Source of the DNA: Fibrobacteria bacterium
GTDB lineage: Bacteria; Fibrobacterota; Fibrobacteria; UBA11236
Direction: 5' to 3'
Assembly: GCA_025360005.1 (NCBI GenBank)
Contig: JANYDA010000001.1
Location: 87,144-151,143, forward strand
DNA: 64,000 nt
Shown: positions 1 through 64,000 of the stretch, one piece after another
Layout of the letters: every line of letters starts with the position of its first letter
How positions within the stretch are numbered: position 1 is the stretch's first letter
Program-made: the position numbers and the translations under genes
Notes under the pieces: model-generated
The model's database searches: none
Told to the model about the DNA's origin: nothing
The model's input: only the letters and a program-made list of their open reading frames with translations

Positions 1-967
1 AGCCGAGCGGGGGGGAATCGAACCGGATCCCGGGAGAGGCGTATTCATATTCCTTCAGGACCCGGCCCACCAAGGCCCACAGGTCGACGGGTTCCAGGTT
101 CAGGATGCCGGGAGGGCTCTCCAGCCGCGCGGACTCCAGGATCTCATTGATCATTTTTTCCAGTTCCCGGACGTTCCTTCGCGCCACCTCCTTGGATTCC
201 GGCCCATCGATTTCCAGGGACAGCTTGATCCGGGTCAAAGGGGAACGGAGTTCGTGGCTCACATCCAGCAGCAGTTGTTCCTTGGATCGCATTACCTCGC
301 GGATGCCGGACAGCATCGAGTTGAAGGATTGGCCCAATTCCCCCAGCTCGTCCGTCCGCCGGATTTCCACCCGCGCATTCAGATTTCCCCGGCGGGCTTC
401 GGAAAAACCGGAGTGCAATTCCTTCAGGGGCTGGAACAATTTCCGGATCAGCCAATAGCAGATGCTGAGCACCAGCATGATGGAAAGGATCAAGAACGGT
501 ATGAACTCGATCCATTTCTCATGAATGGGTTCCTTCCCGAAGAAGAAGGCGATCCGGCACCCGTCCTTTTGCGCCAATGCGAAGCGGTGGCGTTTGAACC
601 GTCCCAGCCGTATCCCTTTCGATTCCGGGACCGGGCTCGAAAACGATTCCAGTTCCGATAGGGAGGGAAGGCCCGGCAGCGTGGACCAGGAGGATTTGGG
701 TCCTTGCAGGGCGATATCCAAGCCCCATTCGTCGGCAAGCCTCCTTCCGGTCGCCGAATCCGCGCCCGGGTCCATTTTCCCCGCCAGGAAACCCGCGAAG
801 GTCGCGCGCGACTTTTCCGAATTCGGATGATGGTTGTCTTCTACGATCAACTCCAGGAAGCCCGCGATCATCGCCACGATCAACACGCTGGATGCGATAT
901 AAGTCCCCAACAGCTTGAGGAAAATCGAAGGCCGGAAGGCTAAGGATTTGCGGCCCGCGTCAACCAT
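1..967 (-). CDS. Sensor histidine kinase (partial; C-terminus runs off the window start), cognate to the adjacent OmpR-type regulator
   Basis: My own reverse-complement translation; the ORF is absent from the track because it has no stop inside the window. N-terminus MVDAGRKSLAFRPSIFLKLLGTYIASSVLIVAMIAGFLELIV (TM helix) starts at the ATG whose complement is 965-967. A clear H-box EQLLLDVSHELRSPLTRIKLSLE lies around 250-320, and the reading continues to position 1. Its start overlaps the stop of the upstream regulator gene by a few nt. Confidence 0.7.
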   Translation of the reverse strand, partial: MVDAGRKSLAFRPSIFLKLLGTYIASSVLIVAMIAGFLELIVEDNHHPNSEKSRATFAGFLAGKMDPGADSATGRRLADEWGLDIALQGPKSSWSTLPGLPSLSELESFSSPVPESKGIRLGRFKRHRFALAQKDGCRIAFFFGKEPIHEKWIEFIPFLILSIMLVLSICYWLIRKLFQPLKELHSGFSEARRGNLNARVEIRRTDELGELGQSFNSMLSGIREVMRSKEQLLLDVSHELRSPLTRIKLSLEIDGPESKEVARRNVRELEKMINEILESARLESPPGILNLEPVDLWALVGRVLKEYEYASPGIRFDSPPLG

Positions 968-1667
968 TCGGGCCGGCGTCCCGGATGAATAGATAACCTT
1001 CCCCCCATACCGTTTTGATGTAACGCGGATGGTGGGGGTTATCCCCCAATTTCCCGCGCAGCCTGCCGATCACAACATCTATGCTGCGGTTCATGGCTTC
1101 CCACTCCACTCCTTTCGTGCGCAAGGCGATGGTATCGCGGCTGAGGATGGCACCCGCATTCGCTATGAGCAAATCGAGCACGGCGTATTCCATCCCGGTC
1201 AAGTCCAGGGATTTTCCGCCTAGGAAGGCTTGCTTGGAGGAGCCGTCCAAGGTTACCCCGCGGATGCTGTTGACTTCGGTTTTCCCCGGAAAACCGATCC
1301 GCCTGAGGACGGACTGGATACGGGCGACGAGTTCGGTAGGCTCAAAGGGTTTGGGCAGATAGTCGTCCGCCCCAAGTTGCAAGCCCCTGACCCGGTCTTG
1401 AACATCGCCTCTGGCCGTCAGCATGATGATAGGCATCCGGCTCCGGGTCCGGATCTCCCGGCATATGGCGAAACCGTCCTGGCCCGGAAGCATCACGTCC
1501 AGGATCATCAGGGTCGGGTTGGCGCTGGCAATGAGGTTCAAGGCATCCTGGGGAAGGGTGGCAGCCAGGATCTCCCAGCCGAAAGGAGACAGGTAAACCT
1601 TGAGAAGGCTGATAAGCTCTTCGTCATCGTCCAGGATTAGGAGTACCGGTTTGGGTCCGGGCTTCAA
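960..1667 (-). CDS. OmpR/PhoB-family response regulator (receiver + winged-helix DNA-binding domain)
   Basis: Receiver signature LLILDDDEEL...MLDVMLPGQDGF...DDYLPKPF and C-terminal winged-helix LTGMEYAVLDLL...VDVVIGRLRGKL...IKTVWGEGY. 235 aa. Confidence 0.9.
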   Translation of the reverse strand: MKPGPKPVLLILDDDEELISLLKVYLSPFGWEILAATLPQDALNLIASANPTLMILDVMLPGQDGFAICREIRTRSRMPIIMLTARGDVQDRVRGLQLGADDYLPKPFEPTELVARIQSVLRRIGFPGKTEVNSIRGVTLDGSSKQAFLGGKSLDLTGMEYAVLDLLIANAGAILSRDTIALRTKGVEWEAMNRSIDVVIGRLRGKLGDNPHHPRYIKTVWGEGYLFIRDAGPNG

Positions 1668-1924
1668 TACTGTCGGGCCGCCATCAAGAGAAATTACATC
1701 GACGTCGGGGCAAAAGCATCCGGTGACGGCTTGGACGGAGCCGGGGATTTCGTTTTGGATTCATTCCCGCCCGCCGTTTACATTCGGTTTACAAAAAACC
1801 GGCGTAACGGCTCCACGGTATTCCCAGTTCCCGGCCCGGGCCGGAAGAATGAATCAGGTGACGCTTCACCGGGGAGGTTCCTATCTTACCTATCCGCATA
1901 ACCTTTTGCAAAAGAGCTTGATCC

Positions 1925-2173
1925 ATGACGCGTGACGACTTGCTCCCGGTCCTTCTGAAAATAGCCCGGGACGTTACCGACGATGAGCAATTGACGTTCG
2001 CTGCCGAAACCCCGTTTGCGAAGATCGAGGCATGGGATTCCATGAATCATGTCCACATCCTGGTTGGCATGGAGGATACTTTCCGGATCCGCTTCAATGA
2101 TGCGGTGTCGTTGCAAAGCGTAGTGATCGTCCAGGACCTATTGGATATTATCGCCGGCCTGAAAGGGCTTTAG
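1925..2173 (+). CDS. Acyl/D-alanyl carrier protein (DltC-like, phosphopantetheine attachment site)
   Basis: 82-aa protein with carrier-protein Ser motif WDSMNHVHILVGMEDTF. First gene of the dlt-like operon. Confidence 0.7.
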   Translation: MTRDDLLPVLLKIARDVTDDEQLTFAAETPFAKIEAWDSMNHVHILVGMEDTFRIRFNDAVSLQSVVIVQDLLDIIAGLKGL

Positions 2174-2194
2174 TAACTGGCGGCCACCACCAGA

Positions 2195-3622
2195 TTGGCA
2201 AATGAGAAATCCTTGCAATTCCTTTCACTAGAATTCCTGGCTGCCCTAAGCGTGGTTTTCCTCGCTTACTGGGCGATACCCGCCAAGACCTGGCAAAACA
2301 TCCTGCTTCTTTCAGCCTCATTGGGGTTGGTTTTTTACCTCAGCCGGATGGCATTGGCCGTCCTGATTGTTTCCACGATATTCGAGTGGCTCTTAGCGCG
2401 GAAAATGGGCGGCCGCACGCCCGTCCAAGGCCGATCCGCCTTGCTTTGGTCGTCCATTTCCATAAACCTGGCCCAGCTCGCTTTTTTCAAATACTCCGGA
2501 TTCTTTTTGCCCCAAGCGATTGCGCTCGTTTCGCGTTTCGGCCTCAATACGGCGAGCTTGCATATCCTAATGCCCGTCGGCCTCTCCTTCTGGACCTTGC
2601 AGAAAATGACTCTCACGCTGGATGTCTATTTCCGGCGGGCCGAAGCGGAAAAAAACCTTTTGATGTGCCTGCTCTTCACCAGCTTCTTCCCCACCCTGTT
2701 GTCCGGGCCCATCGAGCGTTCCCGGGATTTGCTTCCCCAATTCCGGCGCGGACGCGTGTGGGACCCGCAGCGGTTCTCGGAAGGAGTCTGGTTGTTCGCG
2801 GTGGGCGCATTCCTTAAGGCGGTCATAGCCGATAACGTGGCCTTAAGCGCGGATGCCCTGCTCGCGCCGCGCAACTCGGGTTGGCCGCTTCTGCTGGGGA
2901 TCTGGGCGTACGCGTTGCAAATCTACGGGGACTTCGCCGGCTACTCCTACATGGCCCGCGGCATCGCCAAACTTTTCGGCCTGGAAATCACCCAGAACTT
3001 CCTGGCTCCTTATCTCGCGCGGAACCTGTCCGACTTCTGGAAACATTGGCATATCTCCTTATCGGGATGGTTGAACGAATATATTTTCGTGCCGGCTTCC
3101 ATGAAATTCCGGCGTTGGAAAACCGGCGGCATCATTTTCGCCGTTTGGTTGACGTTCATAGCCAGCGGACTCTGGCACGGAACGGGACTCACCTTCTTCA
3201 TCTACGGGTGCGTACATGCCATCGGCCTGACCTTTTTCATCCTAAGTAAAAATCTTCGCAAACGGGCTAAGGAAAGATTCGGCGGGGCCTACCTGGACGG
3301 ACTCGCCACGTTCATCACCTTCCAATATGTTTGCCTGGGATATGTTTTCTTCCGCGCCCCGGACCTCACCACTGCCCTGGCGCAGATAAAATCCATTTTC
3401 CATTCCGTGGGAAATCCGGCCGGCTCCGGGTTCGACTGGAAGATCCTGCTCGTTTCGGCGGTGACGGTTTACTGGCTGCAATCCCAGATTCGCGAAAAGA
3501 AGGACGTTTTCTGGGTGTTCAAACGTCCTATCTGGTATCGGATGGCCATCTACCTGGTGCTGGGGTTTTTCCTGCTCCGCTTTTATGCTCCCTCCGATGG
3601 ATTCATTTACTTCCAGTTTTAA
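2195..3622 (+). CDS. MBOAT-family membrane-bound O-acyltransferase (DltB/AlgI-like)
   Basis: 475 aa, polytopic and hydrophobic, with conserved-His regions (FWKHWHISLSGWL, WHGTGLTF) typical of MBOAT. Follows the carrier-protein gene. Confidence 0.85.
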   Translation: MANEKSLQFLSLEFLAALSVVFLAYWAIPAKTWQNILLLSASLGLVFYLSRMALAVLIVSTIFEWLLARKMGGRTPVQGRSALLWSSISINLAQLAFFKYSGFFLPQAIALVSRFGLNTASLHILMPVGLSFWTLQKMTLTLDVYFRRAEAEKNLLMCLLFTSFFPTLLSGPIERSRDLLPQFRRGRVWDPQRFSEGVWLFAVGAFLKAVIADNVALSADALLAPRNSGWPLLLGIWAYALQIYGDFAGYSYMARGIAKLFGLEITQNFLAPYLARNLSDFWKHWHISLSGWLNEYIFVPASMKFRRWKTGGIIFAVWLTFIASGLWHGTGLTFFIYGCVHAIGLTFFILSKNLRKRAKERFGGAYLDGLATFITFQYVCLGYVFFRAPDLTTALAQIKSIFHSVGNPAGSGFDWKILLVSAVTVYWLQSQIREKKDVFWVFKRPIWYRMAIYLVLGFFLLRFYAPSDGFIYFQF

Positions 3623-3626
3623 AGGA

Positions 3627-4700
3627 ATGCCCAAGGTGAACCCGCTAAAACCGCTCCTGCGAGATTTCCCCGCCGCCACCCGGGCGTTCCTGCTGGCTGT
3701 TTCCATCACCCTGGTTTTAACATTCGTGATGCGCGTTACGTTCCATAGCAATAAGCCCGGGGTTTTCCTGCTGGGCGATTCCGGGATCGGAAATTACCGC
3801 CTGGATCCGGGACAAAGGCTCCAGGATTTCCTCGAACGCTCCAACCCTAAGACCGAGGTGGATAACTGGGCGGAGCCCGGGGCCACTCCCATGGATTTTT
3901 TCCTGCAGTACAGCCGGGGATGCGCCCTGGCCGGCAAACCCCGCACCGCCATCATCGCCTTTTCACCCGACAAGTTCCTGGAAGCCCCGGATTTCCACCG
4001 CTTCGATGACGGCGGCGTGAACCTGAGATGGCTCCCGTGGAATTCTACGGGGTTGAAACTATTCTCCCGGCTCACCGGGAAGGAGCGGAACGCCGCCATC
4101 GTACAGCAGGCGAGCATGCCGCTCTATGCCGCGGCGGACTTGGGCAAATCCCTGTGGATCCGCTATGTGCAATGGCCGTGGGAACGTTCGCAAATGCTGA
4201 CTCCCTCCGGAGAGCGCAAGAAGCGGATCGAGATGAAATCCATCGAATCCGGAAAAGCCAAGGATACTTTGAAGCTCATCGGCGACGATGCCTTCGCCGA
4301 GCTTCCCTTGGCAAAGGATTGCGAGTTCTTGCTCCGCTCTTTGCGGGAACAAGGCGTAGAGACAAGGGTTATCCTGCTCCCGATCGGAAATCCGAAACTG
4401 ATCCGCCTGACCTATTCCAACCATGCCCAAGCCAATCAGGACTCCGTTAAGGCCAGGATGCGCCATTGGCTGGATGTCCAGGGACAATCCTATGTGGATT
4501 TCAACGCTCCCGGGGAAATGGATCATTTTCCGGACTCCACCTGGGATGACATGAGCCATTTGAAATCCCCCTCCGCTTTCGCCTACATGTCCCGGAGAAT
4601 CCAGGAGTTCCTGAGATCGGCTGCGGTACGCGATGTCCAGATGCCTTATTCTTTGGTCAACTCCAGCGGCGAGGATGGAAACGCGGACGCGAGGAATTGA
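3627..4700 (+). CDS. DltD-like / SGNH-hydrolase-fold membrane-anchored protein
   Basis: The track ORF starts at 3585; the likelier start is ATG 3627 with an AAAGGA RBS immediately after the MBOAT stop. N-terminal TM helix, then a GDS-type motif FLLGDSGIGNY. Position between MBOAT and adenylase matches DltD. Confidence 0.55.
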   Translation: MPKVNPLKPLLRDFPAATRAFLLAVSITLVLTFVMRVTFHSNKPGVFLLGDSGIGNYRLDPGQRLQDFLERSNPKTEVDNWAEPGATPMDFFLQYSRGCALAGKPRTAIIAFSPDKFLEAPDFHRFDDGGVNLRWLPWNSTGLKLFSRLTGKERNAAIVQQASMPLYAAADLGKSLWIRYVQWPWERSQMLTPSGERKKRIEMKSIESGKAKDTLKLIGDDAFAELPLAKDCEFLLRSLREQGVETRVILLPIGNPKLIRLTYSNHAQANQDSVKARMRHWLDVQGQSYVDFNAPGEMDHFPDSTWDDMSHLKSPSAFAYMSRRIQEFLRSAAVRDVQMPYSLVNSSGEDGNADARN

Positions 4701-4701
4701 C

Positions 4702-6294
4702 GTGAGGCCCGATTTTTCCCGGCCCAACCTGGCCGAGCTTTTCTATCACTCCGCTTCCGTGTCTCCTGAAAGCCAAGCCCTGGGTTGCGAGGACCTTTCC
4801 CTGACCTACGCCCAACTCCTGGATCTGGTGGAGTCCGTGCGTGTCCCGCTCGGCGCGGACGGTTCTGAGTTCGTAGGTATCCTCGCCTATCGCAGCCCGC
4901 TGGCTTATGCCGCCGTGCAGGCCATCTTGGCGGAAGGCAAAGCCTATGTTCCCCTCAATCCCCTGTTTCCCGCCTCCCGGAACGCATACATTCTCCGCAA
5001 AGCGCGAATCACCACCCTGATCGTGGGGGAAGAATGCGCGGATTCCCTGTCGGCCCTGCTGCCGGAGTTGCGGAAGGCGGCCCATCCCATCCGGTTGGTT
5101 TTCCCGGAATGGATGCCATCCTTGCGGAGCCTGGTTGATGCGGCCGGCGAGGCGGTTCTTCCGATCGAAATGAAAATGGGATCGGCCCTTTCGCCTACGC
5201 CCGTAAAAGCGATTCCGGAAGACGGGAGCGCTTATGTCCTGTTCACCTCCGGCAGTACGGGCGTGCCCAAAGGAGTGCGGGTGCGGCATGACAATGTCCT
5301 CTCCTATCTGCGTTCCTTCCTGGCCGCCTACCCCATCTACCCGCATGACCGGATTTCCCAGACCTTCGATCTCACTTTCGATGTCAGCGTGCATGACCAG
5401 TTCATCACCTGGGCCGTGGGCGCCGTCCTCATCGTGTTTCCCGTCAAATCGCTTTTCTCGCCGCTGGCCTACGCCGCCGCCCAGAAGCTGACGATATGGT
5501 TCTCGGTGCCGGCGCGCGCCGCTTTCCTGGAAAGCGCGCGTCTGGTGGTACCGGGGGCGTTACCGGACGTACGCATAAGCCTGTTCGCGGGAGAAAAGCT
5601 CACCTGGAAGACATGCGAAATCTGGAAACGGATAGCGCCCCAAAGCCGAATTCTCAACCTGTACGGGCCCACGGAAGCCACTGTCGCTTTCACCCATTTT
5701 GAAATCCCGGAGGATTTTCCGGAAACGCGCGCCTATCAAGGCGGAATCCCCATCGGCAGAGCATGGCCGGGTCAAAGCGTCCAGGTACGCGCGGCCGACG
5801 GTTCCCTTTGCCGGGCCGGGCAGGCGGGATCGCTTTGGCTGGCCGGAGATCAGCTCGCACCCGGTTACCTGGACGAACCGGAAAAAACCGCGGAGAGATT
5901 CATATCGCGCGACGGAACCCTCTGGTATCGCACCGGCGATCTGGTCATCGAGGAGGCGGATGGGGCGCTGCAATACCTGGGCCGCGAGGATTTCCAGGTG
6001 AAGGTGATGGGCTACCGGATCGAGTTGGGCGAGATCGAACATGCCCTGATGAATTGCTCGGGCGCGGCCTTTGCGCTCGCCGACGTCGCGGCCATCCGGG
6101 GAGGGATGGAAGAGATATTTTGCGTGCTTCCCGGGCATCTGGCGGAGAGCAAAAAGGAAATCACCCTTTCCCTGAAGCGCTTGCTGCCCGCTTATATGGT
6201 GCCCCGGCATATTTTTTTCATCGATGACGTCCCCTTGAACGCCAACGGCAAAATGGATCGCGGAGCCCTTAAAGCGCAACTCACGCGGTCATAA
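4702..6294 (+). CDS. AMP-dependent adenylation enzyme (DltA-like carrier-protein ligase)
   Basis: Adenylation core motifs LFTSGSTGVPKGV, NLYGPTEATV, YRTGDL, GREDFQVKVMGYRIELGEIE and NANGKMDR. GTG 4702 with a GAGGAA RBS follows the upstream stop. Alternative ATG at 4675 or the track start 4633. Confidence 0.85.
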   Translation: MRPDFSRPNLAELFYHSASVSPESQALGCEDLSLTYAQLLDLVESVRVPLGADGSEFVGILAYRSPLAYAAVQAILAEGKAYVPLNPLFPASRNAYILRKARITTLIVGEECADSLSALLPELRKAAHPIRLVFPEWMPSLRSLVDAAGEAVLPIEMKMGSALSPTPVKAIPEDGSAYVLFTSGSTGVPKGVRVRHDNVLSYLRSFLAAYPIYPHDRISQTFDLTFDVSVHDQFITWAVGAVLIVFPVKSLFSPLAYAAAQKLTIWFSVPARAAFLESARLVVPGALPDVRISLFAGEKLTWKTCEIWKRIAPQSRILNLYGPTEATVAFTHFEIPEDFPETRAYQGGIPIGRAWPGQSVQVRAADGSLCRAGQAGSLWLAGDQLAPGYLDEPEKTAERFISRDGTLWYRTGDLVIEEADGALQYLGREDFQVKVMGYRIELGEIEHALMNCSGAAFALADVAAIRGGMEEIFCVLPGHLAESKKEITLSLKRLLPAYMVPRHIFFIDDVPLNANGKMDRGALKAQLTRS

Positions 6295-6321
6295 CCGGGT
6301 TTGCATTGCCTGGGTTATCGG

Positions 6322-8922
6322 CTACGCCTTCGCTTTTGCCGCCGCTGCCGCCGCCGCCAGCTTCGGCTCCGGAAGCAGTTTCAATGCCAGCCAGGGCGTA
6401 AGACACATCGACGTCCCCAGCAAGGCCAGCAGGCCCAACACCGCGAACTTACCGATGCTGGCTATTCCCATGTGGGTGGTGAATAGCATCCCCGCATATC
6501 CGGCCGTGGTGGTCAAGGTGGAGACGGCCACCAGCACGCCGATGCCCCCATACAATTCCCCGATGCGATGGCGTCCCAGGCGCAAGTATCCCAGCAGCAT
6601 ATAGCTCCCCACGTCCACGGCATACCCTTGCAGGGTTGTGATGACGATCAGATTGAAAGGCCCGATTTTCAATCCCGACAAACCCATCAATCCCAGTATC
6701 CAAACCAGACCCACCGCCATCTGGATCAAGCAGGCGATCAGCAGGCGCCAATCCCGGAAGATCAGCGCCAGCAACAGGATCAACACCCCGACCATCCAGA
6801 TGGAAACGCGCAAGCTGTCCGATTTCACGATGTGGATGATGTCGCTGAAGACGAAGCTGGTGCTGAAGCTCGCCAACCTTTCGCCGCCGGCGGAGAGATG
6901 GCCGTAATGTTCCTGGAAAACCGAAGCATCCAGGGCGTTGGAGGAATTGTACCGTCCGTAGATGAAACCCAGGCGGCCGTAGCTGCCATCGCGCTCCCGG
7001 AGCAGGTTGAGGGCCCACGGCGGGATATCGGCGGGATGGAAGGGCGACGTCATGGCCAAGTCGCGCAAGTTGGCGATCATGGCGGAATCGTCCCCTTTGG
7101 CCCTATCGAACACGCGTGCGGAGATCAATTCCCCGATGTGGTTTATCTCCAGCATCCGTTCCTGTTGCGCCTGCACGGGCGGTACGAAAGTGGCCAAGGT
7201 AAGGAAGCTGCGCAAATACGGATCGCGGTTCACGGTGAGACGCCGGAGCAAGGTATCCTGGAGCGCGGCCATGGAAGCGGAATCCCTGGCCATGACCACT
7301 ACCGGCTGGCTGCTGGTGCGATTGCTGCCCAACGCCACGCTCACGGGCAGCCCGCCATCCTTCTCGCCGCGCGTGTCGCGCAATTTGGAGAAGTCGTATT
7401 CAAAAGCCAGGCGCGGTATGAAAAAGCCAAGCACCAGGGCACCCGCGCAAACGGTGAGGGCCGTTCCCTTTACCAGCTTGGGCCAATCCGGCCGCCATGA
7501 GAAGGGCCAACGGATCGGATCAGCCGCCCTGATGCGCAGCCATGCGAATCCCGGCACCGAGCCGAGGCTTTCCATAGCGAACAGGTATGCGGGCAAAAGC
7601 AGGTAGACGCCGGCTAGGCTCACCACTATACCTGCCGAGGCCTGGACGCCGAACTCATAGAAACCCACGAATTTGGAAGCCAGCAAGGTCAGCAAACCGG
7701 CCACGGTAGTGGATGCGCCCACCAGCAAGGAGAAGAAAAGCTCATCGAGTGTCCTGGCAAGCGCCGTCGCCCAATCCTCGCCCTCCCGGACCAGTCGCAG
7801 CGCGTACCCCAGCACGTAGATGGAAAAATCGATCCCCATGCCGAACAGGATGGAGACCACGAAAGCCGTATACAAATTCAAATGGCCATAGATACCCATG
7901 GTCAGGGCCAAAGTCACCAAGCAAGCGATGACCGCCTGCAAGAAAACCAGGAACACGGAACCGAAATTTCGGAAAAACGCCGCGATGATGAGGATGTTCA
8001 GTCCCACGGATATCAAGGTTGCCAATAAGCCGTTGCTCGCCAGCGAGTCCACCTCCGCCAATTCCTTGTAAGGGCCCTCCACGCCGATATTCAGCCGCGC
8101 GCCGTATTCGGAACGCAAGGGGCCCAGCAAGGCATGGCTGCGCGCCACTACCGTCTTCACGTAATCGAAATCGGAGCTGGGCTTGGACAGCGATGCCTGC
8201 ACCAATCCCACCAACTTGCCCTCGCGGGTCCTTCCCATCAGGCGGGAACGGAGCGAATCGGGGATGCCGCTCTTGGAGTCGTATTGATCCGCGCCGGTCT
8301 TTCCCTTTTTCAAAAACCGGGTGAAGGACTCGGCGGCCTCGTCCGGAAGTCCCAACTGCTGGGGCAAGTCCGCGTCGAACCACTCCCGCTTGGGTTTGGC
8401 GGCCGCCGAATCCTCGTCCAGAAGATCGACGGTCAATGGCCCTTGCTTGCCCAGGTCCAGCCTCAAGTCCTGGATCTCCCGCGAGATTTTCCGCAACTGA
8501 TCCTGGGGCAGGTAAAGCAATGCGTGTTTGCGGAAAAAGGAATTGTCGCGCTGCGATTGGGCATAGACTACGTCCGGCCACTTCCGCAGCGAATCCGCAA
8601 GCCTATCCTGGATGCGGGCCAGTTCCGCGGGATCCTGGATTGAGATGGCGATGGTATAGAGGTCGGAACTGCCCAAGCGGGTCTTGGCCTCGCGCATGGC
8701 GCGGATGGTTTCCGTGTTCCGCGGCAGCAGGGCGTCGAGATTGGCGTCTATGCGCAGATGGGTGGCATAGAATCCGCAGAGCGCGGAGGCGCCGAGACTG
8801 ATTGCCACGATGAGGAAACGATGGCGTTGGGAACGGCGGATATGCGACAGCAGCAACCGTTTCCAAAACCCGGCTTGGCGGGAGGATGTACCGACAAGGT
8901 TATTTTTCTTCGTTGATGTCAC
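6322..8922 (-). CDS. MMPL / RND-superfamily exporter (two 6-TM bundles with large periplasmic loops)
   Basis: 866 aa; duplicated MMPL-type transmembrane architecture (…GIDFSIYVLGY… and …GYAVDVGSYML…); C-terminal Ala/Lys tail. Its start overlaps the upstream lipoprotein gene by 23 nt. Confidence 0.8.
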   Translation of the reverse strand: MTSTKKNNLVGTSSRQAGFWKRLLLSHIRRSQRHRFLIVAISLGASALCGFYATHLRIDANLDALLPRNTETIRAMREAKTRLGSSDLYTIAISIQDPAELARIQDRLADSLRKWPDVVYAQSQRDNSFFRKHALLYLPQDQLRKISREIQDLRLDLGKQGPLTVDLLDEDSAAAKPKREWFDADLPQQLGLPDEAAESFTRFLKKGKTGADQYDSKSGIPDSLRSRLMGRTREGKLVGLVQASLSKPSSDFDYVKTVVARSHALLGPLRSEYGARLNIGVEGPYKELAEVDSLASNGLLATLISVGLNILIIAAFFRNFGSVFLVFLQAVIACLVTLALTMGIYGHLNLYTAFVVSILFGMGIDFSIYVLGYALRLVREGEDWATALARTLDELFFSLLVGASTTVAGLLTLLASKFVGFYEFGVQASAGIVVSLAGVYLLLPAYLFAMESLGSVPGFAWLRIRAADPIRWPFSWRPDWPKLVKGTALTVCAGALVLGFFIPRLAFEYDFSKLRDTRGEKDGGLPVSVALGSNRTSSQPVVVMARDSASMAALQDTLLRRLTVNRDPYLRSFLTLATFVPPVQAQQERMLEINHIGELISARVFDRAKGDDSAMIANLRDLAMTSPFHPADIPPWALNLLRERDGSYGRLGFIYGRYNSSNALDASVFQEHYGHLSAGGERLASFSTSFVFSDIIHIVKSDSLRVSIWMVGVLILLLALIFRDWRLLIACLIQMAVGLVWILGLMGLSGLKIGPFNLIVITTLQGYAVDVGSYMLLGYLRLGRHRIGELYGGIGVLVAVSTLTTTAGYAGMLFTTHMGIASIGKFAVLGLLALLGTSMCLTPWLALKLLPEPKLAAAAAAAKAKA

Positions 8923-9709
8923 CGGAAGCCTCTATCTTTTGACGGATCCGCAATCCCGCGCCTTGGCAAAACCCGTCGCCCGCGAGCAAAGTAACCCCGG
9001 AATCGCCGGCGGTCGAACCGCTGGCCTCCAGGCAATTTTTCAAATCGACGGTTTTGAACCAATCGTCGACGGTCAATTGCAACAGCAGCTTATTCAGGGC
9101 CGCCGCGGTGATCCTGATCCCGGTGGGACCGTCGAAATCCAATCCGTCCCGCAGATTGAGGCGGACGGAAAACGGCCTTGCCCGGCCGTCCGCGCTATCC
9201 GTCCCCCCCCTGATTTCCATGTTCGGGGTGTTGGTATCCACGGCGGGCGCGGACTCGTTATCGGAAAGCTCCAGGCCGACCCGGGTATAAACGCCTTCCG
9301 GCAAGCGCAGATGTTCCAAAGGCGGATTGGACGCGCCGGTCATCAGATCGACGACGAAAGGCCCCGGAAGCGAAATCCCATCGCTGTCGCACGTGTATCC
9401 GGGAGCCGATTCGCAAGTCAATCCCACCGGAAGACTGAGATCGATTTTGCGCACCGCAATGGTGAGGGAAGAGATCTTGATGGCGGAACCCGCGGAGTCG
9501 AACACCTCGAACGTACCATCCGGGTTACGTATGACCGCGGCGGCGCTTTTCCGCAGCACCGAATCGGTAAGCGAATTGGCCCTGAACACCAACGCGACTT
9601 CGGCCAGGGGCGGGTTGCCGGCGCCCGTTCCGCCGGACACTTTTTCCGGCTGGCAGCGCAGGAGCACCAACCCCAGCGCCAGAACCGCCGCCCTCATTCC
9701 CGGGCTCAT
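8900..9709 (-). CDS. Lipoprotein paralogue 1 (GGTGAGNPPL family; Fibrobacter-type partner of TIGR02147)
   Basis: Likely start MSPGMRAAVLALGLVLLRC with a GAAGGA RBS. Mature N-terminus CQPEKVSGGTGAGNPPL. Shares VDDWF and LAGDGFC blocks with the 10623-11453 paralogue. Confidence 0.6.
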   Translation of the reverse strand: MSPGMRAAVLALGLVLLRCQPEKVSGGTGAGNPPLAEVALVFRANSLTDSVLRKSAAAVIRNPDGTFEVFDSAGSAIKISSLTIAVRKIDLSLPVGLTCESAPGYTCDSDGISLPGPFVVDLMTGASNPPLEHLRLPEGVYTRVGLELSDNESAPAVDTNTPNMEIRGGTDSADGRARPFSVRLNLRDGLDFDGPTGIRITAAALNKLLLQLTVDDWFKTVDLKNCLEASGSTAGDSGVTLLAGDGFCQGAGLRIRQKIEASGDINEEK

Positions 9710-10545
9710 TGCGGATCCTTCTTTACCCGGGTCAAAGGGAACAATTGGAGATTGACTTGGTAGACTGCTTCGGCGTGCTGCTGGGTGCCGGCAAAATCGA
9801 GGATGTCCCTCCAAATCACCTCCATGCGCGACTTCAATTCCAGGAATGCGCTTTGGGTGAGGCCGATGGTCACCGAACGCACATCGCGTTCGCCAGGACC
9901 GAAATGCTTAAGCGCATCCTGCCCCAACTGCATGGCCGCCAGGTGGTAATTCCGGAGCGCGAGTTGGCTGGCCTCCGACTCCGTGGCTATGACGGGGTCC
10001 GCAAGACGCCAAGCCATGGTTTCCGGATCCAACCGGACGAGCCCCAGCTTTTGCAGCACATCCCTCGCGCCGTCGACTTGGGCGGCGGTCAGGCGGGGGA
10101 AGATGCGCTCCGCAATCCATCCGCTGGTTCCGTCGAAGCCAGGGTGAGTCATCAATTCCCGGACCACGGGATTGTACCAATTGCTGAAGAACTCATATTG
10201 CGATTTGTCCAGGGTCTTTACCGCGGCATACCGTTTGTTCTTCAGGATGTTTTGGTAGAAAAGGTTTTTTTCATCCCAGCTCTTGGCTTGGCCGTAGCCA
10301 ACCAGGTTCTGCAGGAATTCCGTTTCCGTACGATTGAGTTTGAATGCCTTTGCCACGGCAACGGCATACTTGGAACTTAGGTTCCGCTTTCCCTGGATGA
10401 CCATTTGCAGGAAGTTGGGAGAGGAAAACCCGGAGCGTTTGGCGAAAGTCCGGAATGAAAGCTTTGGGGAATCGGCCTTCAAGGCCGCGAAAGCATCCCG
10501 AAGATAATCGCGGTATTCGAGATAGGTATGGATGTCCGGTTTCAT
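9706..10545 (-). CDS. TIGR02147-family protein (Fibrobacter succinogenes paralogous family), copy 1; N-terminal HTH-like
   Basis: MKPDIHTYLEYRDYLRDAF…SFRTFAKRSGFSSPNFLQMVIQGKRNLS…QYEFFSNWY. The track ORF begins at 10587; the start was chosen by alignment to the other two copies. Confidence 0.75.
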   Translation of the reverse strand: MKPDIHTYLEYRDYLRDAFAALKADSPKLSFRTFAKRSGFSSPNFLQMVIQGKRNLSSKYAVAVAKAFKLNRTETEFLQNLVGYGQAKSWDEKNLFYQNILKNKRYAAVKTLDKSQYEFFSNWYNPVVRELMTHPGFDGTSGWIAERIFPRLTAAQVDGARDVLQKLGLVRLDPETMAWRLADPVIATESEASQLALRNYHLAAMQLGQDALKHFGPGERDVRSVTIGLTQSAFLELKSRMEVIWRDILDFAGTQQHAEAVYQVNLQLFPLTRVKKDPQ

Positions 10546-10622
10546 GGATGGGAAGCGTTCCCAACCAAGCGGGCCGGGGAATCCCAATTATACAAAATCG
10601 CCGACGGTAAAAACGTCCGGAT

Positions 10623-11453
10623 TCAGGGTTGTTCCACCTGATCCTCATAGTTGATTCCGCCGGATGCCTCGATGTTCCGCCTCACCCTTATGCCGGTCCC
10701 GGAACAGAAACCGTCCCCTTGCAATCGGACAATGCCGGCGCTATCGGAACCGGCCGGGGAGGCGGCCATGCAAGCCTGCATATCCGTCCCCTGGAACCAG
10801 TCGTCCACGTTCAAACCCAAAAGGATGTTGTTCAGAGTATCCGATTTGATCCTTACTCCCACGGGATCTCCGAAATCCAAGCCCTCGGTAAGGTTAATCC
10901 GGATCACGAATCGTTGGCCTGCGGACCCCAGCGCGCCCATCCTTCCCCACAGGACGATATTCTGGCTCGTCGAATCCCAATCGGTCAAGGAGTCCTGTTT
11001 GTTCGCAATCAGTTTAAACCCGATCTTCCGGTAGAGTCCCGCCGGGATCTTGAAAACATTCAAAGCCGGATGGGATATCCCACGCAGCAAATCCAGGTCG
11101 AACGGACCTTCCAGGGTGGTTTCACCGTCCTTGCAGGGAAGCCCGGAAAAGATGGGGCAATCGAGACTGTCCGGCAATGCGAAATCGATGCCCTCCACGC
11201 GCGACACGATGGAATCAAGCGATAACACGGCTCCGGCGGAATCCCGTATCACGAATCCGCTGTCCAAGGCGATGAGGCCGGAGGCGGTGGATTTGGGCAG
11301 AATCCTGGGGCCTGAGGATTTCGCCTTGAGAGCCAAGGTCACCTCGCCGAGCGGCGGGTTCCCTGCGCCCGCGCCTCCGGCTACGCGTTCAGGAATGCAT
11401 TGGAAAAAGGAGATGCAGGTAAGCATGAGGCAAAGACGGAGTACCGGAATCAT
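10623..11453 (-). CDS. Lipoprotein paralogue 2 (GGAGAGNPPL family)
   Basis: Signal peptide MIPVLRLCLMLTCISFFQC. Mature N-terminus CIPERVAGGAGAGNPPL. Paralogous to 8900-9709. Starts 1 nt after the stop of TIGR02147 copy 2. Confidence 0.6.
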   Translation of the reverse strand: MIPVLRLCLMLTCISFFQCIPERVAGGAGAGNPPLGEVTLALKAKSSGPRILPKSTASGLIALDSGFVIRDSAGAVLSLDSIVSRVEGIDFALPDSLDCPIFSGLPCKDGETTLEGPFDLDLLRGISHPALNVFKIPAGLYRKIGFKLIANKQDSLTDWDSTSQNIVLWGRMGALGSAGQRFVIRINLTEGLDFGDPVGVRIKSDTLNNILLGLNVDDWFQGTDMQACMAASPAGSDSAGIVRLQGDGFCSGTGIRVRRNIEASGGINYEDQVEQP

Positions 11454-11454
11454 A

Positions 11455-12306
11455 TCAAACCTTTCCCTCGCGGGAGGAAGGGCCCCGGGTCAGCGGAAAC
11501 AATTGCAGATTCACCTGGTATACCGCATCGGTCTCGCGCTGGGTTCCCGCGATTTCCAAAACTTCTTTCCACACGTTTTCGATTCTGGATTTCAATTCTC
11601 CATAGGCTTCATGGGATAGGCCGATGGTTACCGAGCGGACATCCCTTTCCGCGGGCCCGAATACTTTCAGGCTATCATGCGCCAACTGGATCGCGGCCAT
11701 ATGGTAGTTGCGAATCCCCAGGTGGGTGGTCTCCGAATCCGTGCTTACCACCGTGTCCACCAAGCGCCAGCGACCGGAATCCGGGTCCAAACGGACCAAG
11801 TCCAGGTTCGTCAGCAGGGTTTTGGCGGAGTCCACCTGGGCGATGGTGATGCGCGGGAAAATACGCTCCGCGATCCATCCGCTGCTCCCGTCGAACTCCT
11901 TGTGCACCAGCAGCTCGCGGACGACGGGGATGTACCAATGGGTGAAAAATTCATACTGGGATTTGTCGAGGTATTTCGCCGAGGCATAGCGCGCGTTGCG
12001 CAATATCTTCTGGTAGTAAAGATTTTTTTCGTCGAGACTCTTGGCTTGGTCGTAGCCCACCAGGTACTGGAAGAAATCCGTCTCCTGTTTGTTCAGCTTG
12101 AAGGCCTTGGCAGCGACCACGGCATTCGTGGAACTCAAATTGCGCTTTCCCAAGATGACCATTTGCAGGAAGTTCGGAGACGTGAATCCCGCTTTTTTTG
12201 CGAAGGTCCGGTAAGACATGCGGGGTGAGGCCTTTTGGATAGCCGTGAAGGCGTCCTTAAGGTAGGCCCGATACTGGATGTATTTGAAGATATCCGGTTT
12301 GTTCAT
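11455..12306 (-). CDS. TIGR02147-family protein, copy 2
   Basis: MNKPDIFKYIQYRAYLKDAF…SYRTFAKKAGFTSPNFLQMVILGKRNLS…QYEFFTHWY. The track ORF extends to 12381; the internal Met was chosen by alignment. Confidence 0.75.
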   Translation of the reverse strand: MNKPDIFKYIQYRAYLKDAFTAIQKASPRMSYRTFAKKAGFTSPNFLQMVILGKRNLSSTNAVVAAKAFKLNKQETDFFQYLVGYDQAKSLDEKNLYYQKILRNARYASAKYLDKSQYEFFTHWYIPVVRELLVHKEFDGSSGWIAERIFPRITIAQVDSAKTLLTNLDLVRLDPDSGRWRLVDTVVSTDSETTHLGIRNYHMAAIQLAHDSLKVFGPAERDVRSVTIGLSHEAYGELKSRIENVWKEVLEIAGTQRETDAVYQVNLQLFPLTRGPSSREGKV

Positions 12307-12388
12307 AAAGATGGCTTCCCACTCCGCGGTCGGTTGCCGGGAAGCGGCGATGCCATGGGCACCGCCGCTGTTGAACGGCAAAGAAAGG

Positions 12389-12862
12389 TTATTTCACCTC
12401 CGTGGTGTCGCCACCGGCATGGCCGGACGCTTCCTGTCCTTCGACAGCGTCCTTAACGCCGCCGACCTCTCCATCCTTCTTATCCTCGGTTTTGGTCGAA
12501 TCCGATTTTTCTTCGTCGCCGCCTTTCCCGGCTTCGGTGCCTTCCGCACCTGAATGGTGATCCTTTTCATCGCAACCCGCGACTTCGGCGGAATCCTTTA
12601 CTTCAGTAGAATCCTTTACTTCAGTAGAATCCTTTTCATCGGCCACTTTGGCGCTATCGCCGTCCTCGTGACCTTTCCCCATGGCTTTTTCATGGCTGCA
12701 GCCGGTGCTACCGGTATCGACCACGCCGCCCTTGGTCTGGGTGGACAGGGCTCCGTTGGAATTGCTTGCAGGGTCGGAAATGCCCAGACATCCGGCCATA
12801 AAAGCCAGCGACAGGCATCCTGCCCCCAAGGTGAGAGTATTCCGCATAATGACTCGATTCAT
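12389..12862 (-). CDS. Small acidic secreted lipoprotein with KDSTEV tandem repeats
   Basis: Signal peptide plus lipobox-like LAFMAGC. Low-complexity Asp/Glu/Lys/Gly-rich body with His and Cys. An 18-bp tandem DNA repeat at 12591-12644 encodes KDSTEV KDSTEV KDSAEV. Confidence 0.5.
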   Translation of the reverse strand: MNRVIMRNTLTLGAGCLSLAFMAGCLGISDPASNSNGALSTQTKGGVVDTGSTGCSHEKAMGKGHEDGDSAKVADEKDSTEVKDSTEVKDSAEVAGCDEKDHHSGAEGTEAGKGGDEEKSDSTKTEDKKDGEVGGVKDAVEGQEASGHAGGDTTEVK

Positions 12863-13126
12863 ATTCGTTCTCCAATGTTAGCGTTGACCTGGGGCGACTC
12901 TTCGCTCCGGAACTTAAGATAACATCGATAATAATTCATGATCAAATATTATATATTTTAATATGATTCATCATTATTTACATAAGACATTGATTTTAAA
13001 TATGTTATAGGATAATAAATTTTTAGATTATTTTTATTATGAACCCATTATGATTCATTTAAGTCCGTTTTTGGGAAAATTCGTTTCGCAGTTACTAGGT
13101 TTGGAACCAGTGTCAAGGAGGATATT
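12863..13126. promoter_or_regulatory. AT-rich divergent intergenic/promoter island with two copies of the palindromic motif ATGAnTCAT
   Basis: About 230 bp of >75% A+T inside a GC-rich context. ATGATTCAT occurs at 12963-12971 and 13050-13058. Flanked by divergently transcribed genes (12862 minus, 13127 plus). Confidence 0.5.
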
Positions 13127-13909
13127 ATGGCTCTTGGAAATGAACTCCATCGTTTGTTCGCCACTTTATGGTGCGGCTGCGTCTTGGCGGCCGCCAGCGT
13201 CCCTATGGAAACGGAAACGGCCCGCACCATCACCAGGAACGGCTTTGAGGCCAACGCCTCCGTTGAATACCAAGCCTCTTCGGAAGGGGCCGAATGGGCC
13301 GTACCGTTCGCTTTCGAGTACGGAATCCTGGCAAACCTAGAGCTGCTGGTAGAGCCGGTGTTATTCACTGCAATCCGACCCGATTCCGGGCGCAAGGCCT
13401 CCGGCCTGGGTGACCTGGAGGTTACCCTGAACTACCGGTTCCTGGAAGAGAGGGGAGCCATGCCGGCTTTAGGTCTGGCCGGAGAGGCTAAGATAGCCAC
13501 CTCTAACGATAGGCTGATAGGGACGGGGAAGTCCGATTATGCCGGATATTTCATCGCCAGCAAAAATCTCGGATGGTGCGACGTGCATGGCAACCTGGGG
13601 TATACATGGGTGGGCCAACCTTCCGGAGCGCGACTGAATGATTTGATGTCTTTTTCCCTGGGAATGGAACAGGCCGGGATGGGAAAGTTCCAATTGCTGG
13701 CGGAGGTATCCGGCAATATGCCATCCTTTTTCGGGAAAGCCGGGAATACGCCCGAGAATCCCATCACCCCGGAAGCATCGGGAGGCGAATTGGTGGGCAC
13801 CGTGGGCGCGCGTTATTTCTGCGCACGGAAAATGGCGCTCGCGATTGGCCTCAGCTACGACAATAGCAATGCCTTCCTTCTTTCGCCCGGACTCATTTTG
13901 GGGTTTTAG
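13127..13909 (+). CDS. Outer-membrane beta-barrel protein (MetA-pathway/phenol-degradation-like transporter family)
   Basis: Signal peptide, alternating amphipathic strands, motif LGDLEVTLNYRF, C-terminal …LILGF ending in Phe. 260 aa. Confidence 0.6.
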   Translation: MALGNELHRLFATLWCGCVLAAASVPMETETARTITRNGFEANASVEYQASSEGAEWAVPFAFEYGILANLELLVEPVLFTAIRPDSGRKASGLGDLEVTLNYRFLEERGAMPALGLAGEAKIATSNDRLIGTGKSDYAGYFIASKNLGWCDVHGNLGYTWVGQPSGARLNDLMSFSLGMEQAGMGKFQLLAEVSGNMPSFFGKAGNTPENPITPEASGGELVGTVGARYFCARKMALAIGLSYDNSNAFLLSPGLILGF

Positions 13910-14668
13910 TTCGCCCGGATCCTACGGTTAACCGGGATCAGCATGGATCCGGACCAGTAACCGGGGAGCGTCTCTGGAAGGAGAAGGCACCAGCAGAAAC
14001 TCCATCCGGGAAAGGATGTCCCTTATTTGCGGACGGAGACTGCCGGAGCGAGGGCTGGAGATCGGGGATGCATGCAAGCGGGAAACCGCATATCCGATTA
14101 ACGCCGCGGCCGCGCCGGCCAGAACATCGGAGGGAAATGCTTGCCAGAAGCCACCCGCAGGACTCCCACGGCCGTGGCCGTCCCCAGGCCGCCGGCCCGC
14201 ATCAAGGGAGCCCAGCGAGAATCGGGATGCCTGGCTTGAAAAGTATATCCGGCGAAAACGGCAGCGGGAAAAGCGCCGGTGGCGTGTTGGGAAAATCCCA
14301 TTCCGGTCGCAACCGATATTCCGTGTCTTCCGCGGCTAAGGCCTCACCCAAAGCGAAGCCGAGGAAAGCGGCGGCTATTTTTTTCGGCCGCTTCATCTGC
14401 CGGCCCCGAAATCAAAATGCATCCAAGCGGAATCGAGTCCACTGAAAAAGAACCCAGGGTCAGCTGGAATGCATGCGAAGCAAAATTGATTCATGGATTT
14501 CCGGTTTCCGCCTTCGCCTAAGGTACTTTGGGTTGGGTTCCTGGCGGACCGGGGACATTTATTTTCCGCCTATCCCCCTCAACCGGTTGACGCAGCCATT
14601 AGCCTCCGTCACAATAGGGAGCCGGGGAAGAATAACGAAAACCCGGACAAGAAAAGCAGAGGATCCAA

Positions 14669-15007
14669 ATGGAATTGAAAAATATCGCCAGCCAACCGCC
14701 GACTCCGCGCCAACCGGCTCCTTCCGCCGGAGTGGAATCGGGAACAAGCGGAGCTGTCCAGAATGAGGCGCCGGCACCCACCCCGGCCTCGATTCCGAAT
14801 CAGAAAAGTTCCAACCTGCAAATCAGCGGCGCGGCGAAAAAACTGCTGCAAGAAGCCACCGAGACCGCGGCGCAAACGGCAGCCGAAGCCTCCAAGGGCG
14901 ATCCCCAGGCTAAAAGGCTCCTCGCCAAAGAGGAGGCCGCGAAGGAAAGAAACGAGCCGAATCCTGCCACCGAAGCCAAGGGCGGAAATTTCGACCTGAA
15001 CGCCTAG
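14669..15007 (+). CDS. Small hypothetical protein (Ala/Pro/Glu/Lys-rich), just upstream of the efflux operon
   Basis: 112 aa, with a good AGAGGA RBS 7 nt before the ATG. No recognisable domain; low complexity. Confidence 0.35.
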   Translation: MELKNIASQPPTPRQPAPSAGVESGTSGAVQNEAPAPTPASIPNQKSSNLQISGAAKKLLQEATETAAQTAAEASKGDPQAKRLLAKEEAAKERNEPNPATEAKGGNFDLNA

Positions 15008-15035
15008 CGAGTGCCGAAATAAATATCTTATTGCG

Positions 15036-16295
15036 GTGATCATTCCCTTTCTGGTATTGCTGCTTTCCGGATTTGCGGCAGCTACCCCCGATTCCCTCTC
15101 TCTGGAAGATTGCCTGGCGCTGGCGCGGGAGAGTAATCCCCGTTCCCGGCTATCCGCGAATTCGATCCTGGGTTGGGATTTGTCGCGGCAGGAACTCAAA
15201 GCGCGCAACCGGCCTCAGGTCAAGTTCAAAGGCATCTTTGAGTACGCTCCCGTCGGCAAATACTATGGGTACGATCCGGGCCTAACTAACGGCGGTCAAC
15301 TGGGCAGCCAGATAGCGGTGGAACAAACCGTTTATGACGGCGGCATCACGGGCATCAAGTCCCGGCAAGCCGATTTGGGATGGTCCCGGTCCAACCATGA
15401 GCAAAAATTGGCCGGGCTGGATCTGGAATACGATGTCACGCAGGCATTCACCGAGGTATTGCGGCTGCAAGAGGATTCGGCCCTGAAACAAACCGGCTTG
15501 GCAAGGCTGCGGGAATACTCCGGCCTGGTCGAGCGGATGCATGCCGGAGGCCAAGCCGGGTATACCGACTTGCTCAAGACGCGCATCCATGTTTCCGAAT
15601 CCGAATCGGCGGCCAAGCTTACCAATGCCGATCTGGAAAGCGCAAAATACGCCCTGGCGGAACTCATCGGTCTGGAGCCGTCCGCGTCCATCCAGGTGAA
15701 AGGCGAATTGGATGCGCCGTTCGATCCGATGCCGTTGGATACCACCGTGAATGCGGATTGGAAGATCGCGGAACTGGAAACGCAAATCGCCGACTTGGAC
15801 GTAGCCGCGGCGCGCAGCGAGTGGAAGCCCACTCTTTCCGTGGCGGCGGATATCGGGTTGCTCACCTCCATCGACAATCTGAAAGCGGCGCCGCAGGACC
15901 GGGCCAATATGCTGGGGGCATCCGTGGGGATGCATTTGGACATGCCCATTTTTTCCTGGGGATTGGCAAAGACCCATCTCCTACAGAGCCGGCTCGCCGT
16001 GGAGAACGCGCGGTGGCAATGGCGGGCGCATCGGCGGGAACTGCTCTTCGGATACCGCAAAGCCCTGATGCAATGGGAAGCGGCGCGGGATCATCTGAGC
16101 GGATTGCGGGCCGATCTCACCGCGGCCAAGGACAATTTCGACCTGACCAAGGCGAAATACGCGGGCGGTTCGGGACTGGCCTCCGAGGTCCTGGACGCCC
16201 ATCAGCTCTGGGTGGAAACGCAAGCCAGCCTGCTGCAGGCCCGGGCCGATTTACGGAACCTGGGCGCCAGGCTGAAGCGGTTGGAAGCCCGTTAG
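15036..16295 (+). CDS. TolC-family outer-membrane efflux factor (CzcC-like)
   Basis: 419 aa. N-terminal signal, LSLEDCLALARESNP, OEP repeat structure. Precedes the MFP and RND genes in czcCBA order. GTG start. Confidence 0.85.
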   Translation: MIIPFLVLLLSGFAAATPDSLSLEDCLALARESNPRSRLSANSILGWDLSRQELKARNRPQVKFKGIFEYAPVGKYYGYDPGLTNGGQLGSQIAVEQTVYDGGITGIKSRQADLGWSRSNHEQKLAGLDLEYDVTQAFTEVLRLQEDSALKQTGLARLREYSGLVERMHAGGQAGYTDLLKTRIHVSESESAAKLTNADLESAKYALAELIGLEPSASIQVKGELDAPFDPMPLDTTVNADWKIAELETQIADLDVAAARSEWKPTLSVAADIGLLTSIDNLKAAPQDRANMLGASVGMHLDMPIFSWGLAKTHLLQSRLAVENARWQWRAHRRELLFGYRKALMQWEAARDHLSGLRADLTAAKDNFDLTKAKYAGGSGLASEVLDAHQLWVETQASLLQARADLRNLGARLKRLEAR

Positions 16296-16308
16296 GGCGG
16301 ATGGGGAG

Positions 16309-17319
16309 ATGCGCGTGAAGGCTTATGGAAAAGGAAAATCGATATCCTTGCTTTGCCTGCTGATTCCATTGGGTTGTTCCCGGCACGCCAAGGAAGCGGA
16401 AGAGGCCGCCGCCGCGGCGCCCATCGTCGAGGTCAAATTGGACTCCCTGGTATCGGGCCCGGCCGAGGATGCGCTTTTTGCCACCGGCCGCACCGATGTT
16501 TTGGGCAAGGAGAACGTGGCCTCCCCGATCGCCGGAAAGCTGTTGGCCTTGAAGGCATCCGAAGGCGCTTCGGTAAAACCGGGGCAAGTGGTGGCCTTGG
16601 TGCGCACCAAGGAATCGGAATCCGCCGTGGAGGGAGCGCAGGCATTGTTGAATGGAGCGGGAAGCGATGCCGAAAGACGGGAAGCCAAAAGGGCCTTGGA
16701 CCTGGCTCTGGCTACCCAAAGCACCCTTTCGTTGCGGGCCAAACAAGGCGGCGTAGTGGCCAGCCGCCTGGCCCAGGAGGGAGAGCAGATCGTCGAAAAC
16801 CAAAGTCTGATGCTGATCCTGGATCTGAGTACCCTGGATTTCCAGGCAGAGGTTCCCTTGTCCGGAATCGAACGCATCCGCGTGGGGCAGTCGGCCACGG
16901 TCAGCTTGCAGGCATTGCCGGGATCGGTTTTTTCCGCGCAGGTCCAGGCCATTCTGCCCCAGATCCAGACGGCCAGCCAGACCTTGTCCATCCGGCTGCG
17001 CTTCACGGGCCGGCCGGGCGATGGGATGCGCGGGGTTTTGAAAGCCGATATGGCGGGCGAAGCGCGTGTCATCCTTTCCACCCGGCCCAATTCGCTCTTG
17101 GCCCCCAAAACCGCCTTGTTGCGCAGCGATGAAGACGGCAGTTATTCCCTGGTGACGGTGGGTCCGGATTCCTTGGCGCACATAGTGAAGGTCAAACCCG
17201 GGTCTCCGCAGGGAGAGCGCGTGGAAATCCTGGGCGATGGTTTACGCCCGGGCCTGCGGGTGGTGACCCAGGGCCAGCATGGCTTGGCGGATTCCACCAA
17301 GGTCAAACCCGTTCCATGA
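16309..17319 (+). CDS. RND efflux periplasmic adaptor (membrane fusion protein, HlyD/CzcB-like lipoprotein)
   Basis: 336 aa; lipobox LGCS; biotinyl-lipoyl-like and beta-barrel MFP regions. Overlaps the RND gene start by 4 nt. Confidence 0.85.
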   Translation: MRVKAYGKGKSISLLCLLIPLGCSRHAKEAEEAAAAAPIVEVKLDSLVSGPAEDALFATGRTDVLGKENVASPIAGKLLALKASEGASVKPGQVVALVRTKESESAVEGAQALLNGAGSDAERREAKRALDLALATQSTLSLRAKQGGVVASRLAQEGEQIVENQSLMLILDLSTLDFQAEVPLSGIERIRVGQSATVSLQALPGSVFSAQVQAILPQIQTASQTLSIRLRFTGRPGDGMRGVLKADMAGEARVILSTRPNSLLAPKTALLRSDEDGSYSLVTVGPDSLAHIVKVKPGSPQGERVEILGDGLRPGLRVVTQGQHGLADSTKVKPVP

Positions 17320-20300
17320 ATCCGGGTTTCTCGCCGCTGGGTTTCCTGCGCAGGCACGCCAAGGCATTCCTCTTCCTCACCCTGGTACTGGCCCTTTCCG
17401 GCGCCGTCATGTCCGGCCTGATGCCGGTGTCCCTGTTCCCGGATATCACCTTCCCCCGCATCACCATCCTTGCGGACAACGGCGAACAACCCGTGGAACG
17501 GATGATGGCGGAGGTGACCAAGCCCTTGGAAGAGGTTTCCAGTTCGCTTCCTGGCATCCGGGAAGTCCGTTCCGTCACCGGCCGGGGTTCCACGGAAATC
17601 TCCCTCTTCCTGGATTGGAATGCCAACGTCCTGCAATCCCTGCAAACCCTGCAGGGGAAAATATCCGCCATCCGCAATACCCTTCCGCCCTCCGCGGCCG
17701 TGCAGGCCGAGCAGATGACGGTTTCGGTTTTTCCGGTGATGGGATATAGCCTGGCGTCTTCCCAACGCAGCCTGGTGGAACTCCGGGATATCGCCCTTTA
17801 CCAGATCCGTCCCGCGCTGCTGCGGGTGCCCGGAGTGGCGAAGGTGGAGATCACCGGCGGCAAGACGCGGGAGTACCTGGTGGCCTGCCGGCCCGACAAG
17901 CTGCAAAGCTACGGGATCACGCCCTTGCAAGTATCGGAAGCCATTTCCAAATCGAACCAGGTCTCCGCTTCCGGGCTCCTGGAAGACAATTACCAGATTT
18001 ACCTGACCCTGGCTTCGGAAAGCCTGCAAGGCTTGGAAGGGATCCTCAAAGCGACCGTTGCGGTCAAGAACGGAGTGCCCATTCCGGTATCCGCGGTCGC
18101 GGAAGTGCGGAGTTCCATCCAGGACGAACTCATCCGCACCACCGCCCAAGGGGGCGAAGCGGTCCTCATCACCGTGCTGAAACAACCGCAAGGCAGCACG
18201 GTGAGCATCGGCGCGGAAATCGCGGCGCGCTTTTCGGGATTGAAGCTGCCGCCGGATATCCATGTCGAAAACTTCTACGATCAGGGCGATTTCATTCGCG
18301 GATCGATCTCGTCAACCAAGGACAGCATTCTCATCGGCATGGCGCTGGCCATGATCGTCCTCTTCTTTTTCCTGCGTAGCTGGCGCGTTACCCTGGTGAT
18401 AGCCATCGTGGTTCCCTGCACCTTGGCGGCTACCTTCGCCATCCTGCATATGCTGGGCCAATCGGTGAACATCATGACCTTGGGCGGCATCGCGGCCGCG
18501 GTGGGGCTGCTCATCGACGATTCGATCGTCGTGCTGGAAAACATCTTCTACCACATGGCCCATGGGGAAGCCCAGCAAGCCGTTTCCCAGGAGGGGTTCC
18601 GCAAAGCCGCGGATCTCTCCCTCAAGGAAATGTCCGCCGCCATCCTGGGATCCACCGCGACCACGCTGGTCATCTATATCCCTTTGGCTTTCCTGGGCGG
18701 ACTCACCGGCAGCTTCTTCGCGCCCCTTTCCATAACCATGGTCATCGCTCTCACCTTGTCATTCGTCCTCTCGGTAACGCTGACGCCGCTGCTGGCTTCC
18801 AAGTTCATCGGGAAAAAGGATATCGAAAGGGAACGGAAAAAGGAAGGGCGGCATTCCGCCTTCGGCGCCCGCTACGAAAGGCTCCTCCACGGCCTGTTGG
18901 GGTTGAAATGGCTTATCGTCCCGGCCGCCGTGATCGTTCTGGCGGGAACTTGGCTTATCTACCGTAACGTAGGCAGCGGGTTCCTGCCGGACATGGACGA
19001 AGGGACCTTTATCCTCGACTACGAATCGCCTCCCGGAACCTCGCTCGCGGAAACGGGCCGTATGCTGGCGAAGGTGGACCGGATCCTGATGGCCATCCCG
19101 GAAGTGGAATCCTACTCCTGCCGCACCGGGACGCAGTTGGGATTTTTCCTGACCGAGCCCAACTCCGGGGACTATACCGTCAAGCTCCGAAAGCAACGCG
19201 CCCGCGGGATAGAAGACGTGATCTCCGAGGTCCGGGGCAAAATCGAGGGCAGCCTGCCTACGTTGAGGGTGGATTTCGGCCAATTGATGGCGGACGTCAT
19301 CGGCGATTTGGCCAACAATCCCTCCCCCATCGAGATCAAGATTTTCGGCGAAGACCAGGCCCTGGTGCAAAATACGGCCAAGGAAGTGAAAGCCAAGATA
19401 GAATCGGTGCACGGCGTGGTGGACGCATTCGCAGGCATAGTGATTTCAGGCCCGTCTTTCTTGATCCATATCGACGAACGCAAAGCCGCCCTGGCCGGAT
19501 TCGCGCCCGGAGAAGCGGCGGAGAACCTGGAGATAGTCCAAAGCGGCAAAGCGGATTCCCATGTCCAAATCGGAGAAAAACTCATTCCCATCCGCGTACG
19601 TTACCCGGACGAGTACCGCGGCAGCATGGAAAAGCTGAAGGGCCTGGTACTGCTGACCGCGCAGGGAAATCCGGTCCCGCTCAACCGGATCGCGGATTTC
19701 GAAGTGGTGCCGGGCCAGGCGGAATTGCGCCGGAACGGACTACGGCCTTTCGTCGCCGTTACGGCCCGCATCGAAGGCCGGGATCTGGGCAGCACGGTGG
19801 CCGAAATCCAGAGCCTGCTCAAAAAGGACCTCCGGCTTCCGCCCGGGATGAGCCTGGAATTCGGCGGCCTGTACGAAACGCAGCAGGAATCCTTCCTGGG
19901 TTTGCTGTGGGTAGCCGTGATCGCCGTACTGTTGGTTTTCGCGGTCCTGCTCATCGAGTTCCGGGAATTCACGGTCCCGGTTTCCATCCTCATCATCAAT
20001 GCCATGTCCCTCTTCGGGGTGGTCGCCGCCTTATGGATCACCGGGGTCAGTTTCAACGTTTCGAGTTTCGTCGGTTTGATCATGATCATCGGCATCGTCG
20101 CCGAGAACGCGGTCTTCCTGATGCATTATGTCCACCTGGCCCAGGCCGAGGGCATGGATCTGGAAGCCGCATTGGTGCATGCGGTCCGCATCCGCACGCG
20201 GCCTATCCTGATGACCATGTTGGCGGCGGTATCCGCGCTGTTACCCCTGTCCCTGGGCTTGGGAGCCGGGTCCCAGATGCAACAACCGCTCGCCATCGCC

Positions 20301-20399
20301 GTAATCGGCGGTTTCGCGATATCCAGCTTTCTATTGCTGTTCGGACTCCCGATGGTCTACTTGATCCTCAAAGGCGGAAGCGCGAACCGGACCGGCTGA
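17316..20399 (+). CDS. Heavy-metal-efflux-type RND permease (CzcA/CusA family)
   Basis: 1027 aa; 12-TM AcrB/CzcA architecture. N-terminus GFLRRHAKAFLFLTLVLALSGAV…LFPDITFPRITIL is typical of the CzcA/CusA HME family. Confidence 0.9.
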   Translation: MNPGFSPLGFLRRHAKAFLFLTLVLALSGAVMSGLMPVSLFPDITFPRITILADNGEQPVERMMAEVTKPLEEVSSSLPGIREVRSVTGRGSTEISLFLDWNANVLQSLQTLQGKISAIRNTLPPSAAVQAEQMTVSVFPVMGYSLASSQRSLVELRDIALYQIRPALLRVPGVAKVEITGGKTREYLVACRPDKLQSYGITPLQVSEAISKSNQVSASGLLEDNYQIYLTLASESLQGLEGILKATVAVKNGVPIPVSAVAEVRSSIQDELIRTTAQGGEAVLITVLKQPQGSTVSIGAEIAARFSGLKLPPDIHVENFYDQGDFIRGSISSTKDSILIGMALAMIVLFFFLRSWRVTLVIAIVVPCTLAATFAILHMLGQSVNIMTLGGIAAAVGLLIDDSIVVLENIFYHMAHGEAQQAVSQEGFRKAADLSLKEMSAAILGSTATTLVIYIPLAFLGGLTGSFFAPLSITMVIALTLSFVLSVTLTPLLASKFIGKKDIERERKKEGRHSAFGARYERLLHGLLGLKWLIVPAAVIVLAGTWLIYRNVGSGFLPDMDEGTFILDYESPPGTSLAETGRMLAKVDRILMAIPEVESYSCRTGTQLGFFLTEPNSGDYTVKLRKQRARGIEDVISEVRGKIEGSLPTLRVDFGQLMADVIGDLANNPSPIEIKIFGEDQALVQNTAKEVKAKIESVHGVVDAFAGIVISGPSFLIHIDERKAALAGFAPGEAAENLEIVQSGKADSHVQIGEKLIPIRVRYPDEYRGSMEKLKGLVLLTAQGNPVPLNRIADFEVVPGQAELRRNGLRPFVAVTARIEGRDLGSTVAEIQSLLKKDLRLPPGMSLEFGGLYETQQESFLGLLWVAVIAVLLVFAVLLIEFREFTVPVSILIINAMSLFGVVAALWITGVSFNVSSFVGLIMIIGIVAENAVFLMHYVHLAQAEGMDLEAALVHAVRIRTRPILMTMLAAVSALLPLSLGLGAGSQMQQPLAIAVIGGFAISSFLLLFGLPMVYLILKGGSANRTG

Positions 20400-20535
20400 C
20401 CACAGTCAGGGCTGACACGGAACGGTGAAGCGCCTGAAACCCCGCCGCAATCCCGGCTTGATAGTTTGCACGACGGGAACTCACTCCCGCTTTCCGGCCC
20501 GACGCGGCCGGATATCAATCCAAAGGAGATCATCG

Positions 20536-22061
20536 TGCAAAAAACCGTTTCCCTACCGGATATGTATCCACGCACCGCCGCTTTGCCGGGAAAGTGGAGT
20601 TGCGCTCTGGGAATTTTCCTGGGGCTGGCCTTTTCCGCATCGGCCCATGAGCGCCAATGCCGGGATATCGATCGCGTTCTGCTCCTGAGCGTGGACGGAC
20701 TGCATGCGGTTGACCTGGAGAGGTACATCGCGCTCCATCCCCATTCCAACCTGGCCCGCTTGGCCGGTTCCGGGGTCACCTACACGGCGGCTTCGGCCGC
20801 CAAGCCTTCCGATTCCTTTCCGGGATTGCTGGCCATCGTCACGGGCGGAACGCCGGTATCCACCGGGGTTTATTACGACAATGCGTACGACCGCGGTTAC
20901 TGCCCTCCCGGCTCCGGCTGCTCCACCCACGGCACCGAAGTTGTCTTCGATGAATCCATCGACATCAACCAGGATTTGCTGGATGCGGGCGGCGGCATCG
21001 ACGTTGCCAAGCTCCCGCTGGATCCCAAACGCGGCAACGCCCCGGTCTATCCCCACGACTACCTGCGCGTCAATACCCTCTTTGAAGTGGTCAAAGCCAC
21101 CGGACGCCGCACCGCCTGGTCCGACAAGCATCCCGCGTACGATATCGTGAACGGTCCCTCCGGCCACGGAGTGGACGATCTGTACACTCCGGAGATCAAC
21201 AACGCCGCCAATCCCACCGGCAACGTAATGCTTACGGAAGCCTATGACGATTTGAAGGTCGCGGCTATACTCAATGAAATCGGCGGCTGGGACCATGCGG
21301 GCAAAAAGCGCGTGGGCGTGCCCGCCGTGTTCGGCATGAATTTCCAGGCGGTGAGCGTCGGCGAAAAGCTGGTGGGCTACGTGGACGGATCCGGAGAACC
21401 CTCCCCGGCGTTGGAGAATGCCTTGGATCATACCGACAATTCCCTGGGTTTGATGATCAAGGAATTGGAAAAGCGCCGCTTGTCGGAGTCCACCGTGATC
21501 ATCCTCTCCGCCAAGCACGGCCAGTCCCCCATCGATCCCGCCAAGCGGCATATCGTCAGCGACAAGATCATCCCCGGTATCGTCGAGGGAGTGATGCCCG
21601 GGCTTTTGGCCAAGGCTACCGAGGACGACGTGGCTTTGCTTTGGTTGACCGACGCGAGCAAAGCCCCCCAAGTGGCCAAAGCCTTGCGCGACAATGCCGC
21701 CACCGCGGACATCCAGGAGGTTCTCGAGGGCCAATCCCTGCAGCTGATGTTCCCCAATCCCAAGAAGGACAGCCGGGCGCCGGATTTGATCGTCCTGCCG
21801 AACCAAGGCGTCATCTACGCCAAACCCACCGCGACCAAGACCGCCGAGCACGGCGGCTTCAGCCTGGACGATGTGAACGTGCCTATCTTGATTTCCAACC
21901 CGCGCTGGGATAGCGAAAAGATCAAAACCCCGGTGCAGACCACCCAGATCGCTCCCACCTTGCTGAAGCTGTTGAGGATCAATCCCCGCCGTTTGCAGGC
22001 GGTGGTGGCGGAGCACGTTTCGGTATTGCCCGGTATCCAGTATGCCGAAGAGCGGGATTGA
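20536..22061 (+). CDS. Type I phosphodiesterase / nucleotide pyrophosphatase (alkaline-phosphatase superfamily), secreted
   Basis: Motif LLLSVDGLHAVDL and further phosphodiesterase-family blocks; signal peptide. The track ORF starts at 20466; GTG 20536 is preceded by an AAGGAGA RBS. Confidence 0.75.
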
Positions 22062-22075
22062 TGGATAACTGAAGG

Positions 22076-22434
22076 ATGGTTTCGGCCGTTTGGATCTCAG
22101 CCGCTTTATTTCCGGTTTCCGTGAACGAACGAACGCGCGAAATCGGCTTGCGGCGATCGATAGGCGCCACCGGCCGCGCCATCCTGCTCCAGTTCCTATC
22201 CGAATTGGTGCTGCTTTCCGTGATAGGCGGGTTGAGGGGAGTCGTGCCGGAAGTGGGGGGGCGGCCTACCTGATATCCGATTTGGCCGGATGGATAGTGT
22301 TGGTGACCTATCCCGCGATAGCGATCGCATTCCTATTCTCCGTAAGCGTCGGGGTGGTATTCGGTTTTAACCCGCCCGGAAAGCACCCCGGCTTACCCCG
22401 GTGGAAGCGCTTCGCTATGATGTACCCACGCTGA
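22076..22434 (+). pseudogene. Fragment of an FtsX/MacB-type ABC permease (C-terminal ~120 codons only, with a frameshift)
   Basis: Two overlapping frames read …NERTREIGLRRSIGATGRAILLQFLSELVLLSVIGGL… and …AAYLISDLAGWIVLVTYPAIAIAFLFSVSVGVVFGFNPP…, matching the conserved FtsX C-terminus. There is no N-terminal portion. The frame opens directly after the phosphodiesterase stop. Confidence 0.6.
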
Positions 22435-22454
22435 CGGGGACCCTGAATGGACCC

Positions 22455-22491
22455 GAAGAAATCAAAAGGAGGGGAAATAAATTTCCCCTCC
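22455..22491 (-). terminator. Rho-independent terminator of tRNA-Lys
   Basis: Hairpin GGAGGGG…CCCCTCC at 22468-22491. On the minus strand it is followed by a TTTTGATTTCTT run, ~50 nt downstream of the tRNA 3' end. Confidence 0.5.
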
Positions 22492-22539
22492 AAGCCTGAG
22501 CCTTTTTCTTGCGAACCAGACCGGTTTGGAGGGGGGAAG

Positions 22540-22615
<76 letters not shown>

Positions 22616-22674
22616 GAGGCGCATAAATATAAACCATTGTTGTATTATTTCAACTTATTCAAACCAAGATTCCC

Positions 22675-23643
22675 ATGCCGCCCCACTCCCCCATTCCCGA
22701 CCCGGCCATTCCCATGGAAGACGGGTATTTGGCCCACCTGCGCCTGGAAAAAAGGCTCAGTCAGGAAACGGTTTCCGCCTACCTTTCGGACCTGCGGCTT
22801 TTTTTCCGGCAGGCAACCCCGCCCCCGCCCAAGCCCGCAGCAATGGGGCTGGCGACCCTGACGCTTCCCAACCTGCGCGCGTTCATCCGGAGCCTGGTGG
22901 AATTGGGCTTCGCGTCCGCCAGCATTTCCAGGTATCTCTCCGCGCTCAAAAGTTATACCGGGTATCTTGCGGATGAAAACCTGATCGCCGGGGATCCTAT
23001 CCAAGGTTTGCAAGGTCCGCGCCAACAGCGTTACAAACCGCAGAGCCTTTCCCGCCGGGACATCGAAGCCTTGTACGATTCCCTGGATGCGGCCGTGCTG
23101 CGCCGGGACGCAGGGGCAAGGCGCGACCTGTGCCTGGTGGAATTGCTGTACGGACTGGGCCTCCGCATTTCCGAAGCCACCGGCCTCAAACTGGATCAGA
23201 TCAATCCGCCGGAGGGCGTGGTGCTGGTGCAAGGCAAAGGCAAAAAGCAACGCCTGGTTCCCTTGGGGGGCAAAGTCGCCCTGTCCATCCGCGCCTACCT
23301 GGAGAGCGATTGGGACGCCAAGGGCCGCACCGAAACCTTGCTGCTCAATCGTTTCGGACGCAGCCTTTCCCGCATGGGCGCCTGGAAAATAGTGCAGCGC
23401 ATCTGCGCGCGGGCGGAGATCCGCATCGCCGTTTCCCCGCATACTTTCCGGCATTCCTTCGCCACCCATTTGATAGAGGCGGGCGCCGATTTGCGATCGG
23501 TACAGGAGATGCTGGGGCATGCCGACATCAGCACCACCCAGATCTACACCCATCTCGATCAGGCATACCTGCGGGAAGTGCATGGCAGCTTCCATCCGCG
23601 CAACCGCCGGGTGCCTGGGGCCGCCCAGCTTCCCAAAAATTGA
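22675..23643 (+). CDS. Tyrosine site-specific recombinase, XerC/XerD family
   Basis: 322 aa. N-terminal SAM-like core-binding domain. Catalytic region with R…HTFRHSFATHL…LGHADISTTQIYTHL, including the catalytic Tyr. Confidence 0.9.
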   Translation: MPPHSPIPDPAIPMEDGYLAHLRLEKRLSQETVSAYLSDLRLFFRQATPPPPKPAAMGLATLTLPNLRAFIRSLVELGFASASISRYLSALKSYTGYLADENLIAGDPIQGLQGPRQQRYKPQSLSRRDIEALYDSLDAAVLRRDAGARRDLCLVELLYGLGLRISEATGLKLDQINPPEGVVLVQGKGKKQRLVPLGGKVALSIRAYLESDWDAKGRTETLLLNRFGRSLSRMGAWKIVQRICARAEIRIAVSPHTFRHSFATHLIEAGADLRSVQEMLGHADISTTQIYTHLDQAYLREVHGSFHPRNRRVPGAAQLPKN

Positions 23644-23787
23644 AACCGCCACCCTACCTACGTCCTTATTTTTTGCGAGCGAGGCGGTATACTCTCACAA
23701 AATCCAAGAGATCTTTTAAAAATCCTACGTTTTTCCAGTCTGAACCGGCTTTCTCGCCTACATTCTAGGGATTCCGGCCAATCGAAG

Positions 23788-25212
23788 ATGGAACGGCTCG
23801 GAGGGAGAACGAAAATCATGCATTCGATCCTGCGCAATTCTTGTTTTGCCGCCGCTTTGGCCATGCTACCCGCTGCGGCGCAGATTCCCACCGGCGTCAC
23901 CTTCGAGACCTTTTACGACGTGGCCAAGATCTCTTTCACGCAGCCCACTTTCGTGGGACCGGTTCCGGGCGATCCGGATCAATTGATCGTGATCGAGCGC
24001 GCCGGGAAGGTCTCGCGTCTGGTCAAGTCCGCCTCCGGCTATGAGAAGAAAGCCTGGTTCTCCGTGGACCCGGACACCGCCACGCATTGGGACGGAGTCT
24101 GGACGGTGGAGTTCCATCCGAAATTCCTCCAGAACCATCTCTTCTACGTTCTTTACCGTCAAAAGATCAACGCCACCCGATCCGTGATCGAGGAATGGAA
24201 GGCCGATGCGGATCTGGCCAACCCGGTCAAGCTCCGCTCCGTCATGGAGTTCGACCAGAAAGGCATTCATTCCTCCGGCGACATGAAGTTCGGGCCGGAC
24301 GGATACCTGTATTCCTCCCAAGGCGATCGCCAGCAAAGCGGCCAGGATCTGAACGAAACCTGGGGCAAGATGCTCCGCATCGACGTGGACAAGAAGGATC
24401 CCGGGCTGGAATACGCCATCCCCGCGGACAACCCTTTCCGCACGCAGGCGGGAACGCGCGCCGAGATCTATGCCTTGGGATTCCGCATGCCTTGGCGCAT
24501 GAGCTTCGACAAATTGAACGGGGATCTGTTCCTGGGCGACGTGGGGGAAACCACCCATGAGGAAATCAACCTCGTCACCAAGGGCTCCAATTACGGCGCC
24601 GGAATCGTGGAAGGCAATTGCGCCACCAACTGCGCCAAGCTGACGGACCCGCTGGTGGCGGAAGCGCGGACGGCTGCGCAATGCGTCATCGGCGGATTCG
24701 TATACCGAGCGGATCCGACTTCGAAATTCTACGGGATCTACCTGTTCGGGGACTATGCCATCAAGAAGATTTACGCCGGCCGATTGAATGCCGCCAAGAC
24801 CGCCTTCTCGGAAGTGGTCTCCGTGGCGGACGCCATGCCCGGAAACGTCTCAGCCCTGGGCCAGGACGGTCGAGGCAATTTCTACGCCGCCATGTATACG
24901 GAAACCGGCGCGTCCCTTGCCACCCAGATCTACCGGCTTAAGCACGCGGAATTGCGGCCCGAAGCCAGCGTGGGCATCCTGTCGCGTACATCACCGGGGA
25001 TCCAAGGTAACGGAAATGTTACCTCGGATGCGGGCGGTTACCGCGTTTTCTCCTTGGATGGCAAAGCGCTGGGGCGGATAGAGTTCCCGAGCGGCCCGGA
25101 ATCCGGTAGCCGGGCAAGCGGCGAAACCGGAAACAAATCCGGCGCCAACGTGCGTATCTTCCGCGATGAGAACACCGGTCGCATACGAAAGTTTATCCTC
25201 CCCTCGCCGTAA
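23788..25212 (+). CDS. PQQ-dependent soluble sugar (aldose/sorbosone) dehydrogenase-family beta-propeller with C-terminal sorting-domain-like tail
   Basis: GKMLRIDVD…IPADNPF motif of the sGDH/YliI family; signal peptide; C-terminal ~70-aa tail resembling a T9SS-type CTD. Alternative start at Met 11 (23818). Confidence 0.7.
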   Translation: MERLGGRTKIMHSILRNSCFAAALAMLPAAAQIPTGVTFETFYDVAKISFTQPTFVGPVPGDPDQLIVIERAGKVSRLVKSASGYEKKAWFSVDPDTATHWDGVWTVEFHPKFLQNHLFYVLYRQKINATRSVIEEWKADADLANPVKLRSVMEFDQKGIHSSGDMKFGPDGYLYSSQGDRQQSGQDLNETWGKMLRIDVDKKDPGLEYAIPADNPFRTQAGTRAEIYALGFRMPWRMSFDKLNGDLFLGDVGETTHEEINLVTKGSNYGAGIVEGNCATNCAKLTDPLVAEARTAAQCVIGGFVYRADPTSKFYGIYLFGDYAIKKIYAGRLNAAKTAFSEVVSVADAMPGNVSALGQDGRGNFYAAMYTETGASLATQIYRLKHAELRPEASVGILSRTSPGIQGNGNVTSDAGGYRVFSLDGKALGRIEFPSGPESGSRASGETGNKSGANVRIFRDENTGRIRKFILPSP

Positions 25213-25312
25213 GCACCCCAACCGCGGCAATCTTGCCGCGGGTTTCCGGCGGAAACCCATTCCCAAGACCATACCCTCCGCGTGGATCCTTCAGCGGTGG
25301 AATCCGCATCGA

Positions 25313-26275
25313 TCAAACACCCGACCCGCGCGGATGCAACCGCTTAACAAGCCCGTCCAGGTTCCCGAAGCAACCGTACAGCAGGACCAGCATCAACAAA
25401 GCGAACCAGATCACCGGACCGAAGGCCAGGCCGATGAACACATGCATGCCCAGTCCCACCCACAGCGCCGACTTGCGCGTGAACGGGAGCAGGAACCAAA
25501 GCGGCGCCCCGGTTTCAAAAGCCAGCACCACGTATTGCAGCACCGGCCAGGCGGAATACGGCAGGCTCCTGGCTATCCAATAGGAAGCCCGCGTCTGATA
25601 GGTATCGAACAGATGCGTCCATAGCACATGGCTGTTACTGAGCCAATCCCCGTGGATCTTGCTGATGCCGGAAGCCATATACAACGTCACGAGCAAAGCC
25701 TGGAAGAACCGGATGTTGCCCCAGGTCACCCTGGGTTCCTCCGCTCCCGGGCCGCGCTTGCGGAAACGCCTCCGGGCATCGACTCCGTATGCGCACCCGC
25801 TTGGCGTCAGGAACAGCGCCACCGCCAATACCGCTCCCAGCTTGCTGACGGTAAAAGCCGCCAGCCTGTCCGCCATCGCCAGGTATAAAAGGCATAGCGC
25901 GAAAATGCCGGTCGCGAGGCGTGTCATGAATCCCGCCGACACGCAAAGGCCCGCGGCTGCCGTGACGGCGCATATGGCGATAGCGCCCCACAAGGGCGGC
26001 GGCGGAAAGTACCAAGGCTGGCGCCAATCACGGTGGCCCAGATCGGGAACCTGGAACCCATGCTGGGTAAGCCACTCGCCGGGATGCATCAGCCTGGAAC
26101 TCAGGAATCCGAGTATCGCCAAGGGGATTAACGCGCGCAGGAATTCCAGGCGGAGGGCGGGCTGCGCCGCGAAAAAGCGATCGATCCGTTTCCGCCCGGC
26201 GGCCGCGACCGCCGAACCCATCCGCAATCGCCGTCCCTGCGAAGCTTTCATTCCCGTTCGCGGCAGCGTTTCCAA
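25313..26275 (-). CDS. HTTM-domain (vitamin-K-dependent gamma-carboxylase-like) integral membrane protein
   Basis: 320 aa, polytopic, with HTTM-type blocks (…FLRALIPLAILGF…, …WGNIRFFQALLVTLYMASGISKIHGDWL…). Start uncertain, with several in-frame Met. Overlaps the upstream ORF. Confidence 0.7.
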   Translation of the reverse strand: METLPRTGMKASQGRRLRMGSAVAAAGRKRIDRFFAAQPALRLEFLRALIPLAILGFLSSRLMHPGEWLTQHGFQVPDLGHRDWRQPWYFPPPPLWGAIAICAVTAAAGLCVSAGFMTRLATGIFALCLLYLAMADRLAAFTVSKLGAVLAVALFLTPSGCAYGVDARRRFRKRGPGAEEPRVTWGNIRFFQALLVTLYMASGISKIHGDWLSNSHVLWTHLFDTYQTRASYWIARSLPYSAWPVLQYVVLAFETGAPLWFLLPFTRKSALWVGLGMHVFIGLAFGPVIWFALLMLVLLYGCFGNLDGLVKRLHPRGSGV

Positions 26276-26874
26276 ATCGCATTCTCCGAAGATTCATAAA
26301 GGGTTTTCACGGCCGCCGCCGGGTAGTCCGATAGAGGTCTGCGCGCATAGCGTTGCGCGCCTTCCTCCGGCCTGGGAATCGGGGTCATGGCACTGACGAT
26401 GCGGACCCCGCCTATGAGCCCTACATCCGGCTCCTTACCGGCCGCTTCCAAGGCGGCAACCCGGGCATTGTGGGCCCGGATCAGAAAGCGATCCAAATGC
26501 CCCATCACCTTGCCGTTGGCGTGATAGAAATAGACGGCGCGCTGGAAGCGGTTTTCCTTGTTTCCCGCCTGGATGGGAAAATGCGCGTCGACATCCATCT
26601 CCCGGAACAGCCCGTCCCGGCAAGACCAACCCAGGACGCGGAACTCCATATCCGCCTTTTTGGATTCGGTGAATAAGCCGGCCACTTGGGTGAAATAGAG
26701 TATGGGGCCGGGGACCCAGGCATAGGCGAGCCCGCTCCGCCACTCCCCGATGATCACTACCAGAAAATACAACAGCGATCCCGCTGCCAGCGCGTACCGG
26801 AAAACGGCGGGCCCGGGATTGGCCACCGTCGCCTTGTTTTCCCCTGCCGCGATGCTTGCCGTACCCCTGGCCAT
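26248..26874 (-). CDS. Hypothetical single-TM protein co-transcribed with, and overlapping, the HTTM gene
   Basis: 208 aa with one N-terminal TM helix (FRYALAAGSLLYFLVVIIGEW). No recognisable domain. 28-nt overlap with the HTTM ORF. Confidence 0.45.
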   Translation of the reverse strand: MARGTASIAAGENKATVANPGPAVFRYALAAGSLLYFLVVIIGEWRSGLAYAWVPGPILYFTQVAGLFTESKKADMEFRVLGWSCRDGLFREMDVDAHFPIQAGNKENRFQRAVYFYHANGKVMGHLDRFLIRAHNARVAALEAAGKEPDVGLIGGVRIVSAMTPIPRPEEGAQRYARRPLSDYPAAAVKTLYESSENAIWKRCRERE

Positions 26875-26961
26875 TGCCCTTGCCTTGAACCGTGAATGCG
26901 GGGTAACTTACTTAATCCTTTCCCGGATCAAATCCGGACGGCGCAGCCAAGCCGTGAAAAT

Positions 26962-27861
26962 TCAGGCAGCTACCGGCTGCCCCATGCCGGCCATGGTCTC
27001 GCAAATGCTCTGCAGCCTCAGGATGGCGGCCTTGTCACCGCGGTATTTGCAGGCCAGTTCCTTGCGGTTCTCCCAGAACTTACCGTTGACGCCCGTCAAT
27101 TCCGGAGCGGCAGCCAACCAAACGGCCGTATCCGCGCCTTCGGAGGGCGTCCTTCCGCCCAGCTTGGAAACCATGCCGAACAGGAATTTCTCGAACCCCT
27201 TGGCGCTGCGGTTCAAATCCGTTTTCACCAGACCCGGGCTCATGGCGTTGGCGGTGACCCCGCTTCCGCGCACTTGGTCCGCCAAGGCCCAGGTGAGCAT
27301 CCTATCGGCCTGCTTGGCGGCGGCATACAGGTTGGCGCCATTGTACTTTCGTTGCTTGTACTCCACATCGTTGAGGTTCAGTCCTTTCGCGAAAGTGGAC
27401 GCGATATTGATTATGCGCGCATCCGGCGCGTCCGCTCCGTTCTTGGCCGCCGCCGACAAGGCCGGCAATAGCAATTGCGTCAGCAGATGCGGCGCCACCA
27501 CATTGGTCATCCAGATCAGATCGATGCCGTCCGGCCCCAGCTGACGATCGGATGACCAGGATCCCGCGTTGTTGATCAGGATGTCCAGCTTGGAATACCT
27601 GTCCAGAAAAGCCTTGGCGAAGGAACGCGTCGAGGCAAGCTTGCCCAGATCCACCTGCATGATGGAAAGGGAGGCCGAGGGCGCGTCCGCCTGCAACTCC
27701 CGCTTCACCGCATCCGCCTTGATCAGGTTGCGGCAGGCCAGGATCACGTCCGCCCCTTGCCTGGCCAGGCCGCGGGCGATTTCCTTGCCTATCCCGGAAG
27801 ACGCACCCGTGACGATTGCGAGCTTGCCTTTTAGGCCGTAGGCGGTTTTAGGATCGGACAT
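26962..27861 (-). CDS. Short-chain dehydrogenase/reductase (SDR) family oxidoreductase
   Basis: TGASSGIGKEIARGLA (Rossmann TGxxxGxG), NNAG, catalytic YAAAK. 299 aa. Confidence 0.9.
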   Translation of the reverse strand: MSDPKTAYGLKGKLAIVTGASSGIGKEIARGLARQGADVILACRNLIKADAVKRELQADAPSASLSIMQVDLGKLASTRSFAKAFLDRYSKLDILINNAGSWSSDRQLGPDGIDLIWMTNVVAPHLLTQLLLPALSAAAKNGADAPDARIINIASTFAKGLNLNDVEYKQRKYNGANLYAAAKQADRMLTWALADQVRGSGVTANAMSPGLVKTDLNRSAKGFEKFLFGMVSKLGGRTPSEGADTAVWLAAAPELTGVNGKFWENRKELACKYRGDKAAILRLQSICETMAGMGQPVAA

Positions 27862-27895
27862 GGGATGCTCCCCGGTTTCAGGTTTCAGGTTTTAC

Positions 27896-27915
27896 CTAGC
27901 TATGAAATTAGCTAG
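27896..27915. promoter_or_regulatory. Candidate HxlR operator: inverted repeat CTAGCTA-tgaaat-TAGCTAG
   Basis: Perfect 7-bp arms with a 6-bp spacer in the 100-bp divergent hxlR/SDR intergenic region. A neighbouring triple direct repeat GGTTTCA GGTTTCA GGTTTTA lies at 27873-27893. Confidence 0.4.
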
Positions 27916-27961
27916 TCGCTATACTTTTTACAAGGACCTAACATTTTTATAGCTTGATGCC

Positions 27962-28399
27962 ATGCTGTACAAGGGGAAGAAGCTGGAAGTGAGGATGAAC
28001 GGGCGCACCTACCATTGCGCGCTGGACATCACCATGGATTACCTGGGAGGGAAATGGAAGGCCATCGCGCTCTGGTACCTGATGGGCAAGCCCCTGCGCT
28101 TCAGCGAACTGAAAAGGCGGATTCCCGAAATCACGGAGAAAATGCTTTCCCTGCAATTGAAAAACCTGGAAACGGATGGTCTGGTATCGCGCAAGGTGTT
28201 CGCGGAGGTGCCGCCGCGCGTCGAATACACCCTGACCGCGGACGGCAAAACCCTTATCCCGGCGCTCAAAGCCATGGCGAAATGGGGACGGACCAAGGCC
28301 CAGCGGGACGGGAAAATCATCGCCGTACCGCTGGAGGCGGCGCGTAAGGCGTCCCGCAGGCGTTCCGGGGCCGCGCCTAAGGCAAGGAAAAAACCTTGA
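27962..28399 (+). CDS. HxlR-family winged-helix transcriptional regulator
   Basis: CALDITMDYLGGKWKAIALWYL…RFSELKRRIPEITEKMLSLQLKNLETDGLVSRKVFAEVPPRVEYTLT, the canonical HxlR/DUF24 fold. Divergent from the SDR gene. Confidence 0.85.
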   Translation: MLYKGKKLEVRMNGRTYHCALDITMDYLGGKWKAIALWYLMGKPLRFSELKRRIPEITEKMLSLQLKNLETDGLVSRKVFAEVPPRVEYTLTADGKTLIPALKAMAKWGRTKAQRDGKIIAVPLEAARKASRRRSGAAPKARKKP

Positions 28400-29924
28400 C
28401 GGTCAGCCGATCCGTTGCGGAATTGTCGCCGTAGCCGATATCGATGTAGGTGAAATCGATGGGCTTGCCGGTGCCGGTGAAGAGCATGTAGTAGGTGTGA
28501 TCCTTGCGCCAGGTTCCCCACCAACGCAAGCGGGGCGCATAGGCATTGGGAGCCCCCGTCTGCATCTCATCCACCGCCAGGCCATAGTCGGTGTTGGCGT
28601 CGCCCACGTCCAATTGCCCCACCCCTTCCGCATTGTAGTCCATGTAGTCGGCATCGCCCTGCCCAAGGCCGCCTCCGCCCACCTTGCCGGAACCGGCGGC
28701 CTGCAAGAGGTATACCCGTGACAGCTGGGTTACCAAAGCCGAATGCACGGTCTGGCGGAGCACGGGAACCTGCATGCTGTCCAGGGGCTTGCCCAAGGCA
28801 GGGGGTGCGGGAGACAAACGGATCAGGGAAACAGTGATGTTACCCCCGGTAGCCGTCCCGGATTTGGCGAGCTTGAGGGACAATGGCGTTCCTTCTCCGG
28901 TGACGGTCAGATAATAGGCATGATCCGCTTTTGCCCCCCCGTACCACTTCATGCGCCCCGCCTTCGCGCCCTTGGCCAGGTGGATGGCCGGCCGGCCGAT
29001 GTCCACGCCCACATCGATTCCCGAAATGGAATCCGAACCGTTCCCGCCCGCAGGGAAGCCGTACTCGGCATCGACCAGGCCTCCGTCCCCCAACGCCACC
29101 GCACCGGCAGCCTTCAGCAGGTACAGTTCGCCTTTGGCCAAAGCGGTCGCGAAAGCCACCGATGCCCCTCCCGCGGGGACCTGTACGGATTCCAAGGCTT
29201 GCGGGGGGATGATCCCCGAAGTGTCCGGGGTCATTTTCAGGGTTATGCCCGGGGCCTTGGGCGTGCCGGCGGGCACGCTCAGGCTATCCCGGCGATATCC
29301 CTTTTTCACGAAGGAGACGAGATGCGGTTTCGAGGTAGCCATCCCTTTGGATAGAGCCTTGCCGGCCGCCCCCCGGCTTGCCTGGTCGGCGCGGAACAAT
29401 GCCGGACCGGAAGGCAGCTTGGCCAACCGGAACCGTTCGCTCCCCGCGCCGGTTCGCAAGGTCGCGGAATAAATCCCCAAGGGAAGATCCCGTAAGGACA
29501 CGGTCCAGGCTCCGCTGCCGGGCGGGGAAGCGAAGTCCGCGATCCGGCGACCATGGAAATCCAACAAGGAAATCACTGCGTGATCGGCGTATCCATTGAG
29601 AGTGATATTTTCGCCGCCCACGGCCATTGACGTATGCGCGGATGCCCGTTCCGGAAGGACGATGGCTGAATTTGGATCCGGGAGGATCAAGGTGAAACGC
29701 CCGTCGGGGGCGGTGGCCGCCGACGCGCCCTCCGCGCTTACGGAAACGGAATCCAAGGGCGCGTTGGATGCGGCATCGGTCACCAGTCCCGTCAAGGTGT
29801 CATTGACTTGCGCTTGGGCGCCGGCCAGGCCCAGGCAAACCAGCCCGGCCAAGAACTTATTTGGTAGCCGCCGGGCCGTCTTCTTTGGAATTGATTTCAA
29901 CGGAGCTGTTCCGGTATTCATCAT
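28377..29924 (-). CDS. Secreted protein with N-terminal carboxypeptidase-regulatory-like domain and two internal repeats
   Basis: Signal peptide; LTGLVTDAASNAPLDSVSVSAEG…DGRFTL (CarbopepD_reg-like). Two similar ~150-aa repeats (…LLKAAGAVALGDGGLVDAEYGF…KWYGGAKADHAYYLTVTG… and …LLQAAGSGKVGGGGLGQGDADYMDY…LRWWGTWRKDHTYYMLFTG…). Confidence 0.55.
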   Translation of the reverse strand: MMNTGTAPLKSIPKKTARRLPNKFLAGLVCLGLAGAQAQVNDTLTGLVTDAASNAPLDSVSVSAEGASAATAPDGRFTLILPDPNSAIVLPERASAHTSMAVGGENITLNGYADHAVISLLDFHGRRIADFASPPGSGAWTVSLRDLPLGIYSATLRTGAGSERFRLAKLPSGPALFRADQASRGAAGKALSKGMATSKPHLVSFVKKGYRRDSLSVPAGTPKAPGITLKMTPDTSGIIPPQALESVQVPAGGASVAFATALAKGELYLLKAAGAVALGDGGLVDAEYGFPAGGNGSDSISGIDVGVDIGRPAIHLAKGAKAGRMKWYGGAKADHAYYLTVTGEGTPLSLKLAKSGTATGGNITVSLIRLSPAPPALGKPLDSMQVPVLRQTVHSALVTQLSRVYLLQAAGSGKVGGGGLGQGDADYMDYNAEGVGQLDVGDANTDYGLAVDEMQTGAPNAYAPRLRWWGTWRKDHTYYMLFTGTGKPIDFTYIDIGYGDNSATDRLTVKVFSLP

Positions 29925-29944
29925 ACCGGCGCGGATTGCGTGTT

Positions 29945-29985
29945 TCGCATTTGTCCCATTTGTTCCATTTGTTCCTGTTCAATTC
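29945..29985. repeat. Three tandem CATTTGTYC direct repeats in the promoter region of the 28377-29924 gene
   Basis: gCATTTGTCCCATTTGTTCCATTTGTTCCtgttcaattcc lies 20-60 bp upstream of the minus-strand start codon. Confidence 0.4.
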
Positions 29986-30163
29986 CGCATTCGCGATTGG
30001 GGGTGAATAGCCCGGCTCCAGCATAATACGCGCGGATAAGGATTCGCGCCTCTCACTTGTCGCACGCTGAGGATAATCCGGTAATCGTGCAAGTGAACCG
30101 GGAAAAGAGCAACCCCCCGGGCAAGCCGACCCGCCTTGATGTCGGTGGGCGCCAGTTGCAGGG

Positions 30164-30179
30164 CCGCGGATATATCCGC
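30164..30179. promoter_or_regulatory. Perfect 16-bp palindrome CGCGGATATATCCGCG in a non-coding region
   Basis: Read directly from the sequence. Sits in a ~600-bp ORF-free stretch, 29925-30530. Confidence 0.4.
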
Positions 30180-30356
30180 GCCGGTGGGATCCCGGGGGGG
30201 GTTCCATGCCGACATAGCCGGCTTTGCGGAACGTCAGGGTATTGGCCGCGGCGGAGGCCTTCCTCGGATAAAGGTTGGATGGGTCTCCACTTTCCGAGGG
30301 GGAGTGGGCGAAGTTTAACCCGGAGGTCCGCTTTCCCGGTTCCGCCGCGTAGGGAT

Positions 30357-30400
30357 TCCGCTGGCAAAACGCCAGCGAGTTTGCAGGGCGGTTTTTTTCA
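30357..30400 (+). terminator. Terminator-like hairpin (CGCTGGC-aaaac-GCCAGCG) followed by a T7 run
   Basis: 7-bp GC-rich stem at 30357-30375, then GGCGGTTTTTTT ending about 30400. No annotated plus-strand gene lies upstream, suggesting a small transcript or attenuator. Confidence 0.3.
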
Positions 30401-30530
30401 GGATGCGCCATCATTGGTAGGTTTTTTGAATCCTCAGGCAAGCCTTGCGCCCTCCGTGGCAACATGTCCTCCCGGGGCCGAAACCATTCTCGTCGGTTTT
30501 GAGGTATAATGCATAGGATCGAAGAACGCT

Positions 30531-31388
30531 ATGAAAGCATCCAAGCAAGAACCAAACGCCAGGCCCGATATTTTCCGTTATGCGGACTATCGCGCCTTCC
30601 TCAAGGACAGCTATGAATCGCGTAAGGCCGCCAACCCGGCGTTCTCGCACCGTTACCTGGCCGCCAAGATAGGTTTCGATGCCGGGCAGTTCTCCAAGAT
30701 CCTGAGCGGAAAGCGCAACCTGACGCATGCCATGATCCTGAAGTTCTCGGATCTGTTCAAGCTGGGAAAGAAGGAAAAGGAATACTTCGAGCTTCTGGTG
30801 CTGGCCAATCACGCGAAAACACCCACCGACCGCGCGGAACTGCTCGCGAAGCTTCCGCCGTTGCGCCCCAAGGCCGCCAAAGCCGTGGCCTCCGGCCTGG
30901 ATGAATATTACCGGCATTGGTACCATAGCGCTTTGCGGGAGCTGCTTGGCTTCTATCCTTTCCGCGGCGACTGGAACGCCTTGGGGCGGATGCTCGTCCC
31001 TGCCCTTTCGGCCGAGCAAGCGGAAAAAGGCGTGATGCTATTGGTAGAGTTGGGATTCCTGCAGAAGGATGCGCAAGGCGGATTCCGCATTTCCGATCCG
31101 CATATCACCACCGGGTACAAAAGCCCTTCCGCGGCCGTGCACCATTTCATCCGGACCACGCTGGACCTGGCAAAAGGCTCCTTGGACGGCTTTCCCAAGG
31201 ATATCCGCAATCTGTCCACCCTGACCTTCAGCACCTCGGAGAACCACTTCCTGCAGATCCAGGAAAAGATCCGGCTGTTCCGCAAAGAGCTGGCGGATGA
31301 AGTGGACAAGGTGGAAAAGCCCGAACGCGTCTACCAACTCAATATGCAAATCTTCCCGCTATCGGAAACCTGGGGATCCGGCAAATGA
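30531..31388 (+). CDS. TIGR02147-family protein, copy 3
   Basis: …RPDIFRYADYRAFLKDSY…SHRYLAAKIGFDAGQFSKILSGKRNLT…YYRHWYH… aligns with copies 1 and 2. A TATAAT element lies 21 bp upstream. Overlaps the downstream lipoprotein gene by 4 nt. Confidence 0.75.
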   Translation: MKASKQEPNARPDIFRYADYRAFLKDSYESRKAANPAFSHRYLAAKIGFDAGQFSKILSGKRNLTHAMILKFSDLFKLGKKEKEYFELLVLANHAKTPTDRAELLAKLPPLRPKAAKAVASGLDEYYRHWYHSALRELLGFYPFRGDWNALGRMLVPALSAEQAEKGVMLLVELGFLQKDAQGGFRISDPHITTGYKSPSAAVHHFIRTTLDLAKGSLDGFPKDIRNLSTLTFSTSENHFLQIQEKIRLFRKELADEVDKVEKPERVYQLNMQIFPLSETWGSGK

Positions 31389-32749
31389 AAATCCCGTCGA
31401 CGCTATCCGTGCTGGCGGCCAGCTGCGGCGTGATGGCGGGGCTTTGCCTCACCGCATGCGGACCCAACCGCGTCGCCGGAGGCACCAGTTCGGAGGCGGA
31501 GGCGCTTCTGCAAGGAACGGTGACCAAGCCGGACGGTTCGGCCGCGGCGGGAGCCCGCGTGCGCATCCGCCCCATCGGCTACCTCTCCCGCTCCGGAACG
31601 GATACCTCCGCGCTCGCCGATTTGGTCGCCGATTCCCTGGGCAAGGTGAAATGGACCACCCGCGATACGGGACTCTTCAACCTGGAAGCGGAACTGGGGG
31701 ATACCTTGGGAACGCTGATAAGGGACATTTCCCCCGGCCGCGAATCCGGGCATCTCACCGCATCCCTGGACACCAACGGATCCATCCGCGTCAACCTGGC
31801 CACGCCTCAAGCCGGCTCCGGCTATTCCCTGCGCGTCTACGGAATGGAACGGTTCCAGGCAGCCGATGCCCAGGGTATCTTCCATGTTACCCTACCCGCC
31901 GGCGGCTACTCCCTCCTCATAGAGCATTCTCCGCCCTCCGGATCCCCGCTCTTGGTCCGGGACGTGCAGGTGGCCAGTGGAAAAACCACCCTGCTGGATT
32001 CGCTGCGCTTCCCGGCTTTGGATTCGGTCCTGCTGGGATACTGGGCCTTCGAGGAAGGCGGCGGCGATTCCGCCCGGGACGGCTCCGGGAACGGGCACGC
32101 GGGAATGGTGCGCGGCGCCCAATGGGTCGCGGGCAGGAAGGGCCTGGGACTCCGCTTTACGCAGGGACAGGGATACGTGGACATGGGAATTCCCCAACCG
32201 GACACTTTCGCCTTCGGCGCGGCCAGGGACTATTCCTTTTCGGTATGGGCCAAGACCGACAACCCCGTGCCCAACCGGGGGCTGGGGCGACGCATCATTT
32301 CCAAGCAAGGGGGCGCCAACGGATTCTCGTATTTCCTGCGCATCTTCCCGGATGGACGGCCCGGCTTCGCTTCCAACACGCGCAAGGACACGGTAAAAGC
32401 TCCCGCCGGATCCGTTACGGCCGCGCGGGATTTGATCGCGCCCGTGAACGTGGGCGACGGCGCCTGGCACCATTGGGCCGGGGTCCGCAAGCGGAACCGC
32501 CTGACCTTGTATATAGACGGCCAGGCTGTCGCCTCCGCCAGCGACGACAGCCTGAGATCGGATTATAGTTTTATCGATTACAATGATCACAGTGCCCTGC
32601 TATACCCGGATCCCGGGCAGGACAATCACCTTTTGATCGGCTGCGCCAAAACCGGCGTGGACGGTTTCGACGGCGTGATCGATGAAGCCCGCGTATACGG
32701 CCGCGCGCTCACGCCCCAGGAAATCCTGCTGCTCGCCGATCCTTTCTAA
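31385..32749 (+). CDS. Lipoprotein with C-terminal LamG/concanavalin-A-like lectin domain
   Basis: Lipobox LTAC. Mature N-terminus CGPNRVAGGTSSEAEAL. C-terminal LamG-type blocks (DGAWHHWAGVRKRNRLTLYIDGQAV…DGVIDEARVYGRALTPQEI). Confidence 0.75.
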   Translation: MKIPSTLSVLAASCGVMAGLCLTACGPNRVAGGTSSEAEALLQGTVTKPDGSAAAGARVRIRPIGYLSRSGTDTSALADLVADSLGKVKWTTRDTGLFNLEAELGDTLGTLIRDISPGRESGHLTASLDTNGSIRVNLATPQAGSGYSLRVYGMERFQAADAQGIFHVTLPAGGYSLLIEHSPPSGSPLLVRDVQVASGKTTLLDSLRFPALDSVLLGYWAFEEGGGDSARDGSGNGHAGMVRGAQWVAGRKGLGLRFTQGQGYVDMGIPQPDTFAFGAARDYSFSVWAKTDNPVPNRGLGRRIISKQGGANGFSYFLRIFPDGRPGFASNTRKDTVKAPAGSVTAARDLIAPVNVGDGAWHHWAGVRKRNRLTLYIDGQAVASASDDSLRSDYSFIDYNDHSALLYPDPGQDNHLLIGCAKTGVDGFDGVIDEARVYGRALTPQEILLLADPF

Positions 32750-32761
32750 GGATCCGTTAAG

Positions 32762-33994
32762 TTACTCCCCCAGTTTCCCGCGCAGGAATTTCACTTCCGT
32801 CTTGGAACTGGTGAGGCCGATGGCGGCCTGGAAATGCGCGCGGGCCTTCTCCGTCTCCCCCACCTGCGAATACAGCTCCCCTAATGTCGCATGCAGCAGG
32901 TAGTAGCCCTTAAGCTTGGGATGCTCTTTCAACGGTTCCAACTTTCCGATCGCCGCCCGCGGCCCTTGGGTTTGCGATAGGATCACCGCCCGGTTCAGTT
33001 CGATCACTGGATTATCCTTCAGCTCCGCCAATAAGGCGTAGCAGCCGTCGATCCGGTCCCACCGCGTGGACGCAAAATCCGGAGCCGTGCAATGTTCCGC
33101 CGCAATGGCGGCTTCCAGGTGGTATTCCGTAAGCTCATCCCCCTTGGCCGCCTCGGTCAACAGGTATTGGCCCGAACGGATAAGTTCTCTGCTCCAGCGT
33201 GTTCGATCCTGCCGGGAGAAAAGGATCAACGCTCCCCGATCATCGATGCGGCTTTCCAGGCGCGCGGCATGGAAGCACATCAAGGCCATCAGGGCGGAGG
33301 AGGCGGGCTGGCCGGGGAAACCGTCCAGGAGCAGCCGGCACAAGCGCATGGCCTCGTAGCAAAGATCCTTGCGGATCAGGAAATCCGGATGGGAAGAGTT
33401 ATAGCCTTCGTTGAAAAGCAGGTAGATGCCCAGGCGCACGCCCTTGAGGCGATCCTGCAGGGATGCATCGTCGGGGATTTCCAGCGGCAGATCCCGATCG
33501 CGGAACTCCTGCTTGGAACGGGCCAGCCGCTTTTCGATGGCGGATTCATTGGACAGCAGCGCGTTGGCGATCTCCTGCACGGAAAAGCCGCAGATGATCT
33601 TGAGGGTGAGGGCGAGCCGGGATTCCAGGGGCAGGATGGGATGGCAGCAGACGAACATCATGCGCAGCATGGAATCCTCCACGCGCTCTTGCTGGAAGGA
33701 CTCCTCGAAGCTGCCGAGGGTGAGGCCGTTCAGCTCCAGATCCAAGGCGTATTTGCCGGCCAGGGTCTCCCGCTTGAGATGGTTCAGGGCCTTGCGTTTG
33801 GCCACCGTCATGATCCAGGCGCTGGGGTTTTCGGGGACGGATCCATAGCTCCATTGCGTGAAGGCCGCCAGCAATGCTTCTTGCACCACGTCCTCGGCCA
33901 GTTGCAGGTTGCGCACTCCGAAAATCCCCGCAAGCAGGGAGACTATTCTCCCCGACTCATGGCGGAAGAAATGCTCCATCTCTTCCGGGGCCAT
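32762..33994 (-). CDS. ECF-type sigma-70 factor with long C-terminal extension (co-encoded with a YciI-like protein)
   Basis: Sigma region 2 (…EDVVQEALLAAFTQW…) and region 4 (…FSVQEIANALLSNESAIEKRLARSKQE…) followed by a ~230-aa extension. The track ORF starts at 34030; the internal Met (MAPEEMEHFF) abuts the upstream gene's stop. Confidence 0.8.
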   Translation of the reverse strand: MAPEEMEHFFRHESGRIVSLLAGIFGVRNLQLAEDVVQEALLAAFTQWSYGSVPENPSAWIMTVAKRKALNHLKRETLAGKYALDLELNGLTLGSFEESFQQERVEDSMLRMMFVCCHPILPLESRLALTLKIICGFSVQEIANALLSNESAIEKRLARSKQEFRDRDLPLEIPDDASLQDRLKGVRLGIYLLFNEGYNSSHPDFLIRKDLCYEAMRLCRLLLDGFPGQPASSALMALMCFHAARLESRIDDRGALILFSRQDRTRWSRELIRSGQYLLTEAAKGDELTEYHLEAAIAAEHCTAPDFASTRWDRIDGCYALLAELKDNPVIELNRAVILSQTQGPRAAIGKLEPLKEHPKLKGYYLLHATLGELYSQVGETEKARAHFQAAIGLTSSKTEVKFLRGKLGE

Positions 33995-34329
33995 TACATA
34001 TTGCCCAGTTTGCGAACCTCCAGCTGGCAATGGTCCAGCAGCGGGTTCTCCTTGGCCAAGGCCACAGCATCATCGTAATCCTTGGCCAGCACGATGCAAT
34101 AGCCGCCCACGATTTCCTTGGACTCCAGGAAAGGCCCGTCCGTAATAACGGTTTTCTTGTCCTTTACCAACCGCCCGGTGCCGGGTTCCAGCGGCTGCCC
34201 GCCTTTGTAACGTCCCGCCACGACCATCTTTTCCTTCCATACGGTGAAGGCTCCCATCCGCTTTTGCATCACCTCGGGGGAGACGTCGTTGTAATCGTAT
34301 CCGCGCACCAGGAAAATGAATTCATCCAT
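33994..34329 (-). CDS. YciI-like (YCII-related) small protein, partner of the ECF sigma factor
   Basis: 111 aa, …YKGGQPLEPGTGRLV… and …GGYCIVLAKDYDDAVALAKENP… typical of the YCII fold. Immediately upstream of, and co-directional with, the sigma gene. Confidence 0.8.
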   Translation of the reverse strand: MDEFIFLVRGYDYNDVSPEVMQKRMGAFTVWKEKMVVAGRYKGGQPLEPGTGRLVKDKKTVITDGPFLESKEIVGGYCIVLAKDYDDAVALAKENPLLDHCQLEVRKLGNM

Positions 34330-34491
34330 CGTAAACTCCTTGTTTGCATCCCGGGCCTAACATCGGGCCCGATTAACACGATGACAAGCGGCCGGATCGG
34401 TTCCGGACAAATAAATAATCTTTCCCATCCCGCCTAGGGATTTCCCCTACTTGTTTTAAGGGCCTCTACCCGATTCAAACCGCGGCGATTC

Positions 34492-35526
34492 TTGGTAAAC
34501 TCTGTTTTATGTCCATGCAGTGAAAGCATGATTTTCCCGATGGAGGCCATGCGAGTGGATGTCATTGCGGGCGCCGGCAAGAAACGCCGAAGTAAAAAGC
34601 CATTCCTGCGGCCCCAGGAAAAAGTGGCGGAAATGATTCTCGCATCCCTCGGTCCTTTCGGGGAAATCCGCAGCAGGACCGTATCGGGCCTTGAAAAGCC
34701 CGGGCTCGCCGACTGCCTCTTGATCGAAGGCATGGTAAAAGGCAAACATCATCGGGTCATGGTAGCCAATGCCCGGGCAGCATCCAGTACCTCCGCGGAA
34801 GGCTTTCGGCGGGTGGCCGCCCTCCGCAAAACCTTGGGGGCGGATGCAGCATTCATCTGCGTTCGCGGCGCTCTTGGCGGCGAGGCATTGCTCCGCTGCC
34901 TCCACCTGGGTTTGATACCCGTTGAGATCCATTCCTCCGGGAAAGGGCTTAAGGTCCATTTGGGGTCCGCCACCGTGGTGCGGCACACATCCATCCAATC
35001 CTGGGCGCTCTCCACATCCGATTCCTCCGATGCCGGAAACGGGAAATCCTTCGACGAGGAATCCGGGGAGCTTCTATTCCAAGGCAAATCCGTCCGCCAT
35101 TGGATAGGCCGGGAATCCGCGCGGCTGCTCCGCAAGGTGGAACGGGATTGCATCCTTTCCGCCCGTTACCGTTTCAAGCAAAGGGTCACATTCCGGATCC
35201 GGAAAGGAACGTTCACCGCAGACGCCTTCGAAATCCGCTTCGCATGCCGGATCCGGAACCGGGTGCACTCCCTGCAGGCCGATCTGGAGGGATTGGAATA
35301 CCGTCACCGCCTGCGCCAAGCGGTCCCAGCCGCAAGAAAATCCAACCGGAAGCCGGGGCCGGGAGGATTGGCAGGCTTGATCCAAAACGAATCCCCGCTC
35401 GCCGCCACCGTCCCGGTCAAGCCCCGGTTGCTGGTGTACCATCCCGTGGAAGCCCCATCCCGGCCAGGTCTGCCGGATTTGTCGCGGCGGATCCTATCCG
35501 TGAGCGTTGATATCAAATATTCCTGA
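34492..35526 (+). CDS. Hypothetical protein (no recognisable domain)
   Basis: 344-aa ORF with GC-rich third positions. No motif identified. Could be a shadow ORF in a decayed region; see the adjacent receiver remnant. Confidence 0.3.
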   Translation: MVNSVLCPCSESMIFPMEAMRVDVIAGAGKKRRSKKPFLRPQEKVAEMILASLGPFGEIRSRTVSGLEKPGLADCLLIEGMVKGKHHRVMVANARAASSTSAEGFRRVAALRKTLGADAAFICVRGALGGEALLRCLHLGLIPVEIHSSGKGLKVHLGSATVVRHTSIQSWALSTSDSSDAGNGKSFDEESGELLFQGKSVRHWIGRESARLLRKVERDCILSARYRFKQRVTFRIRKGTFTADAFEIRFACRIRNRVHSLQADLEGLEYRHRLRQAVPAARKSNRKPGPGGLAGLIQNESPLAATVPVKPRLLVYHPVEAPSRPGLPDLSRRILSVSVDIKYS

Positions 35527-35800
35527 GCATATCCTTACGGCCCAGGCCGGGCAGGCTCCAATCGCTGATGATGATCTGGAATTTGCGGCTGAGCAGGGAC
35601 AATCAAGCCTTTTCCGCGTCTTCCACGGCAACCGCTTCGTGCCCCCGGCCTTTCAGAAAGGAGTCGCACGGGGCCGGATTGACGGGATCATCTTCGACGA
35701 GGAGTATGTTCCTGGAGGTTCCACAGGATCGGCAGCTTGCTTCATACCGTGGGGATATCCTATCATTGATCGCGGATACAATCACGGCAAAGGAGCCTTG
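35527..35800 (-). pseudogene. Remnant of a response-regulator receiver domain interrupted by in-frame TGA stops
   Basis: Minus-strand frame reads MQGSF…NILLVEDDPVNPAPCDSFLKGRGHEAVAVEDAEKA*LSLLSRKFQIIISDWSLPGLGRKDMLRNI*. This is a canonical receiver N-terminus (LLVEDD…, …DLIISDW.MPG.DG…) continuing through one TGA and ending at a second. Confidence 0.45.
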
Positions 35801-35802
35801 CA

Positions 35803-36498
35803 TTGAAAACCGAGCCGGATGCCACAAGCAAAGCCACTCTACGGATCCTGGTCGTGGACGACCATCCCGTGGTGAGGCAGGGGCTGGTGATGACCTTGGG
35901 CAGGCATCCCGGATTTTCCGTCTGCGGGGAAGCGGCGAGTCTGCCTGAGGCATTGGACGCGATCGCCAAGAACCCGCCCGATCTGGTCCTCTCCGATCTG
36001 GTGCTCGAAGGCGCCAGCGGATTGGACCTGATCAAAGAGATCCGCGCCCGGCATCCCGGCGTACCTGCGCTCATCCTCTCCATGCATGACGAGGAAGTCT
36101 ATTCGGAAAGGGTTTTGCGCGCCGGGGCGCGGGGCTACCTGATGAAGAACGAACATCCCGATCGCATTGTGGAAGGCATCCTCACTGTTCTGAAAGGCGA
36201 AATCGCCATCAGCGAAAAGATGAAAGCCAAGATCCTGGGACGTATGGCCGGAAGCAGGGAAGCGAAGCAGGGCTTTTCCGTGGATCGCCTAACGGATAGG
36301 GAGCTGGAGGTATTCCGCCTAGTCGGCGAGGGGCTTTCCACGCGGAAGATGGCCGACAAACTCTCCCTCAGCATCAAAACCATCGAGGCCCACATCGCGC
36401 ATGTTAAACGAAAATTGGGTACCGAATCGGGAAGGGAGTTGCAATTGCGCGCCTTCAATTGGATAGCCGATTCCGGATCCCGCCGCCCTCCGGTATAG
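35803..36498 (+). CDS. NarL/FixJ (LuxR-type) family response regulator
   Basis: Receiver LRILVVDDHPVVRQGL…LVLSDLVLEG…; C-terminal LuxR HTH LTDRELEVFRLVGEGLSTRKMADKLSLSIKTIEAHIAHVKRKLG. Confidence 0.9.
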   Translation: MKTEPDATSKATLRILVVDDHPVVRQGLVMTLGRHPGFSVCGEAASLPEALDAIAKNPPDLVLSDLVLEGASGLDLIKEIRARHPGVPALILSMHDEEVYSERVLRAGARGYLMKNEHPDRIVEGILTVLKGEIAISEKMKAKILGRMAGSREAKQGFSVDRLTDRELEVFRLVGEGLSTRKMADKLSLSIKTIEAHIAHVKRKLGTESGRELQLRAFNWIADSGSRRPPV

Positions 36499-36582
36499 CC
36501 CTTTCGCCTCCCGATCCATCGCTTGCTTCATCAGCTTGATCCGTTCTACCCGTCCGGCGCCGGGTCCGGTATCTGCGTTGCG

Positions 36583-39500
36583 TTAACGCGGCGTCTCCAG
36601 TAAGCCGCAGGTTTCCTCGAACACATCCTCCAAATGCGGAAACATGGCGGCGAGGTTTTCCGTCCGGCCCGATCCGGCTTCCCCTTCCATGGCTTCCAAC
36701 TGCCCGAACATGCCCCTGGCCCCGATGGTCCCGCAACCGCCCTTCATCTTATGCAAGGCTTTTCCCACCTGCCTCCAGCGGGAGGCGTCCAGATCCGCGC
36801 GGAGGGATTCCAAGGAAGTCCGCGTGGTATCCACGAACAGCCGGATCAGGCTCCGCACCATCTCGGAACCCCGGCTTGTCCCGTCGGTCAAGTTTTCCAA
36901 GCGCGCCCAATCCACCATGGATTGGGCGGCTCCGCCATTGCCATCGGATGGCATATCCGATGAGGATGGAGAACCGGGGAACGGCAGGGCATCCGCCTCC
37001 GTCTTGATCCATTTGCGGAGAATCTTGGCGATTTGCTCCAAGGTAAAAGGCTTGGAGATATAATCGTCCATGCCCTCGGCCAGGCAGCGTTCCCTGGCGC
37101 CGTTGACGGCATGCGCCGTCAGGGCGACGATGCGGGTACGCCGTCTTCCGCTTTCCTGCGCCCGCAGCCGCCGGGTGGTTTCGTAGCCGTCCATGACGGG
37201 CATTTGGCAGTCCATGAATACCAGATCATAAGGTCTGGCCAGGGCGGCGAAGAGCGCCGCGGAACCTTCCTGGACGGTTTCCACGTCGCACCCCATCCGC
37301 TTCAGCATGGCGGAAGCCACCGTAAGATTGACGGGGTGATCGTCCACCACCAGGATCCGGGGCGGGAAGGCCCAGTCCGGGGAGATGGAACCGGCGCCGG
37401 CCTTTTCCGGAACGGCAAGGCCTACCCCGTGCCAATCCGGGAGCGCGCAGCGGATGGCGTTGTATACGTCCGAACCGCGCCAAGGCTTGGCCAGGATCCC
37501 CGCCGCTCCCGCGCGGACGAGTCCGGCCCAGCGCGCCTGTGCGAAAAAAGGTAACGTACAAAGTACCGGTACTCCTGCGATACGGGCGCGGGACAGGATC
37601 CGCAGCGTCGCCTCGGATTCGGCCGCCTCCTGAGGCAGCGCCAGGATGGCCAGCGCAACGCCGGACTCCCCCGGAGCGTCCAGGTGGCGCAGCAATTCCT
37701 GGCCATCGGCCAATGCCCGGGTGGCGAAACCGAAGCGCGTCAGGATCGCTTGGGCCTGGGAAAGGGACTCCCCATGGGGTTCCACCATCAAGGCCAGCTG
37801 TTTTTCCCCGTCCCGATCGGCATCGTTCTCCCATCCGCCGCTTGTCCCGCTCTCCCCCAGCCTTACCGTGAACCGGAAACAGGTTTCCTCCCGCGGTTTG
37901 CTCTCCACCCAGATCCTTCCCCCCATCCGTTCGACCAGTTCCTTGCTGATGGCCAGACCGAGTCCGGTCCCGCCCGCCTTGCGCGCCAGCGTGGCGTCCC
38001 CTTGCCGGAAAGGCCGGAACAGGTTCTCCATGGCGGCGGGGGAAATCCCCGGTCCCCGATCGGCCACTTCAAAAAGTACTTCGCAAGCACCGCCGCTTTT
38101 CGCGAGCAGGCTGCTGCCGATGCGGATGGTTCCCCGATCGGAAAACTTCACGGCATTGCCCAGCAGGTTCATGAGTACCTGTTGCAGGCGCACGGGATCG
38201 CCGATCACGCGCGCGGGGATGGCCGGATCCGGCTTGACGGCGATTTCCATGCCTTTCTTCTGGGCCATTTCCAAGACCGACGTGAAGGCGCCTTCCACCA
38301 CCGCATCCAGGGAGAACTCGCTGGAATCCAGATCCATGCGGCCGCTTTCCAGCTTGGAGAAATCCAGCACCTGGTTGATGAGCGAAAGCAGATGGTCCCC
38401 GCTTTCCCTGCCGGCCCGCGCATAAGTCTGCTGTTCCGCGCTTAACTCCGTATCCGACAGCAAGGACATCATTCCCAATACCCCGTTCAAGGGGGTGCGG
38501 ATTTCATGGCTCATATGGGCCAGGAATTCCGACTTGGCATGATTGGCGGCTACGGCCTCCTTTTCCGCCGCGGCCAAGGCCGATTGCGTGGCTTTCTCAT
38601 GGGTCAAATCGATGGCGACGATGAGGTATCTTTCCGATTCGTCCACATGGGCCACGCCGCGATAAACCGGCACCGTCGAGCCGTCCTTCCTGCGGTAGCG
38701 GGTTTCCTGCGGATCCATTTTCCCGGTATTCCGGACGGAAACCTCCACTTCGGCATATTGCCGTTTCAGCTCCGGGACATGGAGCGATTCGGCGGTAACC
38801 TTTCCCGCTTCCAGTTCCTGCCGCGTATATCCGGTCAGATCCAAGTACGCATCATTGGCTTCCTCGAATACCCTGGACTTATTCATAACGGCCATGCCGA
38901 CGATGTTGGAATCGAACATGTTCTTGAAACGGGATTCCACCACCCGCAATTCCGCCTTGGTCCGTTTCAACTCGTTGGTATCCAGGACCATGCACAGGGC
39001 GTTCCCATTGCCTTCCATCTTGGTGGCGAAGAACAGAGTATTCAAGCGGGCGCCGTCCCGCAATTGCCATTCCCGATCGAAAGGCCCCATGCGTCCCGTT
39101 CGCTGGAACTGCCCGCGGCGCGCCTCCGCCCCGTCCGCGTACTCCGGAGTGGCCATGGCGGCGGTGTAGATCAATCCCGCCTCCAATTCGGGGCGGGTAT
39201 GCCGGATCATGGCGAGGAAGGTATCGTTCGCTTCGGTGACTTGCCCGCGCAGGTCGGTGACGAAAATACCTATCAGCGTGCTGGACAGGAGATCGCGGTA
39301 GCGCGAATCGCGCAAGCGCAATTCCCGCCGGGCGTGCTTCAATGGGCCTATGTCCATCACCATGCACAGGGCCCGGTCCGGTTCCTCCATCAGCGAAGCA
39401 TAGGCCAGGCTGCTGAATACCCTGCCGTCCCGCAAGGTCCAGTCCCGCTCGAAGGGGCCGATCTGCCCATCCAGCCGGAAACGCGCCGCGTTGGCCTGGG

Positions 39501-40662
39501 CCTGCCCCAGGCCTTCCGGAGTGGTCATGCTGTACATATCGATTTCGCCTTGGGCCAAATCCTCCCGGGTGTATCCCATCATGGCCAGGAAGGTTTCGTT
39601 CGCCTCCTGGACCTTGCCTTGCAAATCCGTAACGTAGATGCCGATCAATTTGCTGTTCCACAAGCAGCCGTAGCGCGATTCACGGCTGCGCAGGGCGGCT
39701 TCCGTGCGCCGCTGGCTTTGAATGAGGGCGGCCGGAACCAAGGAACAGAAGGCGGCGGCATATGGGAATACCTGCATGGAGACCAGCATCCCGGAACCCG
39801 GTTCCCCGCCCAAGGCGAAAGGCCCTTGGCCGCGGCTGGTGAACCAGGCCGTGATCACATAAACGCCCAGTTGCACCGTGGTCGCACCGCGCGCTCCGAA
39901 GCGCAGGGCCGCCCACACCAGGAAGGGAAAGGCGATGTACGGCATCGGCCTGCCCAATGCGGACCAGAGGACGGCAGGGCGGGCGAAAGTCACGTAGGCC
40001 ATGAACAAGGCTGCGGCGGTCCCGGCCGCGAACTCGGCGCTGGACCACTTCCTCCTTTCCCAACGGAAGCCGCCATGCAGCCAGGCCAGCATAACCGGCG
40101 TAGTCACCGCCAAGCCTGCCGCATGGGTTACCAGCCAATTCCCGCATTGACGGGCGATGCCGCCGCCGTAAAAGAGGGAAGCGGTGACCCCGCCGATGGC
40201 GGCGGAAACTCCCGCGCTGCCCAGGCAGACTATTGTGAAGAAGCGGATGGTACCCGGGAGGTTACCCAGAAAGGCGGAGCCCCCCGGAAGCCCTTTCACA
40301 AGGCGGAAGGCCGCGGCCACCTCCGCGATGTTGGCGAGGGTGAAACCCAGGCTGGGAAGCACGGTTTTGCCATGGAACAGATTGGCTGAGAAAAGCGCGA
40401 GCGCGCTCATGCCCAAGACGGCCCGGCGCCAGGGCGGCGGGCAGCGGAGCAATACCGCAAGGAGGAAACCGTTGCCGGGCCAGAAAACGGAAACGGAATC
40501 CGGACCCCGGGCGAATAACATGCTGGCGGCGATGAAGGCCAGGTAGAGGCCGGCCAGGCCGCCAATGGCCGCGATGTCTTTGAAAGCCTGCGATCCGCGC
40601 CCCTGACCCGTTTGCTTGGCTATTGCCGGATCCGTTCCATCTTCATTGATAGGCTTATCCAT
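36583..40662 (-). CDS. Hybrid sensor histidine kinase: MASE1 membrane sensor + four PAS + HisKA/HATPase + two receiver domains + C-terminal Hpt
   Basis: 1359 aa. Polytopic N-terminus (MASE1-like). Four PAS-like repeats (…LIGIYVTDLQGKVQEANETFLAMMGYTREDL… and similar). H-box AHMSHEIRTPLNG. HATPase G-boxes. DDHPVNL… and …VDDHPVNLTVASAMLKRMGCDVETVQEG…FMDCQMPVMDGYE receiver domains. Terminal Hpt with HKMKGGCGTIGA. Confidence 0.9.
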   Translation of the reverse strand: MDKPINEDGTDPAIAKQTGQGRGSQAFKDIAAIGGLAGLYLAFIAASMLFARGPDSVSVFWPGNGFLLAVLLRCPPPWRRAVLGMSALALFSANLFHGKTVLPSLGFTLANIAEVAAAFRLVKGLPGGSAFLGNLPGTIRFFTIVCLGSAGVSAAIGGVTASLFYGGGIARQCGNWLVTHAAGLAVTTPVMLAWLHGGFRWERRKWSSAEFAAGTAAALFMAYVTFARPAVLWSALGRPMPYIAFPFLVWAALRFGARGATTVQLGVYVITAWFTSRGQGPFALGGEPGSGMLVSMQVFPYAAAFCSLVPAALIQSQRRTEAALRSRESRYGCLWNSKLIGIYVTDLQGKVQEANETFLAMMGYTREDLAQGEIDMYSMTTPEGLGQAQANAARFRLDGQIGPFERDWTLRDGRVFSSLAYASLMEEPDRALCMVMDIGPLKHARRELRLRDSRYRDLLSSTLIGIFVTDLRGQVTEANDTFLAMIRHTRPELEAGLIYTAAMATPEYADGAEARRGQFQRTGRMGPFDREWQLRDGARLNTLFFATKMEGNGNALCMVLDTNELKRTKAELRVVESRFKNMFDSNIVGMAVMNKSRVFEEANDAYLDLTGYTRQELEAGKVTAESLHVPELKRQYAEVEVSVRNTGKMDPQETRYRRKDGSTVPVYRGVAHVDESERYLIVAIDLTHEKATQSALAAAEKEAVAANHAKSEFLAHMSHEIRTPLNGVLGMMSLLSDTELSAEQQTYARAGRESGDHLLSLINQVLDFSKLESGRMDLDSSEFSLDAVVEGAFTSVLEMAQKKGMEIAVKPDPAIPARVIGDPVRLQQVLMNLLGNAVKFSDRGTIRIGSSLLAKSGGACEVLFEVADRGPGISPAAMENLFRPFRQGDATLARKAGGTGLGLAISKELVERMGGRIWVESKPREETCFRFTVRLGESGTSGGWENDADRDGEKQLALMVEPHGESLSQAQAILTRFGFATRALADGQELLRHLDAPGESGVALAILALPQEAAESEATLRILSRARIAGVPVLCTLPFFAQARWAGLVRAGAAGILAKPWRGSDVYNAIRCALPDWHGVGLAVPEKAGAGSISPDWAFPPRILVVDDHPVNLTVASAMLKRMGCDVETVQEGSAALFAALARPYDLVFMDCQMPVMDGYETTRRLRAQESGRRRTRIVALTAHAVNGARERCLAEGMDDYISKPFTLEQIAKILRKWIKTEADALPFPGSPSSSDMPSDGNGGAAQSMVDWARLENLTDGTSRGSEMVRSLIRLFVDTTRTSLESLRADLDASRWRQVGKALHKMKGGCGTIGARGMFGQLEAMEGEAGSGRTENLAAMFPHLEDVFEETCGLLETPR

Positions 40663-40853
40663 GCTTGCGATATTATCGCATTCCCACCCCTATTGGGACC
40701 GTGCTAAACCCGGCGCGGGAGTACCGCGGGCCTGCGAAAGGCCAGAATCACGGGAAATAGCCAACTGGTCCCAGCCCCGGAGAAACAGCTCGATTTACAT
40801 ATTAGCTATAAGCCCACGCGTACGATAACGGCAGTCCAGGAGGCGACGATACC

Positions 40854-41669
40854 ATGAAAGCCAATCAACCGATGTCGAAGGCTTGCTTCGCGATCCTCGC
40901 GCTGGCCTGCATAGCCTGGTGCCAGGCCCCCGGGTGTTCCGACGACTTCTCCAATCCGGATGTCGGCGGCGGCAAGACCTGGAAATTCGTGGACGCGGAC
41001 AGTTCCGTTTCCGGCGCCGCAACCGTTGCCGGCGGCATGTTGGATCTTTCGGGACGGGGCGCGGATATCTACGGCAAGAGGAACCAATTCGTCGCGGTCG
41101 ATCGGCAGGATGTCAAAGGCGATTTCGATGTCTCAGTGAAAATCACCTCCCAGACCAACAGCAACGGCTGGGCCCAAGCGGGCATATTGATCGCGAACAA
41201 TACCGAGAAGCTTGCCGAGGGGGGCTATTTCGTACTCGACGTTTCCCCCGCCAACGGCCAGAACGTTTTCTACGATGCCAAGGACAGCCTGGGCCAATTG
41301 GAAAGCCGCGTCGGCACCGTGGGCAAGACGGCCTATCCGGTCTGGCTGCGCGTCAAAAAATCGAACAAGAAATTTTCCGCCTGGTACAAAAATGCCGAAG
41401 CGGACGCCTGGAAGGTGGTTGCGGAAAACATCGCCCCGCAAGGCACGCTGGCCGATTCGCATATCGCCCTTATCAGCGTGAGCCATAATGTCGATATGGA
41501 TGCCCACACTCTTTTCGACGACTTCACCTGCCTTAACGGCACGGCTACGGGTTTGCGGGCTTACCCGCCTCTCCCCGAGTCTGTTCGGAGCCCCATGAAA
41601 GAGGCCGTGAACGCCCTGGGCCGAAGCGCGCCGGAGGCAACCGGCTTCCTGTGGAAGCGCAAAGGTTAA
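40854..41669 (+). CDS. Secreted lipoprotein with DUF1349-like (concanavalin-A-like) domain
   Basis: Signal peptide with Cys. …LDLSGRGADIYGKRNQFVAVDRQDVKGDFDVSVKITSQ…NGWAQAGILIAN…WLRVKKSNKKFSAWYKN… resembles the DUF1349/GH43-associated beta-sandwich. Confidence 0.6.
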   Translation: MKANQPMSKACFAILALACIAWCQAPGCSDDFSNPDVGGGKTWKFVDADSSVSGAATVAGGMLDLSGRGADIYGKRNQFVAVDRQDVKGDFDVSVKITSQTNSNGWAQAGILIANNTEKLAEGGYFVLDVSPANGQNVFYDAKDSLGQLESRVGTVGKTAYPVWLRVKKSNKKFSAWYKNAEADAWKVVAENIAPQGTLADSHIALISVSHNVDMDAHTLFDDFTCLNGTATGLRAYPPLPESVRSPMKEAVNALGRSAPEATGFLWKRKG

Positions 41670-42491
41670 ACGGGTATGGCTTGATCAGCGCGACGCCGTT
41701 CGGTCCTGCAACCGCTTTGCCTGATCCAGATGCGCAGCAACATGCACCCGCAGTTCGGCCCAGCGCTTTTTGACGGCATCGTTAACGGCATTGGGAACCA
41801 ACTGCGAATCGATGGTCTCCAGCGCTTTGGCATGGCCTTTTGCCATTGCGTCTATATAGGCATGCTCGAAGTCCTTGCCATCCAAGGAGGAAAGAGCCGC
41901 CAATTCCCCTGCGCCATCGCTGCGGAGTTGATCGACGCTTTCATTCGCCGCAAGAGCCACTTTCAATTTTTTAGCCAGCCTTTCGGTCTGGGCGGCATCC
42001 GCCGTATGTTGATCCAGGAGCATACCGGCATAAGCGGTCGCCTCGGGCCCCATCATCTTTTTTCCAGCCACGTTGGCCGCGGCCACCTCATTGCCGTCCA
42101 ACGTCAGGACCCACGCCAGGATTTGCGCGTCCGTGAATTTCTCGATCTGCGCGGGGGGCACGACCGTATCCGGAACCATGCCCGCGGCTGAGCCGGAGGG
42201 AGCTTGGGCTATGGAAGGGGGGGGCGGCAAAGACCGCGGCGGTGACGCAGGTCTGTCCTCAACAAACCTATTCGCCCGGGGGAGAACAAGCGCAATTGCG
42301 GGGTTTTCGTTTTTTTGGGGTGGAATCCAATCCGCGCAAGCCGGATGGTTCAAAAGGGCCCTTCCCCCTCGCATCGGCTTAAGCCTCTTGGGAAACTTTG
42401 CTGCGTTTTTTGCACCGCTTTGTCGGAATCGCATCCACGACGCGACCCCGGCTGGCCCTCCTACTGATACCATCAGGGAACGGAGTCCGGT

Positions 42492-43910
42492 ATGGGTATG
42501 AAAATGGGCGCGACACGAACCTTGATTTTGTTGGCGTTGGGAATGATCCGCGCGGCGACGGCGCGGGATTTCGTCCATCCGGGAGGCTTGCTGACGCAAC
42601 CGGATATCGATCGCATCAAGTCCTCCATCGCCGCGAAAACGGAACCCTATTCCCGCGCTTGGACGGCCTTCAATCAACGCGCGCCTTCCACGGGCCGGCA
42701 GCCCAGACCTTATGCCGTGCTTACCGATGCCGGCAATTCCGCCTCCGTGTATGCGATGCAGAACGATGGCCATGATACGTATGCGCTCGCGGTGTACTGG
42801 GCGCTTACCGGCAACGATGCGTACGCCGCCGCCGCGGTCAGGATGATCATGGGATGGGCCGCCGTCCTGGACGCGAAAAGCGGCACTCCCGTCGCCACCA
42901 TGAGGACCGGCATCGGCATCAACCAGATGATCAATGCGGCGGAACTGCTGCGCCATGCCAACGGAGGATATGCGGGATATACGGCGTCCGATATCGCCGC
43001 CACGGAAAGGATGTTGCGGATAGCCGTCTATCCGATCCTGCACTCCGCGTGGGGGAATGTTCCCGCCGCTTGCGGACCGCCCGGAGCGTGCCAGCTTCCC
43101 TATGGCGACGGCAATTGGGGGACCGCGGCATTGGCCGGCTTGATGGCCGGCGCGGTTTTTCTGGGTGATTCCGCCTGGTTCCAGGAGGCGGTGGAGGTAT
43201 ACAGGCATGGCAAGTGCCCTTCCGTGAACCGCTACATCCTTGCCGACGGCGTCTTTACCGGCGAAACCGCCGAGAGCGGCCGGGACCAAGGACATCCGCA
43301 ATTCGCCGTGGGCAATCTTCTCCAGATCGCGGAGATGGCTTGGAACCAGAACCTGGATCTGTACGGCGAAAGCGACAACCTGCTGTTGAAGGGCGTTGAG
43401 TATCTGGCCAAATACGGACTCGGAAATACCGTCCCCTATACGATCTTCGGTACCTGCCATGTTACCTACCCTTCCATCTCCTCCCAAAACCGGGGGGTTT
43501 GGTATCCCATCTATGAATTGGCCTGGAACCATTACCACAACCGCCGCGGGCTGGCAGTTCCTTACGCCGAGCAGGTGCGCTCGAAATACGCTCCGGAAGC
43601 TTCCGTCACCGACCAATTCGGGTTCGGCACCCTGTTATATACGCGTTCCTTTTCCCCGCAAGCGCCCCAAAGCATTGCGCGGCGATACGGCGGCATCCCG
43701 CTGTCGTCTCCGGAAGCATCGGCCCTTTCCTTTACGGATGCCGTAGGGAGGACCGTGATCCTGGCGCGAAGCGGAGCGTCGTATGCGCCGGATCGATCGG
43801 CCGCAGGGCCGATCTTTCCGTTACCGGCAACGCAGTCGAAAGCAAAACCCGGCCGGGGTAACGTCGGCGCTGCGCCCCAGGCAGCGGTAATTGACTCCAC
43901 CCGCCGCTAG
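42492..43910 (+). CDS. Alginate-lyase-family (PF05426-like) polysaccharide lyase, secreted; paralogue A
   Basis: Signal peptide; FVHPGGLLTQPDIDRIK…; GRDQGHPQFAVGNLLQIAEMAWNQNLDLYG…LLKGVEYLAKY. Paralogous to 53657-54928. The 643-aa antisense ORF 41685-43616 is a shadow ORF. Confidence 0.65.
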   Translation: MGMKMGATRTLILLALGMIRAATARDFVHPGGLLTQPDIDRIKSSIAAKTEPYSRAWTAFNQRAPSTGRQPRPYAVLTDAGNSASVYAMQNDGHDTYALAVYWALTGNDAYAAAAVRMIMGWAAVLDAKSGTPVATMRTGIGINQMINAAELLRHANGGYAGYTASDIAATERMLRIAVYPILHSAWGNVPAACGPPGACQLPYGDGNWGTAALAGLMAGAVFLGDSAWFQEAVEVYRHGKCPSVNRYILADGVFTGETAESGRDQGHPQFAVGNLLQIAEMAWNQNLDLYGESDNLLLKGVEYLAKYGLGNTVPYTIFGTCHVTYPSISSQNRGVWYPIYELAWNHYHNRRGLAVPYAEQVRSKYAPEASVTDQFGFGTLLYTRSFSPQAPQSIARRYGGIPLSSPEASALSFTDAVGRTVILARSGASYAPDRSAAGPIFPLPATQSKAKPGRGNVGAAPQAAVIDSTRR

Positions 43911-44020
43911 GCCGCATGCGATTGCCGGACCGACCGCATCTTGGATAACATCGGCCTGCCTGGGTGGAACCCGGAGGACGGGAATAGCACCGCCGATCCG
44001 GCCAAGAAGGATATTTCAGA

Positions 44021-46528
44021 ATGAGAAAATGGGTCCTGCTTATTCCGGCTGCCATCATCGCAAGCCGCGCGGAGGCCGCGCAGAAGGCGGGCGATTGGGA
44101 AACGCTGAAGCTGAGCTACTCGCAGCCTTCCTCGCCCAACGATTTCGGCGGCGTTCTCCCCATCGGCAACGGGAGGTTGGGAGCGAAGGTTTTCGGCGAT
44201 CCGGCCAACGAGCATTTGGATTTGAACGATGCCACTTTATGGGCCGGGGAACCGCATCCATCGGGCACCTCCCAGGACCGCCAAAAGCTCCTTGCTCTCC
44301 GCGCGGCGCTGGAGGCCCGTGATTTCGGGAACGCCAACGGCCTGGGAGGCCAGATGGGCCAAGGGAACAACTGGGCCTACCAACCTTTGGGAAGCCTGGA
44401 TCTCCAGGTGGACGGAACCGCCGGGTATTCCGGCTACAAGCGGGAGCTTGATCTGGACCGCGCCTTGATCACCGTAAGCTACACGGCCGGAGGGACCCTC
44501 TTTACCAGGCAAACCTTCGCAAGTTATCCCGACCAGGTTATCGTGATGCGGATATTCGGCAACCGCCCCGGAAAGGTGGGATTCACCGCCAAGCTGGCCA
44601 CGCAGTTGCAGGGGAAATACGCTTTGGACGGCGGCAATACGATGGTAGCGACGGGCCGGGCCCCCTACTATAACCGGGGCGGAACGGGGGGAACCGCGCA
44701 GTGGTCGCAGACGCGCGGCATGGGGTTCGAGTCCAGGTTGCGGATAGAGAACATGGGCGGCGCGATTTCACCGAATAGCGGGGGACTCCGCGTGGCCGGC
44801 GCCGATACCGCCGTGCTGATCTTTTCCGCCGCCACCAGTTTTAATGGTGTGGACAAGGATCCGGCGACGCAGGGAACGGATCCATCGCCCATCGCAATGA
44901 GGGCCCTGGACGCCGCTGCGGGCAAAAGCTATGACCAATTGCTGGCCGCCCACTTGTCGGATTGGCGGGACTTGTTCCGCAGGGTCTGGGTGGATATCAA
45001 CGGGGAAAAGCCCAACCGCTATGCCATGGCGTTCCAATGCTCCCGCTATAGCCTCATGTCCTGTTCGCGTCCCGGGCATGCCGCTCCCCGGAATGAGCAA
45101 GGGATCTGGAACCGGGATCTCCATCCCGCCTACGATGCCAATTATACCCTGAACGAAAATCCCGAGAAATTCTACTCCCTGGCCGAACCGGCCAACATCC
45201 CGGAGACCACGGAGCCTTTGCTGGCCTTCATAGCCAACCTGGCCCGCAACGGAGCGGCCACCGCCAAAGACGTTTACGGATCCAGGGGCTGGGTGGCGCA
45301 CCATAGATCCGATGTGTGGGCCATGACCGCTATCGCGGATGGCCCTTCGGACGCTTGCGTTTGGCCTGTGGGCGGCATCTGGCTTTGCCAACATCTGTGG
45401 GAGCATTTCGCTTTCGGTCTGGATACCGCCTATTTACGGGATTCGGCTTTCCCCTTGATGAAAGGCGCGGCCCTATTCGCTCTGGATCTGTTGGTCGATG
45501 ATCACAAGGGGCATCTGGTCACTTCCCCATCGATCTCTCCGGAGAACGGCTTCAAGAATCCCGTGGGCGGAGGCCGGGTCGCGCTGAGCCGGGGATCGAC
45601 GATGGATCTCGCTTTGATCCGCGAGCTGTTCGGCAATTGCCTCAAAGCCATGGATATCATCGGGGATGACCCCGCCCTGCGGAGCGAAATCCAAACCGCG
45701 CTCCCCAAGCTCCTCCCCTACGCAATCGGCAGCCAGGGCCAATTGCAGGAATGGTCGGAAGACTTCCAGGAAACCGAACCTACCCATCGCCATGCCTCCC
45801 ATTTGATCACGGTCTGGCCTCTGTCGCAAATAACCAAGCGGGCAACGCCGGATTTGTTCGCGGCGGCGCGCAAATCCCTGGAGTTGCGCGGCTCGGGAGG
45901 GTTCCACCCCGACAAAGCCGGCATGTGGGCGCGGCTCCAGGACGGCGATCGCGCCGCGGCCGCGTATGGCACCAATTGGCCTGCCCTGTACGAACAGCCT
46001 CCCGGAGCCATCGCGGAGATGCTGTTGCAAAGCCATACCGCGGACTTGGATCTGCTCCCGGCCTTGCCTTCCACCTGGGCGAGCGGAAGGGCGATGGGCC
46101 TGCGGGCCCGGGGAGGATTCGAGGTCGACATCGAATGGAATGCCGGACATCTTACGCGGGCGGCCATCCGATCCGCTTCCGGCCGCGCCCCCCAAGTGCG
46201 CATCCAAGGCGCCGTCGTCACGCTCCCCGATCCGCGCATCGCGATAACCACGGCCACTCCCGTGCGCGCGCCCGGCACAGGGGATCCTTCCGGATTCACG
46301 ATGGTAACTTTGTCCGACGGATACCGCATGGTGAATCCCTTTCCAGGTCCCTACCGGGCTTTGATCCTGGATAGCCGGGGAAAGCAAGTCAAACGGTTTT
46401 CCGGAAAGGGTCCGGCGATGTATTACTTTTCCAAAAGAGACATGCATCCAGGCGCCTACCTGCTCACTTATGAACTCGGGGACGGGAAGATCCGCGGCGC
46501 GCGGATACTACCCGTGGTTTTACCGTGA
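44021..46528 (+). CDS. Glycoside hydrolase family 95 (alpha-L-fucosidase-type) with C-terminal sorting-domain-like tail
   Basis: N-terminal GH95 signature …[33 protein letters not shown]…; 835 aa; signal peptide; ~80-aa beta-sandwich-like tail. Confidence 0.75.
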
Positions 46529-48855
46529 CCCGTTCGCCATGGTTGCCCTTCTTCGTTTGGAAAGGCCTGTTCATACTGGGTCTTTTCGCCGGGACAAAGG
46601 CGTGGTCGGCGGAAATCGATTCCAGGGAAGCGGAAGCCGGCTCGCTGGGAAACGGAGCCGCGCAGACCCCCGTTGCGAACGCCTCGGGCGGAGCCGGAGT
46701 TTCCGGCCTGGACCATGCCGGCGCTTACGCGCAGTGGGCCGACGTCGAGGGCGGAGCCGGAGGGGCTTGCGTTTTCCAAATCGTCTACGCATGCGCATCC
46801 CCCGCATCGGCCGTCATGAGCGTATATGCCAACGGCACCAGAACCCATCGCCTGACCTTCCCGGTTACCGGGAGTCCCGGAACGTTCGCAACGCTTACCG
46901 ATACCATCCCCTTGTATCCCGGGCGGGCCAATACGATCAAAATCCAGCATGACCCGGCCGACACCGGGGCCCAAATCGTGCTCGACAGAGTCGCCATCCT
47001 GGATCCCGTCCGCGAGAACCCGGATGTTTTCCAATTCATGATCCGGACCCCCGACTACGCCGCTTGGCTGTGGATCCCTCCCAAGGCCCCGTTCGTACGC
47101 GGTGTGGTCGTCGACAAATACAATCTCCTGGATCCGGCGATCGTGACCGATGCCTCCATCAGGAAAATCTGCGCGGAGGAAAAACTCGCGATTGCATACA
47201 TAATGGCCTTGAACGCAAACGCCCCGATGCTGAACCTGATGAACTTCGCGTACACGGCGGGAGCGGGCGATACCCTTTTGAACATCCTTTCCGGTCTCGC
47301 CAAAGCCTCCGGCTACCAGGAGGTCGCCCATGCTCCCATCATGACCATCGGCCATTCGGCCCAGGCGGGATTCGCGTGGCGGCCGGCCTATTGGGACAAG
47401 TCCCGCGTATTCGCGGAAGTCTCGATCAAGGCGATCCAACTGGGCGGTTATAACGGGGATAACATGGACGGCGTACCCGTTTTGCATATGGTGGGCGATT
47501 ATGATGAGTGGCAAATCAAGGACTACGATACCTACGGATGGAAATTCACCCAAACCGATTTGGGCTTGCGTGGAAACGGCGCCAACCTGGTCGCCACCGT
47601 GGTGGAATGGGGCGGCGGCCATTTTGAATTCTCCCAAGATGCGGGGAAATTGGTCGCCTTGTTCATCAAGAAGGCCGCGCAAGCGCGGATCCCGAATGCG
47701 GCGGCCATGACCAATCCCGTAACCTTGTTGCACATCAATGCGAACTCCGGTTGGCTGAACTCGGCCTACTACGATAACAGCCGCTCCTGGGAACCGAAGC
47801 CGACCGGCCAATACGACGGGGACGCAAAGAAGGCTTTCTGGTATTTCGATCAGGAGTATGCCTTTGGGTGCAGGAACTTCACCTTGGAAAGCAAGGGCGG
47901 GAAAAGGCAAATGGCCGCCTTCCTGACCAATGGGCAGCCCTCTCCGCAATATTCGGCCACCGCTTCCGCCGGGGCCATCGGCCCGCTGGACAATCTTATC
48001 CCGGAGGCGGACGGGGTAACTTTCCGGATACCTATGGCTTTTAGGCAATCGATTCCGGACTACCTGGCTCCCAACGGCGGCATGGCCTTGGAGCATGGGT
48101 CGGCCGCCCCCAATTTCAGGGTTATCGATGGCCCCCTGATCAAATTGTCGGAAGACAGATTCCGCATCGCCTACAACATCACGGCCTATTACAAATGGGA
48201 AACCTGGCTCGATGCCTATGCGCCTACGGACGGCGTTTTCGGATACATGCAGCAGCCGGCGACGCTGGACATCCCCAAGAATACCTCCGGCGCAAGCCAG
48301 ACCATCGCCTTCGGCAACCTGCCGGACATAACCGGCAATGCGGGAGAGATCACGCTGGATGGCCGCTCAAGCGCGGGAGCCCAGGTGGGATACTTCATCC
48401 TGAAAGGGCCCGCGGTGATACGCGACGGCAACAAACTTTCCTTGACGCAAATCCCGTCCCGAAGCAAGTTCCCGCTGGAAGTCACCGTAGTCGCCTACCA
48501 ATGGGGACGGAACACGGCCCCTCGCATGCAAACCGCGGCTCCGGTAGAGCGGACCTTCCGGATATTGACGCCTACGTCAATCCGGCCCGTTGCGGCCCTG
48601 CCGAGGTTGCAGGGGATGGCGGTGAAAAGAACGGGAAGGACCTTATCCGTTTCATTTTCATTGTCCCAGCCGGCTAGGATCGGCCAAAGCATTCTGGGCT
48701 TGACGGGCAGGATGGAATACGATTTGGGAACGATCGCGTATCCGCAAGGATGGCGCACCGTGGCCTGGGACGCCGGGATTTTCAGGAAGGGAAACCATAT
48801 CCTGGCCTTGAAAATCGGGGGGCAAACCTTCCGCAAAGTATTCACGCTGGATTGA
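46525..48855 (+). CDS. Secreted protein with N-terminal CBM6/CBM35-like carbohydrate-binding module and C-terminal sorting-domain-like tail
   Basis: Signal peptide; …[10 protein letters not shown]…[13 protein letters not shown]…IVLDRVAIL (CBM6-like). Large central region of unknown fold. ATGA overlap with the GH95 stop. Confidence 0.6.
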
Positions 48856-48869
48856 TAGGCTCCGGTTTT

Positions 48870-50285
48870 TCAGAACCCCCAGGTAAGGCGCGTCAAGTAA
48901 TAGAATTGCCGCTTGGGATCGGTCAGTACCGTGCGGGTGGTGAGGTTGTAATTGAGATCGATGAGACGCAGGTGATCGGAAGCCACCTGCAATACCACGG
49001 TCAGCCCGAAAGGGAACTTTTTCTTGGCGAAAACCGACCAACGCCAATCGTCCTTATGCCCCACGCTATCCGTATCCCAATGATCCGCTGCATACCCTAT
49101 GGGAAGCGGGGTATTGCCCGTCAGTTGCGTGCTCCAATCATTCGCGTAAGGATTCCGCAGGTATTCGGCCTGGAGGCATAGGATATCCGCCGCCCCAAAG
49201 GCCGGTAAATTTATGCCGGCCATTACGGGCATGCGGTCGATCCGTTTTGTGAAATAGACCGGATAGTTTTTGACGCCGAGCAAAGCCACTTCGGAAAAGA
49301 TGCGCAAGTCTTCCTCGCCCAACCCCGCCTTCCCCTCCAGGCCGAACAGGGCCTTGAGATCCAAGGCCAGGCGCCCCATCAATTTGGTGGACTGATAGGT
49401 ATAATACTGTTTGGAAAGCGATTTGACGGCGGTGGTATCCTGGGCAATGGCCGATCCCGAATATGCCCCTCCCGCGGTGTCGAGGGAAGCATAGTCCCCG
49501 GCCGGCACGAAAACCTTGCGGGACCCGTCATGGATATCCGCAATCGAATCTCCCGCGAAGTGGAAGTAGTAATAATTCCTGGGGGTGGTGAAAGACGGCC
49601 GCGCGGGAAGCACCCGATCAAAGCTGATCCCGCCGCCTATTTCCAGCGCCCGGCCCAAATGGAGCGAGCCCAGATAGGTCAGGCTCATATCGTAAAGCGG
49701 ATAGCGGTTGGTCTCCGAGGTAAACAGGATGTGGTTTTCCATCCTTCCATTCCAGGCATGGTTCTCCAGATCGACGCCCAGCAGGCCGGCCCGCGCGTCA
49801 TCGGCTATGATATAGCCGCCGGTTTGCAAGGTGAGCGGATAGGCGCTGGAGCGGAAAAGGTATTCGCCCAGGTTGCGCGCGTCCTGATTGTACTTCAGCG
49901 GGAATTGGCCCAAGGTCATTTTCAAATAAGGATTGCCGGGATCCCCGAAGCTATAGTCCAGGGAGGCTTGGGATATCCCGAAAATGAACATGCGCTGTTC
50001 CGTCTGGATGAAATTCAATTCGGTCGGGAAGGCATAGAAGTACATGCCGCCCAGCCCTAAGCGGAAGCGGAGCCTGCCGTTGACTACCGCTTCGTCATCC
50101 ACCCAGACACCCAGGCGGTTGATTACCTGATTCGAATACCCTTCCCCTTTGACTCCGTATACCAACGAATCGATCATCCCTCCTTCAAAGGTGCCCAGGA
50201 AGGAAATCGGCTTCCGCTCGATGTCCATGGGCGCGGCGGCTGAGACGAAAACGGCTAGCAGAAACAAAATCATTCGCATCGGCAT
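48870..50285 (-). CDS. Outer-membrane beta-barrel protein (porin-like), last gene of a minus-strand operon
   Basis: Signal peptide MPMRMILFLLAVFVSAAA; amphipathic beta-strand pattern throughout; C-terminal …LTRLTWGF ending in Phe. 471 aa. Confidence 0.55.
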   Translation of the reverse strand: MPMRMILFLLAVFVSAAAPMDIERKPISFLGTFEGGMIDSLVYGVKGEGYSNQVINRLGVWVDDEAVVNGRLRFRLGLGGMYFYAFPTELNFIQTEQRMFIFGISQASLDYSFGDPGNPYLKMTLGQFPLKYNQDARNLGEYLFRSSAYPLTLQTGGYIIADDARAGLLGVDLENHAWNGRMENHILFTSETNRYPLYDMSLTYLGSLHLGRALEIGGGISFDRVLPARPSFTTPRNYYYFHFAGDSIADIHDGSRKVFVPAGDYASLDTAGGAYSGSAIAQDTTAVKSLSKQYYTYQSTKLMGRLALDLKALFGLEGKAGLGEEDLRIFSEVALLGVKNYPVYFTKRIDRMPVMAGINLPAFGAADILCLQAEYLRNPYANDWSTQLTGNTPLPIGYAADHWDTDSVGHKDDWRWSVFAKKKFPFGLTVVLQVASDHLRLIDLNYNLTTRTVLTDPKRQFYYLTRLTWGF

Positions 50286-50321
50286 GGAGGAACCCTTTTG
50301 GAATCGGAGTGGACTTGCGCT

Positions 50322-51740
50322 TCAGGGCCCGGAAAGGCCGGCGCGCTCGGGTATTGGCAGGGCGCGGCCGTTGAGAATGAACCATCCAGGCTCGTGCCCG
50401 GGCGCCGGAAAGGTGAACGAGCCTTGATTGGCCCGGTCGATCCTGTCCATGCTTGCCTTGAGAGGCGAGGGCAAGGATGGCGATCCGCGCCGGATAGCCG
50501 TGGCCCGGGGAACCTGCAGATAGATTTGCACCCCGTTCTTACTCGATACCACGATGTCGGGGAATCCGTCCTTGTCCAGATCAGCCACTTGGAACTGCGT
50601 CCCCACGCCGGAGTGATCCGCTTTGATGACATAGTAGTCGAATTTCGGGTTGGCTCCCGGCGTGACCTTGACCCAGTACAATTCGGCCGGTTCCTGATCC
50701 CCCTTGGATCCGCTATGCGCCCACTTCCGCTTTCCGCCTACCACGTCCGGAATCCCGTCCCCGTCCAAATCCGCTTGGTACAAGGCGTGGTTGGTGAAAG
50801 GAACGGGGTTGATCATGTTCTGCTTCCAGGCATTGTTCCCCAGGTTCTCCACCCACCAGATTCCGGGGCCGTGGGAGGACGCGGAGATAAAATCCATCTT
50901 CCCATCCTGGTTGAAATCGTAGGGAAGCATATGGCTCATGGCGTTTCCGCCGTCGGTTTGCAGGATTGTCGCGTTGAGGAAATTCGCGGCGGTATACACC
51001 CAGGCTCCCGTACCGTTGGCAGGCTGTTTATACCATCCCAGCGAGTGCACCAGATCCGGTTTGCCGTCCCCGTCCAGATCGAAAACCCCCATGCCATGGC
51101 TGAACACATAGCTGTATTGGCCTTTGCCGGCCGGGCAGATTTTGGTTTCCACGAAATTGCCGGCATTGTCGGGCGTCCAATAGCTCCAGCTGTTGTCGCC
51201 ATAGTTGGAGGTCACCAGGGATTTTTTCCCGGAGCCGTTGATGTCCCCGAACCAGGATTGTTCTACGCCGTAGGAATACCCCTGGCCCGCTCCCAGCACG
51301 TGCGCGGTCCAGGACGAATTGGTTTTGCTTCCCTTGGGGTTCTCGTACCAAGTGGGATGATCCCCGTGATAGGGCACCACCAACTCGTCGGGCCAGCCGT
51401 CTCCGTTGAAATCCGCCACGAACGCGCCGTGGCAATTACTATACCGGCCGGGATCGTAATAACCGTTGGCGGCGCGCGCATTCGTCCCCACCGCGGGATG
51501 GATGGGATGCCGGATCCAAGCGCCGGCCATTTGGGGATTGGGCGATTCATACCAGTAATCGCCCACGTACAGATCGTTCTTCCCATCCCCATCCACGTCC
51601 GCAACGCCCACCCCTTCGGAAACGAACAGGCTGTCCACCACGTAATGATCGAATTGGATGGGACCGCTGATAAGCCGTTCCGCATTCGCCGCGCAGCATA
51701 GGATGCCTACGGTCGAGAAGATCAAATCCACGTTTCGCAT
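50322..51740 (-). CDS. FG-GAP/VCBS-repeat beta-propeller protein, secreted
   Basis: Six Ca-binding-type repeats (DVDGDGKNDL, DFNGDGWPDE, DLDGDGKPDL, DFNQDGKMDF, DLDGDGIPDV, DLDKDGFPDI); signal peptide. Confidence 0.75.
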   Translation of the reverse strand: MRNVDLIFSTVGILCCAANAERLISGPIQFDHYVVDSLFVSEGVGVADVDGDGKNDLYVGDYWYESPNPQMAGAWIRHPIHPAVGTNARAANGYYDPGRYSNCHGAFVADFNGDGWPDELVVPYHGDHPTWYENPKGSKTNSSWTAHVLGAGQGYSYGVEQSWFGDINGSGKKSLVTSNYGDNSWSYWTPDNAGNFVETKICPAGKGQYSYVFSHGMGVFDLDGDGKPDLVHSLGWYKQPANGTGAWVYTAANFLNATILQTDGGNAMSHMLPYDFNQDGKMDFISASSHGPGIWWVENLGNNAWKQNMINPVPFTNHALYQADLDGDGIPDVVGGKRKWAHSGSKGDQEPAELYWVKVTPGANPKFDYYVIKADHSGVGTQFQVADLDKDGFPDIVVSSKNGVQIYLQVPRATAIRRGSPSLPSPLKASMDRIDRANQGSFTFPAPGHEPGWFILNGRALPIPERAGLSGP

Positions 51741-51753
51741 TCGCTTCCCTTGG

Positions 51754-53436
51754 TCAGAATATGATTTTGGCCGTCACTACGCCTTCGGCCGCGACAACCT
51801 TCAATAAATAAAGACCGGGACGCAATGAGGCGGGCACTCGGTACTCCTGCGGAATGGTTCCCTGGACCGAGAACGCCAGCACCCCGTTCGGATCCCAGAG
51901 TGAAATGGAGTGGGCGCCGGATGAACCGATGGAAATGAGCCGCGATCGCATTCGCAGCCAGCCCGCATCCCTGAGACCCAGGATGGGCGTAGCATTCGCC
52001 GCCGGGAAAAGTCCAGCGTCCTTGCAAGCGCCGGTATAGCGTATCCGGAACAGCCCTCCCTCATAGGACACGAAATACAGAACGCCATCCGGACCATGCT
52101 GCATATCCACGATTTGACCCGGATAGGAAAGCTGCGCGAATATTTTCACATCGCCCGTGATACTGTCCAAACTCGGGTTCATGCTCCAAAGGTGGAATCC
52201 ATAGGAAACATTCCGGCAATCCGCCACCAGCCATTTCCGATCGAATTGCGGCGGGAATCCCGATGGGGGCAGATTCCTCCCGTCATACCGGAACAAAGGT
52301 CCCGAGGTGGGGCATCCCTTGGTGCGCTCATACAGGGCGTTGTGGTTGGGCGGAAGCTTGTGCACGGGGACATCGGGATTGTTGTTGACGATATTGTTCC
52401 TGTCGTGGATGGGCGGGATGGGGATCCCATACAGCGTCCCGCTGCCCGCGCCGTTCCTGGCCAAATGCTCGGGACCCATTTCGTAACGCGCCGCGAAGTA
52501 AGGCCAACCGCCGTAGAAGGGTTCTTTGATAACGTCGAACTCTTCCAGGGGAACCGCATTGTTGGGATTGGTATTCGGATCCGGATCGGGACCGAACTCC
52601 GAAAACAGCATGCGGCCGCTTACGGAATCCGAATGGAGGGTGTAGACGTTCCGATTGCCTTTGATATAGAGTTCCGGACGCACTTTGGCGGAATCGGAAT
52701 AGTCGTCCGCGAGCAACGGATTACCGGAAGCGCGGTATTTGGCCGCGAAGAACTCGCCGAAATTCCCGGGCGGTACGCCGTATCCCCTTGCGCCATTGTC
52801 GGGATGGATGCGCAGGATGGCGCCGCGCAGGTCCTTGGTATTCCCTGGCCCCAGTTCCATGGTTTGATTGTCTCCCACGGCGATCCACAAATTCCCTTTG
52901 GCATCGAAGCTCATTACGCCGCCGGTATGCCAATGATTGCGGCCGCTGGGGATTTTCAGGAGGATTTTTTCCGAAGCCGGATCGATGTTTCCGTCCGGGG
53001 CCAGGGCGAACCTGGAGATACGGAACGAGGACTCGGCGGGTTGCCCGCTTTTATTCTGGAAGGAGTAGTTGAAATAGATGAATCGGTTTCGTTGAAAATC
53101 CGGATCCAAGGCTATTCCAATCAAACCATCTTCGTTACTGGTCGCCGCGGGCAGATTGCCGATTGTGGTCACCTGGCCGGTGGCCCCGTCGAATTTCCGC
53201 ACGGCACCGGACTTTTCGGTGAAGTAAACCTCGACATTATGATCCGGCCGTTCGGCAACGGTCAATTTGGTGGGGCCGTTGGCCCCCGTCAACGGTTTGG
53301 CCAGGTTCTCGATCAGGAAGTTCTGGTCGCTCGCCTGGCATCCCTTGTACGTCCCCAAATCCACCGCCCGGGCAAGGCCCGCGAAAGAGAATAGGATGAA
53401 ACAAGGCCACAGGGCGCGTTTGCCGACTTCATACAT
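51754..53436 (-). CDS. PQQ-dependent soluble sugar dehydrogenase-family beta-propeller with C-terminal sorting-domain-like tail; paralogue of 23788-25212
   Basis: …LIGIALDPDF…, GAILRIHPDNG (sGDH GK/AILRI motif); signal peptide; terminal …PGLYLLKVVAAEGVVTAKIIF typical of T9SS-type CTDs. Confidence 0.7.
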   Translation of the reverse strand: MYEVGKRALWPCFILFSFAGLARAVDLGTYKGCQASDQNFLIENLAKPLTGANGPTKLTVAERPDHNVEVYFTEKSGAVRKFDGATGQVTTIGNLPAATSNEDGLIGIALDPDFQRNRFIYFNYSFQNKSGQPAESSFRISRFALAPDGNIDPASEKILLKIPSGRNHWHTGGVMSFDAKGNLWIAVGDNQTMELGPGNTKDLRGAILRIHPDNGARGYGVPPGNFGEFFAAKYRASGNPLLADDYSDSAKVRPELYIKGNRNVYTLHSDSVSGRMLFSEFGPDPDPNTNPNNAVPLEEFDVIKEPFYGGWPYFAARYEMGPEHLARNGAGSGTLYGIPIPPIHDRNNIVNNNPDVPVHKLPPNHNALYERTKGCPTSGPLFRYDGRNLPPSGFPPQFDRKWLVADCRNVSYGFHLWSMNPSLDSITGDVKIFAQLSYPGQIVDMQHGPDGVLYFVSYEGGLFRIRYTGACKDAGLFPAANATPILGLRDAGWLRMRSRLISIGSSGAHSISLWDPNGVLAFSVQGTIPQEYRVPASLRPGLYLLKVVAAEGVVTAKIIF

Positions 53437-53656
53437 ATTCCCAACCTAGCGGTTTTAATGGTCAGGACGGGGATATTTTCCTCGGCAGGAAGGAAAATCG
53501 CTGCCCGATACGCAGCGGATTCTCATGCGGCGCGCCGTTTATGCCCTTGCTCTTTCCGGCCAAGTCTTAACTTCCTGCATTCAGGCGCGAGGCATGGCCA
53601 CGCTTACGCGCCCACCCGGGGAAATCACGGCCGTGTTCGATCGAGTGCGATATTTC

Positions 53657-54928
53657 ATGAAGAAACCGTTCCTTCGCCGTTACCTCCCCTATTCCCTGCT
53701 GCTGTTGGGATCCACCCTGCATACCGCCGAAGCCTTCACCCATCCGGGTCTGTTGGATACCCGCCTGGATTTGCAACGCATGAAAAAGGAAGTGGCCGCT
53801 GGCACGCATCCTTACCTTGACGGCTGGAACAAATTGCGCCAGGATCCGCACGCCTCCCCCGCTTACAATCCGCTTCCCTGGGATACCGTCACGCGCACCC
53901 TGGGCGCGGTAGGCACGGGCTTTCAGGATTTGAACTCGGACGCCCTGGCGGCCTATTACAACGCCATCGCATGGAACATCACCGGTGACAGCGCCCGCGC
54001 CCGCAAGTCCGTGGAAATCCTGAACGCCTGGTCCGGCCGGTTGCAGGCTATCGAAGGCGACGGCGATAAGTATTTGGTGGCCGGCATTTACGGATCGCAA
54101 CTGCTCTTCGCCGCGGAAATCATCCGGCATACCTATGCCGGTTGGAAACCGGCGGATATAAACCGCTTCACGGATCTGATGCTGCGGGTCTTCTATCCGC
54201 TGAACCATGATTTCCTGATCCATCACAACGGTTCGCGCGTGGATCATTATTTCGCCAATTGGGATGCCTGCCAAATGCTGGCCATCGCGGCCTTGGGGGT
54301 GTTTCTCGACGACTCGGCCAAATACCTGGAAGCCACGGAATATTTCAAATCCGGCCGCGGCAACGGTTGCATCCTGAAGGCGGTATGGGACGGGGAAACC
54401 GGCCAATTGCAGGAAAGCGGACGCGATCAGGCGCATGCCCAATTAGGCATCGGGCTGCTGGCCGAGCTTTGTGAAATCGCCTGGAGCCAAGGGGACGATC
54501 TGTACGGATTCGCCGGCAACCGCCTGCTAAAAGGTTTCGAGTACACCGCCGGCTATTTACTGGGCAACGACGTCCCCTTCAAGATCTATTCCGATTCCAG
54601 CCGCACCTTTACCGTCATCTCCGCGGTGAATCGGGAACAGCGCCGGCCCATTTACGAAATGGTCTGGAACCATTACGAAAACCGCCGCGGCACCCCGGCA
54701 CCCTACACCAGACAATTGGCCGAGGCGATCCGACCCGAAGGCTACCATGCCGATCATCCCGGCTTCGGAACCTTGTTCTTCACTTTGCCGCGCCTTCCCA
54801 TCGCCATGCAAAAGCCGCGTCCCATGGGGGCCCGGCCCGGAGAAGAAACCTTTGTCGACGCCTTGGGCAAAATAAGCCCAGGCAAACTTTCCAGGAAGGA
54901 ATATCCATGTCCCAAAACAAGCGGTTAG
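53657..54928 (+). CDS. Alginate-lyase-family polysaccharide lyase, secreted; paralogue B
   Basis: The track ORF starts at 53525; likely start MKKPFLRRYLPYSLLLLGSTLHTAEA (signal peptide). FTHPGLLDTRLDLQRMKK…GRDQAHAQLGIGLLAELCEIAWSQGDDLYG…LLKGFEYTAGY parallels paralogue A. Confidence 0.65.
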   Translation: MKKPFLRRYLPYSLLLLGSTLHTAEAFTHPGLLDTRLDLQRMKKEVAAGTHPYLDGWNKLRQDPHASPAYNPLPWDTVTRTLGAVGTGFQDLNSDALAAYYNAIAWNITGDSARARKSVEILNAWSGRLQAIEGDGDKYLVAGIYGSQLLFAAEIIRHTYAGWKPADINRFTDLMLRVFYPLNHDFLIHHNGSRVDHYFANWDACQMLAIAALGVFLDDSAKYLEATEYFKSGRGNGCILKAVWDGETGQLQESGRDQAHAQLGIGLLAELCEIAWSQGDDLYGFAGNRLLKGFEYTAGYLLGNDVPFKIYSDSSRTFTVISAVNREQRRPIYEMVWNHYENRRGTPAPYTRQLAEAIRPEGYHADHPGFGTLFFTLPRLPIAMQKPRPMGARPGEETFVDALGKISPGKLSRKEYPCPKTSG

Positions 54929-56043
54929 CCCCCAAAAAACTCTGGTTGATTTTGCTGGGCGCCTTGGCGTCATCGGCGGCGGCCGCGGAAGATTCGGCGT
55001 GGGTGCAAATTTTCAACGGCAAGGATATGTCCGACTGGGATATCAAATTCCAACATCATCCTCTGAATGAAAATTTCCGCAACACCTACAAGGTGGTCAA
55101 TGGCCTCTTGACCGTCGACTACGGCGCTTGGCCGGACTTTCCCAGCTTCGGCCATGCGGCTTACAAGGTGCGGCCTTTCACCCATTACCTGTTGCGGTCC
55201 GAATACCAGGTGTGGGGAAAGCAGGCTCCGGGAGGCCCCGGTTGGGCCGTGGAGAACAACGGTTTCATGCTCCACTCCCAATCCATGGCGAGCATGGGCC
55301 TGGATCAGGACTTCCCCATCAGCCTGGAAGCCCAGCTATTGGGCCCCCACAATGGTTCGGGCTCGCCGAATGCCAAAGGCACCATGAATCTGTGCACGCC
55401 CGGCACGGCCTTCTATACCACGCCCAGCGGCGGCAGCGTTGTGACCAGCCATTGCCTGTCGGCGACGGCGAATCCGCGCGCTCCCGTGGATACGGGGTGG
55501 GAACGGGTTTCGGCGCTGGTGCTCGCGGATTCCCTGCTCCAGTTCCGAGTGGACGATAAATCCGTGCTGGAATTCTACCGGCCGGTCTATTGGAAGGGGA
55601 ATGTGTCCGGAGATACCCTCCATGCCCCCGCAAACGGCACGCCCTTGACCGGCGGATATATCACCATCCAAGCGGAAAGCGCGCCTTACCGGTTCAGGAA
55701 AATCGAAGTCTTGAATCTGGTGGGCTGCATGGATAAAAAGTCTCCCGCCTACCGCTCCTATTTCGTGAAAAATGATCCGGCCGCCTGCTCGGCCACGGTC
55801 TTGGATGCGCCGGGGGCATCCGCCTCCTGGGGCCTCAGCATGGAAGAAGATGCGGACGGCATCTCCCTGCGCGGATCCCAGGCCGGCATCCTGGAATTGC
55901 GTGCGCTTTCCGGAGCCATCCTGCAACGCTATCCGGAGGCGCAATCCTTCCAAAGGCATATCCGGCTTCCTGGCCGGGGAGTGTACCTGATAACGTGGAA
56001 AACCGGGCGCGGAACCTGGATTAAGAAGTGGGGAATGCCATGA
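54907..56043 (+). CDS. DUF1080 (3-keto-disaccharide hydrolase-like) secreted protein with sorting-domain-like tail
   Basis: …WVQIFNGKDMSDWDIKF…ENNGFMLHSQ…GWERVSALVLADSLLQFRVDDKSVLEF…GYITIQAESAPYRFRKIEV is the classic DUF1080 jelly-roll. Signal peptide. Confidence 0.8.
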   Translation: MSQNKRLAPKKLWLILLGALASSAAAAEDSAWVQIFNGKDMSDWDIKFQHHPLNENFRNTYKVVNGLLTVDYGAWPDFPSFGHAAYKVRPFTHYLLRSEYQVWGKQAPGGPGWAVENNGFMLHSQSMASMGLDQDFPISLEAQLLGPHNGSGSPNAKGTMNLCTPGTAFYTTPSGGSVVTSHCLSATANPRAPVDTGWERVSALVLADSLLQFRVDDKSVLEFYRPVYWKGNVSGDTLHAPANGTPLTGGYITIQAESAPYRFRKIEVLNLVGCMDKKSPAYRSYFVKNDPAACSATVLDAPGASASWGLSMEEDADGISLRGSQAGILELRALSGAILQRYPEAQSFQRHIRLPGRGVYLITWKTGRGTWIKKWGMP

Positions 56044-56924
56044 AGTATTCGATGAACATGTTGCTATGGAGCGATTGCGTTCTGGAGGAAAAATATTTCC
56101 CTCTCTTTGATCGGCTTAAGGAAATGGGATTCGACGGGATTGAAATCCCCGTTTTCGATCCGCAACCGGATAAATACGCGGCCCTGGGCCGGAGGCTGGA
56201 CGCCGTGGGATTGGAACGCACGGCGGTAACGGTAGCCGGTCGGGAAGCGAATCCCATCAGTCCTGATCCCGCCAACCGTAAACGCGCGGTGGAAAACCTC
56301 AAGAAAGTATTGGACTGCTGCCAAAGCGGCGGGATGGAGATATTGGTCGGACCCTACTATGCCGCCATCGGCGAGTTCACGGGCCAAGCGCCCACCGGGG
56401 ACGAATGGAAATGGGGATTGGAAAGCATGCGGCAGGTAGCGGAGTACGGGCGGAAACTGGGCGTAGGCCTGGCGCTGGAATTCCTTAACCGCTTCGAGAT
56501 CTATTTCCTCAACTGCGCCGCCGATACGGACCGGTTCGTCCGGGAAATCGGCATTCCAGGCTGCGGCAGCCTCTACGATACTTTCCACGCCAACATCGAG
56601 GAAAAATCGGCCTCCCTTGCCATCGAAAAAATCGCGGGAACGTTGCGGCAAGTGCATATCTCCGAAAACGATCGCAGCACCCCGGGACTAGGAAACGTAG
56701 CCTGGGAGGAAACCTTTCTTTCCCTGCAGCGGGTGGGGTATGATGGCTGGCTTACCATCGAAGCGTTCGGCATGGCCATGCCCGCCTTGTCGGCGGCGAC
56801 CAAGATTTGGCGCCGGATGTTCCAGGACGAAGAGAAGCTCGCCAGGGACGGCCTGGCCTTCATGAAAAAAATGGCCGCGGGCGGACCCGGAAGGAGCGCC
56901 CTTTTGGAAAAGCCGCTCCCCTGA
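56040..56924 (+). CDS. Sugar phosphate isomerase/epimerase (xylose-isomerase-like TIM barrel)
   Basis: …FDGIEIPVFD…GLALEFLNRFE…HISENDRSTPGLGNVAWEETFLSLQRVGYDGWLTIEAF… ATGA overlap with the DUF1080 stop. Confidence 0.85.
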   Translation: MKYSMNMLLWSDCVLEEKYFPLFDRLKEMGFDGIEIPVFDPQPDKYAALGRRLDAVGLERTAVTVAGREANPISPDPANRKRAVENLKKVLDCCQSGGMEILVGPYYAAIGEFTGQAPTGDEWKWGLESMRQVAEYGRKLGVGLALEFLNRFEIYFLNCAADTDRFVREIGIPGCGSLYDTFHANIEEKSASLAIEKIAGTLRQVHISENDRSTPGLGNVAWEETFLSLQRVGYDGWLTIEAFGMAMPALSAATKIWRRMFQDEEKLARDGLAFMKKMAAGGPGRSALLEKPLP

Positions 56925-56944
56925 AGGGGTAACGGGTACTTTCA

Positions 56945-57412
56945 TCACCCGGGATTCCCATGGGATTTGTCGATGCTTGCTTGCACCATGCCCAGGAAAT
57001 TCGCAACGTCCACGCTCAGGAAAGGTTTCGCGAAAAGGCCATCCATCCCCGCTTTCATGCAACGATCCCGGTTTTCCTCCATCGCATCGGCCGTGACCGC
57101 GAAAATGGGAATCCGCTTTCGGCCCAGGAGAATTTCTTTTTTCCGGATCGCCATGGTGGTTTCGTAGCCATCCATGCCGGGCATCTGGCAGTCGAGTAAA
57201 ACGGCCGCGATGCCTCCCTGGTCCAGGAGTTCCAGGGCTTCAGCGCCGTCTTGGGCTATCTTCACGGACCAGCCCTGTTTCTGGAAAAGCATGGCGACGA
57301 TTTTCTGGCTCAAATAATTGTCTTCAGCCAGGAGGATTGTCTTTGCGACTGAGGAAGGCAACGCTGCAGAGGAGGACGCCGGCATCCGTTTGGAATCACC
57401 CTGGTTTTCCAC
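56945..57412 (-). CDS. Single-domain response regulator (CheY-like receiver)
   Basis: …TILLAEDNYLSQKI…AVLLDCQMPGMDGYETT…KPF… Divergent from the hybrid HK operon. Confidence 0.85.
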   Translation of the reverse strand: MENQGDSKRMPASSSAALPSSVAKTILLAEDNYLSQKIVAMLFQKQGWSVKIAQDGAEALELLDQGGIAAVLLDCQMPGMDGYETTMAIRKKEILLGRKRIPIFAVTADAMEENRDRCMKAGMDGLFAKPFLSVDVANFLGMVQASIDKSHGNPG

Positions 57413-57785
57413 TCTGACCCCGCTCCGATTCCGGATCCACCCGAAGGCAATAAAAGCTTAGCGCTATTGAGGGCTATTGCGCATCATCCAGCGATCCCGC
57501 GCCACCGGTTCCGAGCCGCGCATCCGATACCCCGTCACCGAATTGACGAAGATAACTCTACCCGCATCGCATCACAATTAATTCCCGCATTAAACTGGGA
57601 ATGGGAAAGTACAATCCGCACAGCGCGGAAAAAACCGTGCACTTTGTGCGTACCAAAACCCTATCCCGCAGAGGTTTTCGCAGAGGCAAATGAGGGAACA
57701 TATGTTACACCGATGACATTTACAAATCATTGATTGAGGTAGGCGTTGCGCGCCCCAAACCGTTGCCACGCTCCGGGAGCATTGA

Positions 57786-60158
57786 ATGGGTTTGTTCCGC
57801 ATCCTTCGATTCCAGGATCCCGCGAATCCCTCGAGGACTCCCCTTCCGGTAAACTTGGAAGGCATACCCTGCGAAGTCACCCATGTGGAAACCACGGCCG
57901 CATTCGAGGACGCGCTATCCCGGGGCTTCTTCAACCTGATACTATGCGAAGACGGTATTCCCGGGGGATGGGGGGATACCCAGGCAAAGCGGGTGTTTTC
58001 CACCGGCAAGGCCCACAGCGGCGGGGTACGCTGGCGGTTGCGCGGCGAAACGGAGTTCCGTTGGTCCTACTTCAAATCCGTCCCCATCCTGAACGGGGAT
58101 GGCAGCATCGGAATGGTGATTAACACCAGCGTGGACATCACCGAACTTAAAAAAAGCCAGCAGGCGCTCGAAGAGAAGGAGCGCTTCTTCGCCATGTCCT
58201 TGGACATGCTGTGCATCTTGGGTTTCGACGGCCATTTCAAGCAGCTGAATCCCGCTTGGGAAAAATGCCTGGGTTGGAGCAATGAGGAAATGCTTACCCG
58301 CCACAACAGCGAACTCATCCATCCGGAGGACAGCGAGCAGACGCTGGAAGCGGCGCGCAAGATGTTCCAGGGCGAAACCCCGATTTCATTCGAGAACCGC
58401 TACCTGTGCAAGGACGGGACCTACAGGTGGCTGCAATGGAACTCCACCGCGCATATGGAGGCCAAGGTGATTTTCGGCTTGGCGCGGGATATCACGGACC
58501 GAAAGCGCATTGATCAGGAGATCCTCAAGGCCAAGGAAAAAGCGGAGGAATCGAGCCGCGCCAAGGGCAGGTTCCTGGCCAATATGAGCCATGAAATCCG
58601 CACGCCCATGAACGGCATCATGAGCATGGCCGGATTGCTGGCGGATATGGACTTGGATGAAAAGCAAAAGCATTTCGTACGCATCATCCAGACTTCCGGG
58701 AATTCCCTGCTGCGTATCATCAACGACGTTCTGGATTTTTCCAAAATAGAACAAGGGAAGCTCCAGCTCTATGAAAAGCCGTTCCACCTACCTGAAACGG
58801 TTTCCGACGTGGTAGCGCTTTTGGAAACCCAGGCGGAGGAAAAGGGCTTGGATCTAAGCTGGTCGTTCGCGCCGGGTATGCCCAACAGCTATCAAGGGGA
58901 TGCGGGGCGGTTGCGGCAGGTCCTGATCAACCTGCTCGGGAATGCCATCAAGTTCACGCTCAAGGGGAAGGTGGATCTTCGCGTAATGGCATCCGCTCGG
59001 GGGGACGATGGGGTGCTGCTCCGATTCGAAATCGAAGATACCGGTATCGGGATCAATTCGGAGACGGAGGCCAAACTGTTCCAGGCCTTTTCGCAATCCG
59101 ATACTTCCGACACCCGGCGCTTCGGCGGCACTGGATTGGGATTGGCGATCTGCAAACAACTGGTCGGATTATTACGGGGGGAAATAGGATATGCCAAGCG
59201 GTCGGGACAGGGCAGCATCTTCTGGTTCACGGCGCGCATGGGCATCCATGATCCGAAAAAGGACGTGGATCCCCGGGTGCGGGCGCAGCCTCTTCCGCCG
59301 GCGCCGGAAAACCTTCCCCCCCTGAAAATCCTGGTGGCGGAAGACAACAGGATCAATCAAATGGTGGTCCTCAGCCTGTTGGAAAGGCTGGGGCAGCGCG
59401 CTGATCTGGCGGTCAATGGCCGCCAAGCGCTGGAGGCCTGCCACCTCCAGGACTATGATCTCATCTTGATGGACTGCCAGATGCCGGAGATGGACGGCTA
59501 TACGGCATCCAACAGTATCCGCCATCTGGAAAGGAAGAATCAAAAGAAGCGCGCATTCATAGTAGCCATGACCGCGGACGCCCAAACCGGTACGCGGGCA
59601 AGATGCGAGGCCGCCGGCATGGACGGCTACATCAGCAAGCCCATCATGACCCAATCCCTCCAGGAAGCGATCGCGAAAACGTATTCGGGAACGGAGCAGG
59701 AGGAATTCCACGGTAAACCCGATGAAAGCGAAGTCCCGTCCGCCGCGGATGATTTGGACCAGCGCATTCTGAACCGGCTCCGGGCCCTTTCCGAGGATGA
59801 TGAAGCCGGAATGTTCCTGGAGTTGGTCTCCGGCTTTCTGGAGCAATCGGCGGAGAAAAGCGCGGAACTGAAAAGGCTTCTGGGCGCACAGGATTATCCC
59901 GCCCTGGGAAAGGCGGCGCATGGGTTGAAAGGACTGAGCCTGAATTTCGGGGCCGCGGCCATGGCCAGGAAATGCGATTCGCTTCAGTCCGCGGCGAAGA
60001 TCGAGGACAGGCAAAGCGCTCTGGAAATCCTCTCCGGATTGGATGCCGCTTTGGCAAGGACGCGCGTCGCCCTATCCGGTCTCTCCGGCCTGGGCGGGCA
60101 GGGATGGGATATTTCAACGCCGGCTTCGCAACCGGAGAAAAGAGAGGCCGATGGCTAA
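57786..60158 (+). CDS. Hybrid sensor histidine kinase: PAS + HisKA/HATPase + receiver + Hpt
   Basis: PAS region; H-box ANMSHEIRTPMNGIMSMAGLL; G-boxes …EDTGIGI…GGTGLGLAICKQLV…; receiver ILVAEDNRINQ…LMDCQMPEMDGY…; C-terminal Hpt …GKAAHGLKGLSLNFGA. The first ~60 aa of the track ORF may not be translated. Confidence 0.9.
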   Translation: MGLFRILRFQDPANPSRTPLPVNLEGIPCEVTHVETTAAFEDALSRGFFNLILCEDGIPGGWGDTQAKRVFSTGKAHSGGVRWRLRGETEFRWSYFKSVPILNGDGSIGMVINTSVDITELKKSQQALEEKERFFAMSLDMLCILGFDGHFKQLNPAWEKCLGWSNEEMLTRHNSELIHPEDSEQTLEAARKMFQGETPISFENRYLCKDGTYRWLQWNSTAHMEAKVIFGLARDITDRKRIDQEILKAKEKAEESSRAKGRFLANMSHEIRTPMNGIMSMAGLLADMDLDEKQKHFVRIIQTSGNSLLRIINDVLDFSKIEQGKLQLYEKPFHLPETVSDVVALLETQAEEKGLDLSWSFAPGMPNSYQGDAGRLRQVLINLLGNAIKFTLKGKVDLRVMASARGDDGVLLRFEIEDTGIGINSETEAKLFQAFSQSDTSDTRRFGGTGLGLAICKQLVGLLRGEIGYAKRSGQGSIFWFTARMGIHDPKKDVDPRVRAQPLPPAPENLPPLKILVAEDNRINQMVVLSLLERLGQRADLAVNGRQALEACHLQDYDLILMDCQMPEMDGYTASNSIRHLERKNQKKRAFIVAMTADAQTGTRARCEAAGMDGYISKPIMTQSLQEAIAKTYSGTEQEEFHGKPDESEVPSAADDLDQRILNRLRALSEDDEAGMFLELVSGFLEQSAEKSAELKRLLGAQDYPALGKAAHGLKGLSLNFGAAAMARKCDSLQSAAKIEDRQSALEILSGLDAALARTRVALSGLSGLGGQGWDISTPASQPEKREADG

Positions 60159-60531
60159 AAAGGGACGGGTTCTGGTGATTGATGATGAAAAATTGATCGT
60201 CAAAACCACATGCATCCTCCTGAGGCATTTGGGGTACGAGACCCTGGAGGCTTACGGCGGCGAGTCGGGATTCACCATGGCCAAGGAAGGTAAGCCCACG
60301 CTCATCCTCCTGGACCTGGTGATGCCCGGCATGGATGGCTGGGAGGTATTGCGGAAACTCCGGGCGGATCCCGAAATGGCGAATGTCCCCGTGGTGATTT
60401 TCACCGCGAAGGAATACGCCAACGCCGAAGTGGTCGGCAACCTGCAAGGCGCCATCGGCCATATCGGAAAGCCCTTCGAGCCCGAGGATTTGGAAGAGGT
60501 CTTGCGGAAAATAGAGGGCGGCGATGCCTAA
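60151..60531 (+). CDS. Single-domain response regulator (receiver only)
   Basis: MAKKGRVLVIDDEKLIVK…LILLDLVMPGMDGWEVL…GKPF. The start overlaps the hybrid HK stop by 8 nt. The track ORF 60043-60531 extends upstream of the likely ATG. Confidence 0.85.
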   Translation: MAKKGRVLVIDDEKLIVKTTCILLRHLGYETLEAYGGESGFTMAKEGKPTLILLDLVMPGMDGWEVLRKLRADPEMANVPVVIFTAKEYANAEVVGNLQGAIGHIGKPFEPEDLEEVLRKIEGGDA

Positions 60532-61603
60532 TCCCATGATAGTCGACTATGAGGGACTGAAGAAAATCCTCGATCAGTTTTCCTGCGGCGTTATCCTTGC
60601 CGGCGAGGACGGCGAAATCCTGGTTTGCAACGGCAAGGCTCCCGCGTTGTTGCAAACCGATCCCATCGACCTGATGGAAAGAGGGGTGGCTGCCGCGCCC
60701 GCCTGGTCCGGCCTGGCATCCGCGATCCGTTCCGCCTGCCAAACCCAACAGCTCCGGCAATCGGTGGAAGCGTCCCATGACGGCAAGCGCTTTTCCATTA
60801 CCGTGGTGAGGGACGGCCTCTGCGTTTACGGCAAGGCCTGCATTGTGGCCATGATTGACGACATCACCCGCCAGAAAGATCTCGAAGAGTTATGCTCGGG
60901 GTTCTTTTCCGAATTTCTAAGGCGCATAAAAGGCCCGCTGACCTCGGTGAAAACCGCCTTGTCCGTTCTCAGCTCGGACCAATACGCTTCCCTGGACACC
61001 GAGGCGCGCGAAGTGGCCAATCTTGGCCATGAAGAAGTACGCCGTCTGCACGCGCTACTGTCCGACATGGGGGATCTTTTCGCCCTGGACAGCCCTAACG
61101 CGGCCACGGATCTTTTTCTGGAGAACGTCGAGGTCCGCTCCGTCATTAACCGTTGCTTGCGCCGGGTGCAGAAGGGGCCTCACGGGCTGGACCGCAGGAT
61201 TGCGATTGCTTTGCCGGAAGGCGGGCCGCCCTTGTGTCTGGTGGCCGACTACGAAAAACTGGGGTTAGTCCTTTACCATCTTCTGGAAAATGCCTTGGCT
61301 TATTCTCCCGCTTCCGAGGCGGTGTACATCAAGGCCGCCCAGGCGGAAGGCATGATCGAGATCCGTGTCGAGGATCAGGGGATCGGGATCTCCCCTGCGG
61401 ATATGCCGCAGGTTTTCAACCGGTTTTTCCGGTCCTCCGATCCCGCGGCCGCCAAATCGGAAGGGGGCGGCCTGGGGCTGTTCCTGGCCAGGGGCTTTAC
61501 CCGGCTCATGGGCGGCACGCTGGTGCTGGAAAGCCGGCTTGGGAAGGGCACTACTGCGGTGATCCGCCTTCCCCGCCCCACCGAGGGGGGATGGATAGAA
61601 TGA
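60524..61603 (+). CDS. Histidine-kinase-like protein with intact HATPase_c but lacking the conserved phospho-acceptor His (candidate pseudokinase)
   Basis: PAS-like N-terminus. At the H-box position the sequence reads FFSEFLRRIKGPLTSV (60911-60943), where the SHELRTPLT consensus has become LRRIKGPLT with His replaced by Arg. N-box HLLENALAY; G-boxes DQGIGI…GGGLGLFLARGF… 8-nt overlap with the upstream RR. Confidence 0.65.
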   Translation: MPNPMIVDYEGLKKILDQFSCGVILAGEDGEILVCNGKAPALLQTDPIDLMERGVAAAPAWSGLASAIRSACQTQQLRQSVEASHDGKRFSITVVRDGLCVYGKACIVAMIDDITRQKDLEELCSGFFSEFLRRIKGPLTSVKTALSVLSSDQYASLDTEAREVANLGHEEVRRLHALLSDMGDLFALDSPNAATDLFLENVEVRSVINRCLRRVQKGPHGLDRRIAIALPEGGPPLCLVADYEKLGLVLYHLLENALAYSPASEAVYIKAAQAEGMIEIRVEDQGIGISPADMPQVFNRFFRSSDPAAAKSEGGGLGLFLARGFTRLMGGTLVLESRLGKGTTAVIRLPRPTEGGWIE

Positions 61604-63438
61604 AGGAAGGGGGCGAGGCCGACGACTTGATGCAGGGGCTTCAGGAGGAAATCGATCGGCTGGAAAAACTTCGGCATGTGGCGGCGATGGAGGAAAAGCC
61701 GGCGGGGCCGGCCAACCCCGATCGGGAAACGGTTTCTTGTATCCACGTGAAGGACGGCGGTTCCCTCAACCCCTCCTTTCTTAAAGGGATCGAGTTCGCG
61801 CGCCTGACCGTGGAATATAAACTTGAAGCCCTGCTTCCCTCCCAATTCCTTTTCCTGGCGGAAGTGGAAAAGGACGGAGTGATAGCCAACCGGGATAACC
61901 GGAGAAAATGCGAGCTGAGTCCCGGGGAAAATATTTCTTCCCGTATCGTAGCAGGCCTGGAAAGGTATCAGGCCAAGGTACGGGGACGGGTGATTGCCAT
62001 CGGCGATCAATTCCACATCCTTCCCTCGGACGTGGACGGAAAGATGGTTTCCCGGAAGGATGCCACGAATTTATCCGCCTATCTCGACGTCTACCCCGCT
62101 TTCGGCAGCGGACGCGTGACCGATTTGGCGGCGGTCAGGGAATTCCTGGAAAAGAACAACATCCGCTACGGCATTCGGGAAGGCGCGATCCTGGAAGCGC
62201 TCGAAAGCTGCGGCAAAACCCGGAAGCCCGTCAAGGATGTGCTCGTCTCCAAAGGATTCCCACCGGTGGACGGAAAACCCGGTTCCATCGAATATCTCTT
62301 CGATCGGAATTTCCAAGGTCCCCTGCACCTTGATTTGAACAATGAAGGCAAGGTCGATTTCCGGAACGTGAAATGGATTCCGGTGGTGACCCAGGATCAG
62401 TTGCTGGCGCGCATCACCTCCGCCGTTCCCGGTACCGATGGCGTGGACGTTACCGGCCGCAGCCTGCCTCCCAAGCCGATCCCCAAGTCCTATTTGGTAC
62501 CCGGTAGAAACGTGCGCACGGAGAAGGAGGAAACCGAATTCTATTCGGAAATCAACGGGTGCGTGCAGCTGAACGGATCCCTGCTGGACGTCATGAACGT
62601 CTTCGTGGTCAATTCGGATGTCGATTACCATACCGGGAACATCACCTTTGAAGGCAATATCATGATCACGGGAAGCGTGCGCAAAGGGTTCGAAGTAGCG
62701 GCGGATGGCGATATCCTGGTTCTGGAAAACGTGGAACCCTGCAAAGTCAAAGCCGGAAGGGACATCCACGTCAAGGGCGGCGCCCTGGGCGCGGGCAAGG
62801 GCCAGTTCCGGTTGGAGGCGGGACGGGACATTTCCGTGGGGTATTCGGAAAACGCCTGGCTCGAGGCCCATGGAGACATAGTAGTGGAAAACTTTTCCCT
62901 GCAAAGCTTCCTGTATTGCAGCGGCCGGATCCTCCTGGAGAAAAAAAAGGGGTCTTTGTTGGGCGGCGAAGCCATCGCCGCCAAGGGCGTCGAAGCCAAA
63001 TCCTTCGGGTCATCCTCGGGAATCAAAACCCACGTGGCCACCGGGGTCGATTATGCCCTCAAACGCCAGCAGGCATCGCTTGCGCGCCAGGCTTCCGAAT
63101 TGAATGAGGCCATGGCCAAGATCGATCGGTTCCTCCGTTCCCTGCTCGAGCTTTCCAGCCGCGGCGCCCTCCATCCTTCCAAAGCGCAAGCCCTCAAGGA
63201 GATCGTGGAAAAGCGCAGGCAGATTTCCAAAGCCCATGCGGCCATCACCACGCGAAGCCAGGAATTGGAATACCAACAGGAAAACCTGGAGCCGGGCCGG
63301 ATAAAAGCCATTGAAATAGTCCACCCGGAAGTATTCATTTCCATCCGCGGGCGGACCGTTAAGGTGGTAGAGTCCCACTACCGATCGCTTTTCCGCCTGG
63401 ACGAGAAAACCGACCAGATCATACGCGGACCCGCCTGA
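61600..63438 (+). CDS. FapA/DUF342-family protein (N-terminal FapA domain, beta-helix repeats, C-terminal coiled coil)
   Basis: The track ORF starts at 61153 in a frame overlapping the HK-like gene; the likely start is MKEGGEADD at 61600, an ATGA overlap with the upstream stop. Beta-helix repeat region …DVDYHTGNITFEGNIMITGSVRKGFEVAADGDILVLENVEPCKVKAGRDIHVKGGALG… and a C-terminal coiled coil. Confidence 0.65.
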   Translation: MKEGGEADDLMQGLQEEIDRLEKLRHVAAMEEKPAGPANPDRETVSCIHVKDGGSLNPSFLKGIEFARLTVEYKLEALLPSQFLFLAEVEKDGVIANRDNRRKCELSPGENISSRIVAGLERYQAKVRGRVIAIGDQFHILPSDVDGKMVSRKDATNLSAYLDVYPAFGSGRVTDLAAVREFLEKNNIRYGIREGAILEALESCGKTRKPVKDVLVSKGFPPVDGKPGSIEYLFDRNFQGPLHLDLNNEGKVDFRNVKWIPVVTQDQLLARITSAVPGTDGVDVTGRSLPPKPIPKSYLVPGRNVRTEKEETEFYSEINGCVQLNGSLLDVMNVFVVNSDVDYHTGNITFEGNIMITGSVRKGFEVAADGDILVLENVEPCKVKAGRDIHVKGGALGAGKGQFRLEAGRDISVGYSENAWLEAHGDIVVENFSLQSFLYCSGRILLEKKKGSLLGGEAIAAKGVEAKSFGSSSGIKTHVATGVDYALKRQQASLARQASELNEAMAKIDRFLRSLLELSSRGALHPSKAQALKEIVEKRRQISKAHAAITTRSQELEYQQENLEPGRIKAIEIVHPEVFISIRGRTVKVVESHYRSLFRLDEKTDQIIRGPA

Positions 63439-63510
63439 ATCGATCCGGCGCACCGGTTCCTCAAAGGGAGAGGATGGCGCAGGACTCCCTATTTGAAGCG
63501 CACTACCGCG

Positions 63511-64000
63511 CTACTCCTTCGCCACCTTCACTTGGACGCCACTTTGCCCGGCCACCTTAAGGCGTACGATATAGGTTCCCCCGGGGATTCGCCGGGCCGC
63601 CCAGTTGGTGGTATAGGTCCCGGCTTTTGCGCGCCCATCCAGGATTACCGCCGCCCGGCCGCCCTTTACATCGAATACTTCCAGCCTTACCGCCACCAGT
63701 TCGGTCGCTCCCTTGGGAATGGAATAGGTGATGGCCAGGTTTCCGGAGGAACGGGAAACGCTCAGCCGCGCCCTTTGCGGGCCCGCGCCCGCCTGCGCAT
63801 TCGGCACGATGCCGGTGGTGGAATAGGAACCGGTCAGGAAAACCGAATGCAATGCGGCCAGGTTCAGGCGCACCCTGGTGATGACGGCGCCGCCCTCGGT
63901 CACCTGCGTGTATTCGGGAGTGGATATGGCGCCGGTATGCGGATCCCATTGCTGCGGCGTGAAGCTGCCCCGCAAGCGCGCGAAGGCGTTCACGGTAGCC
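63511..64000 (-). CDS. C-terminal portion of a secreted protein ending in a T9SS-type sorting-domain-like tail (partial; N-terminus beyond the window)
   Basis: …LVAVRLEVFDVKGGRAAVILDGRAKAGTYTTNWAARRIPGGTYIVRLKVAGQSGVQVKVAKE*. The ORF runs off the window end. Confidence 0.55.
   Translation of the reverse strand, partial: ATVNAFARLRGSFTPQQWDPHTGAISTPEYTQVTEGGAVITRVRLNLAALHSVFLTGSYSTTGIVPNAQAGAGPQRARLSVSRSSGNLAITYSIPKGATELVAVRLEVFDVKGGRAAVILDGRAKAGTYTTNWAARRIPGGTYIVRLKVAGQSGVQVKVAKE

Follow-up and report, generated by a model that had tools for sequence, protein, structure and literature searches.

Introduction

Regulators of the XRE/Cro-C1 type, such as the 434 and P22 c2 repressors, DdrO, ClgR and the controller C proteins, are the described proteins that TIGR02147 proteins resemble in their predicted five-helix domain, and likewise in the palindromic candidate operators found at operon heads in several clades and in a likely autoregulation. 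TIGR02147 proteins differ from them in that their match to HTH_3 lies below the curated threshold, in the addition of a large family-specific DUF4423 region with a second, winged-helix-like domain, and in being almost obligately paired with a motif-bearing lipoprotein. Compared with the 434 repressor, they contain one extra residue between the two conserved glycines. The best structural matches for their N-terminal domain are antitoxins of the HigA/YbaQ type, which have about 95 amino acids in contrast to the ca. 280 of TIGR02147 proteins; the latter have no toxin partner and are paired with an exported lipoprotein. RRNPP regulators (PrgX, Rgg, ComR, PlcR) also combine an XRE HTH with a larger non-DNA-binding domain and a neighboring gene for a secreted product that contains a short conserved peptide; enterococcal pheromones, for instance, are released from lipoprotein precursors by cleavage and recognized by regulators of the PrgX type. 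Unlike in RRNPP proteins, the C-terminal domain of TIGR02147 proteins is not a TPR domain, the partner is a full-size lipoprotein, and the bacteria that have them are diderm Fibrobacterota and Desulfobacterota, not Firmicutes.

The TIGR02147 family had been described in the initial annotation as of unknown function, accurately so: its NCBIfam entry is a 'paralog' model and its Pfam entry a DUF. No paper mentioning TIGR02147 was found in the literature, and a DUF4423 protein appears in a table of one paper. A TIGR02147/DUF4423 profile search gave 14,641 clusters at 50% identity (E ≤ 1e-10). In Fibrobacterota the family has expanded to many paralogues in each genome, and further members occur in Desulfobacterota, Bdellovibrionota and Myxococcota.

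Three TIGR02147 genes in the window

The window, i.e. the whole 64 kb stretch of DNA that was analyzed, contains three TIGR02147 genes:

9706..10545, minus strand: copy A (279 aa), identical to database protein P0001
11455..12306, minus strand: copy B (283 aa), with its HTH block at 12133-12216
30531..31388, plus strand: copy C (285 aa), with a diverged HTH block at 30645-30725

Three paralogues had been announced within 25 kb; the number holds and the actual span is 21.7 kb. A tblastn search of the 64 kb window detected no further copy. Longer ORFs starting at TTG were rejected for A and B, whose likely starts are ATG 10545 and ATG 12306. Copies A and B are 66% identical, and copy C is about 28% identical to either. 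All three were matched by the NCBIfam model TIGR02147 (Fsuc_second) over profile positions 2-271 of 272, with 238.7, 256.1 and 274.5 bits (the last for copy C) against a curated cut-off of 50 bits, and, in their C-terminal two thirds, by Pfam DUF4423 (PF14394), with 98.4, 100.4 and 102.5 bits against a gathering threshold of 30 bits. DUF4423 was matched in all 95 aligned relatives, and residues W123, Y124, R129, E130, H201, R220, D221, R223 and a QVNxQxFP tail are near-invariant in it throughout the family.

A predicted XRE-type domain at the N-terminus

A helix-turn-helix near the N-terminus had been proposed from a conserved sequence block, SFRTFAKRSGFSSPNFLQMVIQGKRNLS, with copies placed at 9706, 11455 and 30531. 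The three genes are real, but these coordinates are gene boundaries and not block positions; 9706 and 11455 are the stop-codon ends of the minus-strand genes A and B. The block is found exactly at residues 30-57 of copy A (10375-10458 of the window, minus strand) and with 23 of 28 residues identical in copy B (SYRTFAKKAGFTSPNFLQMVILGKRNLS, 12133-12216, minus strand), whereas its counterpart in copy C (SHRYLAAKIGFDAGQFSKILSGKRNLT, 30645-30725, plus strand) retains just 11 of 28 and has one gap. In copy A it comprises helix 2, the turn and helix 3 (recognition helix SPNFLQMV), followed by a GKRNLS loop. Two domains were delimited in this protein:

10282-10524, minus strand: N-terminal XRE-type HTH domain of copy A (residues ~8-88), predicted
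9976-10179, minus strand: winged-helix-like domain of copy A (residues ~123-190), predicted

In the AlphaFold2 model (pLDDT 89.7) five helices follow one another in XRE order, as in a lambda-repressor-like fold whose HTH is made up of helices 2 and 3, and Foldseek returned a probability of 0.99 for HigA, PA4674 and C.AhdI; the proposed HTH thus withstood the fold test. The modeled C-terminal region consists of a winged-helix-like alpha/beta unit, whose matches were mapped to residues from the secondary-structure pattern, and two long helices; copy A has C-terminal helices and the conserved tail VYQVNLQLFPLT.

Sequence profiles gave lower signals. HTH_3 scored 15.5 bits in copy A (residues 33-71) and 15.3 bits in copy B, below its gathering score of 23, and did not match copy C. 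Among the 95 family members, HTH_3 was sub-threshold or marginal in 11 (best E 8.7e-5), HTH_31 was matched in two (3.7e-5) and the cyanase HTH domain in five, and matches to HTH_3, HTH_31, HTH_19 or CYNS_N fell at one common position in 20 of the 95 member scans, which suggests that a weak sequence signature of an HTH recurs across the family. A profile of the whole family searched against PDB sequences found no solved HTH protein at E ≤ 10, and a spurious DUF305 match at E 0.6.

A signal peptide or transmembrane segment, which would have pointed to a location outside the cytoplasm, was sought in the three copies, and neither these nor any hydrophobic segment were found: the maximum 19-residue Kyte-Doolittle mean is only 0.49-1.04, excluding a transmembrane segment and setting these proteins apart from RodZ-like ones, in which an XRE HTH is joined to a transmembrane segment and a periplasmic domain. 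Their pI is 9.5.

Coupling to lipoprotein genes

The genes adjoining the three copies are the following:

8900..9709, minus strand: lipoA (269 aa), database protein P0133, partner of copy A
10623..11453, minus strand: lipoB (276 aa; 267-aa form in the database), partner of copy B
31385..32749, plus strand: lipoC (454 aa), with CarboxypepD_reg-like and LamG/Laminin_G_3 domains, partner of copy C
6322..8922, minus strand: MMPL-family transporter gene (Pfam MMPL), whose longest ORF overlaps the end of lipoA
12389..12862, minus strand: small acidic lipoprotein-like gene (157 aa, lipobox MAGC, DSTEVK repeats), heading the B operon

Each copy had been said to precede a lipoprotein gene immediately, and the arrangement is even tighter: stop and start codons overlap as ATGA in copy A/lipoA and copy C/lipoC, and are separated by 1 nt in copy B/lipoB. 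The accompanying idea of local regulator/target pairs stands as to adjacency, but the two genes are co-operonic and translationally coupled rather than separate transcription units. Owing to this coupling, a single mRNA would yield regulator and lipoprotein in constant proportion. In related loci, which were collected with a 34-sequence alignment (the HTH and DUF4423 scans above used the 95 aligned members), the same -3 offset (ATGA) occurs in most of 80 loci from Fibrobacterota, Desulfobacterota, Bdellovibrionota, Myxococcota and others. Regulator clades track the families of the partner lipoproteins, and cassettes therefore evolve as units. Within the window, A/lipoA is a tandem duplicate of B/lipoB.

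The other neighbors are less regular. The MMPL gene is possibly co-transcribed with lipoA; its Logan gene call begins about 90 nt past lipoA. As a regular third component of the module it was rejected, for the third gene varies among loci. A small acidic lipoprotein-type gene is present at the equivalent position in three relatives (L001, L003 and L004).

The nature of the coupled genes also bears on the view that TIGR02147 proteins are HigA-like antitoxins of toxin-antitoxin pairs. Neither a HigB-like gene nor any other toxin gene adjoins them, and no toxin family was matched; the product of the coupled gene is exported, is 270-450 aa long and has a signal peptide as well as disulfide cysteines, and the regulator itself is three times as large as HigA and has an extra conserved domain. 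With neighbors that are exported lipoproteins of 269-454 aa, this view is effectively refuted, and we regard it as extremely improbable.

Candidate operators and promoters

Upstream DNA was examined in the window and in related loci. Features of the window are:

13040..13057, minus strand: distal conserved site TGAATCATAATGGGTTCA, a candidate operator 195 nt ahead of the start of the small lipoprotein gene
12963..12972, minus strand: proximal conserved site GATGAATCAT, with TGAATCA as its core, a candidate operator half-site 108 nt ahead of the start of the small lipoprotein gene
10587..10597, minus strand: promoter-like TTTTGTATAAT, within the 77 nt that separate lipoB from copy A
10549-10563, minus strand: 6-3-6 inverted repeat TGGGAACGCTTCCCA, just before the copy A start
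30497..30510, plus strand: promoter-like TTTTGAGGTATAAT, 21 nt upstream of the copy C start

In other clades, operon heads carry a 16-bp palindrome, GTRTWC-N4-GWAYAC, with 21 copies in 588 kb of related loci, a 100-fold enrichment over dinucleotide shuffles (mean 0.2, maximum 1). Nearly every copy precedes, by some 60-180 nt, either a TIGR02147 gene or a lipoprotein or secreted-protein gene at the head of the same gene string; in one locus (L063) the distance to the called TIGR02147 start is about 270 nt. This palindrome is missing from the clade of the window, and from the window itself even with 1 mismatch allowed, and the search for a palindrome shared upstream of its three copies, which had been suggested in the initial annotation, found none. 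The three upstream regions have no k-mer of 10 or more in common, only scattered 8-9-mers at inconsistent positions, and the sole perfect inverted repeat with 6-bp arms, TGGGAACGCTTCCCA, is not common to the other copies. Upstream of palindrome-free loci, the only enriched k-mers were AT-rich words and a -10-like TGTATAAT, and these were not accepted as operators.

The promoter region of the B operon provides another candidate. The distal site TGAATCATAATGGGTTCA is an imperfect inverted repeat, TGAAYC-N6-GRTTCA, located at -195/-192/-194/-194 in the window, L001, L002 and L003, respectively, and the proximal site is at -108/-104/-105/-107 in the same four. TGAATCA occurs only five times in the whole window, and its two sites are fixed in position across the four orthologous promoter regions while the remaining sequence has diverged. 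Their half-site order is opposite to that of the palindrome of the other clades, and they may serve a different regulator or the divergent gene at 13127.

The two promoter-like elements were read from the sequence; a CGTCGG..TTTTG..TATAAT arrangement upstream of copy C resembles that in the lipoB-copy A spacer. A generic scan for sigma-70 promoters and terminators gave nothing above shuffles at either locus and did not detect TTTTGTATAAT or TTTTGAGGTATAAT. Rfam yielded just a tRNA (22543-22615) for the whole window at gathering score, and no match at E ≤ 1 in the 606-nt region upstream of copy C.

Combined, these observations are best explained if TIGR02147 proteins are cytoplasmic, sequence-specific DNA-binding factors that probably control their own operon and its lipoprotein. 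Each would consist of an N-terminal XRE/Cro-type HTH followed by a winged-helix-like domain and a helical hairpin, the latter two jointly forming the DUF4423 region and the hairpin probably mediating dimerization. As the product of the first conserved gene of a two-gene, translationally coupled module, the regulator most likely occupies an operator located where its own operon begins, thereby controlling itself and the downstream lipoprotein; we infer DNA binding, the operator, autoregulation and the sign of regulation, the fold being predicted. One unit in the window would run from the promoter region (12863-13126) through the small acidic lipoprotein gene, B, lipoB, an internal promoter, A and lipoA to the MMPL gene, and a second would comprise C and lipoC.

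A tether motif common to the partner lipoproteins

The partner lipoproteins carry a motif, found in the window as follows:

9605-9655, minus strand: lipoA tether motif CQPEKVSGGTGAGNPPL
11349-11399, minus strand: lipoB motif CIPERVAGGAGAGNPPL
31457-31504, plus strand: lipoC degenerate motif CGPNRVAGGTSSEAEA, of the same degenerate class as in L080 and L036

With [LVI][ASTVI][GAS]C closing a signal peptide as the lipobox criterion, lipoC is canonical (LTAC). Both lipoA (LLRC) and lipoB (FFQC) have a signal peptide and the cysteine, and are only likely to be lipoproteins because the residue at -1 is non-canonical; among 22 homologues the lipobox cysteine is invariant and the -1 position holds H, Q, R, G or C. 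Four further cysteines are invariant in lipoA. For lipoB a beta-sandwich is predicted, with the motif region disordered. The lipoA/lipoB model, of moderate confidence (pLDDT 70), resembles MbnP, a 'metallo-mystery pair four-Cys motif protein' (PDB 7l6g), at 12% identity, a likeness confined to these two partners; they matched no NCBIfam or Pfam family and thus could not be assigned to the MbnP type, and no MbnH-like (di-haem peroxidase) gene was seen beside the pairs.

Partner lipoproteins are otherwise unrelated, having in common a signal peptide, the cysteine and then GG[TSA][EG]xGNP, which is the sole feature shared by at least six unrelated families. The motif lies in the mature protein, outside the signal peptide, within a tether predicted to be disordered (pLDDT < 50), and is nearly identical across the paralogues of one genome. 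The idea of a conserved DNA site was dismissed: each position makes use of the full set of synonymous codons, hence the motif is conserved as protein. In related loci 57 of 59 motif lipoproteins come after a TIGR02147 gene, and metagenomic GGTETGNP lipoproteins have one immediately upstream in 29 cases out of 32, so that motif and regulator form a nearly obligate pair in both directions.

This near-obligate pairing is what would be expected if the HTH-fold protein were mainly a cytoplasmic partner of the lipoprotein precursor, with DUF4423 recognizing GG[TSA][EG]xGNP before export. Two forms of this can be conceived, a targeting or holding factor and an export-sensing switch titrated by unexported precursor. 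The sharing of the motif alone among unrelated partners, its disordered setting, its conservation at the protein level, a stoichiometry fixed by translational coupling and the many near-invariant DUF4423 residues, unusual for the sensor domain of paralogous regulators, all argue in its favor. However, a basic pI and two folds of DNA-binding type suit a DNA binder better, as do the operon-head palindromes, and co-inheritance of an ancestral cassette could yield the pairing without physical contact. No precedent is known for such a partner of Sec- or Lol-routed lipoproteins, and we consider this explanation quite unlikely.

A peptide circuit similar to those of RRNPP regulators, in which the motif would be freed from the lipoprotein N-terminus, re-enter the cytoplasm and be sensed by the XRE-type protein, appears very unlikely. 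It would fit a general architecture in which an XRE HTH at the N-terminus is joined to a non-HTH domain at the C-terminus and the adjacent gene specifies a secreted precursor containing a short conserved peptide; beyond this, it would draw on analogy with RRNPP systems in general. Yet the modeled C-terminal domain is not TPR-like and has no TPR match in Pfam, no peptide importer is linked to the module in its diderm hosts, the motif is part of the mature protein rather than the signal peptide, and its near-identity among the paralogues of a genome gives no pair specificity.

Significance

Returning to the autoregulating transcription factor, the module is widespread and unstudied, and an XRE-type label for TIGR02147 would be a testable annotation for thousands of genes. 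The strict pairing with a lipoprotein, together with a candidate operator, provides an experimental system with one regulator, one operator and one envelope protein. The module could bear on the control of variable cell-surface or periplasmic binding proteins (LamG, beta-propeller and beta-sandwich domains) and could reveal a new lipoprotein-linked signal. A more far-reaching proposal, which we regard as unlikely, is that of a hitherto unrecognized, phylum-spanning module in which the near-invariant DUF4423 domain reads the near-invariant GG[TSA][EG]xGNP of its own lipoprotein, as unexported precursor or released fragment; self-cleavage might even take place at the Asn-Pro bond of the glycine-rich loop. 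This would account for the motif being almost confined to the neighborhood of TIGR02147 genes. If DUF4423 does read the motif, transcription of each lipoprotein operon would respond to whether its product is exported or to the state of that product in the envelope, and lipoprotein biogenesis would thus feed back on gene expression in a novel way.

Three TIGR02147 genes

The initial annotation had reported three TIGR02147 paralogues in the window (G+C content, 59%), and all three were confirmed and are hereafter named A, B and C. Their NCBIfam TIGR02147 scores were 238.7, 256.1 and 274.5 bits (cut-off, 50 bits), with nearly the full model covered, and each matched Pfam DUF4423 in its C-terminal two thirds. 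The positions assigned to a conserved 28-residue block, taken as an XRE/Cro-type helix-turn-helix (HTH) motif, proved to be gene boundaries. The genes and the block are placed as follows.

10545..9706, minus strand: copy A, 279 aa, identical to database protein P0001
10375-10458, minus strand: block in A, exact match
12306..11455, minus strand: copy B, 283 aa
12133-12216, minus strand: block in B, 23/28 identical
30531..31388, plus strand: copy C, 285 aa
30645-30725, plus strand: block in C, 11/28 identical, one gap

A and B are 66% identical, and C shares 28% identity with each. No fourth copy was found by tblastn within the 64-kb window. The nearest relatives came from Fibrobacterota metagenome-assembled genomes, which makes such an organism the most likely source of the window. 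At 50% identity the family comprises 19,855 clusters with E ≤ 1e-3, or 14,641 with E ≤ 1e-10.

Predicted fold and cellular location

Structure prediction for copy A (mean pLDDT 89.7; 94-97 over residues 11-100) supported the proposed XRE-like HTH near the N-terminus. The predicted helices 11-25, 31-38, 45-50, 58-67 and 72-86 follow the five-helix order of lambda-repressor-like domains, and in this model the block spans helix 2 through the turn to helix 3 (SPNFLQMV). Foldseek matched HigA, PA4674 and C.AhdI with a probability of 0.99 and poor E-values (about 0.2), because a 279-residue query was set against 90-residue targets. The HTH signal at the sequence level was weak but repeated. Pfam HTH_3 scored under its cut-off of 23 bits in both A (15.5) and B (15.3); the cyanase HTH domain was matched at E 3e-4, and C matched HigA at E 0.01. 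In an alignment of 95 family members, matches to HTH_3 (11 members, best 8.7e-5), HTH_31 (2, 3.7e-5), CYNS_N (5) and HTH_19 (2) all fell at one common position; the family profile retrieved no solved HTH protein by sequence. The N-terminal domain would work in the manner of XRE/Cro HTH domains and belongs with them by predicted structure, but lies under the Pfam sequence threshold.

In A, B and C, each with a pI of about 9.5, 19-residue hydropathy peaks at 0.49-1.04, so none has a hydrophobic stretch. The three proteins are cytoplasmic; lacking a transmembrane segment, they differ from RodZ-like proteins. With structure and location both checked, therefore, neither finding named beforehand as contrary was obtained, namely a predicted structure without an HTH fold, or a signal peptide or transmembrane segment.

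Partner lipoproteins and a common tether motif

As proposed, each copy precedes a predicted lipoprotein gene: an exported protein (lipoA, lipoB or lipoC) is encoded directly 3' of all three, with an ATGA stop/start overlap in A/lipoA and C/lipoC and a gap of 1 nt in B/lipoB. The comparison was extended to 80 loci (L001-L080) from one-genome-per-species contigs, including Fibrobacterota, Candidatus Raymondbacteria, Desulfobacterota, Bdellovibrionota, Bradymonadia and Myxococcota. Where the sequence extended far enough, nearly every locus had its next ORF at an offset of -3 to +2, and this ORF encoded a signal peptide followed by a Cys and, 2 to 13 residues on, the motif GG[TSA][EG]xGNP (GNP tether).

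9605-9655, minus strand: lipoA tether motif, CQPEKVSGGTGAGNPPL
11349-11399, minus strand: lipoB tether motif, CIPERVAGGAGAGNPPL
31457-31504, plus strand: lipoC tether motif, degenerate, CGPNRVAGGTSSEAEA

The degenerate form recurs in L080 and L036, whose partners are of the CarboxypepD_reg type. BLAST divides the partners into six or more mutually unrelated families, plus singletons; Beta_propel, DUF4382 (weak match), CarboxypepD_reg and LamG are among their domains, and for many partners Pfam gives no match. The tether is therefore the sole feature common to all partner families. Most members of the lipoA/lipoB-family alignment have R, Q or H directly ahead of the invariant Cys (LLRC near 9655 in lipoA, FFQC near 11399 in lipoB), where G, A or S would be canonical; this reflects either a looser Fibrobacterota lipobox or different processing of these proteins.

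Pairing was strict in both directions. In 652 kb (window plus loci), 57 of 59 motif-bearing lipoprotein-like ORFs were directly 3' of a TIGR02147 gene; the exceptions were a true but frame-shifted partner (L027) and a tandem second copy (L030). Conversely, scanning metagenome contigs for DNA encoding GGTETGNP gave 120 matches, mostly chance ones outside genes, with 41 in lipoprotein context. A TIGR02147 gene (hmmsearch E mostly 1e-65 to 1e-136) lay immediately upstream in 29 of the 32 such matches preceded by 600 nt or more of sequence, as against 1/79 non-lipoprotein matches, itself a misclassified lipoprotein. TIGR02147 clades track partner families, so the cassettes diverge as units.

This two-way tie to a disordered peptide motif is beyond what simple autoregulation explains. 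It may reflect an inherited ancestral cassette that retains its 5' part (promoter, regulator, signal peptide and tether) and varies in its 3' domain; alternatively, DUF4423 and the tether may be genuinely linked in function. Such a link could consist of precursor recognition, which we consider unlikely, or of sensing of a released peptide by analogy with RRNPP systems, which is highly improbable; TIGR02147 proteins differ from RRNPP regulators in having no TPR. They also differ from HigA antitoxins in that no toxin accompanies them, and the gene content rules out a toxin-antitoxin pair.

Gene order and neighbours

The order divergent outer-membrane-barrel-like gene, small acidic lipoprotein, TIGR02147 and GNP lipoprotein is kept in L001, L003 and L004; copy B therefore occupies the ancestral place, with A/lipoA having arisen by tandem duplication. 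Neighbouring features were as follows.

2195-6294, plus strand: Dlt-like set (MBOAT acyltransferase, 82-aa possible carrier protein, 357-aa protein, AMP-binding enzyme), convergent with the MMPL gene
6322-8922, minus strand: MMPL transporter gene, overlapping lipoA when taken as longest ORF
12389-12862, minus strand: small lipoprotein-like gene heading the B operon; product very acidic (pI 4.6) with tandem DSTEVK repeats and no Pfam match; L001, L003 and L004 carry a counterpart at this position
13127-13909, plus strand: 260-aa secreted protein without Pfam match, divergent from the B operon, an arrangement conserved in L001 and L004
29925-30530, upstream of C: 606 nt without convincing gene and without Rfam match at E ≤ 1; hairpin GCTGGCAAAACGCCAGC at 30360-30376 and, 15 nt on, a T-run after GGGCGG; a minus-strand ORF with the CarboxypepD_reg-like peptide TLTFRKAGYV may be a gene remnant
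32762-34329, minus strand: ECF-type sigma factor extended at its C-terminus by DUF6596, with a YCII-domain gene ahead of it; convergent with lipoC

Candidate operators and promoters

The shared palindromes suggested for the window pairs were not found: the regions upstream of A, B and C held no common k-mer of length at least 10 and no common inverted repeat. In clades other than the window's, a 16-bp palindrome, GTRTWC-N4-GWAYAC (e.g. GTGTTCAAATGAACAC, GTATTCTTGAGAATAC), occurred 21 times in 588 kb (dinucleotide shuffles: mean 0.2, maximum 1).

Palindrome copies by locus and position: L045 3908, L047 3904, L077 3913, L079 3902, L051 3860, L071 3882, and 15 more

Sixteen copies precede a TIGR02147 start by 65-135 nt, and the one in L063 is separated from the called start by about 270 nt. 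Each of the remainder precedes, by 70-230 nt, a gene for a lipoprotein or secreted protein; this gene is usually the first in the regulator's gene string, and in L061 it follows the pair. This placement looks like that of an operator in an autoregulated operon, making the palindrome a candidate. In several loci it is upstream of the -35 region, so either sign of regulation is possible. The window has no copy, one mismatch allowed.

Upstream of the B operon, TGAATCA sites are candidate operators judged by conserved position.

13040-13057 and 12963-12972, minus strand: TGAATCA sites, conserved position in four loci

In the window, L001, L002 and L003, the distal site, an imperfect inverted repeat (TGAAYC-N6-GRTTCA), is at -195/-192/-194/-194 and the proximal one at -108/-104/-105/-107, both counted from the start of the small lipoprotein, in promoter regions otherwise diverged. 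The whole window has just five occurrences of TGAATCA. Given the conserved divergent arrangement, the sites fall within a shared divergent promoter region. Their half-site order is unlike that of the palindrome of other clades, and another factor could be their binder. A promoter-like CGTCGG..TTTTG..TATAAT, not scored by a generic promoter scan, lies just upstream of A (10587-10597) and C (30497-30510), similar in both.

Proposed role and significance

TIGR02147 proteins are probably operon-specific XRE-class transcription factors, co-transcribed with the lipoprotein and binding at the operon head. An XRE-class factor with a family-specific second domain would regulate one operon, regulator and lipoprotein would be made from one common mRNA, and the regulator would most likely bind at the head of its own operon. 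Membership of the family, coupling to the lipoprotein gene, a cytoplasmic location and the pairing are established by the sequence analysis; the fold is a prediction, and DNA binding, the operator and autoregulation are inferred from these. No mention of TIGR02147 was found in the literature searched; Bd3700, a DUF4423 protein, is listed without comment as up-regulated in Bdellovibrio growing inside prey (PMC12546842).

Combined, these results confirm the initial observation and support its interpretation. By itself, the HTH assignment is a routine yet useful annotation for a large DUF family. The obligate module of regulator and GNP-tether lipoprotein, with its candidate operator, is new as far as checked and opens the TIGR02147 family to experiment.

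Follow-up and report, generated by a model that had tools for sequence, protein, structure and literature searches.

A conserved HTTM gene pair of Fibrobacterota and Myxococcota as a candidate split GGCX-like membrane enzyme

Described HTTM-type systems and the gene pair in the window

Bacterial HTTM proteins are numerous, and MloH is, to our knowledge, the only one for which a reaction has been defined. The enzyme to which they are compared here, GGCX, has nine transmembrane (TM) helices, of which TM5-8 form the vitamin K pocket; the pocket is closed by a cap around D222/Y227 and by the lumenal loop LL9 just past the last TM helix, and lumenal clamp domains, whose Arg/Asn residues contact D222, lie on top (PMC12647623). 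Within the active site, Lys218 is the base that deprotonates the quinol, Trp223 stacks on this base and Asp263 lies next to it, while Asn159/His160 bind Glu and Phe299 stacks on CO2 (PMC12647623). MloH is a fused bacterial enzyme of this kind, and an AF3 screen predicted that DUF5819 proteins, which consist of an N-terminal TM helix and a domain, form complexes with adjacent HTTM proteins (bioRxiv 10.64898/2026.08.19.745780). In its AF3 model, the DUF5819-HTTM complex resembles the whole of GGCX: the TM helix can be superposed on one of the helices of GGCX, the domain takes the clamp position, and Leu59/Phe60 of DUF5819 touch the vitamin K pocket (bioRxiv 10.64898/2026.08.19.745780).

The pair analysed here, an HTTM gene preceded by a gene for a small anchored partner, lies in a 64,000-nucleotide stretch of a Fibrobacteria genome, the whole of which is called the window (Table 1). 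It shares several features with the DUF5819-HTTM pairs, namely adjacent genes, a partner of some 200 aa in which one domain follows an N-terminal TM helix, an HTTM protein with conserved active-site Lys/Trp, and a Leu-Phe shortly after the partner TM helix, which is here the invariant L67/F68 at the same relative position. However, none of 16 + 20 partner members matches Pfam DUF5819; moreover, the HTTM protein here lacks a DCC-like C-terminal domain, and the present pair belongs to Fibrobacterota and Myxococcota, whereas the published DUF5819 example comes from a Firmicute. GGCX and MloH differ in that core and accessory are fused rather than encoded by two genes. SdpA-SdpB and YitP-YitO of Bacillus subtilis are likewise encoded in one operon, the small accessory ahead of the HTTM-type protein, but no toxin precursor or immunity genes are linked to the pair and its hosts are Gram-negative. 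Furthermore, DoxD-DoxA, DoxX and MauE-MauD are comparable as polytopic quinone-associated proteins with a separately encoded anchored partner; unlike in those modules, the partner here does not resemble thioredoxin and lacks a CxxC motif, and the Pfam scores are sub-threshold.

The pair is therefore of a known or recently proposed kind, an HTTM core with an anchored accessory, the two being fused in GGCX and MloH. As judged from sequence, what is new is the accessory family, which is undescribed and cannot be connected with any family in Pfam, DUF5819 and SdpA included. The pair also sits in phyla in which an HTTM-plus-accessory module has not been discussed. Our preferred reading, to which we assign a probability of roughly 0.55, is that the two genes encode a split, quinol-dependent, GGCX-like two-subunit inner-membrane enzyme with a new accessory subunit.

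Table 1. Features of the gene pair and its surroundings, in positions of the window
Feature	Coordinates	Strand	Basis or description
Partner gene, 208 aa, ATG start	26248..26874	-	ORF
HTTM gene, 312 aa from ATGA start	25313..26251	-	Polytopic, GGCX transmembrane-domain fold
Longest HTTM ORF, 320 aa from TTG	25313..26275	-	ORF list
ATGA start/stop overlap (partner TGA and HTTM ATG)	26248..26251	-	Sequence
Partner TM helix VFRYALAAGSLLYFLVVII, residues 24-42	26749..26805	-	Hydropathy and AF2
Conserved post-TM segment PGPILYFTQVAGLF, residues 55-68	26671..26712	-	Alignments; AF2 helix 60-71
KENRFQR motif of partner, residues 106-112	26539..26559	-	Alignments
Partner Cys85	26620..26622	-	Alignment
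Partner Cys204	26263-26265	-	Alignment
HTTM K198-I-H-G-D202-W203	25643..25660	-	Profile-to-GGCX alignment
Short-chain dehydrogenase (SDR)	26962-27861	-	87 nt upstream of partner
HxlR-type regulator	27962-28399	+	Divergent from SDR
515-aa protein	28377-29924		Signal-peptide-like N-terminus
tRNA-Lys(CTT)	22540-22615	-	60 nt from tyrosine recombinase
Tyrosine recombinase	22675-23643	+	XerC/D-type N- and C-terminal domains
RND efflux operon	15036-20399		About 5 kb from pair
RND pump, 1027 aa	17316-20399

Gene junction and conservation of the pair

The initial annotation had proposed that the two open reading frames overlap by 28 nt and are expressed in a coupled manner. The overlap is real, but its length is 4 nt, as 28 nt result only when HTTM is started at the earliest TTG that follows the upstream stop. 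At the conserved junction, the end of the partner gene, ...CGG GAA TGA, is read in the HTTM frame as ...GGA ATG AAA. The corresponding RTGA (ATGA or GTGA) was found in 21 of 24 related loci, which bears out the proposed coupling, and two further loci have a 1-nt overlap (TAGTG or TGATG). One public gene call for the same DNA places the HTTM start at this ATGA, and the NCBI gene call uses the next Met, 26 nt past the partner stop, to give 302 aa. The ATGA is a translational-coupling junction and, being 4 nt rather than 28 nt long, the overlap constitutes a stronger signature of coupling. With the start corrected, the partner still lies outside the HTTM coding region. Two phyla share the partner protein, at 34-64% identity, which marks its open reading frame as a genuine gene and not a product of chance. 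A promoter and terminator scan of 25000-28200 yielded nothing above chance.

To define the family, a word-indexed search of 5.8 billion proteins returned 16 partner homologues, and a profile search of 1.84 billion representatives returned 151 partner clusters at E<=1e-3, of which 82 reached E<=1e-30. About 30 loci were obtained through context look-ups and by scanning a single genome of each species. Some 23 distinct loci, in MAGs of Fibrobacterota and Polyangia, have the partner-then-HTTM order, with differing flanking genes. Among loci with an organism name, partner identity was 52-64% in Fibrobacterota MAGs and 34-38% in Polyangia MAGs (Polyangiaceae, Labilithrix and 'uncultured delta proteobacterium'). 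The initial annotation had called such partners usually lineage-specific, which is too narrow here: one and the same family spans Fibrobacterota and Myxococcota (Polyangia). Its expected place beside HTTM was likewise found, directly upstream in every lineage examined but one: by tblastn, an HTTM orthologue (44-70% identity) lies directly downstream of the partner wherever downstream sequence is present, the exception being a single Fibrobacteria lineage (L003/L004/L015), in which a HEPN_AbiU2 gene follows the partner and no HTTM gene is adjacent.

The linkage was also recovered in the reverse direction. Two homologues that had been selected solely by the HTTM search, at 47% and 55% identity, are preceded, with a 4-nt overlap, by a partner-family gene (hmmsearch E=6e-62 and 1e-47), and several HTTM and partner matches come from contigs of identical length, which implies further pairs. 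Even a distant partner subfamily, only 18-24% identical, leads with a 4-nt overlap into a truncated HTTM gene, which was recognised by Pfam at E=1.2e-4 and by hhalign against the HTTM profile at a probability of 97.7% and E=1.4e-12. Across 17 loci, the pairwise identities of the partner and of the HTTM protein are correlated (r=0.93), with the partner evolving faster (mean identity 45% vs 53% for HTTM). All-against-all clustering of the neighbours at about 27 loci yielded no third conserved gene, and a tblastn search of plasmids with the HTTM protein gave no match. As the genes that flank the pair in the window recur nowhere else, the unit consists of the two genes, which we read as a self-contained, co-translated module.

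The partner and the HTTM core compared with GGCX

The partner had been described as an uncharacterised protein with an N-terminal membrane anchor, and both statements are confirmed. It has one TM segment (score 2.08 in a 19-residue Kyte-Doolittle window; AF2 helix 22-45) and no match in Pfam, NCBIfam, PADLOC or, by sequence, the PDB. Pfam scans of 16 family members at E<=5 found nothing, and those of 20 further, long and distant relatives at E<=0.1-1 found no domain, fusion, or bridge to DUF5819 or SdpA; a profile search seeded with the distant subfamily added neither new families nor any Pfam label. Nor does the partner significantly resemble the lumenal domain of GGCX. The AF2 model (pLDDT 78.9) shows a small alpha/beta domain of about 150 aa after the TM helix, and confidence is mostly above 85 for residues 75-208 and mostly 85-96 in the domain. 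The partner is thus an undescribed family of bitopic membrane proteins, and neither gene of the pair has acquired an assigned function.

Alignments locate the conservation of the partner in a few positions. In the main subfamily, K106-E-N-R109-F-x-R112 is invariant, and R109 and R112 are present in every aligned member; across both subfamilies, only L67, F68, F99, R109, R112 and R158 are invariant. A check for conserved Glu and Cys residues, as the initial annotation had suggested, identified both within the main subfamily: E107 is invariant and E92 nearly so, and cysteines occupy C85 and C204 in all full-length members. The cysteines are absent from the distant subfamily; where present, they may form a C85-C204 disulfide in a periplasmic domain. 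Polyangia partners have K/R-rich N-termini before the TM helix, and these termini and the Cys pair jointly suggest that the topology is N-in, C-out; the window's own partner has little charge bias and a weak positive-inside signal. In the distant subfamily (P0275, P0279, P0281, P0282; L034 739-1592), represented by contigs of 1-1.6 kb each, PFGHRxRFxR replaces AGNKENRFQR. One 391-aa sequence, P0268, contains partner-like segments and then an HTTM N-terminus in one open reading frame (…RRSKIAERCG…LRIEIVRIVAPLAMLGFMSGRLAHADEW…), with Arg-rich, out-of-frame-looking stretches around the two parts. A frameshifted assembly is the most likely explanation, ahead of a natural fusion.

The identity of the second protein as an HTTM protein was upheld by Pfam (PF05090, E=7e-12, 45.9 bits vs a cut-off of 27.7). 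Its model contains about 8 membrane-length helices with the GGCX transmembrane-domain fold, and GGCX is the best structural match. The relationship is also detectable by sequence, at E=4e-3 between a profile of 17 HTTM orthologues and GGCX chains; the family profile was needed, as a single-sequence phmmer search of the PDB gave chance matches only. At 312 aa, the protein comprises the membrane core only and lacks the fused lumenal/periplasmic clamp domain.

In the profile-to-GGCX alignment, SGISK198IHGD202W203 is paired with AGVKK218LDAD222W223 of GGCX. K198 and W203 are invariant in alignments of 17 and of 74 sequences, and D202 is invariant in the former. The Glu-binding Asn159/His160 of GGCX correspond to T134/V135 in a high-confidence stretch of the alignment. 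In regions of low posterior confidence, Phe299 aligns with the invariant H270, and Asp263 has no clear counterpart, with the invariant E246 nearby. Judged by these residues, the quinol-activating half of the GGCX site appears to be kept and the Glu-carboxylation half does not. Owing to the replacement of Asn159/His160 by T134/V135 and, with low confidence, of F299 by H270, carboxylation as such is not supported.

Proposed activity, alternative explanations, and genomic neighbourhood

The HTTM core ends before the last part of GGCX, and the partner carries a TM helix, a segment and a domain in the order in which GGCX has them, which is what led us to the split-enzyme reading; since the two genes are almost always together, they probably form a two-piece enzyme. 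In such an enzyme, the HTTM protein would be the quinol-binding catalytic core, whose Lys-Trp pair would deprotonate the hydroquinone as in GGCX, and the partner would provide in trans the parts that follow the HTTM core in GGCX. The partner TM helix would act as the ninth TM helix, N-in and C-out, the membrane-interface segment with its invariant Leu-Phe would cover the quinone pocket, and the periplasmic alpha/beta domain, which includes the invariant R109, R112 and R158, would be the substrate-binding part, placed at the active-site face. The genetics of the pair point to a physical complex of the partner with the HTTM protein, and we likewise infer the topology, the quinol chemistry (menaquinol, O2), and the roles of L67/F68 and the arginines. 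Because the HTTM protein lacks the Glu-binding residues of GGCX and no gene for a substrate accompanies the pair, a Gla-type protein substrate is improbable, and a common periplasmic or envelope molecule is more likely. A narrower version is put forward tentatively, as possible though with odds well below even: a naturally split menaquinol/O2-dependent GGCX-type enzyme of Gram-negatives, in which a previously unseen accessory fold would supply the ninth TM helix, a lid and an arginine-lined site, and which would act on a periplasmic housekeeping envelope substrate.

If this narrower version is true, the strong-base quinol chemistry of GGCX would have a role outside protein carboxylation. The partner family, about 150 clusters at 50% identity that are covered by no domain database, now has a concrete proposed role. 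The two-gene split is also experimentally tractable, because mutating or swapping each half separately would reveal what its non-membrane half adds to an enzyme of the GGCX type. The finding is of moderate practical value, given that DUF5819 has very recently given rise to the same general proposal, an HTTM protein with an anchored partner.

SdpB is an HTTM-type protein, and the pair could alternatively be an SdpA/SdpB-like maturation/export module that processes and releases a secreted peptide toxin or signal, which we consider unlikely. In Bacillus subtilis, sdpAB acts for SdpC and yitPO for YitM, encoded in the sdpABC and yitPOM operons, and the gene order of these single operons, accessory then HTTM-type, is the same as here (PMC6818787). 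Export is further suggested by some Fibrobacteria pairs, which close a sigma70-ABC-FtsX operon with 4-nt overlaps. The module nevertheless lacks a conserved third gene that could encode a precursor or immunity protein, and, in the window as at several other loci, HTTM is followed by a convergent gene. The Pfam and NCBIfam libraries include SdpA/SdpB models, yet neither protein has an NCBIfam match at E<=0.01 and the partner has no Pfam match.

DoxD, DoxX and MauE are likewise membrane proteins and cooperate with an anchored protein that is separate from them (DoxA or MauD, for example), and the HTTM subfamily has weak, sub-threshold matches to all three (DoxD, 16.3 bits vs a cut-off of 22.7). 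A quinone-linked redox module of this type would shuttle electrons between the quinone pool and a sulfur/thiol substrate in the periplasm, with the two conserved cysteines of the partner as its redox pair. This appears quite unlikely, as GGCX is the clear best match, no Cys is conserved in the HTTM protein, and the partner cysteines are lost in the distant subfamily.

It is improbable, in our estimation, that the two genes are merely co-transcribed neighbours whose products do not interact, the partner having an independent envelope function. The lineage that holds a partner without an adjacent HTTM gene would fit such independence; set against it are adjacency and a 4-nt overlap that persist across two phyla, down to 18-24% partner identity, while the other neighbours change. 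That the partner is instead the substrate of the HTTM enzyme, modified at E92 or E107, is very improbable despite the conservation of both residues in the main subfamily alignment, because the ATGA overlap points to synthesis at a ratio of about 1:1, as is typical of subunits, the distant subfamily has another residue at E107 (HRxRF) and is still linked to HTTM, and the HTTM protein lacks the GGCX Glu-binding residues.

Several genes around the pair were also considered. In the window, it is flanked by the SDR gene with its divergent HxlR regulator and, on the other side, by a convergent glucose/sorbosone-dehydrogenase-like gene. The SDR and HxlR genes were rejected as members of the module, as they are conserved beside the pair in no other locus; they probably form an unrelated regulator-reductase unit. 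The 515-aa protein has no Pfam or NCBIfam match. RND or MFP genes occur near the pair not only in the window but also in L005, L006, L009 and L012, although such genes are common, so their closeness may be a coincidence. The tyrosine recombinase beside the tRNA-Lys gene, about 2 kb from the pair, could be a plain XerC/D gene or the mark of an integration site.

Elsewhere, the flanks are housekeeping genes in Polyangiaceae, including a release factor and a ROK kinase, and a sigma70-ABC-FtsX operon in some Fibrobacteria. In one of the latter loci (L011 1-3347), an ABC ATPase, an FtsX-type permease, the partner and the HTTM protein are encoded by four genes with 4-nt overlaps, and a functional link of the pair to a MacB/Lol-like exporter is possible in part of the Fibrobacteria. 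In the lineage without an adjacent HTTM gene (L003 6001-7114, and likewise L004 and L015), an intact partner gene (52% identity) ends a sigma70-ABC-FtsX operon, and the HEPN_AbiU2 gene and a BrnA-like antitoxin gene follow it in place of HTTM. An inserted cassette may have displaced the HTTM gene there, or else the partner can function without HTTM.

Follow-up and report, generated by a model that had tools for sequence, protein, structure and literature searches.

A probable 5′ remnant of a receiver-domain response-regulator gene beside a NarL-type regulator in a Fibrobacteria bacterium

The interval between positions 35527 and 35802 of the window, the 64,000-nucleotide stretch of Fibrobacteria bacterium DNA analysed here, very probably holds a non-functional 5′ remnant of a response-regulator gene. 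About 30% of a gene for a protein of ~200 aa is left, on the minus strand at 35527..35713 (codons 1 to ~62 of ~204), and it would have been inactivated by three lesions: the loss of the start codon, a TGA in place of a conserved tryptophan codon and a deletion of ~470 nt. Sequence homology, conserved gene order, all three lesions and exact agreement with a second assembly are demonstrated below, and the remnant probably yields no protein. An earlier sequence-only reading had proposed a receiver-domain pseudogene next to a NarL-type regulator and a giant hybrid kinase. This proposal is upheld by intact orthologues at the same position in related bacteria and by the lesions found here, and both neighbours were confirmed by Pfam.

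The remnant lies between intact genes. A NarL/LuxR-type response regulator (REC and GerE domains, Pfam) is encoded on the plus strand at 35803..36498, divergent from the remnant, and its product is 76% identical to the orthologue in one related locus, L045. The gene starts at a TTG codon; its recorded protein (P0001, 214 aa) was called from a start further downstream. It is followed on the minus strand at 36583..40662 by a hybrid histidine kinase of 1359 aa, in which Pfam finds MASE1, three PAS domains, HisKA, HATPase_c, REC and Hpt. Kinase orthologues of 1316–1350 aa occupy the same position in two further loci, L046 and L047. On the other side of the remnant a conserved gene with no assigned function converges on it from the plus strand (34492..35526) and ends, intact, in TGA. 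This gene encodes 344 aa if counted from a TTG codon and 332 aa as called in an independent assembly. It matches no Pfam or NCBIfam model, and it has a coding GC pattern and syntenic homologues 40–51% identical in L045, L046 and L048. The family is small, with only 16 representative clusters (E ≤ 1e-3) among 1.84 billion proteins. As the C-terminus of the protein (…DIKYS) is colinear with the ends of its homologues (…TIRYP, …STKFE) up to the stop, the TGA at 35524..35526 is the ancestral stop codon. In L045, L046 and L048 the gene is consistently linked to the module of REC gene, NarL gene and MASE1 kinase. Just to the left of it in the window, at 32762..34329 on the minus strand, is a typical SigJ-like pair: a weakly YCII-like gene for 111 aa (33994..34329) precedes one for a sigma factor of the ECF type that carries DUF6596 (422 aa).

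The minus-strand frame of the remnant opens with an Asn codon at 35708..35710 and was read directly from the sequence as NILLVEDDPVNPAPCDSFLKGRGHEAVAVEDAEKA, a stop, LSLLSRKFQIIISDWSLPGLGRKDMLRNI and a further stop. Over 35516..35710 it translates as NILLVEDDPVN…AEKA, the first stop, and LSLL…IIISDWSLPGLGRKDMLRNI up to the second stop. The two in-frame TGAs reported by the sequence-only reading are thereby confirmed, at 35603..35605 and 35513..35515. With the stops masked, the fragment matches positions 1–65 of the 111 positions of the Pfam Response_reg model (PF00072, E 4.8e-6), which bears out both the canonical receiver N-terminus and the continuation of receiver sequence beyond the first TGA that had been noticed before. 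The score of 27.1 bits falls just below the gathering cut-off of 30.2 and so misses the threshold set for a full domain, as is expected for half a domain.

Using the AlphaFold model of an intact orthologue for secondary structure, the remnant comprises β1, α1, β2, α2, β3 and the first turn of α3. It shares with the REC domain of PF00072 the N-terminal half, including the acidic pair that follows β1 (ILLVEDD) and the phospho-acceptor Asp at the end of β3 (IIISDW). The acidic pocket (E-D-D) and the phospho-acceptor Asp of ISDW are both retained, and LLVEDD and IIISDW align with the invariant D8, the near-invariant D9 and the invariant D51 of the family of intact proteins described below. In contrast to a complete REC domain the remnant has no start codon, contains an internal stop, and lacks most of α3 and everything from β4 to α5, with the conserved Thr/Ser at the end of β4 and the Lys at the end of β5. 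Profile positions 66–111 are unmatched in any downstream frame, and splicing each of three downstream frames onto the fragment gave no Pfam match beyond position ~66. The string SGDSFWIKP was considered as the β5 Lys motif and rejected, being the antisense of the real plus-strand gene.

The closest relative of the remnant is the gene in the corresponding place in L045, which encodes a receiver domain followed by a C-terminal Cys/His domain (REC+Cys/His). A tblastn search of the window with the intact L045 protein finds 35516..35710 at 66% identity over 65 aa (E 2e-23), and blastp with the Met and the Trp restored gives 71% identity over 62 aa, to residues 1–62 of the L045 protein. The other REC domains of the window reach at most 30% identity to the fragment, which is the generic level of the family. 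The L045 match far exceeds this, and the fragment is therefore assigned as an orthologue of the L045 gene. Its GC content at codon positions 1, 2 and 3 (0.615, 0.385 and 0.708) follows the coding pattern of this genome, the neighbouring genes giving 0.63, 0.42–0.49 and 0.72–0.77.

Intact orthologues are 193–207 aa long and consist of the receiver domain and a conserved Cys/His domain of ~60 aa with the motif C-x2-C … H-x2-C-x2-C. The family consensus for this region is …LPICMYCKKIR-D…W…E…F(S/T)HS-CPDCY…, as seen for example in P0121 (from L045) and P0122 (from a MAG labelled ‘Fibrobacteria bacterium’), and C137, C140, H167, C170 and C173 are invariant. Pfam has no model of the domain, and no relative of it was found in the PDB. 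The AlphaFold model of an intact orthologue has a mean pLDDT of 87, with values >90 in the receiver part and about 60 in the Cys/His domain. The family is fairly large, with 294 matches at E ≤ 1e-20 among 457 word-sharing candidates. Its members are labelled at source ‘response regulator’ or carry automatic names such as ‘phosphoserine phosphatase RsbU/P’, although no PP2C domain is detected in the family. A literature search on the CKKIR motif returned only irrelevant matches. The remnant occupies the same genomic position as these genes, divergent from NarL, with the MASE1/Hpt kinase adjoining and the same convergent gene beyond, and it is 66–72% identical to the N-terminus of P0121, closer than to other REC domains. 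It differs from them in lacking residues ~63–204, and so descends from the family without being a functional member of it.

Related loci were found via the NarL protein in a large protein collection, where the relatives are 100% (P0001), 79%, 76%, 70%, 67% and 65% identical, and their contigs, from MAGs labelled Fibrobacterota/Fibrobacteria, were retrieved and compared. A NarL scan of the GTDB-representative collection reached only 46–47% (Verrucomicrobiota and other MAGs), with no relative of the fragment nearby. In L045 (NarL 76%) the REC+Cys/His gene is intact, encoding 204 aa at 535..1149 on the minus strand, and the order of genes is the gene of no known function (stop at 495), the REC gene, NarL on the plus strand from 1266 and the hybrid kinase on the minus strand. 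The same order is found in L048 and L049 (NarL 76%), where the intact product has 207 aa (L048 2759..3382); L049 is the same gene as L048 from another assembly. In L047 (NarL 65%) an intact gene for 193 aa (7337..7918, minus strand) adjoins NarL and a MASE1…Hpt kinase of 1316 aa. The REC+Cys/His gene is thus directly upstream of NarL and divergent from it in L045, L047 and L048. In L044 (NarL 70%) the gene is again intact (205 aa, 4615..5232, minus strand), with an extra MASE1 kinase between it and NarL. The 1.3-kb contig of P0004 (NarL 79%) probably carries the gene too, as a divergent reading frame of at least 167 aa that runs off the contig.

The exception is L046 (Fibrobacteres MAG GCA_028287505.1, 7038..8000; NarL 64–67%), in which the REC+Cys/His gene is wholly gone and NarL follows the gene of no known function after 87 nt, a more complete loss than that in the window. 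Because of this absence the gene is regarded as dispensable, and it has been lost at least two times among the six loci compared.

Three lesions separate the window copy from these genes. The first is the start codon. Orthologues begin with ATG in L045, L047 and L048, in the context ATG-AAC/AAT-AT(A/T)… (M-N-I-L-L-V-E-D-D), and exactly one residue, a Met, precedes the equivalent of the Asn in 100 of 119 family members. DNA alignments place AGG at this position in the window (35711..35713, minus strand). The second lesion is the first in-frame TGA (35603..35605, minus strand), which aligns with the TGG of Trp-37 in both L045 and L047 and arises from a single G>A transition at base 35603. This tryptophan is shared by 40 of the 44 close relatives and by 100 of the 119 family members. 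Of the two origins offered for this stop in the sequence-only reading, a recent nonsense mutation or a sequencing error, the nonsense mutation is borne out by this alignment, while an error is unlikely and ‘recent’ can be kept only in a relative sense, as is detailed below.

The third lesion is a deletion, which came to light when the orthologous loci were compared. The sequence-only reading had put this comparison forward as a check; it found the intact gene of 193–207 aa in the same position, and also revealed what that reading had missed. The stop of the convergent neighbour and the start of the REC gene are separated by 187 nt in the window, against 654 nt in L045 and 676 nt in L048. The window is thus shorter here by ~467–489 nt, which correspond to REC codons ~63–204 and the spacer. 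These two loci are fairly distant (NarL 76%), so the end points of the deletion are approximate and the lesions are listed here in no order of time. Receiver-derived sequence ends at a junction at 35527..35533, where it abuts the convergent gene's stop codon. The deletion took the rest of α3, β4 (with the near-invariant T81), α4, β5 (with the invariant K103) and α5, and also the whole Cys/His domain with its five invariant residues. Residues 63–204 have left no trace in any frame or at any other place in the window, and no C-x2-C … H-x2-C-x2-C motif occurs in any frame of it. The earlier statement that no output domain follows holds for the window; the ancestor, however, had a C-terminal domain of the Cys/His type.

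The second TGA (35513..35515, minus strand) had been taken for a stop within the receiver reading. It lies past the deletion junction, antisense to Ile/Lys codons at the C-terminus of the plus-strand gene, and it is simply the first in-frame stop beyond the junction rather than one derived from the receiver. Insertion of the plus-strand reading frame was rejected as the cause of truncation, since this frame is also syntenic with an undamaged REC gene in each of L045 and L048. The short repeats found near the junction were only weak two-copy matches and were treated as chance.

Beyond the three lesions the remnant bears marks of relaxed constraint. At 11 of the 63 retained positions the window copy has a state unseen in 44 intact close relatives, which themselves show 0–7 such states (median 2). 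Nine of the 11 are missense changes and the start and stop changes make up the rest. They include G58R, in a column that is Gly in 44/44, as well as S57G, V26A, L22R and the pair L12P and L14P, which place two prolines inside helix α1. The fragment is 71% identical to L045, slightly less than NarL at 76%. For the intact pair L045/L048 the REC N-terminus is 89% identical and NarL 83%, and for L045/L047 the values are 68% and 67%. As the REC N-terminus is conserved as well as NarL or better between intact genes, the inactivation is recent when set against the divergence from the L045 lineage. On the evidence of the nine unseen missense changes, ‘recent’ would hold in relative terms only, and drift since then appears not to have been zero. 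Decay beyond the three lesions nevertheless seems modest, given the coding-like composition and the 71% against 76% identity.

The divergent intergenic region (35714..35802) is preserved, as alignment of the window with L045, L048, L049 and L047 indicates. The motif GGGGATATCCTATCATTGATC at 35751..35771, the ribosome-binding site AAAGGAG at 35789..35795 and the TTG start of NarL behind it are all conserved with L045 and L048. Lying between the REC start and the NarL start, the motif may be a shared promoter or operator. Written more generally, it is GGGGATATCCTATCATT(G/A)(A/T)TC (plus strand of the window; ~1215..1235 in L045; intergenic in L048) and contains the palindrome GGATATCC. The preservation of the region agrees with a deletion that was kept in check on this side by selection on NarL expression and on the other side by selection on the plus-strand gene.

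These features might be taken to mean that the remnant has been retained in a new role, as a short peptide, a regulatory leader or promoter/operator DNA for NarL, the more so as the deletion stopped short of the intergenic region. We consider this very unlikely. The conserved motif is in the true intergenic region and outside the receiver-coding remnant, and L046 does without the REC gene, with NarL only 87 nt after the upstream gene. A peptide of 35 residues spanning β1-α1-β2 and devoid of a start codon is implausible as a folded product. No Rfam match was found in 35300..35950, and a word-seeded search of 5.8 billion proteins with the fragment as query gave one word-sharing candidate and no significant relative. 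The lack of matches in this last search is put down to the word index, for which the fragment is too short and has diverged too far.

A gene without lesions would look like this if the stops were sequencing or assembly errors, and a single base change at 35603 would indeed restore the tryptophan. Such an explanation is barely credible here. The Logan assembly of SRR20627849 (L043) is 100% identical to window positions 29997..37214, a stretch of 7218 nt free of mismatches and gaps. Some of its reads may also underlie the window assembly, so that the point mutations are confirmed at the level of the assembly. The gene calls recorded for L043 place no gene in the remnant interval. In addition the intact flanking genes are only 276 nt apart where orthologues need about 650–680 nt, residues 63–204 are untraceable in the window and the start codon is mutated as well. 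Base-call error is excluded as the full cause, because the absence of 470 nt cannot be a base-call error, and resequencing cannot restore a full-length gene, because ~140 codons are deleted. Scans of metagenome DNA for the sequence around the stop, allowing any letter at the mutated base, gave no match.

It is similarly hard to entertain that the frame is open because TGA is translated, either as tryptophan in a code resembling genetic code 4 or as selenocysteine. The first TGA does align exactly with a conserved Trp, as it would if TGA encoded this residue. However, 35 of 73 long open reading frames in the window end in TGA, including the convergent neighbour, whose C-terminus ends as its homologues do. 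In seven supported genes all 41 Trp codons are TGG and no TGA is in frame, and three of these genes end in TGA, so the read-through in this lineage that the sequence-only reading had raised is contradicted. The genome has about 60% G+C, and a selenocysteine would be expected to align with Cys, not Trp. Even with read-through there would be no start codon, and the product would have neither the conserved Thr and Lys nor an output domain. Finally, it is next to impossible, in spite of the sub-threshold Pfam score, that non-coding DNA here resembles a receiver by chance or that the fragment is a partial copy of one of the REC domains nearby, since the match to the syntenic orthologue (E 2e-23, 66–71% identity) is far from chance and the other REC domains in the window share no DNA or protein similarity with the fragment beyond the generic family level, for which reason duplication was rejected.

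The decayed-gene reading leads to the following proposed history. In this lineage the start codon has changed from ATG to AGG and the codon of the conserved Trp-37 from TGG to TGA. A deletion of ~470 nt has removed most of α3, β4 to α5, the Cys/His domain and the spacer as far as the stop of the neighbour, and the old frame now passes through the neighbour's 3′ end in antisense to reach the second TGA. An accessory relay branch would have been lost here, with the core of 1359-aa kinase and NarL regulator retained, and the surviving part of the locus probably still serves as the upstream region of NarL.

Pseudogene formation by nonsense mutation plus deletion is a general phenomenon in bacteria. 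The window case resembles others of this kind in having several independent lesions, an intact orthologue, loss elsewhere and an excess of unusual substitutions, and nothing sets it apart from bacterial pseudogenes in general; its deletion ends exactly at the stop codon of a neighbour, which is expected if larger deletions are selected against. Taken alone the pseudogene is of little weight, a routine instance of decay at a two-component locus in an uncultured bacterium, and in annotation 35527..35802 should be labelled a pseudogene remnant and not a gene.

The REC+Cys/His regulator appears as a dispensable accessory of a conserved kinase–NarL module, and the mildly interesting by-product of the analysis is this uncharacterized family and its repeated loss. 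By general knowledge of phosphorelays a phospho-acceptor role can be proposed for the family protein. Given its constant association with an Hpt-bearing hybrid kinase and a NarL regulator, the ancestral protein was most likely a second phospho-acceptor of the kinase/Hpt relay, serving as an alternative output or a phosphate sink. A wider proposal sees in the remnant the mark of an accessory arm of a MASE1-kinase/Hpt phosphorelay that was lost repeatedly and in particular lineages. The arm would carry an undescribed, widespread and probably metal-binding Cys/His output domain, and the 5′ stub may persist by adjoining or contributing to the NarL regulatory region. As a whole this is doubtful, and we put it forward as speculation.

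The kinase part of the module varies among the relatives. A single giant MASE1…Hpt kinase (~1316–1359 aa) is present in the window, L046 and L047, and L047 has an 888-aa MASE1 kinase in addition. In L044 (5410..10898) kinases lie on either side of NarL, one with MASE1-PAS-HisKA-HATPase-REC architecture (845 aa) and the other with PAS-HisKA-HATPase-REC-Hpt (721 aa). This variation suggests domain fusion or fission, or duplication, within the module. At the start of the REC gene in L045 (~1135..1180, minus strand) there is a small tandem repeat, ATGAACATACTTTT / ATGAACCCACTTTT / ATGAACATACTTTTGG, which amounts to a local triplication of the first codons.

Follow-up and report, generated by a model that had tools for sequence, protein, structure and literature searches.

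Closest described systems

Fibrobacter succinogenes, which belongs to the same phylum-level lineage as the organism studied here, carries cell-surface glycoside hydrolases with a 'basic terminal domain / Fpm-1' that has been proposed to act as a T9SS C-terminal domain (CTD) (PMC6851124). As in the present locus, its CAZymes combine a signal peptide with a highly basic C-terminal domain of ~70-90 aa, TIGR04183 recognises only some of these domains, SusC/SusD are lacking, and products are proposed to enter via beta-barrel proteins. The organism analysed here differs in being uncultured and high in GC (~60%), and its cargo comprises GH95, a GSDH dehydrogenase and DUF1080 where that of F. succinogenes comprises cellulases. 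Its enzymes are also linked genetically to one particular porin family that has no annotation, and the window, the whole 64-kb stretch of DNA that was analysed, encodes no T9SS component.

The SusC/SusD polysaccharide-utilisation loci of Bacteroidota, including T9SS-linked ones, resemble the locus in having CAZymes side by side (GH, PL-like, esterase-like, CBM), hybrid two-component sensors on the flanks and tasks divided between the cell surface and the periplasm. However, the pair of SusC, a TonB-dependent transporter, and SusD is absent from the window ORFs that were scanned, and uptake is predicted to proceed via a passive 16-stranded-type porin. With a probability of roughly 60%, the locus is read as one for polysaccharide utilisation in a bacterium of Fibrobacteres type (FCB superphylum), relying on enzyme export and a dedicated porin, not on a SusC/SusD transporter.

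Gene content and transcription units

The locus and its flanks comprise the following genes:

36583..40662, minus strand: MASE1/PAS hybrid histidine kinase flanking the locus (Pfam domains)
40854..41669, plus strand: standalone secreted concanavalin-A-like protein, 271 aa, with an N-terminal hydrophobic signal-like segment
41685..42179, minus strand: DUF4142 protein, 164 aa (Pfam, 74.8 bits)
42492..43910, plus strand: PLa, a PF05426 (alpha/alpha) toroid (Pfam, 72.5 bits)
44021..46528, plus strand: GH95 alpha-L-fucosidase/alpha-L-galactosidase-type hydrolase, signal peptide (Pfam catalytic domain, E 1.8e-110)
46525..48855, plus strand: 776-aa modular protein, signal peptide
48870..50285, minus strand: OMP471, porin-like outer-membrane beta-barrel (predicted model)
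50322..51740, minus strand: FG-GAP/VCBS beta-propeller, signal peptide, basic C-terminal extension (Pfam FG-GAP_3, 106 bits)
51754..53436, minus strand: GSDH-family (soluble PQQ-type sugar dehydrogenase) beta-propeller, signal peptide (Pfam GSDH, 93.9 bits)
53657..54928, plus strand: PLb, a PF05426 paralogue of PLa (Pfam, 52.4 bits)
54907..56043, plus strand: DUF1080 / 3-keto-disaccharide-hydrolase family protein (3keto-disac_hyd), signal peptide (Pfam, 66.1 bits)
56028..56924, plus strand: ketose 3-epimerase-like TIM barrel, cytoplasmic, no signal peptide (Pfam AP_endonuc_2, 129.9 bits)
56945-57412: REC gene
57786-60158: hybrid kinase

Pfam annotation bears out the gene content and coordinates given in the earlier note. 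The genes encode the two PF05426 paralogues, GH95, the 776-aa protein with its CBM-like module, the 471-aa barrel, the FG-GAP propeller, GSDH, DUF1080 and the TIM-barrel epimerase. A contig of an independent Logan assembly carries an identical locus. The description of a secreted, glycan-active cluster lacking SusC/SusD likewise stands: the proteins bear signal peptides, and no TonB-dependent receptor, SusC or SusD occurs among the scanned ORFs of the window. Nor does the locus contain sulfatases or a GFO/IDH/MocA dehydrogenase.

Three tight transcription units are resolved, PLa-GH95-esterase-like, GSDH-FG-GAP-porin and PLb-DUF1080-epimerase, with internal spacings of -22 to +110 bp; the gene overlaps and short gaps indicate operons. 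Every product of these units carries a signal peptide except the epimerase. The PLb unit diverges from the GSDH operon, and although the long PLb ORF runs from 53525, its signal peptide fits an internal ATG at 53657. A 643-aa ORF overlapping PLa was rejected as an artefact.

The 271-aa concanavalin-A-like protein is an uncertain member of the system: its GH43_C2 match in Pfam is weak (18.2 bits, below the cut-off of 22.7), and neither PF18962 nor a tail model built from related loci finds an export tail in it. The DUF4142 gene, overlooked earlier and likewise predicted at 164 aa on the Logan contig, probably lies outside the system. The MASE1/PAS kinase, the REC gene and the hybrid kinase are regarded as candidate regulators by inference only. 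The organism is judged Fibrobacteres-like from other genes of the window: three DUF4423 genes and an RND pump 80% identical to one of a 'Fibrobacteres bacterium' MAG, the next named matches (~60%) coming from other FCB phyla.

The lyase-like paralogues

PLa and PLb, the first genes of their respective units, are paralogues (36% identity, E 3e-69) with a fold like that of the PL5/PL35/PL38 lyases; A1-III, AlgL, BoPL38 and GAGase II represent the closest known system. In contrast to these enzymes, the PLa/PLb family has no significant sequence match among solved lyases (best profile E 4e-3, partial), and in a low-confidence alignment with PL5 the catalytic His and Tyr correspond to an invariant Trp (W209) and an invariant His (H268), respectively, so that the canonical pair appears to be replaced. 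The family is also widespread in soil bacteria, frequent among soil Actinomycetes, Paenibacillus, Planctomycetes and Chitinophagaceae, and occurs there joined to ricin, AbfB or LamG modules. Because the family is remote in sequence from characterised alginate lyases, seemingly lacks the His/Tyr pair, is widespread in soil bacteria and is accompanied by no sulfatases, the proposed alginate- or fucoidan-like substrate is not borne out; alginate in particular is unproven, backed by no evidence in this analysis.

GH95 and the 776-aa protein

GH95 contains three Pfam domains, the catalytic domain together with its N- and C-terminal domains, and the start of the 776-aa gene overlaps its stop codon by 4 nt. 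The 776-aa protein is organised as follows:

aa 33-156: CBM-like module
aa ~165-685: unannotated core carrying a G-H-S278-A motif of serine-hydrolase type and H366, then an Ig-like part
aa ~700-776: basic tail

The protein gives only sub-threshold CBM13-like and CBM6 matches, and what was earlier labelled a 'CBM protein' consists for the most part of a putative esterase-like domain. The core family comprises 1025 representatives, S278 and H366 are invariant, and alpha/beta-hydrolase profile matches are marginal (1qlw, E 1e-3); judged from sequence, the core resembles a serine α/β-hydrolase without annotation, putatively esterase-like. Moreover, 5 of 149 homologues join the core to a PLb-like lyase domain, and PLb is 39-44% identical to these fused lyase domains; such lyase-esterase fusions indicate a functional link between two genes of the locus.

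OMP471, a predicted member of an unannotated porin family

OMP471, the last gene of the GSDH-FG-GAP-OMP unit, has no family match in Pfam or NCBIfam and models as a 16-stranded-type porin; it represents a previously unannotated outer-membrane porin family. The closest known system is formed by the substrate-specific porins of catabolic operons (OprB, chitoporin ChiP, LamB/ScrY), from which the family differs in sharing at most 10% sequence identity and in its larger size (~450-550 aa), with long low-confidence loops. The barrel is co-operonic with FG-GAP and GSDH (gaps of 36 and 13 bp), as claimed, although 'periplasmic' is too simple a label for these enzymes, since GSDH bears an export tail.

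Porin neighbourhoods were compared in eight distinct loci besides the window, all of which place carbohydrate genes beside the porin:

LacI-GH27-porin-GalT-GalK-SSF, a galactoside catabolic operon
GSDH-porin-CBM6
three tandem porins-DUF1080-GSDH
epimerase-GSDH-like-FG-GAP-porin (L087)
porin-DUF1080(CTD)-DUF1080-dihaem cytochrome-GSDH-GFO (L088, a Fibrobacteria MAG)
GH43/GH20/arabinofuranosidase context
apiosidase/SASA plus porin-DUF1080-DUF7133-DUF1080-porin
DUF1080-porin

In L087, which holds the closest relative, the FG-GAP gene is likewise kept directly upstream of the porin (49% and 50% identity to the window proteins, respectively), and a 67%-identical homologue of the TIM barrel lies upstream of the GSDH-like, FG-GAP and porin genes. 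The locus in its entirety shows no conserved synteny, GH95 relatives in 80 genomes having other neighbours; only the GSDH/FG-GAP/DUF1080/epimerase/porin part recurs elsewhere.

C-terminal tails

A tail model built exclusively from the tails of related loci was searched against all 215 window ORFs. The candidate sorting tails are:

nt 46304-46525, plus strand: GH95 T9SS-like tail, aa ~762-835 (tail models)
nt 51757-51960, minus strand: GSDH T9SS-like tail, aa ~493-560 (tail model and TIGR04183 score)
aa ~302-378 of the DUF1080 protein: probable T9SS-like tail, marginal support

The relatives-only model detects the GH95 tail at E 1.2e-11 (E 1.4e-4 with a model from the Fibrobacteria MAG only) and the GSDH tail at E 1.1e-10, and places a marginal match at the correct position of DUF1080 (aa 330-366, E 0.078). 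The 776-aa tail is not detected among the 215 ORFs and is aligned by eye only, while PLa, PLb and FG-GAP end in basic extensions (pI 9.6-11.3) with no sorting domain, that of PLa being disordered (AlphaFold pLDDT ~30), and no frameshift rescues them. The claim of at least five sorting-domain tails was accordingly an overcount. GH95 relatives in genomes align only to residues 1 to ~745. GSDH aligns over its full length, tail included, to the GSDH proteins of L084 and L088.

Matching to the curated models, run as a check, formally failed: no tail gives a PF18962 match even at E<=10, and TIGR04183 scores the GSDH tail at 18.9 bits (E 1.1e-3) and the DUF1080 tail at 12.2 bits (E 0.14) against a cut-off of 23. 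Because no tail reaches either cut-off, the T9SS assignment rests on transitive evidence. The DUF1080 protein beside the porin in L088 contains PF18962 and passes TIGR04183 at 38.1 bits, and TIGR04183 scores over the orthologous tails grade from this passing value down through 21.5, 20.9, 18.9, 18.6 and 18.5 to 12.2. A joint profile of 14 tails matches, over its full length, the CTD of F. johnsoniae NucA in the SprA/PorV translocon structure 8GLK (E 3.9e-7), as well as the RgpB CTD (E 5e-3); when the Fibrobacteria MAG sequences are removed, solved T9SS CTDs are matched only marginally (E 0.03-0.3). By profile comparison, GH95 and GSDH are shown to end in a basic beta-sandwich-type domain of ~70 aa of the same family as a bona fide T9SS type-A CTD of a related Fibrobacteria genome, and DUF1080 probably ends in such a domain too. 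The T9SS character of the tails is thereby upheld, their number and their recognition by curated models are not. Their pI of 10-11, compared with 4.8-7.7 for the mature parts, agrees with the proposal that basic C-terminal domains on Fibrobacteres glycoside hydrolases are T9SS signals (PMC6851124).

Oxidative components and alternative readings

DUF1080 proteins of Bacteroides thetaiotaomicron (BT2157) cleave 3-keto-glycosides and are encoded near TIM-barrel and GFO/IDH/MocA dehydrogenases (PMC8121099; bioRxiv 10.1101/2024.03.25.586180). The BT2156-BT2160 system resembles the present one in the translational coupling of DUF1080 to a TIM barrel of the xylose-isomerase-like kind, and in relatives (L082, L085, L088) GFO/IDH/MocA genes occur close to the porin. 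One possibility, considered rather unlikely, is that porin, GSDH-type dehydrogenase and DUF1080, with FG-GAP and epimerase in some loci, form a self-contained oxidative, non-Koshland sugar or glycoside module to which the GH95, lyase and esterase genes are mere neighbours. A surface or periplasmic quinoprotein would oxidise a sugar or glycoside, DUF1080 would act as a 3-keto-glycoside lyase/hydratase, and products would enter by the porin. This reading is favoured by the activity of the B. thetaiotaomicron DUF1080 proteins, by the GFO/IDH/MocA genes of relatives, by the porin adjoining DUF1080 in four independent loci and, in five loci other than the window, adjoining GSDH or DUF7133 or lying close to one of them, by a tailed dihaem cytochrome that adjoins GSDH in L088, and by GH95 neighbourhoods elsewhere that lack this locus. 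However, the window locus has a GSDH quinoprotein-type enzyme (PDB relatives 3das, 2ism and 2g8s, E ~1e-9) instead of a GFO/IDH/MocA dehydrogenase, and known GSDH-family enzymes oxidise at C1, not C3. In addition, the TIM barrel is closer to D-tagatose and L-ribulose 3-epimerases (E 7e-34) than to the 3-keto-glucoside enzyme 6wn6 (E 4e-15), and it is cytoplasmic whereas DUF1080 is exported, with a probable tail that sets it apart from the BT2156-BT2160 system. Finally, PLb and DUF1080 overlap by 22 nt, a translational coupling that ties the lyase family to the core.

Less probable still is a loose set of unrelated secreted proteins, in which the tails would be ordinary beta-sandwich modules, Ig-like or FlgD-like, that serve for binding or spacing and play no part in sorting, and OMP471 a general diffusion porin. 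Against this, here and in relatives the tail domain invariably forms the very C-terminus of proteins that have a signal peptide and belong to unrelated catalytic families, and one orthologous tail passes both TIGR04183 and PF18962; the operon structure, the carbohydrate genes beside the porin in all eight other loci compared and the lyase-esterase fusions weigh against it as well. An exopolysaccharide-production cluster akin to the alginate operon, in which polymer export goes along with an AlgL-type lyase in the periplasm and a barrel of the AlgE type, is highly improbable, since no glycosyltransferase, polymerase or Wza/Wzc-type gene lies in or near the locus, GH95, DUF1080 and the epimerase are catabolic, and one porin family member sits inside the galactoside catabolic operon.

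Proposed mechanism

In the preferred reading, a polysaccharide-utilisation locus built on enzyme export and a dedicated porin, the tailed enzymes would leave the cell through a T9SS and work on or close to its surface, on what may be a uronic-acid-containing heteropolysaccharide. There, GH95 would strip fucose or L-galactose, the esterase-like core would probably remove acyl groups, and GSDH and DUF1080 would oxidise or transform sugars. Fragments would then diffuse through the OMP471 porin; PLa, PLb and FG-GAP, all three lacking a sorting tail, would work in the periplasm, and the epimerase would handle an imported ketose. Modelled as a porin, OMP471 would apparently fill the uptake role that SusC/SusD plays in Bacteroidetes.

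Gene content and transcription units

The locus at 40854–56924 encodes a set of predicted secreted enzymes and one outer-membrane barrel, and Pfam searches bear out the gene list of the earlier note at the coordinates below, with the addition of a short DUF4142 gene that the earlier note had overlooked.

Features of the locus (window coordinates, strand, description)
41685–42179, minus: DUF4142 protein, 164 aa
42492–43910, plus: PLa, lyase-like paralogue, PF05426 (Alginate_lyase), Pfam 72.5 bits
44021–46528, plus: GH95 protein with three domains, catalytic domain E 1.8e-110 (Pfam)
46525–48855, plus: 776-aa protein, CBM13-like and CBM6 matches, both sub-threshold
48870–50285, minus: OMP471, 471-aa barrel, no family
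50322–51740, minus: FG-GAP propeller (Pfam)
51754–53436, minus: GSDH560, GSDH-family dehydrogenase (Pfam)
53525/53657–54928, plus: PLb, lyase-like paralogue, PF05426 (Alginate_lyase), Pfam 52.4 bits
54907–56043, plus: DUF1080/3keto-disac_hyd protein (Pfam)
56028–56924, plus: xylose-isomerase-like TIM barrel (Pfam)

The reading frames are backed by GC3, and gene calls on an independent Logan assembly contig (run SRR23617308) give an identical set. Gene spacing divides the locus into three units. The first, on the plus strand, joins PLa, a 110 bp gap, GH95 and, through a 4-nt overlap, the 776-aa protein; the minus-strand unit comprises GSDH, a 13 bp gap, FG-GAP, a 36 bp gap and the barrel; and the second plus-strand unit runs from PLb through a 22-nt overlap into DUF1080 and through a 16-nt overlap into the TIM barrel. 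A 220-bp spacer separates the divergent GSDH and PLb units. In a promoter and terminator scan the counts are not above the shuffled expectation; the window has a GC content of about 60%. N-terminal signal-like sequences are present on every product of the locus except the TIM barrel. For PLb the start is most likely the internal ATG at 53657, which would give a normal signal peptide. None of the TonB_dep_Rec, Plug, SusC or SusD families occurs among the scanned window ORFs, in agreement with the earlier description of the locus as lacking a SusC/SusD pair.

The GH65-like N-terminal, catalytic and C-terminal domains of GH95 score 189.8, 370.1 and 71.7 bits, all above gathering, and its nearest relatives are 55% identical (Mucilaginibacter, Opitutia), the Mucilaginibacter match spanning residues 5–742. 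GSDH560 matches PF07995 with 93.9 bits, only over profile positions 11–157 of 332, and resembles, chiefly through its N-terminal blades, the bacterial soluble aldose dehydrogenases 3das, 2ism and 2g8s (E ~1e-9). Of solved structures, D-tagatose and L-ribulose 3-epimerases are the closest to the TIM barrel (E 7e-34), the 3-keto-glucoside 4-epimerase 6wn6 being far more distant (E 4e-15).

A second GSDH-family protein of 474 aa lies elsewhere in the window at 23788–25212 (plus strand). It begins with a signal peptide and ends in a basic tail of pI 10.4 with the strand motif 'YRVFSLDGKALGRIEF', on which the tail models described below are not significant (E ~1).

Lyase-like paralogues and the 776-aa protein

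PLa and PLb are true paralogues (36% identity over 412 aa, E 3e-69); both exceed the PF05426 gathering score and adopt the (alpha/alpha) toroid fold. Searches with phmmer against PDB sequences return no match for either, and sequence and profile comparison found no characterised or solved relative of the family. Its 201 matches are annotated 'alginate lyase family protein' and are distributed over Mucilaginibacter, Chitinophagaceae (whose members bear PF18962 tails), Verrucomicrobia, Planctomycetes, Streptomyces-type actinomycetes and Paenibacillus, and fusions to ricin-B, AbfB, LamG or DUF1349 modules are frequent. A 41-sequence family profile reaches solved lyases marginally (PL17 N-terminus, E 4e-3; 3nfv, E 0.025; PL5 A1-III, E 0.3). 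In fold the two proteins resemble PL5, PL35 and PL38 lyases, with PL40, PL15, DS-epimerase, heparinase II and PL17 coming after these. Non-lyase toroids (AGE epimerases, GH88, GH105) score at most 16, with a clear gap below the lyases. The alternative that these proteins are non-CAZy toroids is therefore unsupported at the fold level.

The catalytic positions are seemingly altered. Invariant in the family are W209 and the motif E261-x-G-R264-D-Q-x-H268. In the profile alignment to 3nfv (PL38-type), which has low posterior probability, 'NNHG' stands opposite the family's 'aNWd' (W209) and 'ELARTT..GY' opposite 'EsGRDQ..aH', so that R264 is kept and the Tyr position is occupied by H268. Trp and His thus seem to take the places of the canonical lyase His and Tyr. 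The family may plausibly act as lyases on a uronate polymer, whereas alginate specificity is unsupported, given the remoteness from solved lyases and the apparent substitutions. Another contig of run SRR23617308 (locus L091, 912–2348) encodes one more paralogue resembling PLa, the third (69% identical over the protein by BLASTP, 68% by tblastn), with an NAD-binding dehydrogenase and a protein of the prepilin-type N_methyl family alongside; its presence in the same sample indicates that the lyase family is expanded in the organism or community.

The 776-aa protein had been described as a CBM protein. Its CBM13-like and CBM6 matches are sub-threshold, and its core forms a putative esterase-like family. 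An exhaustive search with residues ~165–685 yields 1025 cluster representatives, mostly stand-alone proteins of about 540 aa. In an alignment of 48 core sequences, G-H-S278-A and H366 are invariant, and the core profile matches alpha/beta-hydrolases marginally, with the nucleophile elbow and His aligned both for the esterase 1qlw (E 1e-3) and for epoxide hydrolases; a few core homologues match Abhydrolase Pfam families. Single-sequence searches of the 776-aa and DUF1080 proteins against PDB sequences give nothing meaningful. Five of 149 core homologues are fusions, in both domain orders, with a PLb-like lyase domain (39–44% identical to PLb), and a chondroitinase-B (PL6) domain is present in one homologue. 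The Rosetta-stone link is an argument for a shared substrate of the lyase-like family and the esterase-like core, a polymer with uronate and probably acyl groups, and also for cooperation between the units of the window locus.

C-terminal tails and type IX secretion

By eye, the GH95, 776-aa, GSDH and DUF1080 proteins end in segments of about 70–80 aa with '...D..G+.V...' and 'PG.Y.L' strands, placed at the extreme C-terminus of proteins with a signal peptide, both termini having been read directly. The TIGR04183 curated cut-off of 23 bits is unreached by GSDH560 (18.9 bits, E 1.1e-3) and DUF1080 (12.2 bits, E 0.14); at E<=1 the model finds nothing in GH95, the 776-aa protein, PLa, PLb or FG-GAP, and PF18962 (Por_Secre_tail) does not match any of eight isolated 95-aa tails even at E<=10. 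At the curated level the window tails match neither model, which is the outcome the earlier note had named as counting against its sorting domains.

The same kind of tail occurs in the loci of relatives, on GSDH, DUF1080, CBM6, GH27 and dihaem cytochrome proteins. There the highest TIGR04183 score, 38.1 bits, belongs to a DUF1080 protein that PF18962 also matches in precomputed annotation (Fibrobacteria MAG GCA_015232855.1); scores of 21.5, 20.9, 18.6 and 18.5 bits follow. An in-register alignment of fourteen tails shows two glycines to be invariant. An initial HMM built from four window tails was circular, and MAFFT mis-registered the tail of the 776-aa protein; a leave-out model was used instead, built from ten tails of other loci only and searched against all six-frame ORFs of the window that reach 100 aa (215 in number). 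Among these ORFs it recovers GH95 (E 1.2e-11) and GSDH (E 1.1e-10), detects DUF1080 marginally at the correct position (E 0.078) and leaves the 776-aa tail undetected. With only the four Fibrobacteria-MAG tails as its basis, a model likewise recovers GSDH (E 1.1e-4) and GH95 (E 1.4e-4). Homology of the tails thus extends to two or three of the locus proteins.

Against the PDB, the 14-tail profile matches 8GLK chain D over its whole length (E 3.9e-7); in that structure the chain represents the type-A CTD of NucA in its complex with the SprA/PorV translocon of F. johnsoniae (PMC10994853). RgpB CTD entries are matched at E 5e-3 to 0.04. In a control without the MAG tails, the NucA CTD match drops to E 0.026 and solved-CTD matches fall at E 0.026–0.9. 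The top PDB match of the tail profiles is to the NHL repeats of Drosophila Thin, 6d69 (E 3.7e-11 and 2.8e-12). It consists of repeated partial matches to a 'v.vfD..G..v' strand pair over only ~30–40 columns and was judged to be no domain homology, although such cross-matches could mislead automated annotation of these tails.

All the tails, among them the extensions of PLa, PLb and FG-GAP that lack the domain, have pI values of 9.6–11.3, compared with 4.8–7.7 for the mature parts. In this basic character they resemble the 'basic terminal domain' of F. succinogenes, a proposed T9SS signal that TIGR04183 recognises only in part (Raut et al., PMC6851124). The PLa tail has an AlphaFold pLDDT of ~30, so no folded domain is predicted there; a sorting domain lost from the lyase tails by frameshift was rejected, as no alternative frame continues one.

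Collectively, there is good support from profile comparison for reading the GH95 and GSDH tails as divergent T9SS type-A CTDs; the DUF1080 tail probably belongs to the same class and the tail of the 776-aa protein possibly does. The earlier figure of at least five sorting tails was accordingly an overcount, with two well supported, one probable and one possible. The 64-kb window holds no T9SS machinery genes (SprA/Sov, PorV, PorU, GldK-N).

An unannotated porin family with carbohydrate-related neighbourhoods

OMP471 has a signal peptide and a C-terminal aromatic beta-signal, and it models as a closed porin-like barrel of the 16-stranded type, within the 16–18 strands of diffusion porins. It has no Pfam match at E<=0.01 and no NCBIfam match at E<=1, and all of its homologues (310/310) are unannotated, some of them in a 'Fibrobacteria bacterium' MAG. 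The neighbourhoods of these homologues are the most informative new result of the analysis.

Gene order around porin homologues in relatives
L082/L083 (3.75-Mb contig): LacI – GH27 alpha-galactosidase (tailed) – porin – GalT – GalK – SSF symporter
L084: PA14 – GSDH (tailed) – porin – CBM6 (tailed)
L085/L086: GFO_IDH_MocA – HEAT – three tandem porin paralogues – DUF1080 (tailed) – GSDH
L087: ketose-epimerase homologue (67% identical) – DUF7133/GSDH-like (tailed) – FG-GAP (49% identical) – porin
L088 (Fibrobacteria MAG): porin – DUF1080 with PF18962 – DUF1080 – dihaem cytochrome – GSDH – GFO_IDH_MocA
L089: porin amid GH43, GH20, arabinofuranosidase and Pel9A-like genes
L092: GSDH, SASA esterase, apiosidase, then porin – DUF1080 – DUF7133 – DUF1080 – porin
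L093: DUF1080 – porin

The neighbourhoods are carbohydrate-related in all eight distinct loci, and GSDH/DUF7133 or DUF1080 genes lie adjacent to or near the porin in six of the eight. The L087 porin is the closest OMP471 homologue (50% identity), and content and order there are as in the window minus-strand unit. Loci anchored on GH95 in 80 genomes have no neighbours in common with the window locus. As the porin recurs with GSDH/DUF1080 while GH95 loci share nothing, the conserved core consists of porin, GSDH-like protein and DUF1080. The FG-GAP and epimerase genes join this core in some loci, and the GH95, lyase and esterase genes are its variable part.

Tandem amplification of the porin is seen in L085/L086, with three adjacent paralogues (L085 6740–11563), and the two L092 porins (8001–9356 and 13540–15057) flank the DUF1080–DUF7133–DUF1080 block.

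Proposed function and substrate

In the arrangement that we propose, GH95, GSDH, DUF1080 and perhaps the esterase-like protein would be exported by the T9SS and act at the cell surface, and the cleavage products would diffuse through the porin. The untailed lyase-like and FG-GAP proteins would act in the periplasm, epimerisation would take place in the cytoplasm, and the flanking hybrid kinases may regulate the locus. Among the rivals, a role in exopolysaccharide export was rejected, as no glycosyltransferase, polymerase or Wza/Wzc-type gene was seen at or around the locus and GH95, DUF1080 and an epimerase are catabolic. For the substrate, no description narrower than a heteropolysaccharide with fucose or L-galactose, uronate and probably acyl groups is warranted; bacterial exopolysaccharides of the colanic-acid kind and pectic RG-type glycans would be examples. 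Nothing points specifically to alginate or fucoidan, the substrates suggested earlier, and the locus contains no sulfatases.

A more speculative and, in our estimation, rather unlikely reading takes the recurrent grouping of porin, GSDH-type quinoprotein and DUF1080, joined in some cases by FG-GAP and a ketose 3-epimerase, as a module for oxidative, non-Koshland glycoside cleavage at the cell surface without nicotinamide cofactors. A T9SS-displayed dehydrogenase and a DUF1080 lyase/hydratase would open glycosides extracellularly, where NAD is unavailable, and the oxidised products would enter through the dedicated, hitherto unannotated porin family; in the same lineage, the PF05426 lyase family with its His/Trp substitution would also be paired with a serine-esterase family that is new. 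DUF1080 proteins of B. thetaiotaomicron cleave 3-keto-glycosides, with a TIM-barrel protein and GFO/IDH/MocA dehydrogenases alongside (PMC8121099; bioRxiv 10.1101/2024.03.25.586180). Compared with this BT2156–BT2160 pathway, the window locus has the DUF1080 and TIM-barrel genes but no GFO/IDH/MocA gene, and its TIM barrel is nearest to ketose 3-epimerases instead. In L088, an SO2930-family dihaem c-type cytochrome (9155–10522, minus strand) with a T9SS-like tail (TIGR04183 18.6 bits) adjoins the tailed GSDH and might accept electrons from the dehydrogenase outside the cell.

Other features of the window

A CzcA-type RND efflux operon (15036–20399) encodes an OEP, an HlyD-type adaptor and an AcrB-family pump. 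The pump is 80% identical to a 'Fibrobacteres bacterium' MAG protein, the next named matches (~60%) being from Bacteroidota, Chlorobi and Ignavibacteriales; from the best matches of this one protein we infer a host within the FCB group that is Fibrobacterota-like. A XerC/D-type tyrosine recombinase (22675–23643, plus strand) is encoded between this operon and the second GSDH gene.

Three DUF4423 paralogues are located at 9706–10587 (minus), 11455–12381 (minus) and 30531–31388 (plus), the third overlapping the start of a secreted CarboxypepD_reg/LamG protein (31385–32749, plus). A DUF4423 and DUF2341/LamG pair is also found beside the porin loci L084 and L085/L086, and the DUF4423 and LamG-protein pair may be a lineage-specific regulator–effector pair. 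The segment 2195–8922 encodes an MBOAT (AlgI-like) protein, a weakly DltD-like 371-aa protein and an AMP-binding enzyme, with an MMPL transporter on the opposite strand; this content points to a lipid or polymer being acylated or exported and appears unrelated to the glycan locus. A 260-aa protein without a family match (13127–13909, plus) ends in ...LSPGLILGF, resembling an outer-membrane beta-signal, and may be a small barrel. Within 60524–63438, a long FapA ORF (61153–63438) overlaps the preceding histidine-kinase ORF by ~450 nt; its Pfam match starts at residue 306, so the true FapA start is probably downstream.

Significance

T9SS-tailed CAZymes without SusC/D have already been proposed for Fibrobacter (PMC6851124), and the overall logic of the locus is thus known. 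What appears new is a porin family that lacks annotation and is linked genetically to GSDH, DUF1080 and glycosidase genes, an altered-site PF05426 subgroup with its fusion partner, an unannotated esterase-like family, and tails too divergent for curated models. Since curated models miss such tails, T9SS cargo in Fibrobacterota-like genomes is probably under-counted. The PF05426 subgroup and the esterase-like core (about 1000 cluster representatives), being found fused, probably act on one substrate. Current concepts stand, and the tails, the porin family and the two enzyme families could each improve the annotation of many metagenomic genes. The neighbourhoods of the large unannotated porin family mark it as a putative sugar-uptake channel. 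In FCB bacteria outside Bacteroidota, the coupling of secreted CAZymes to uptake is poorly understood, and the locus provides a concrete, testable arrangement for it.
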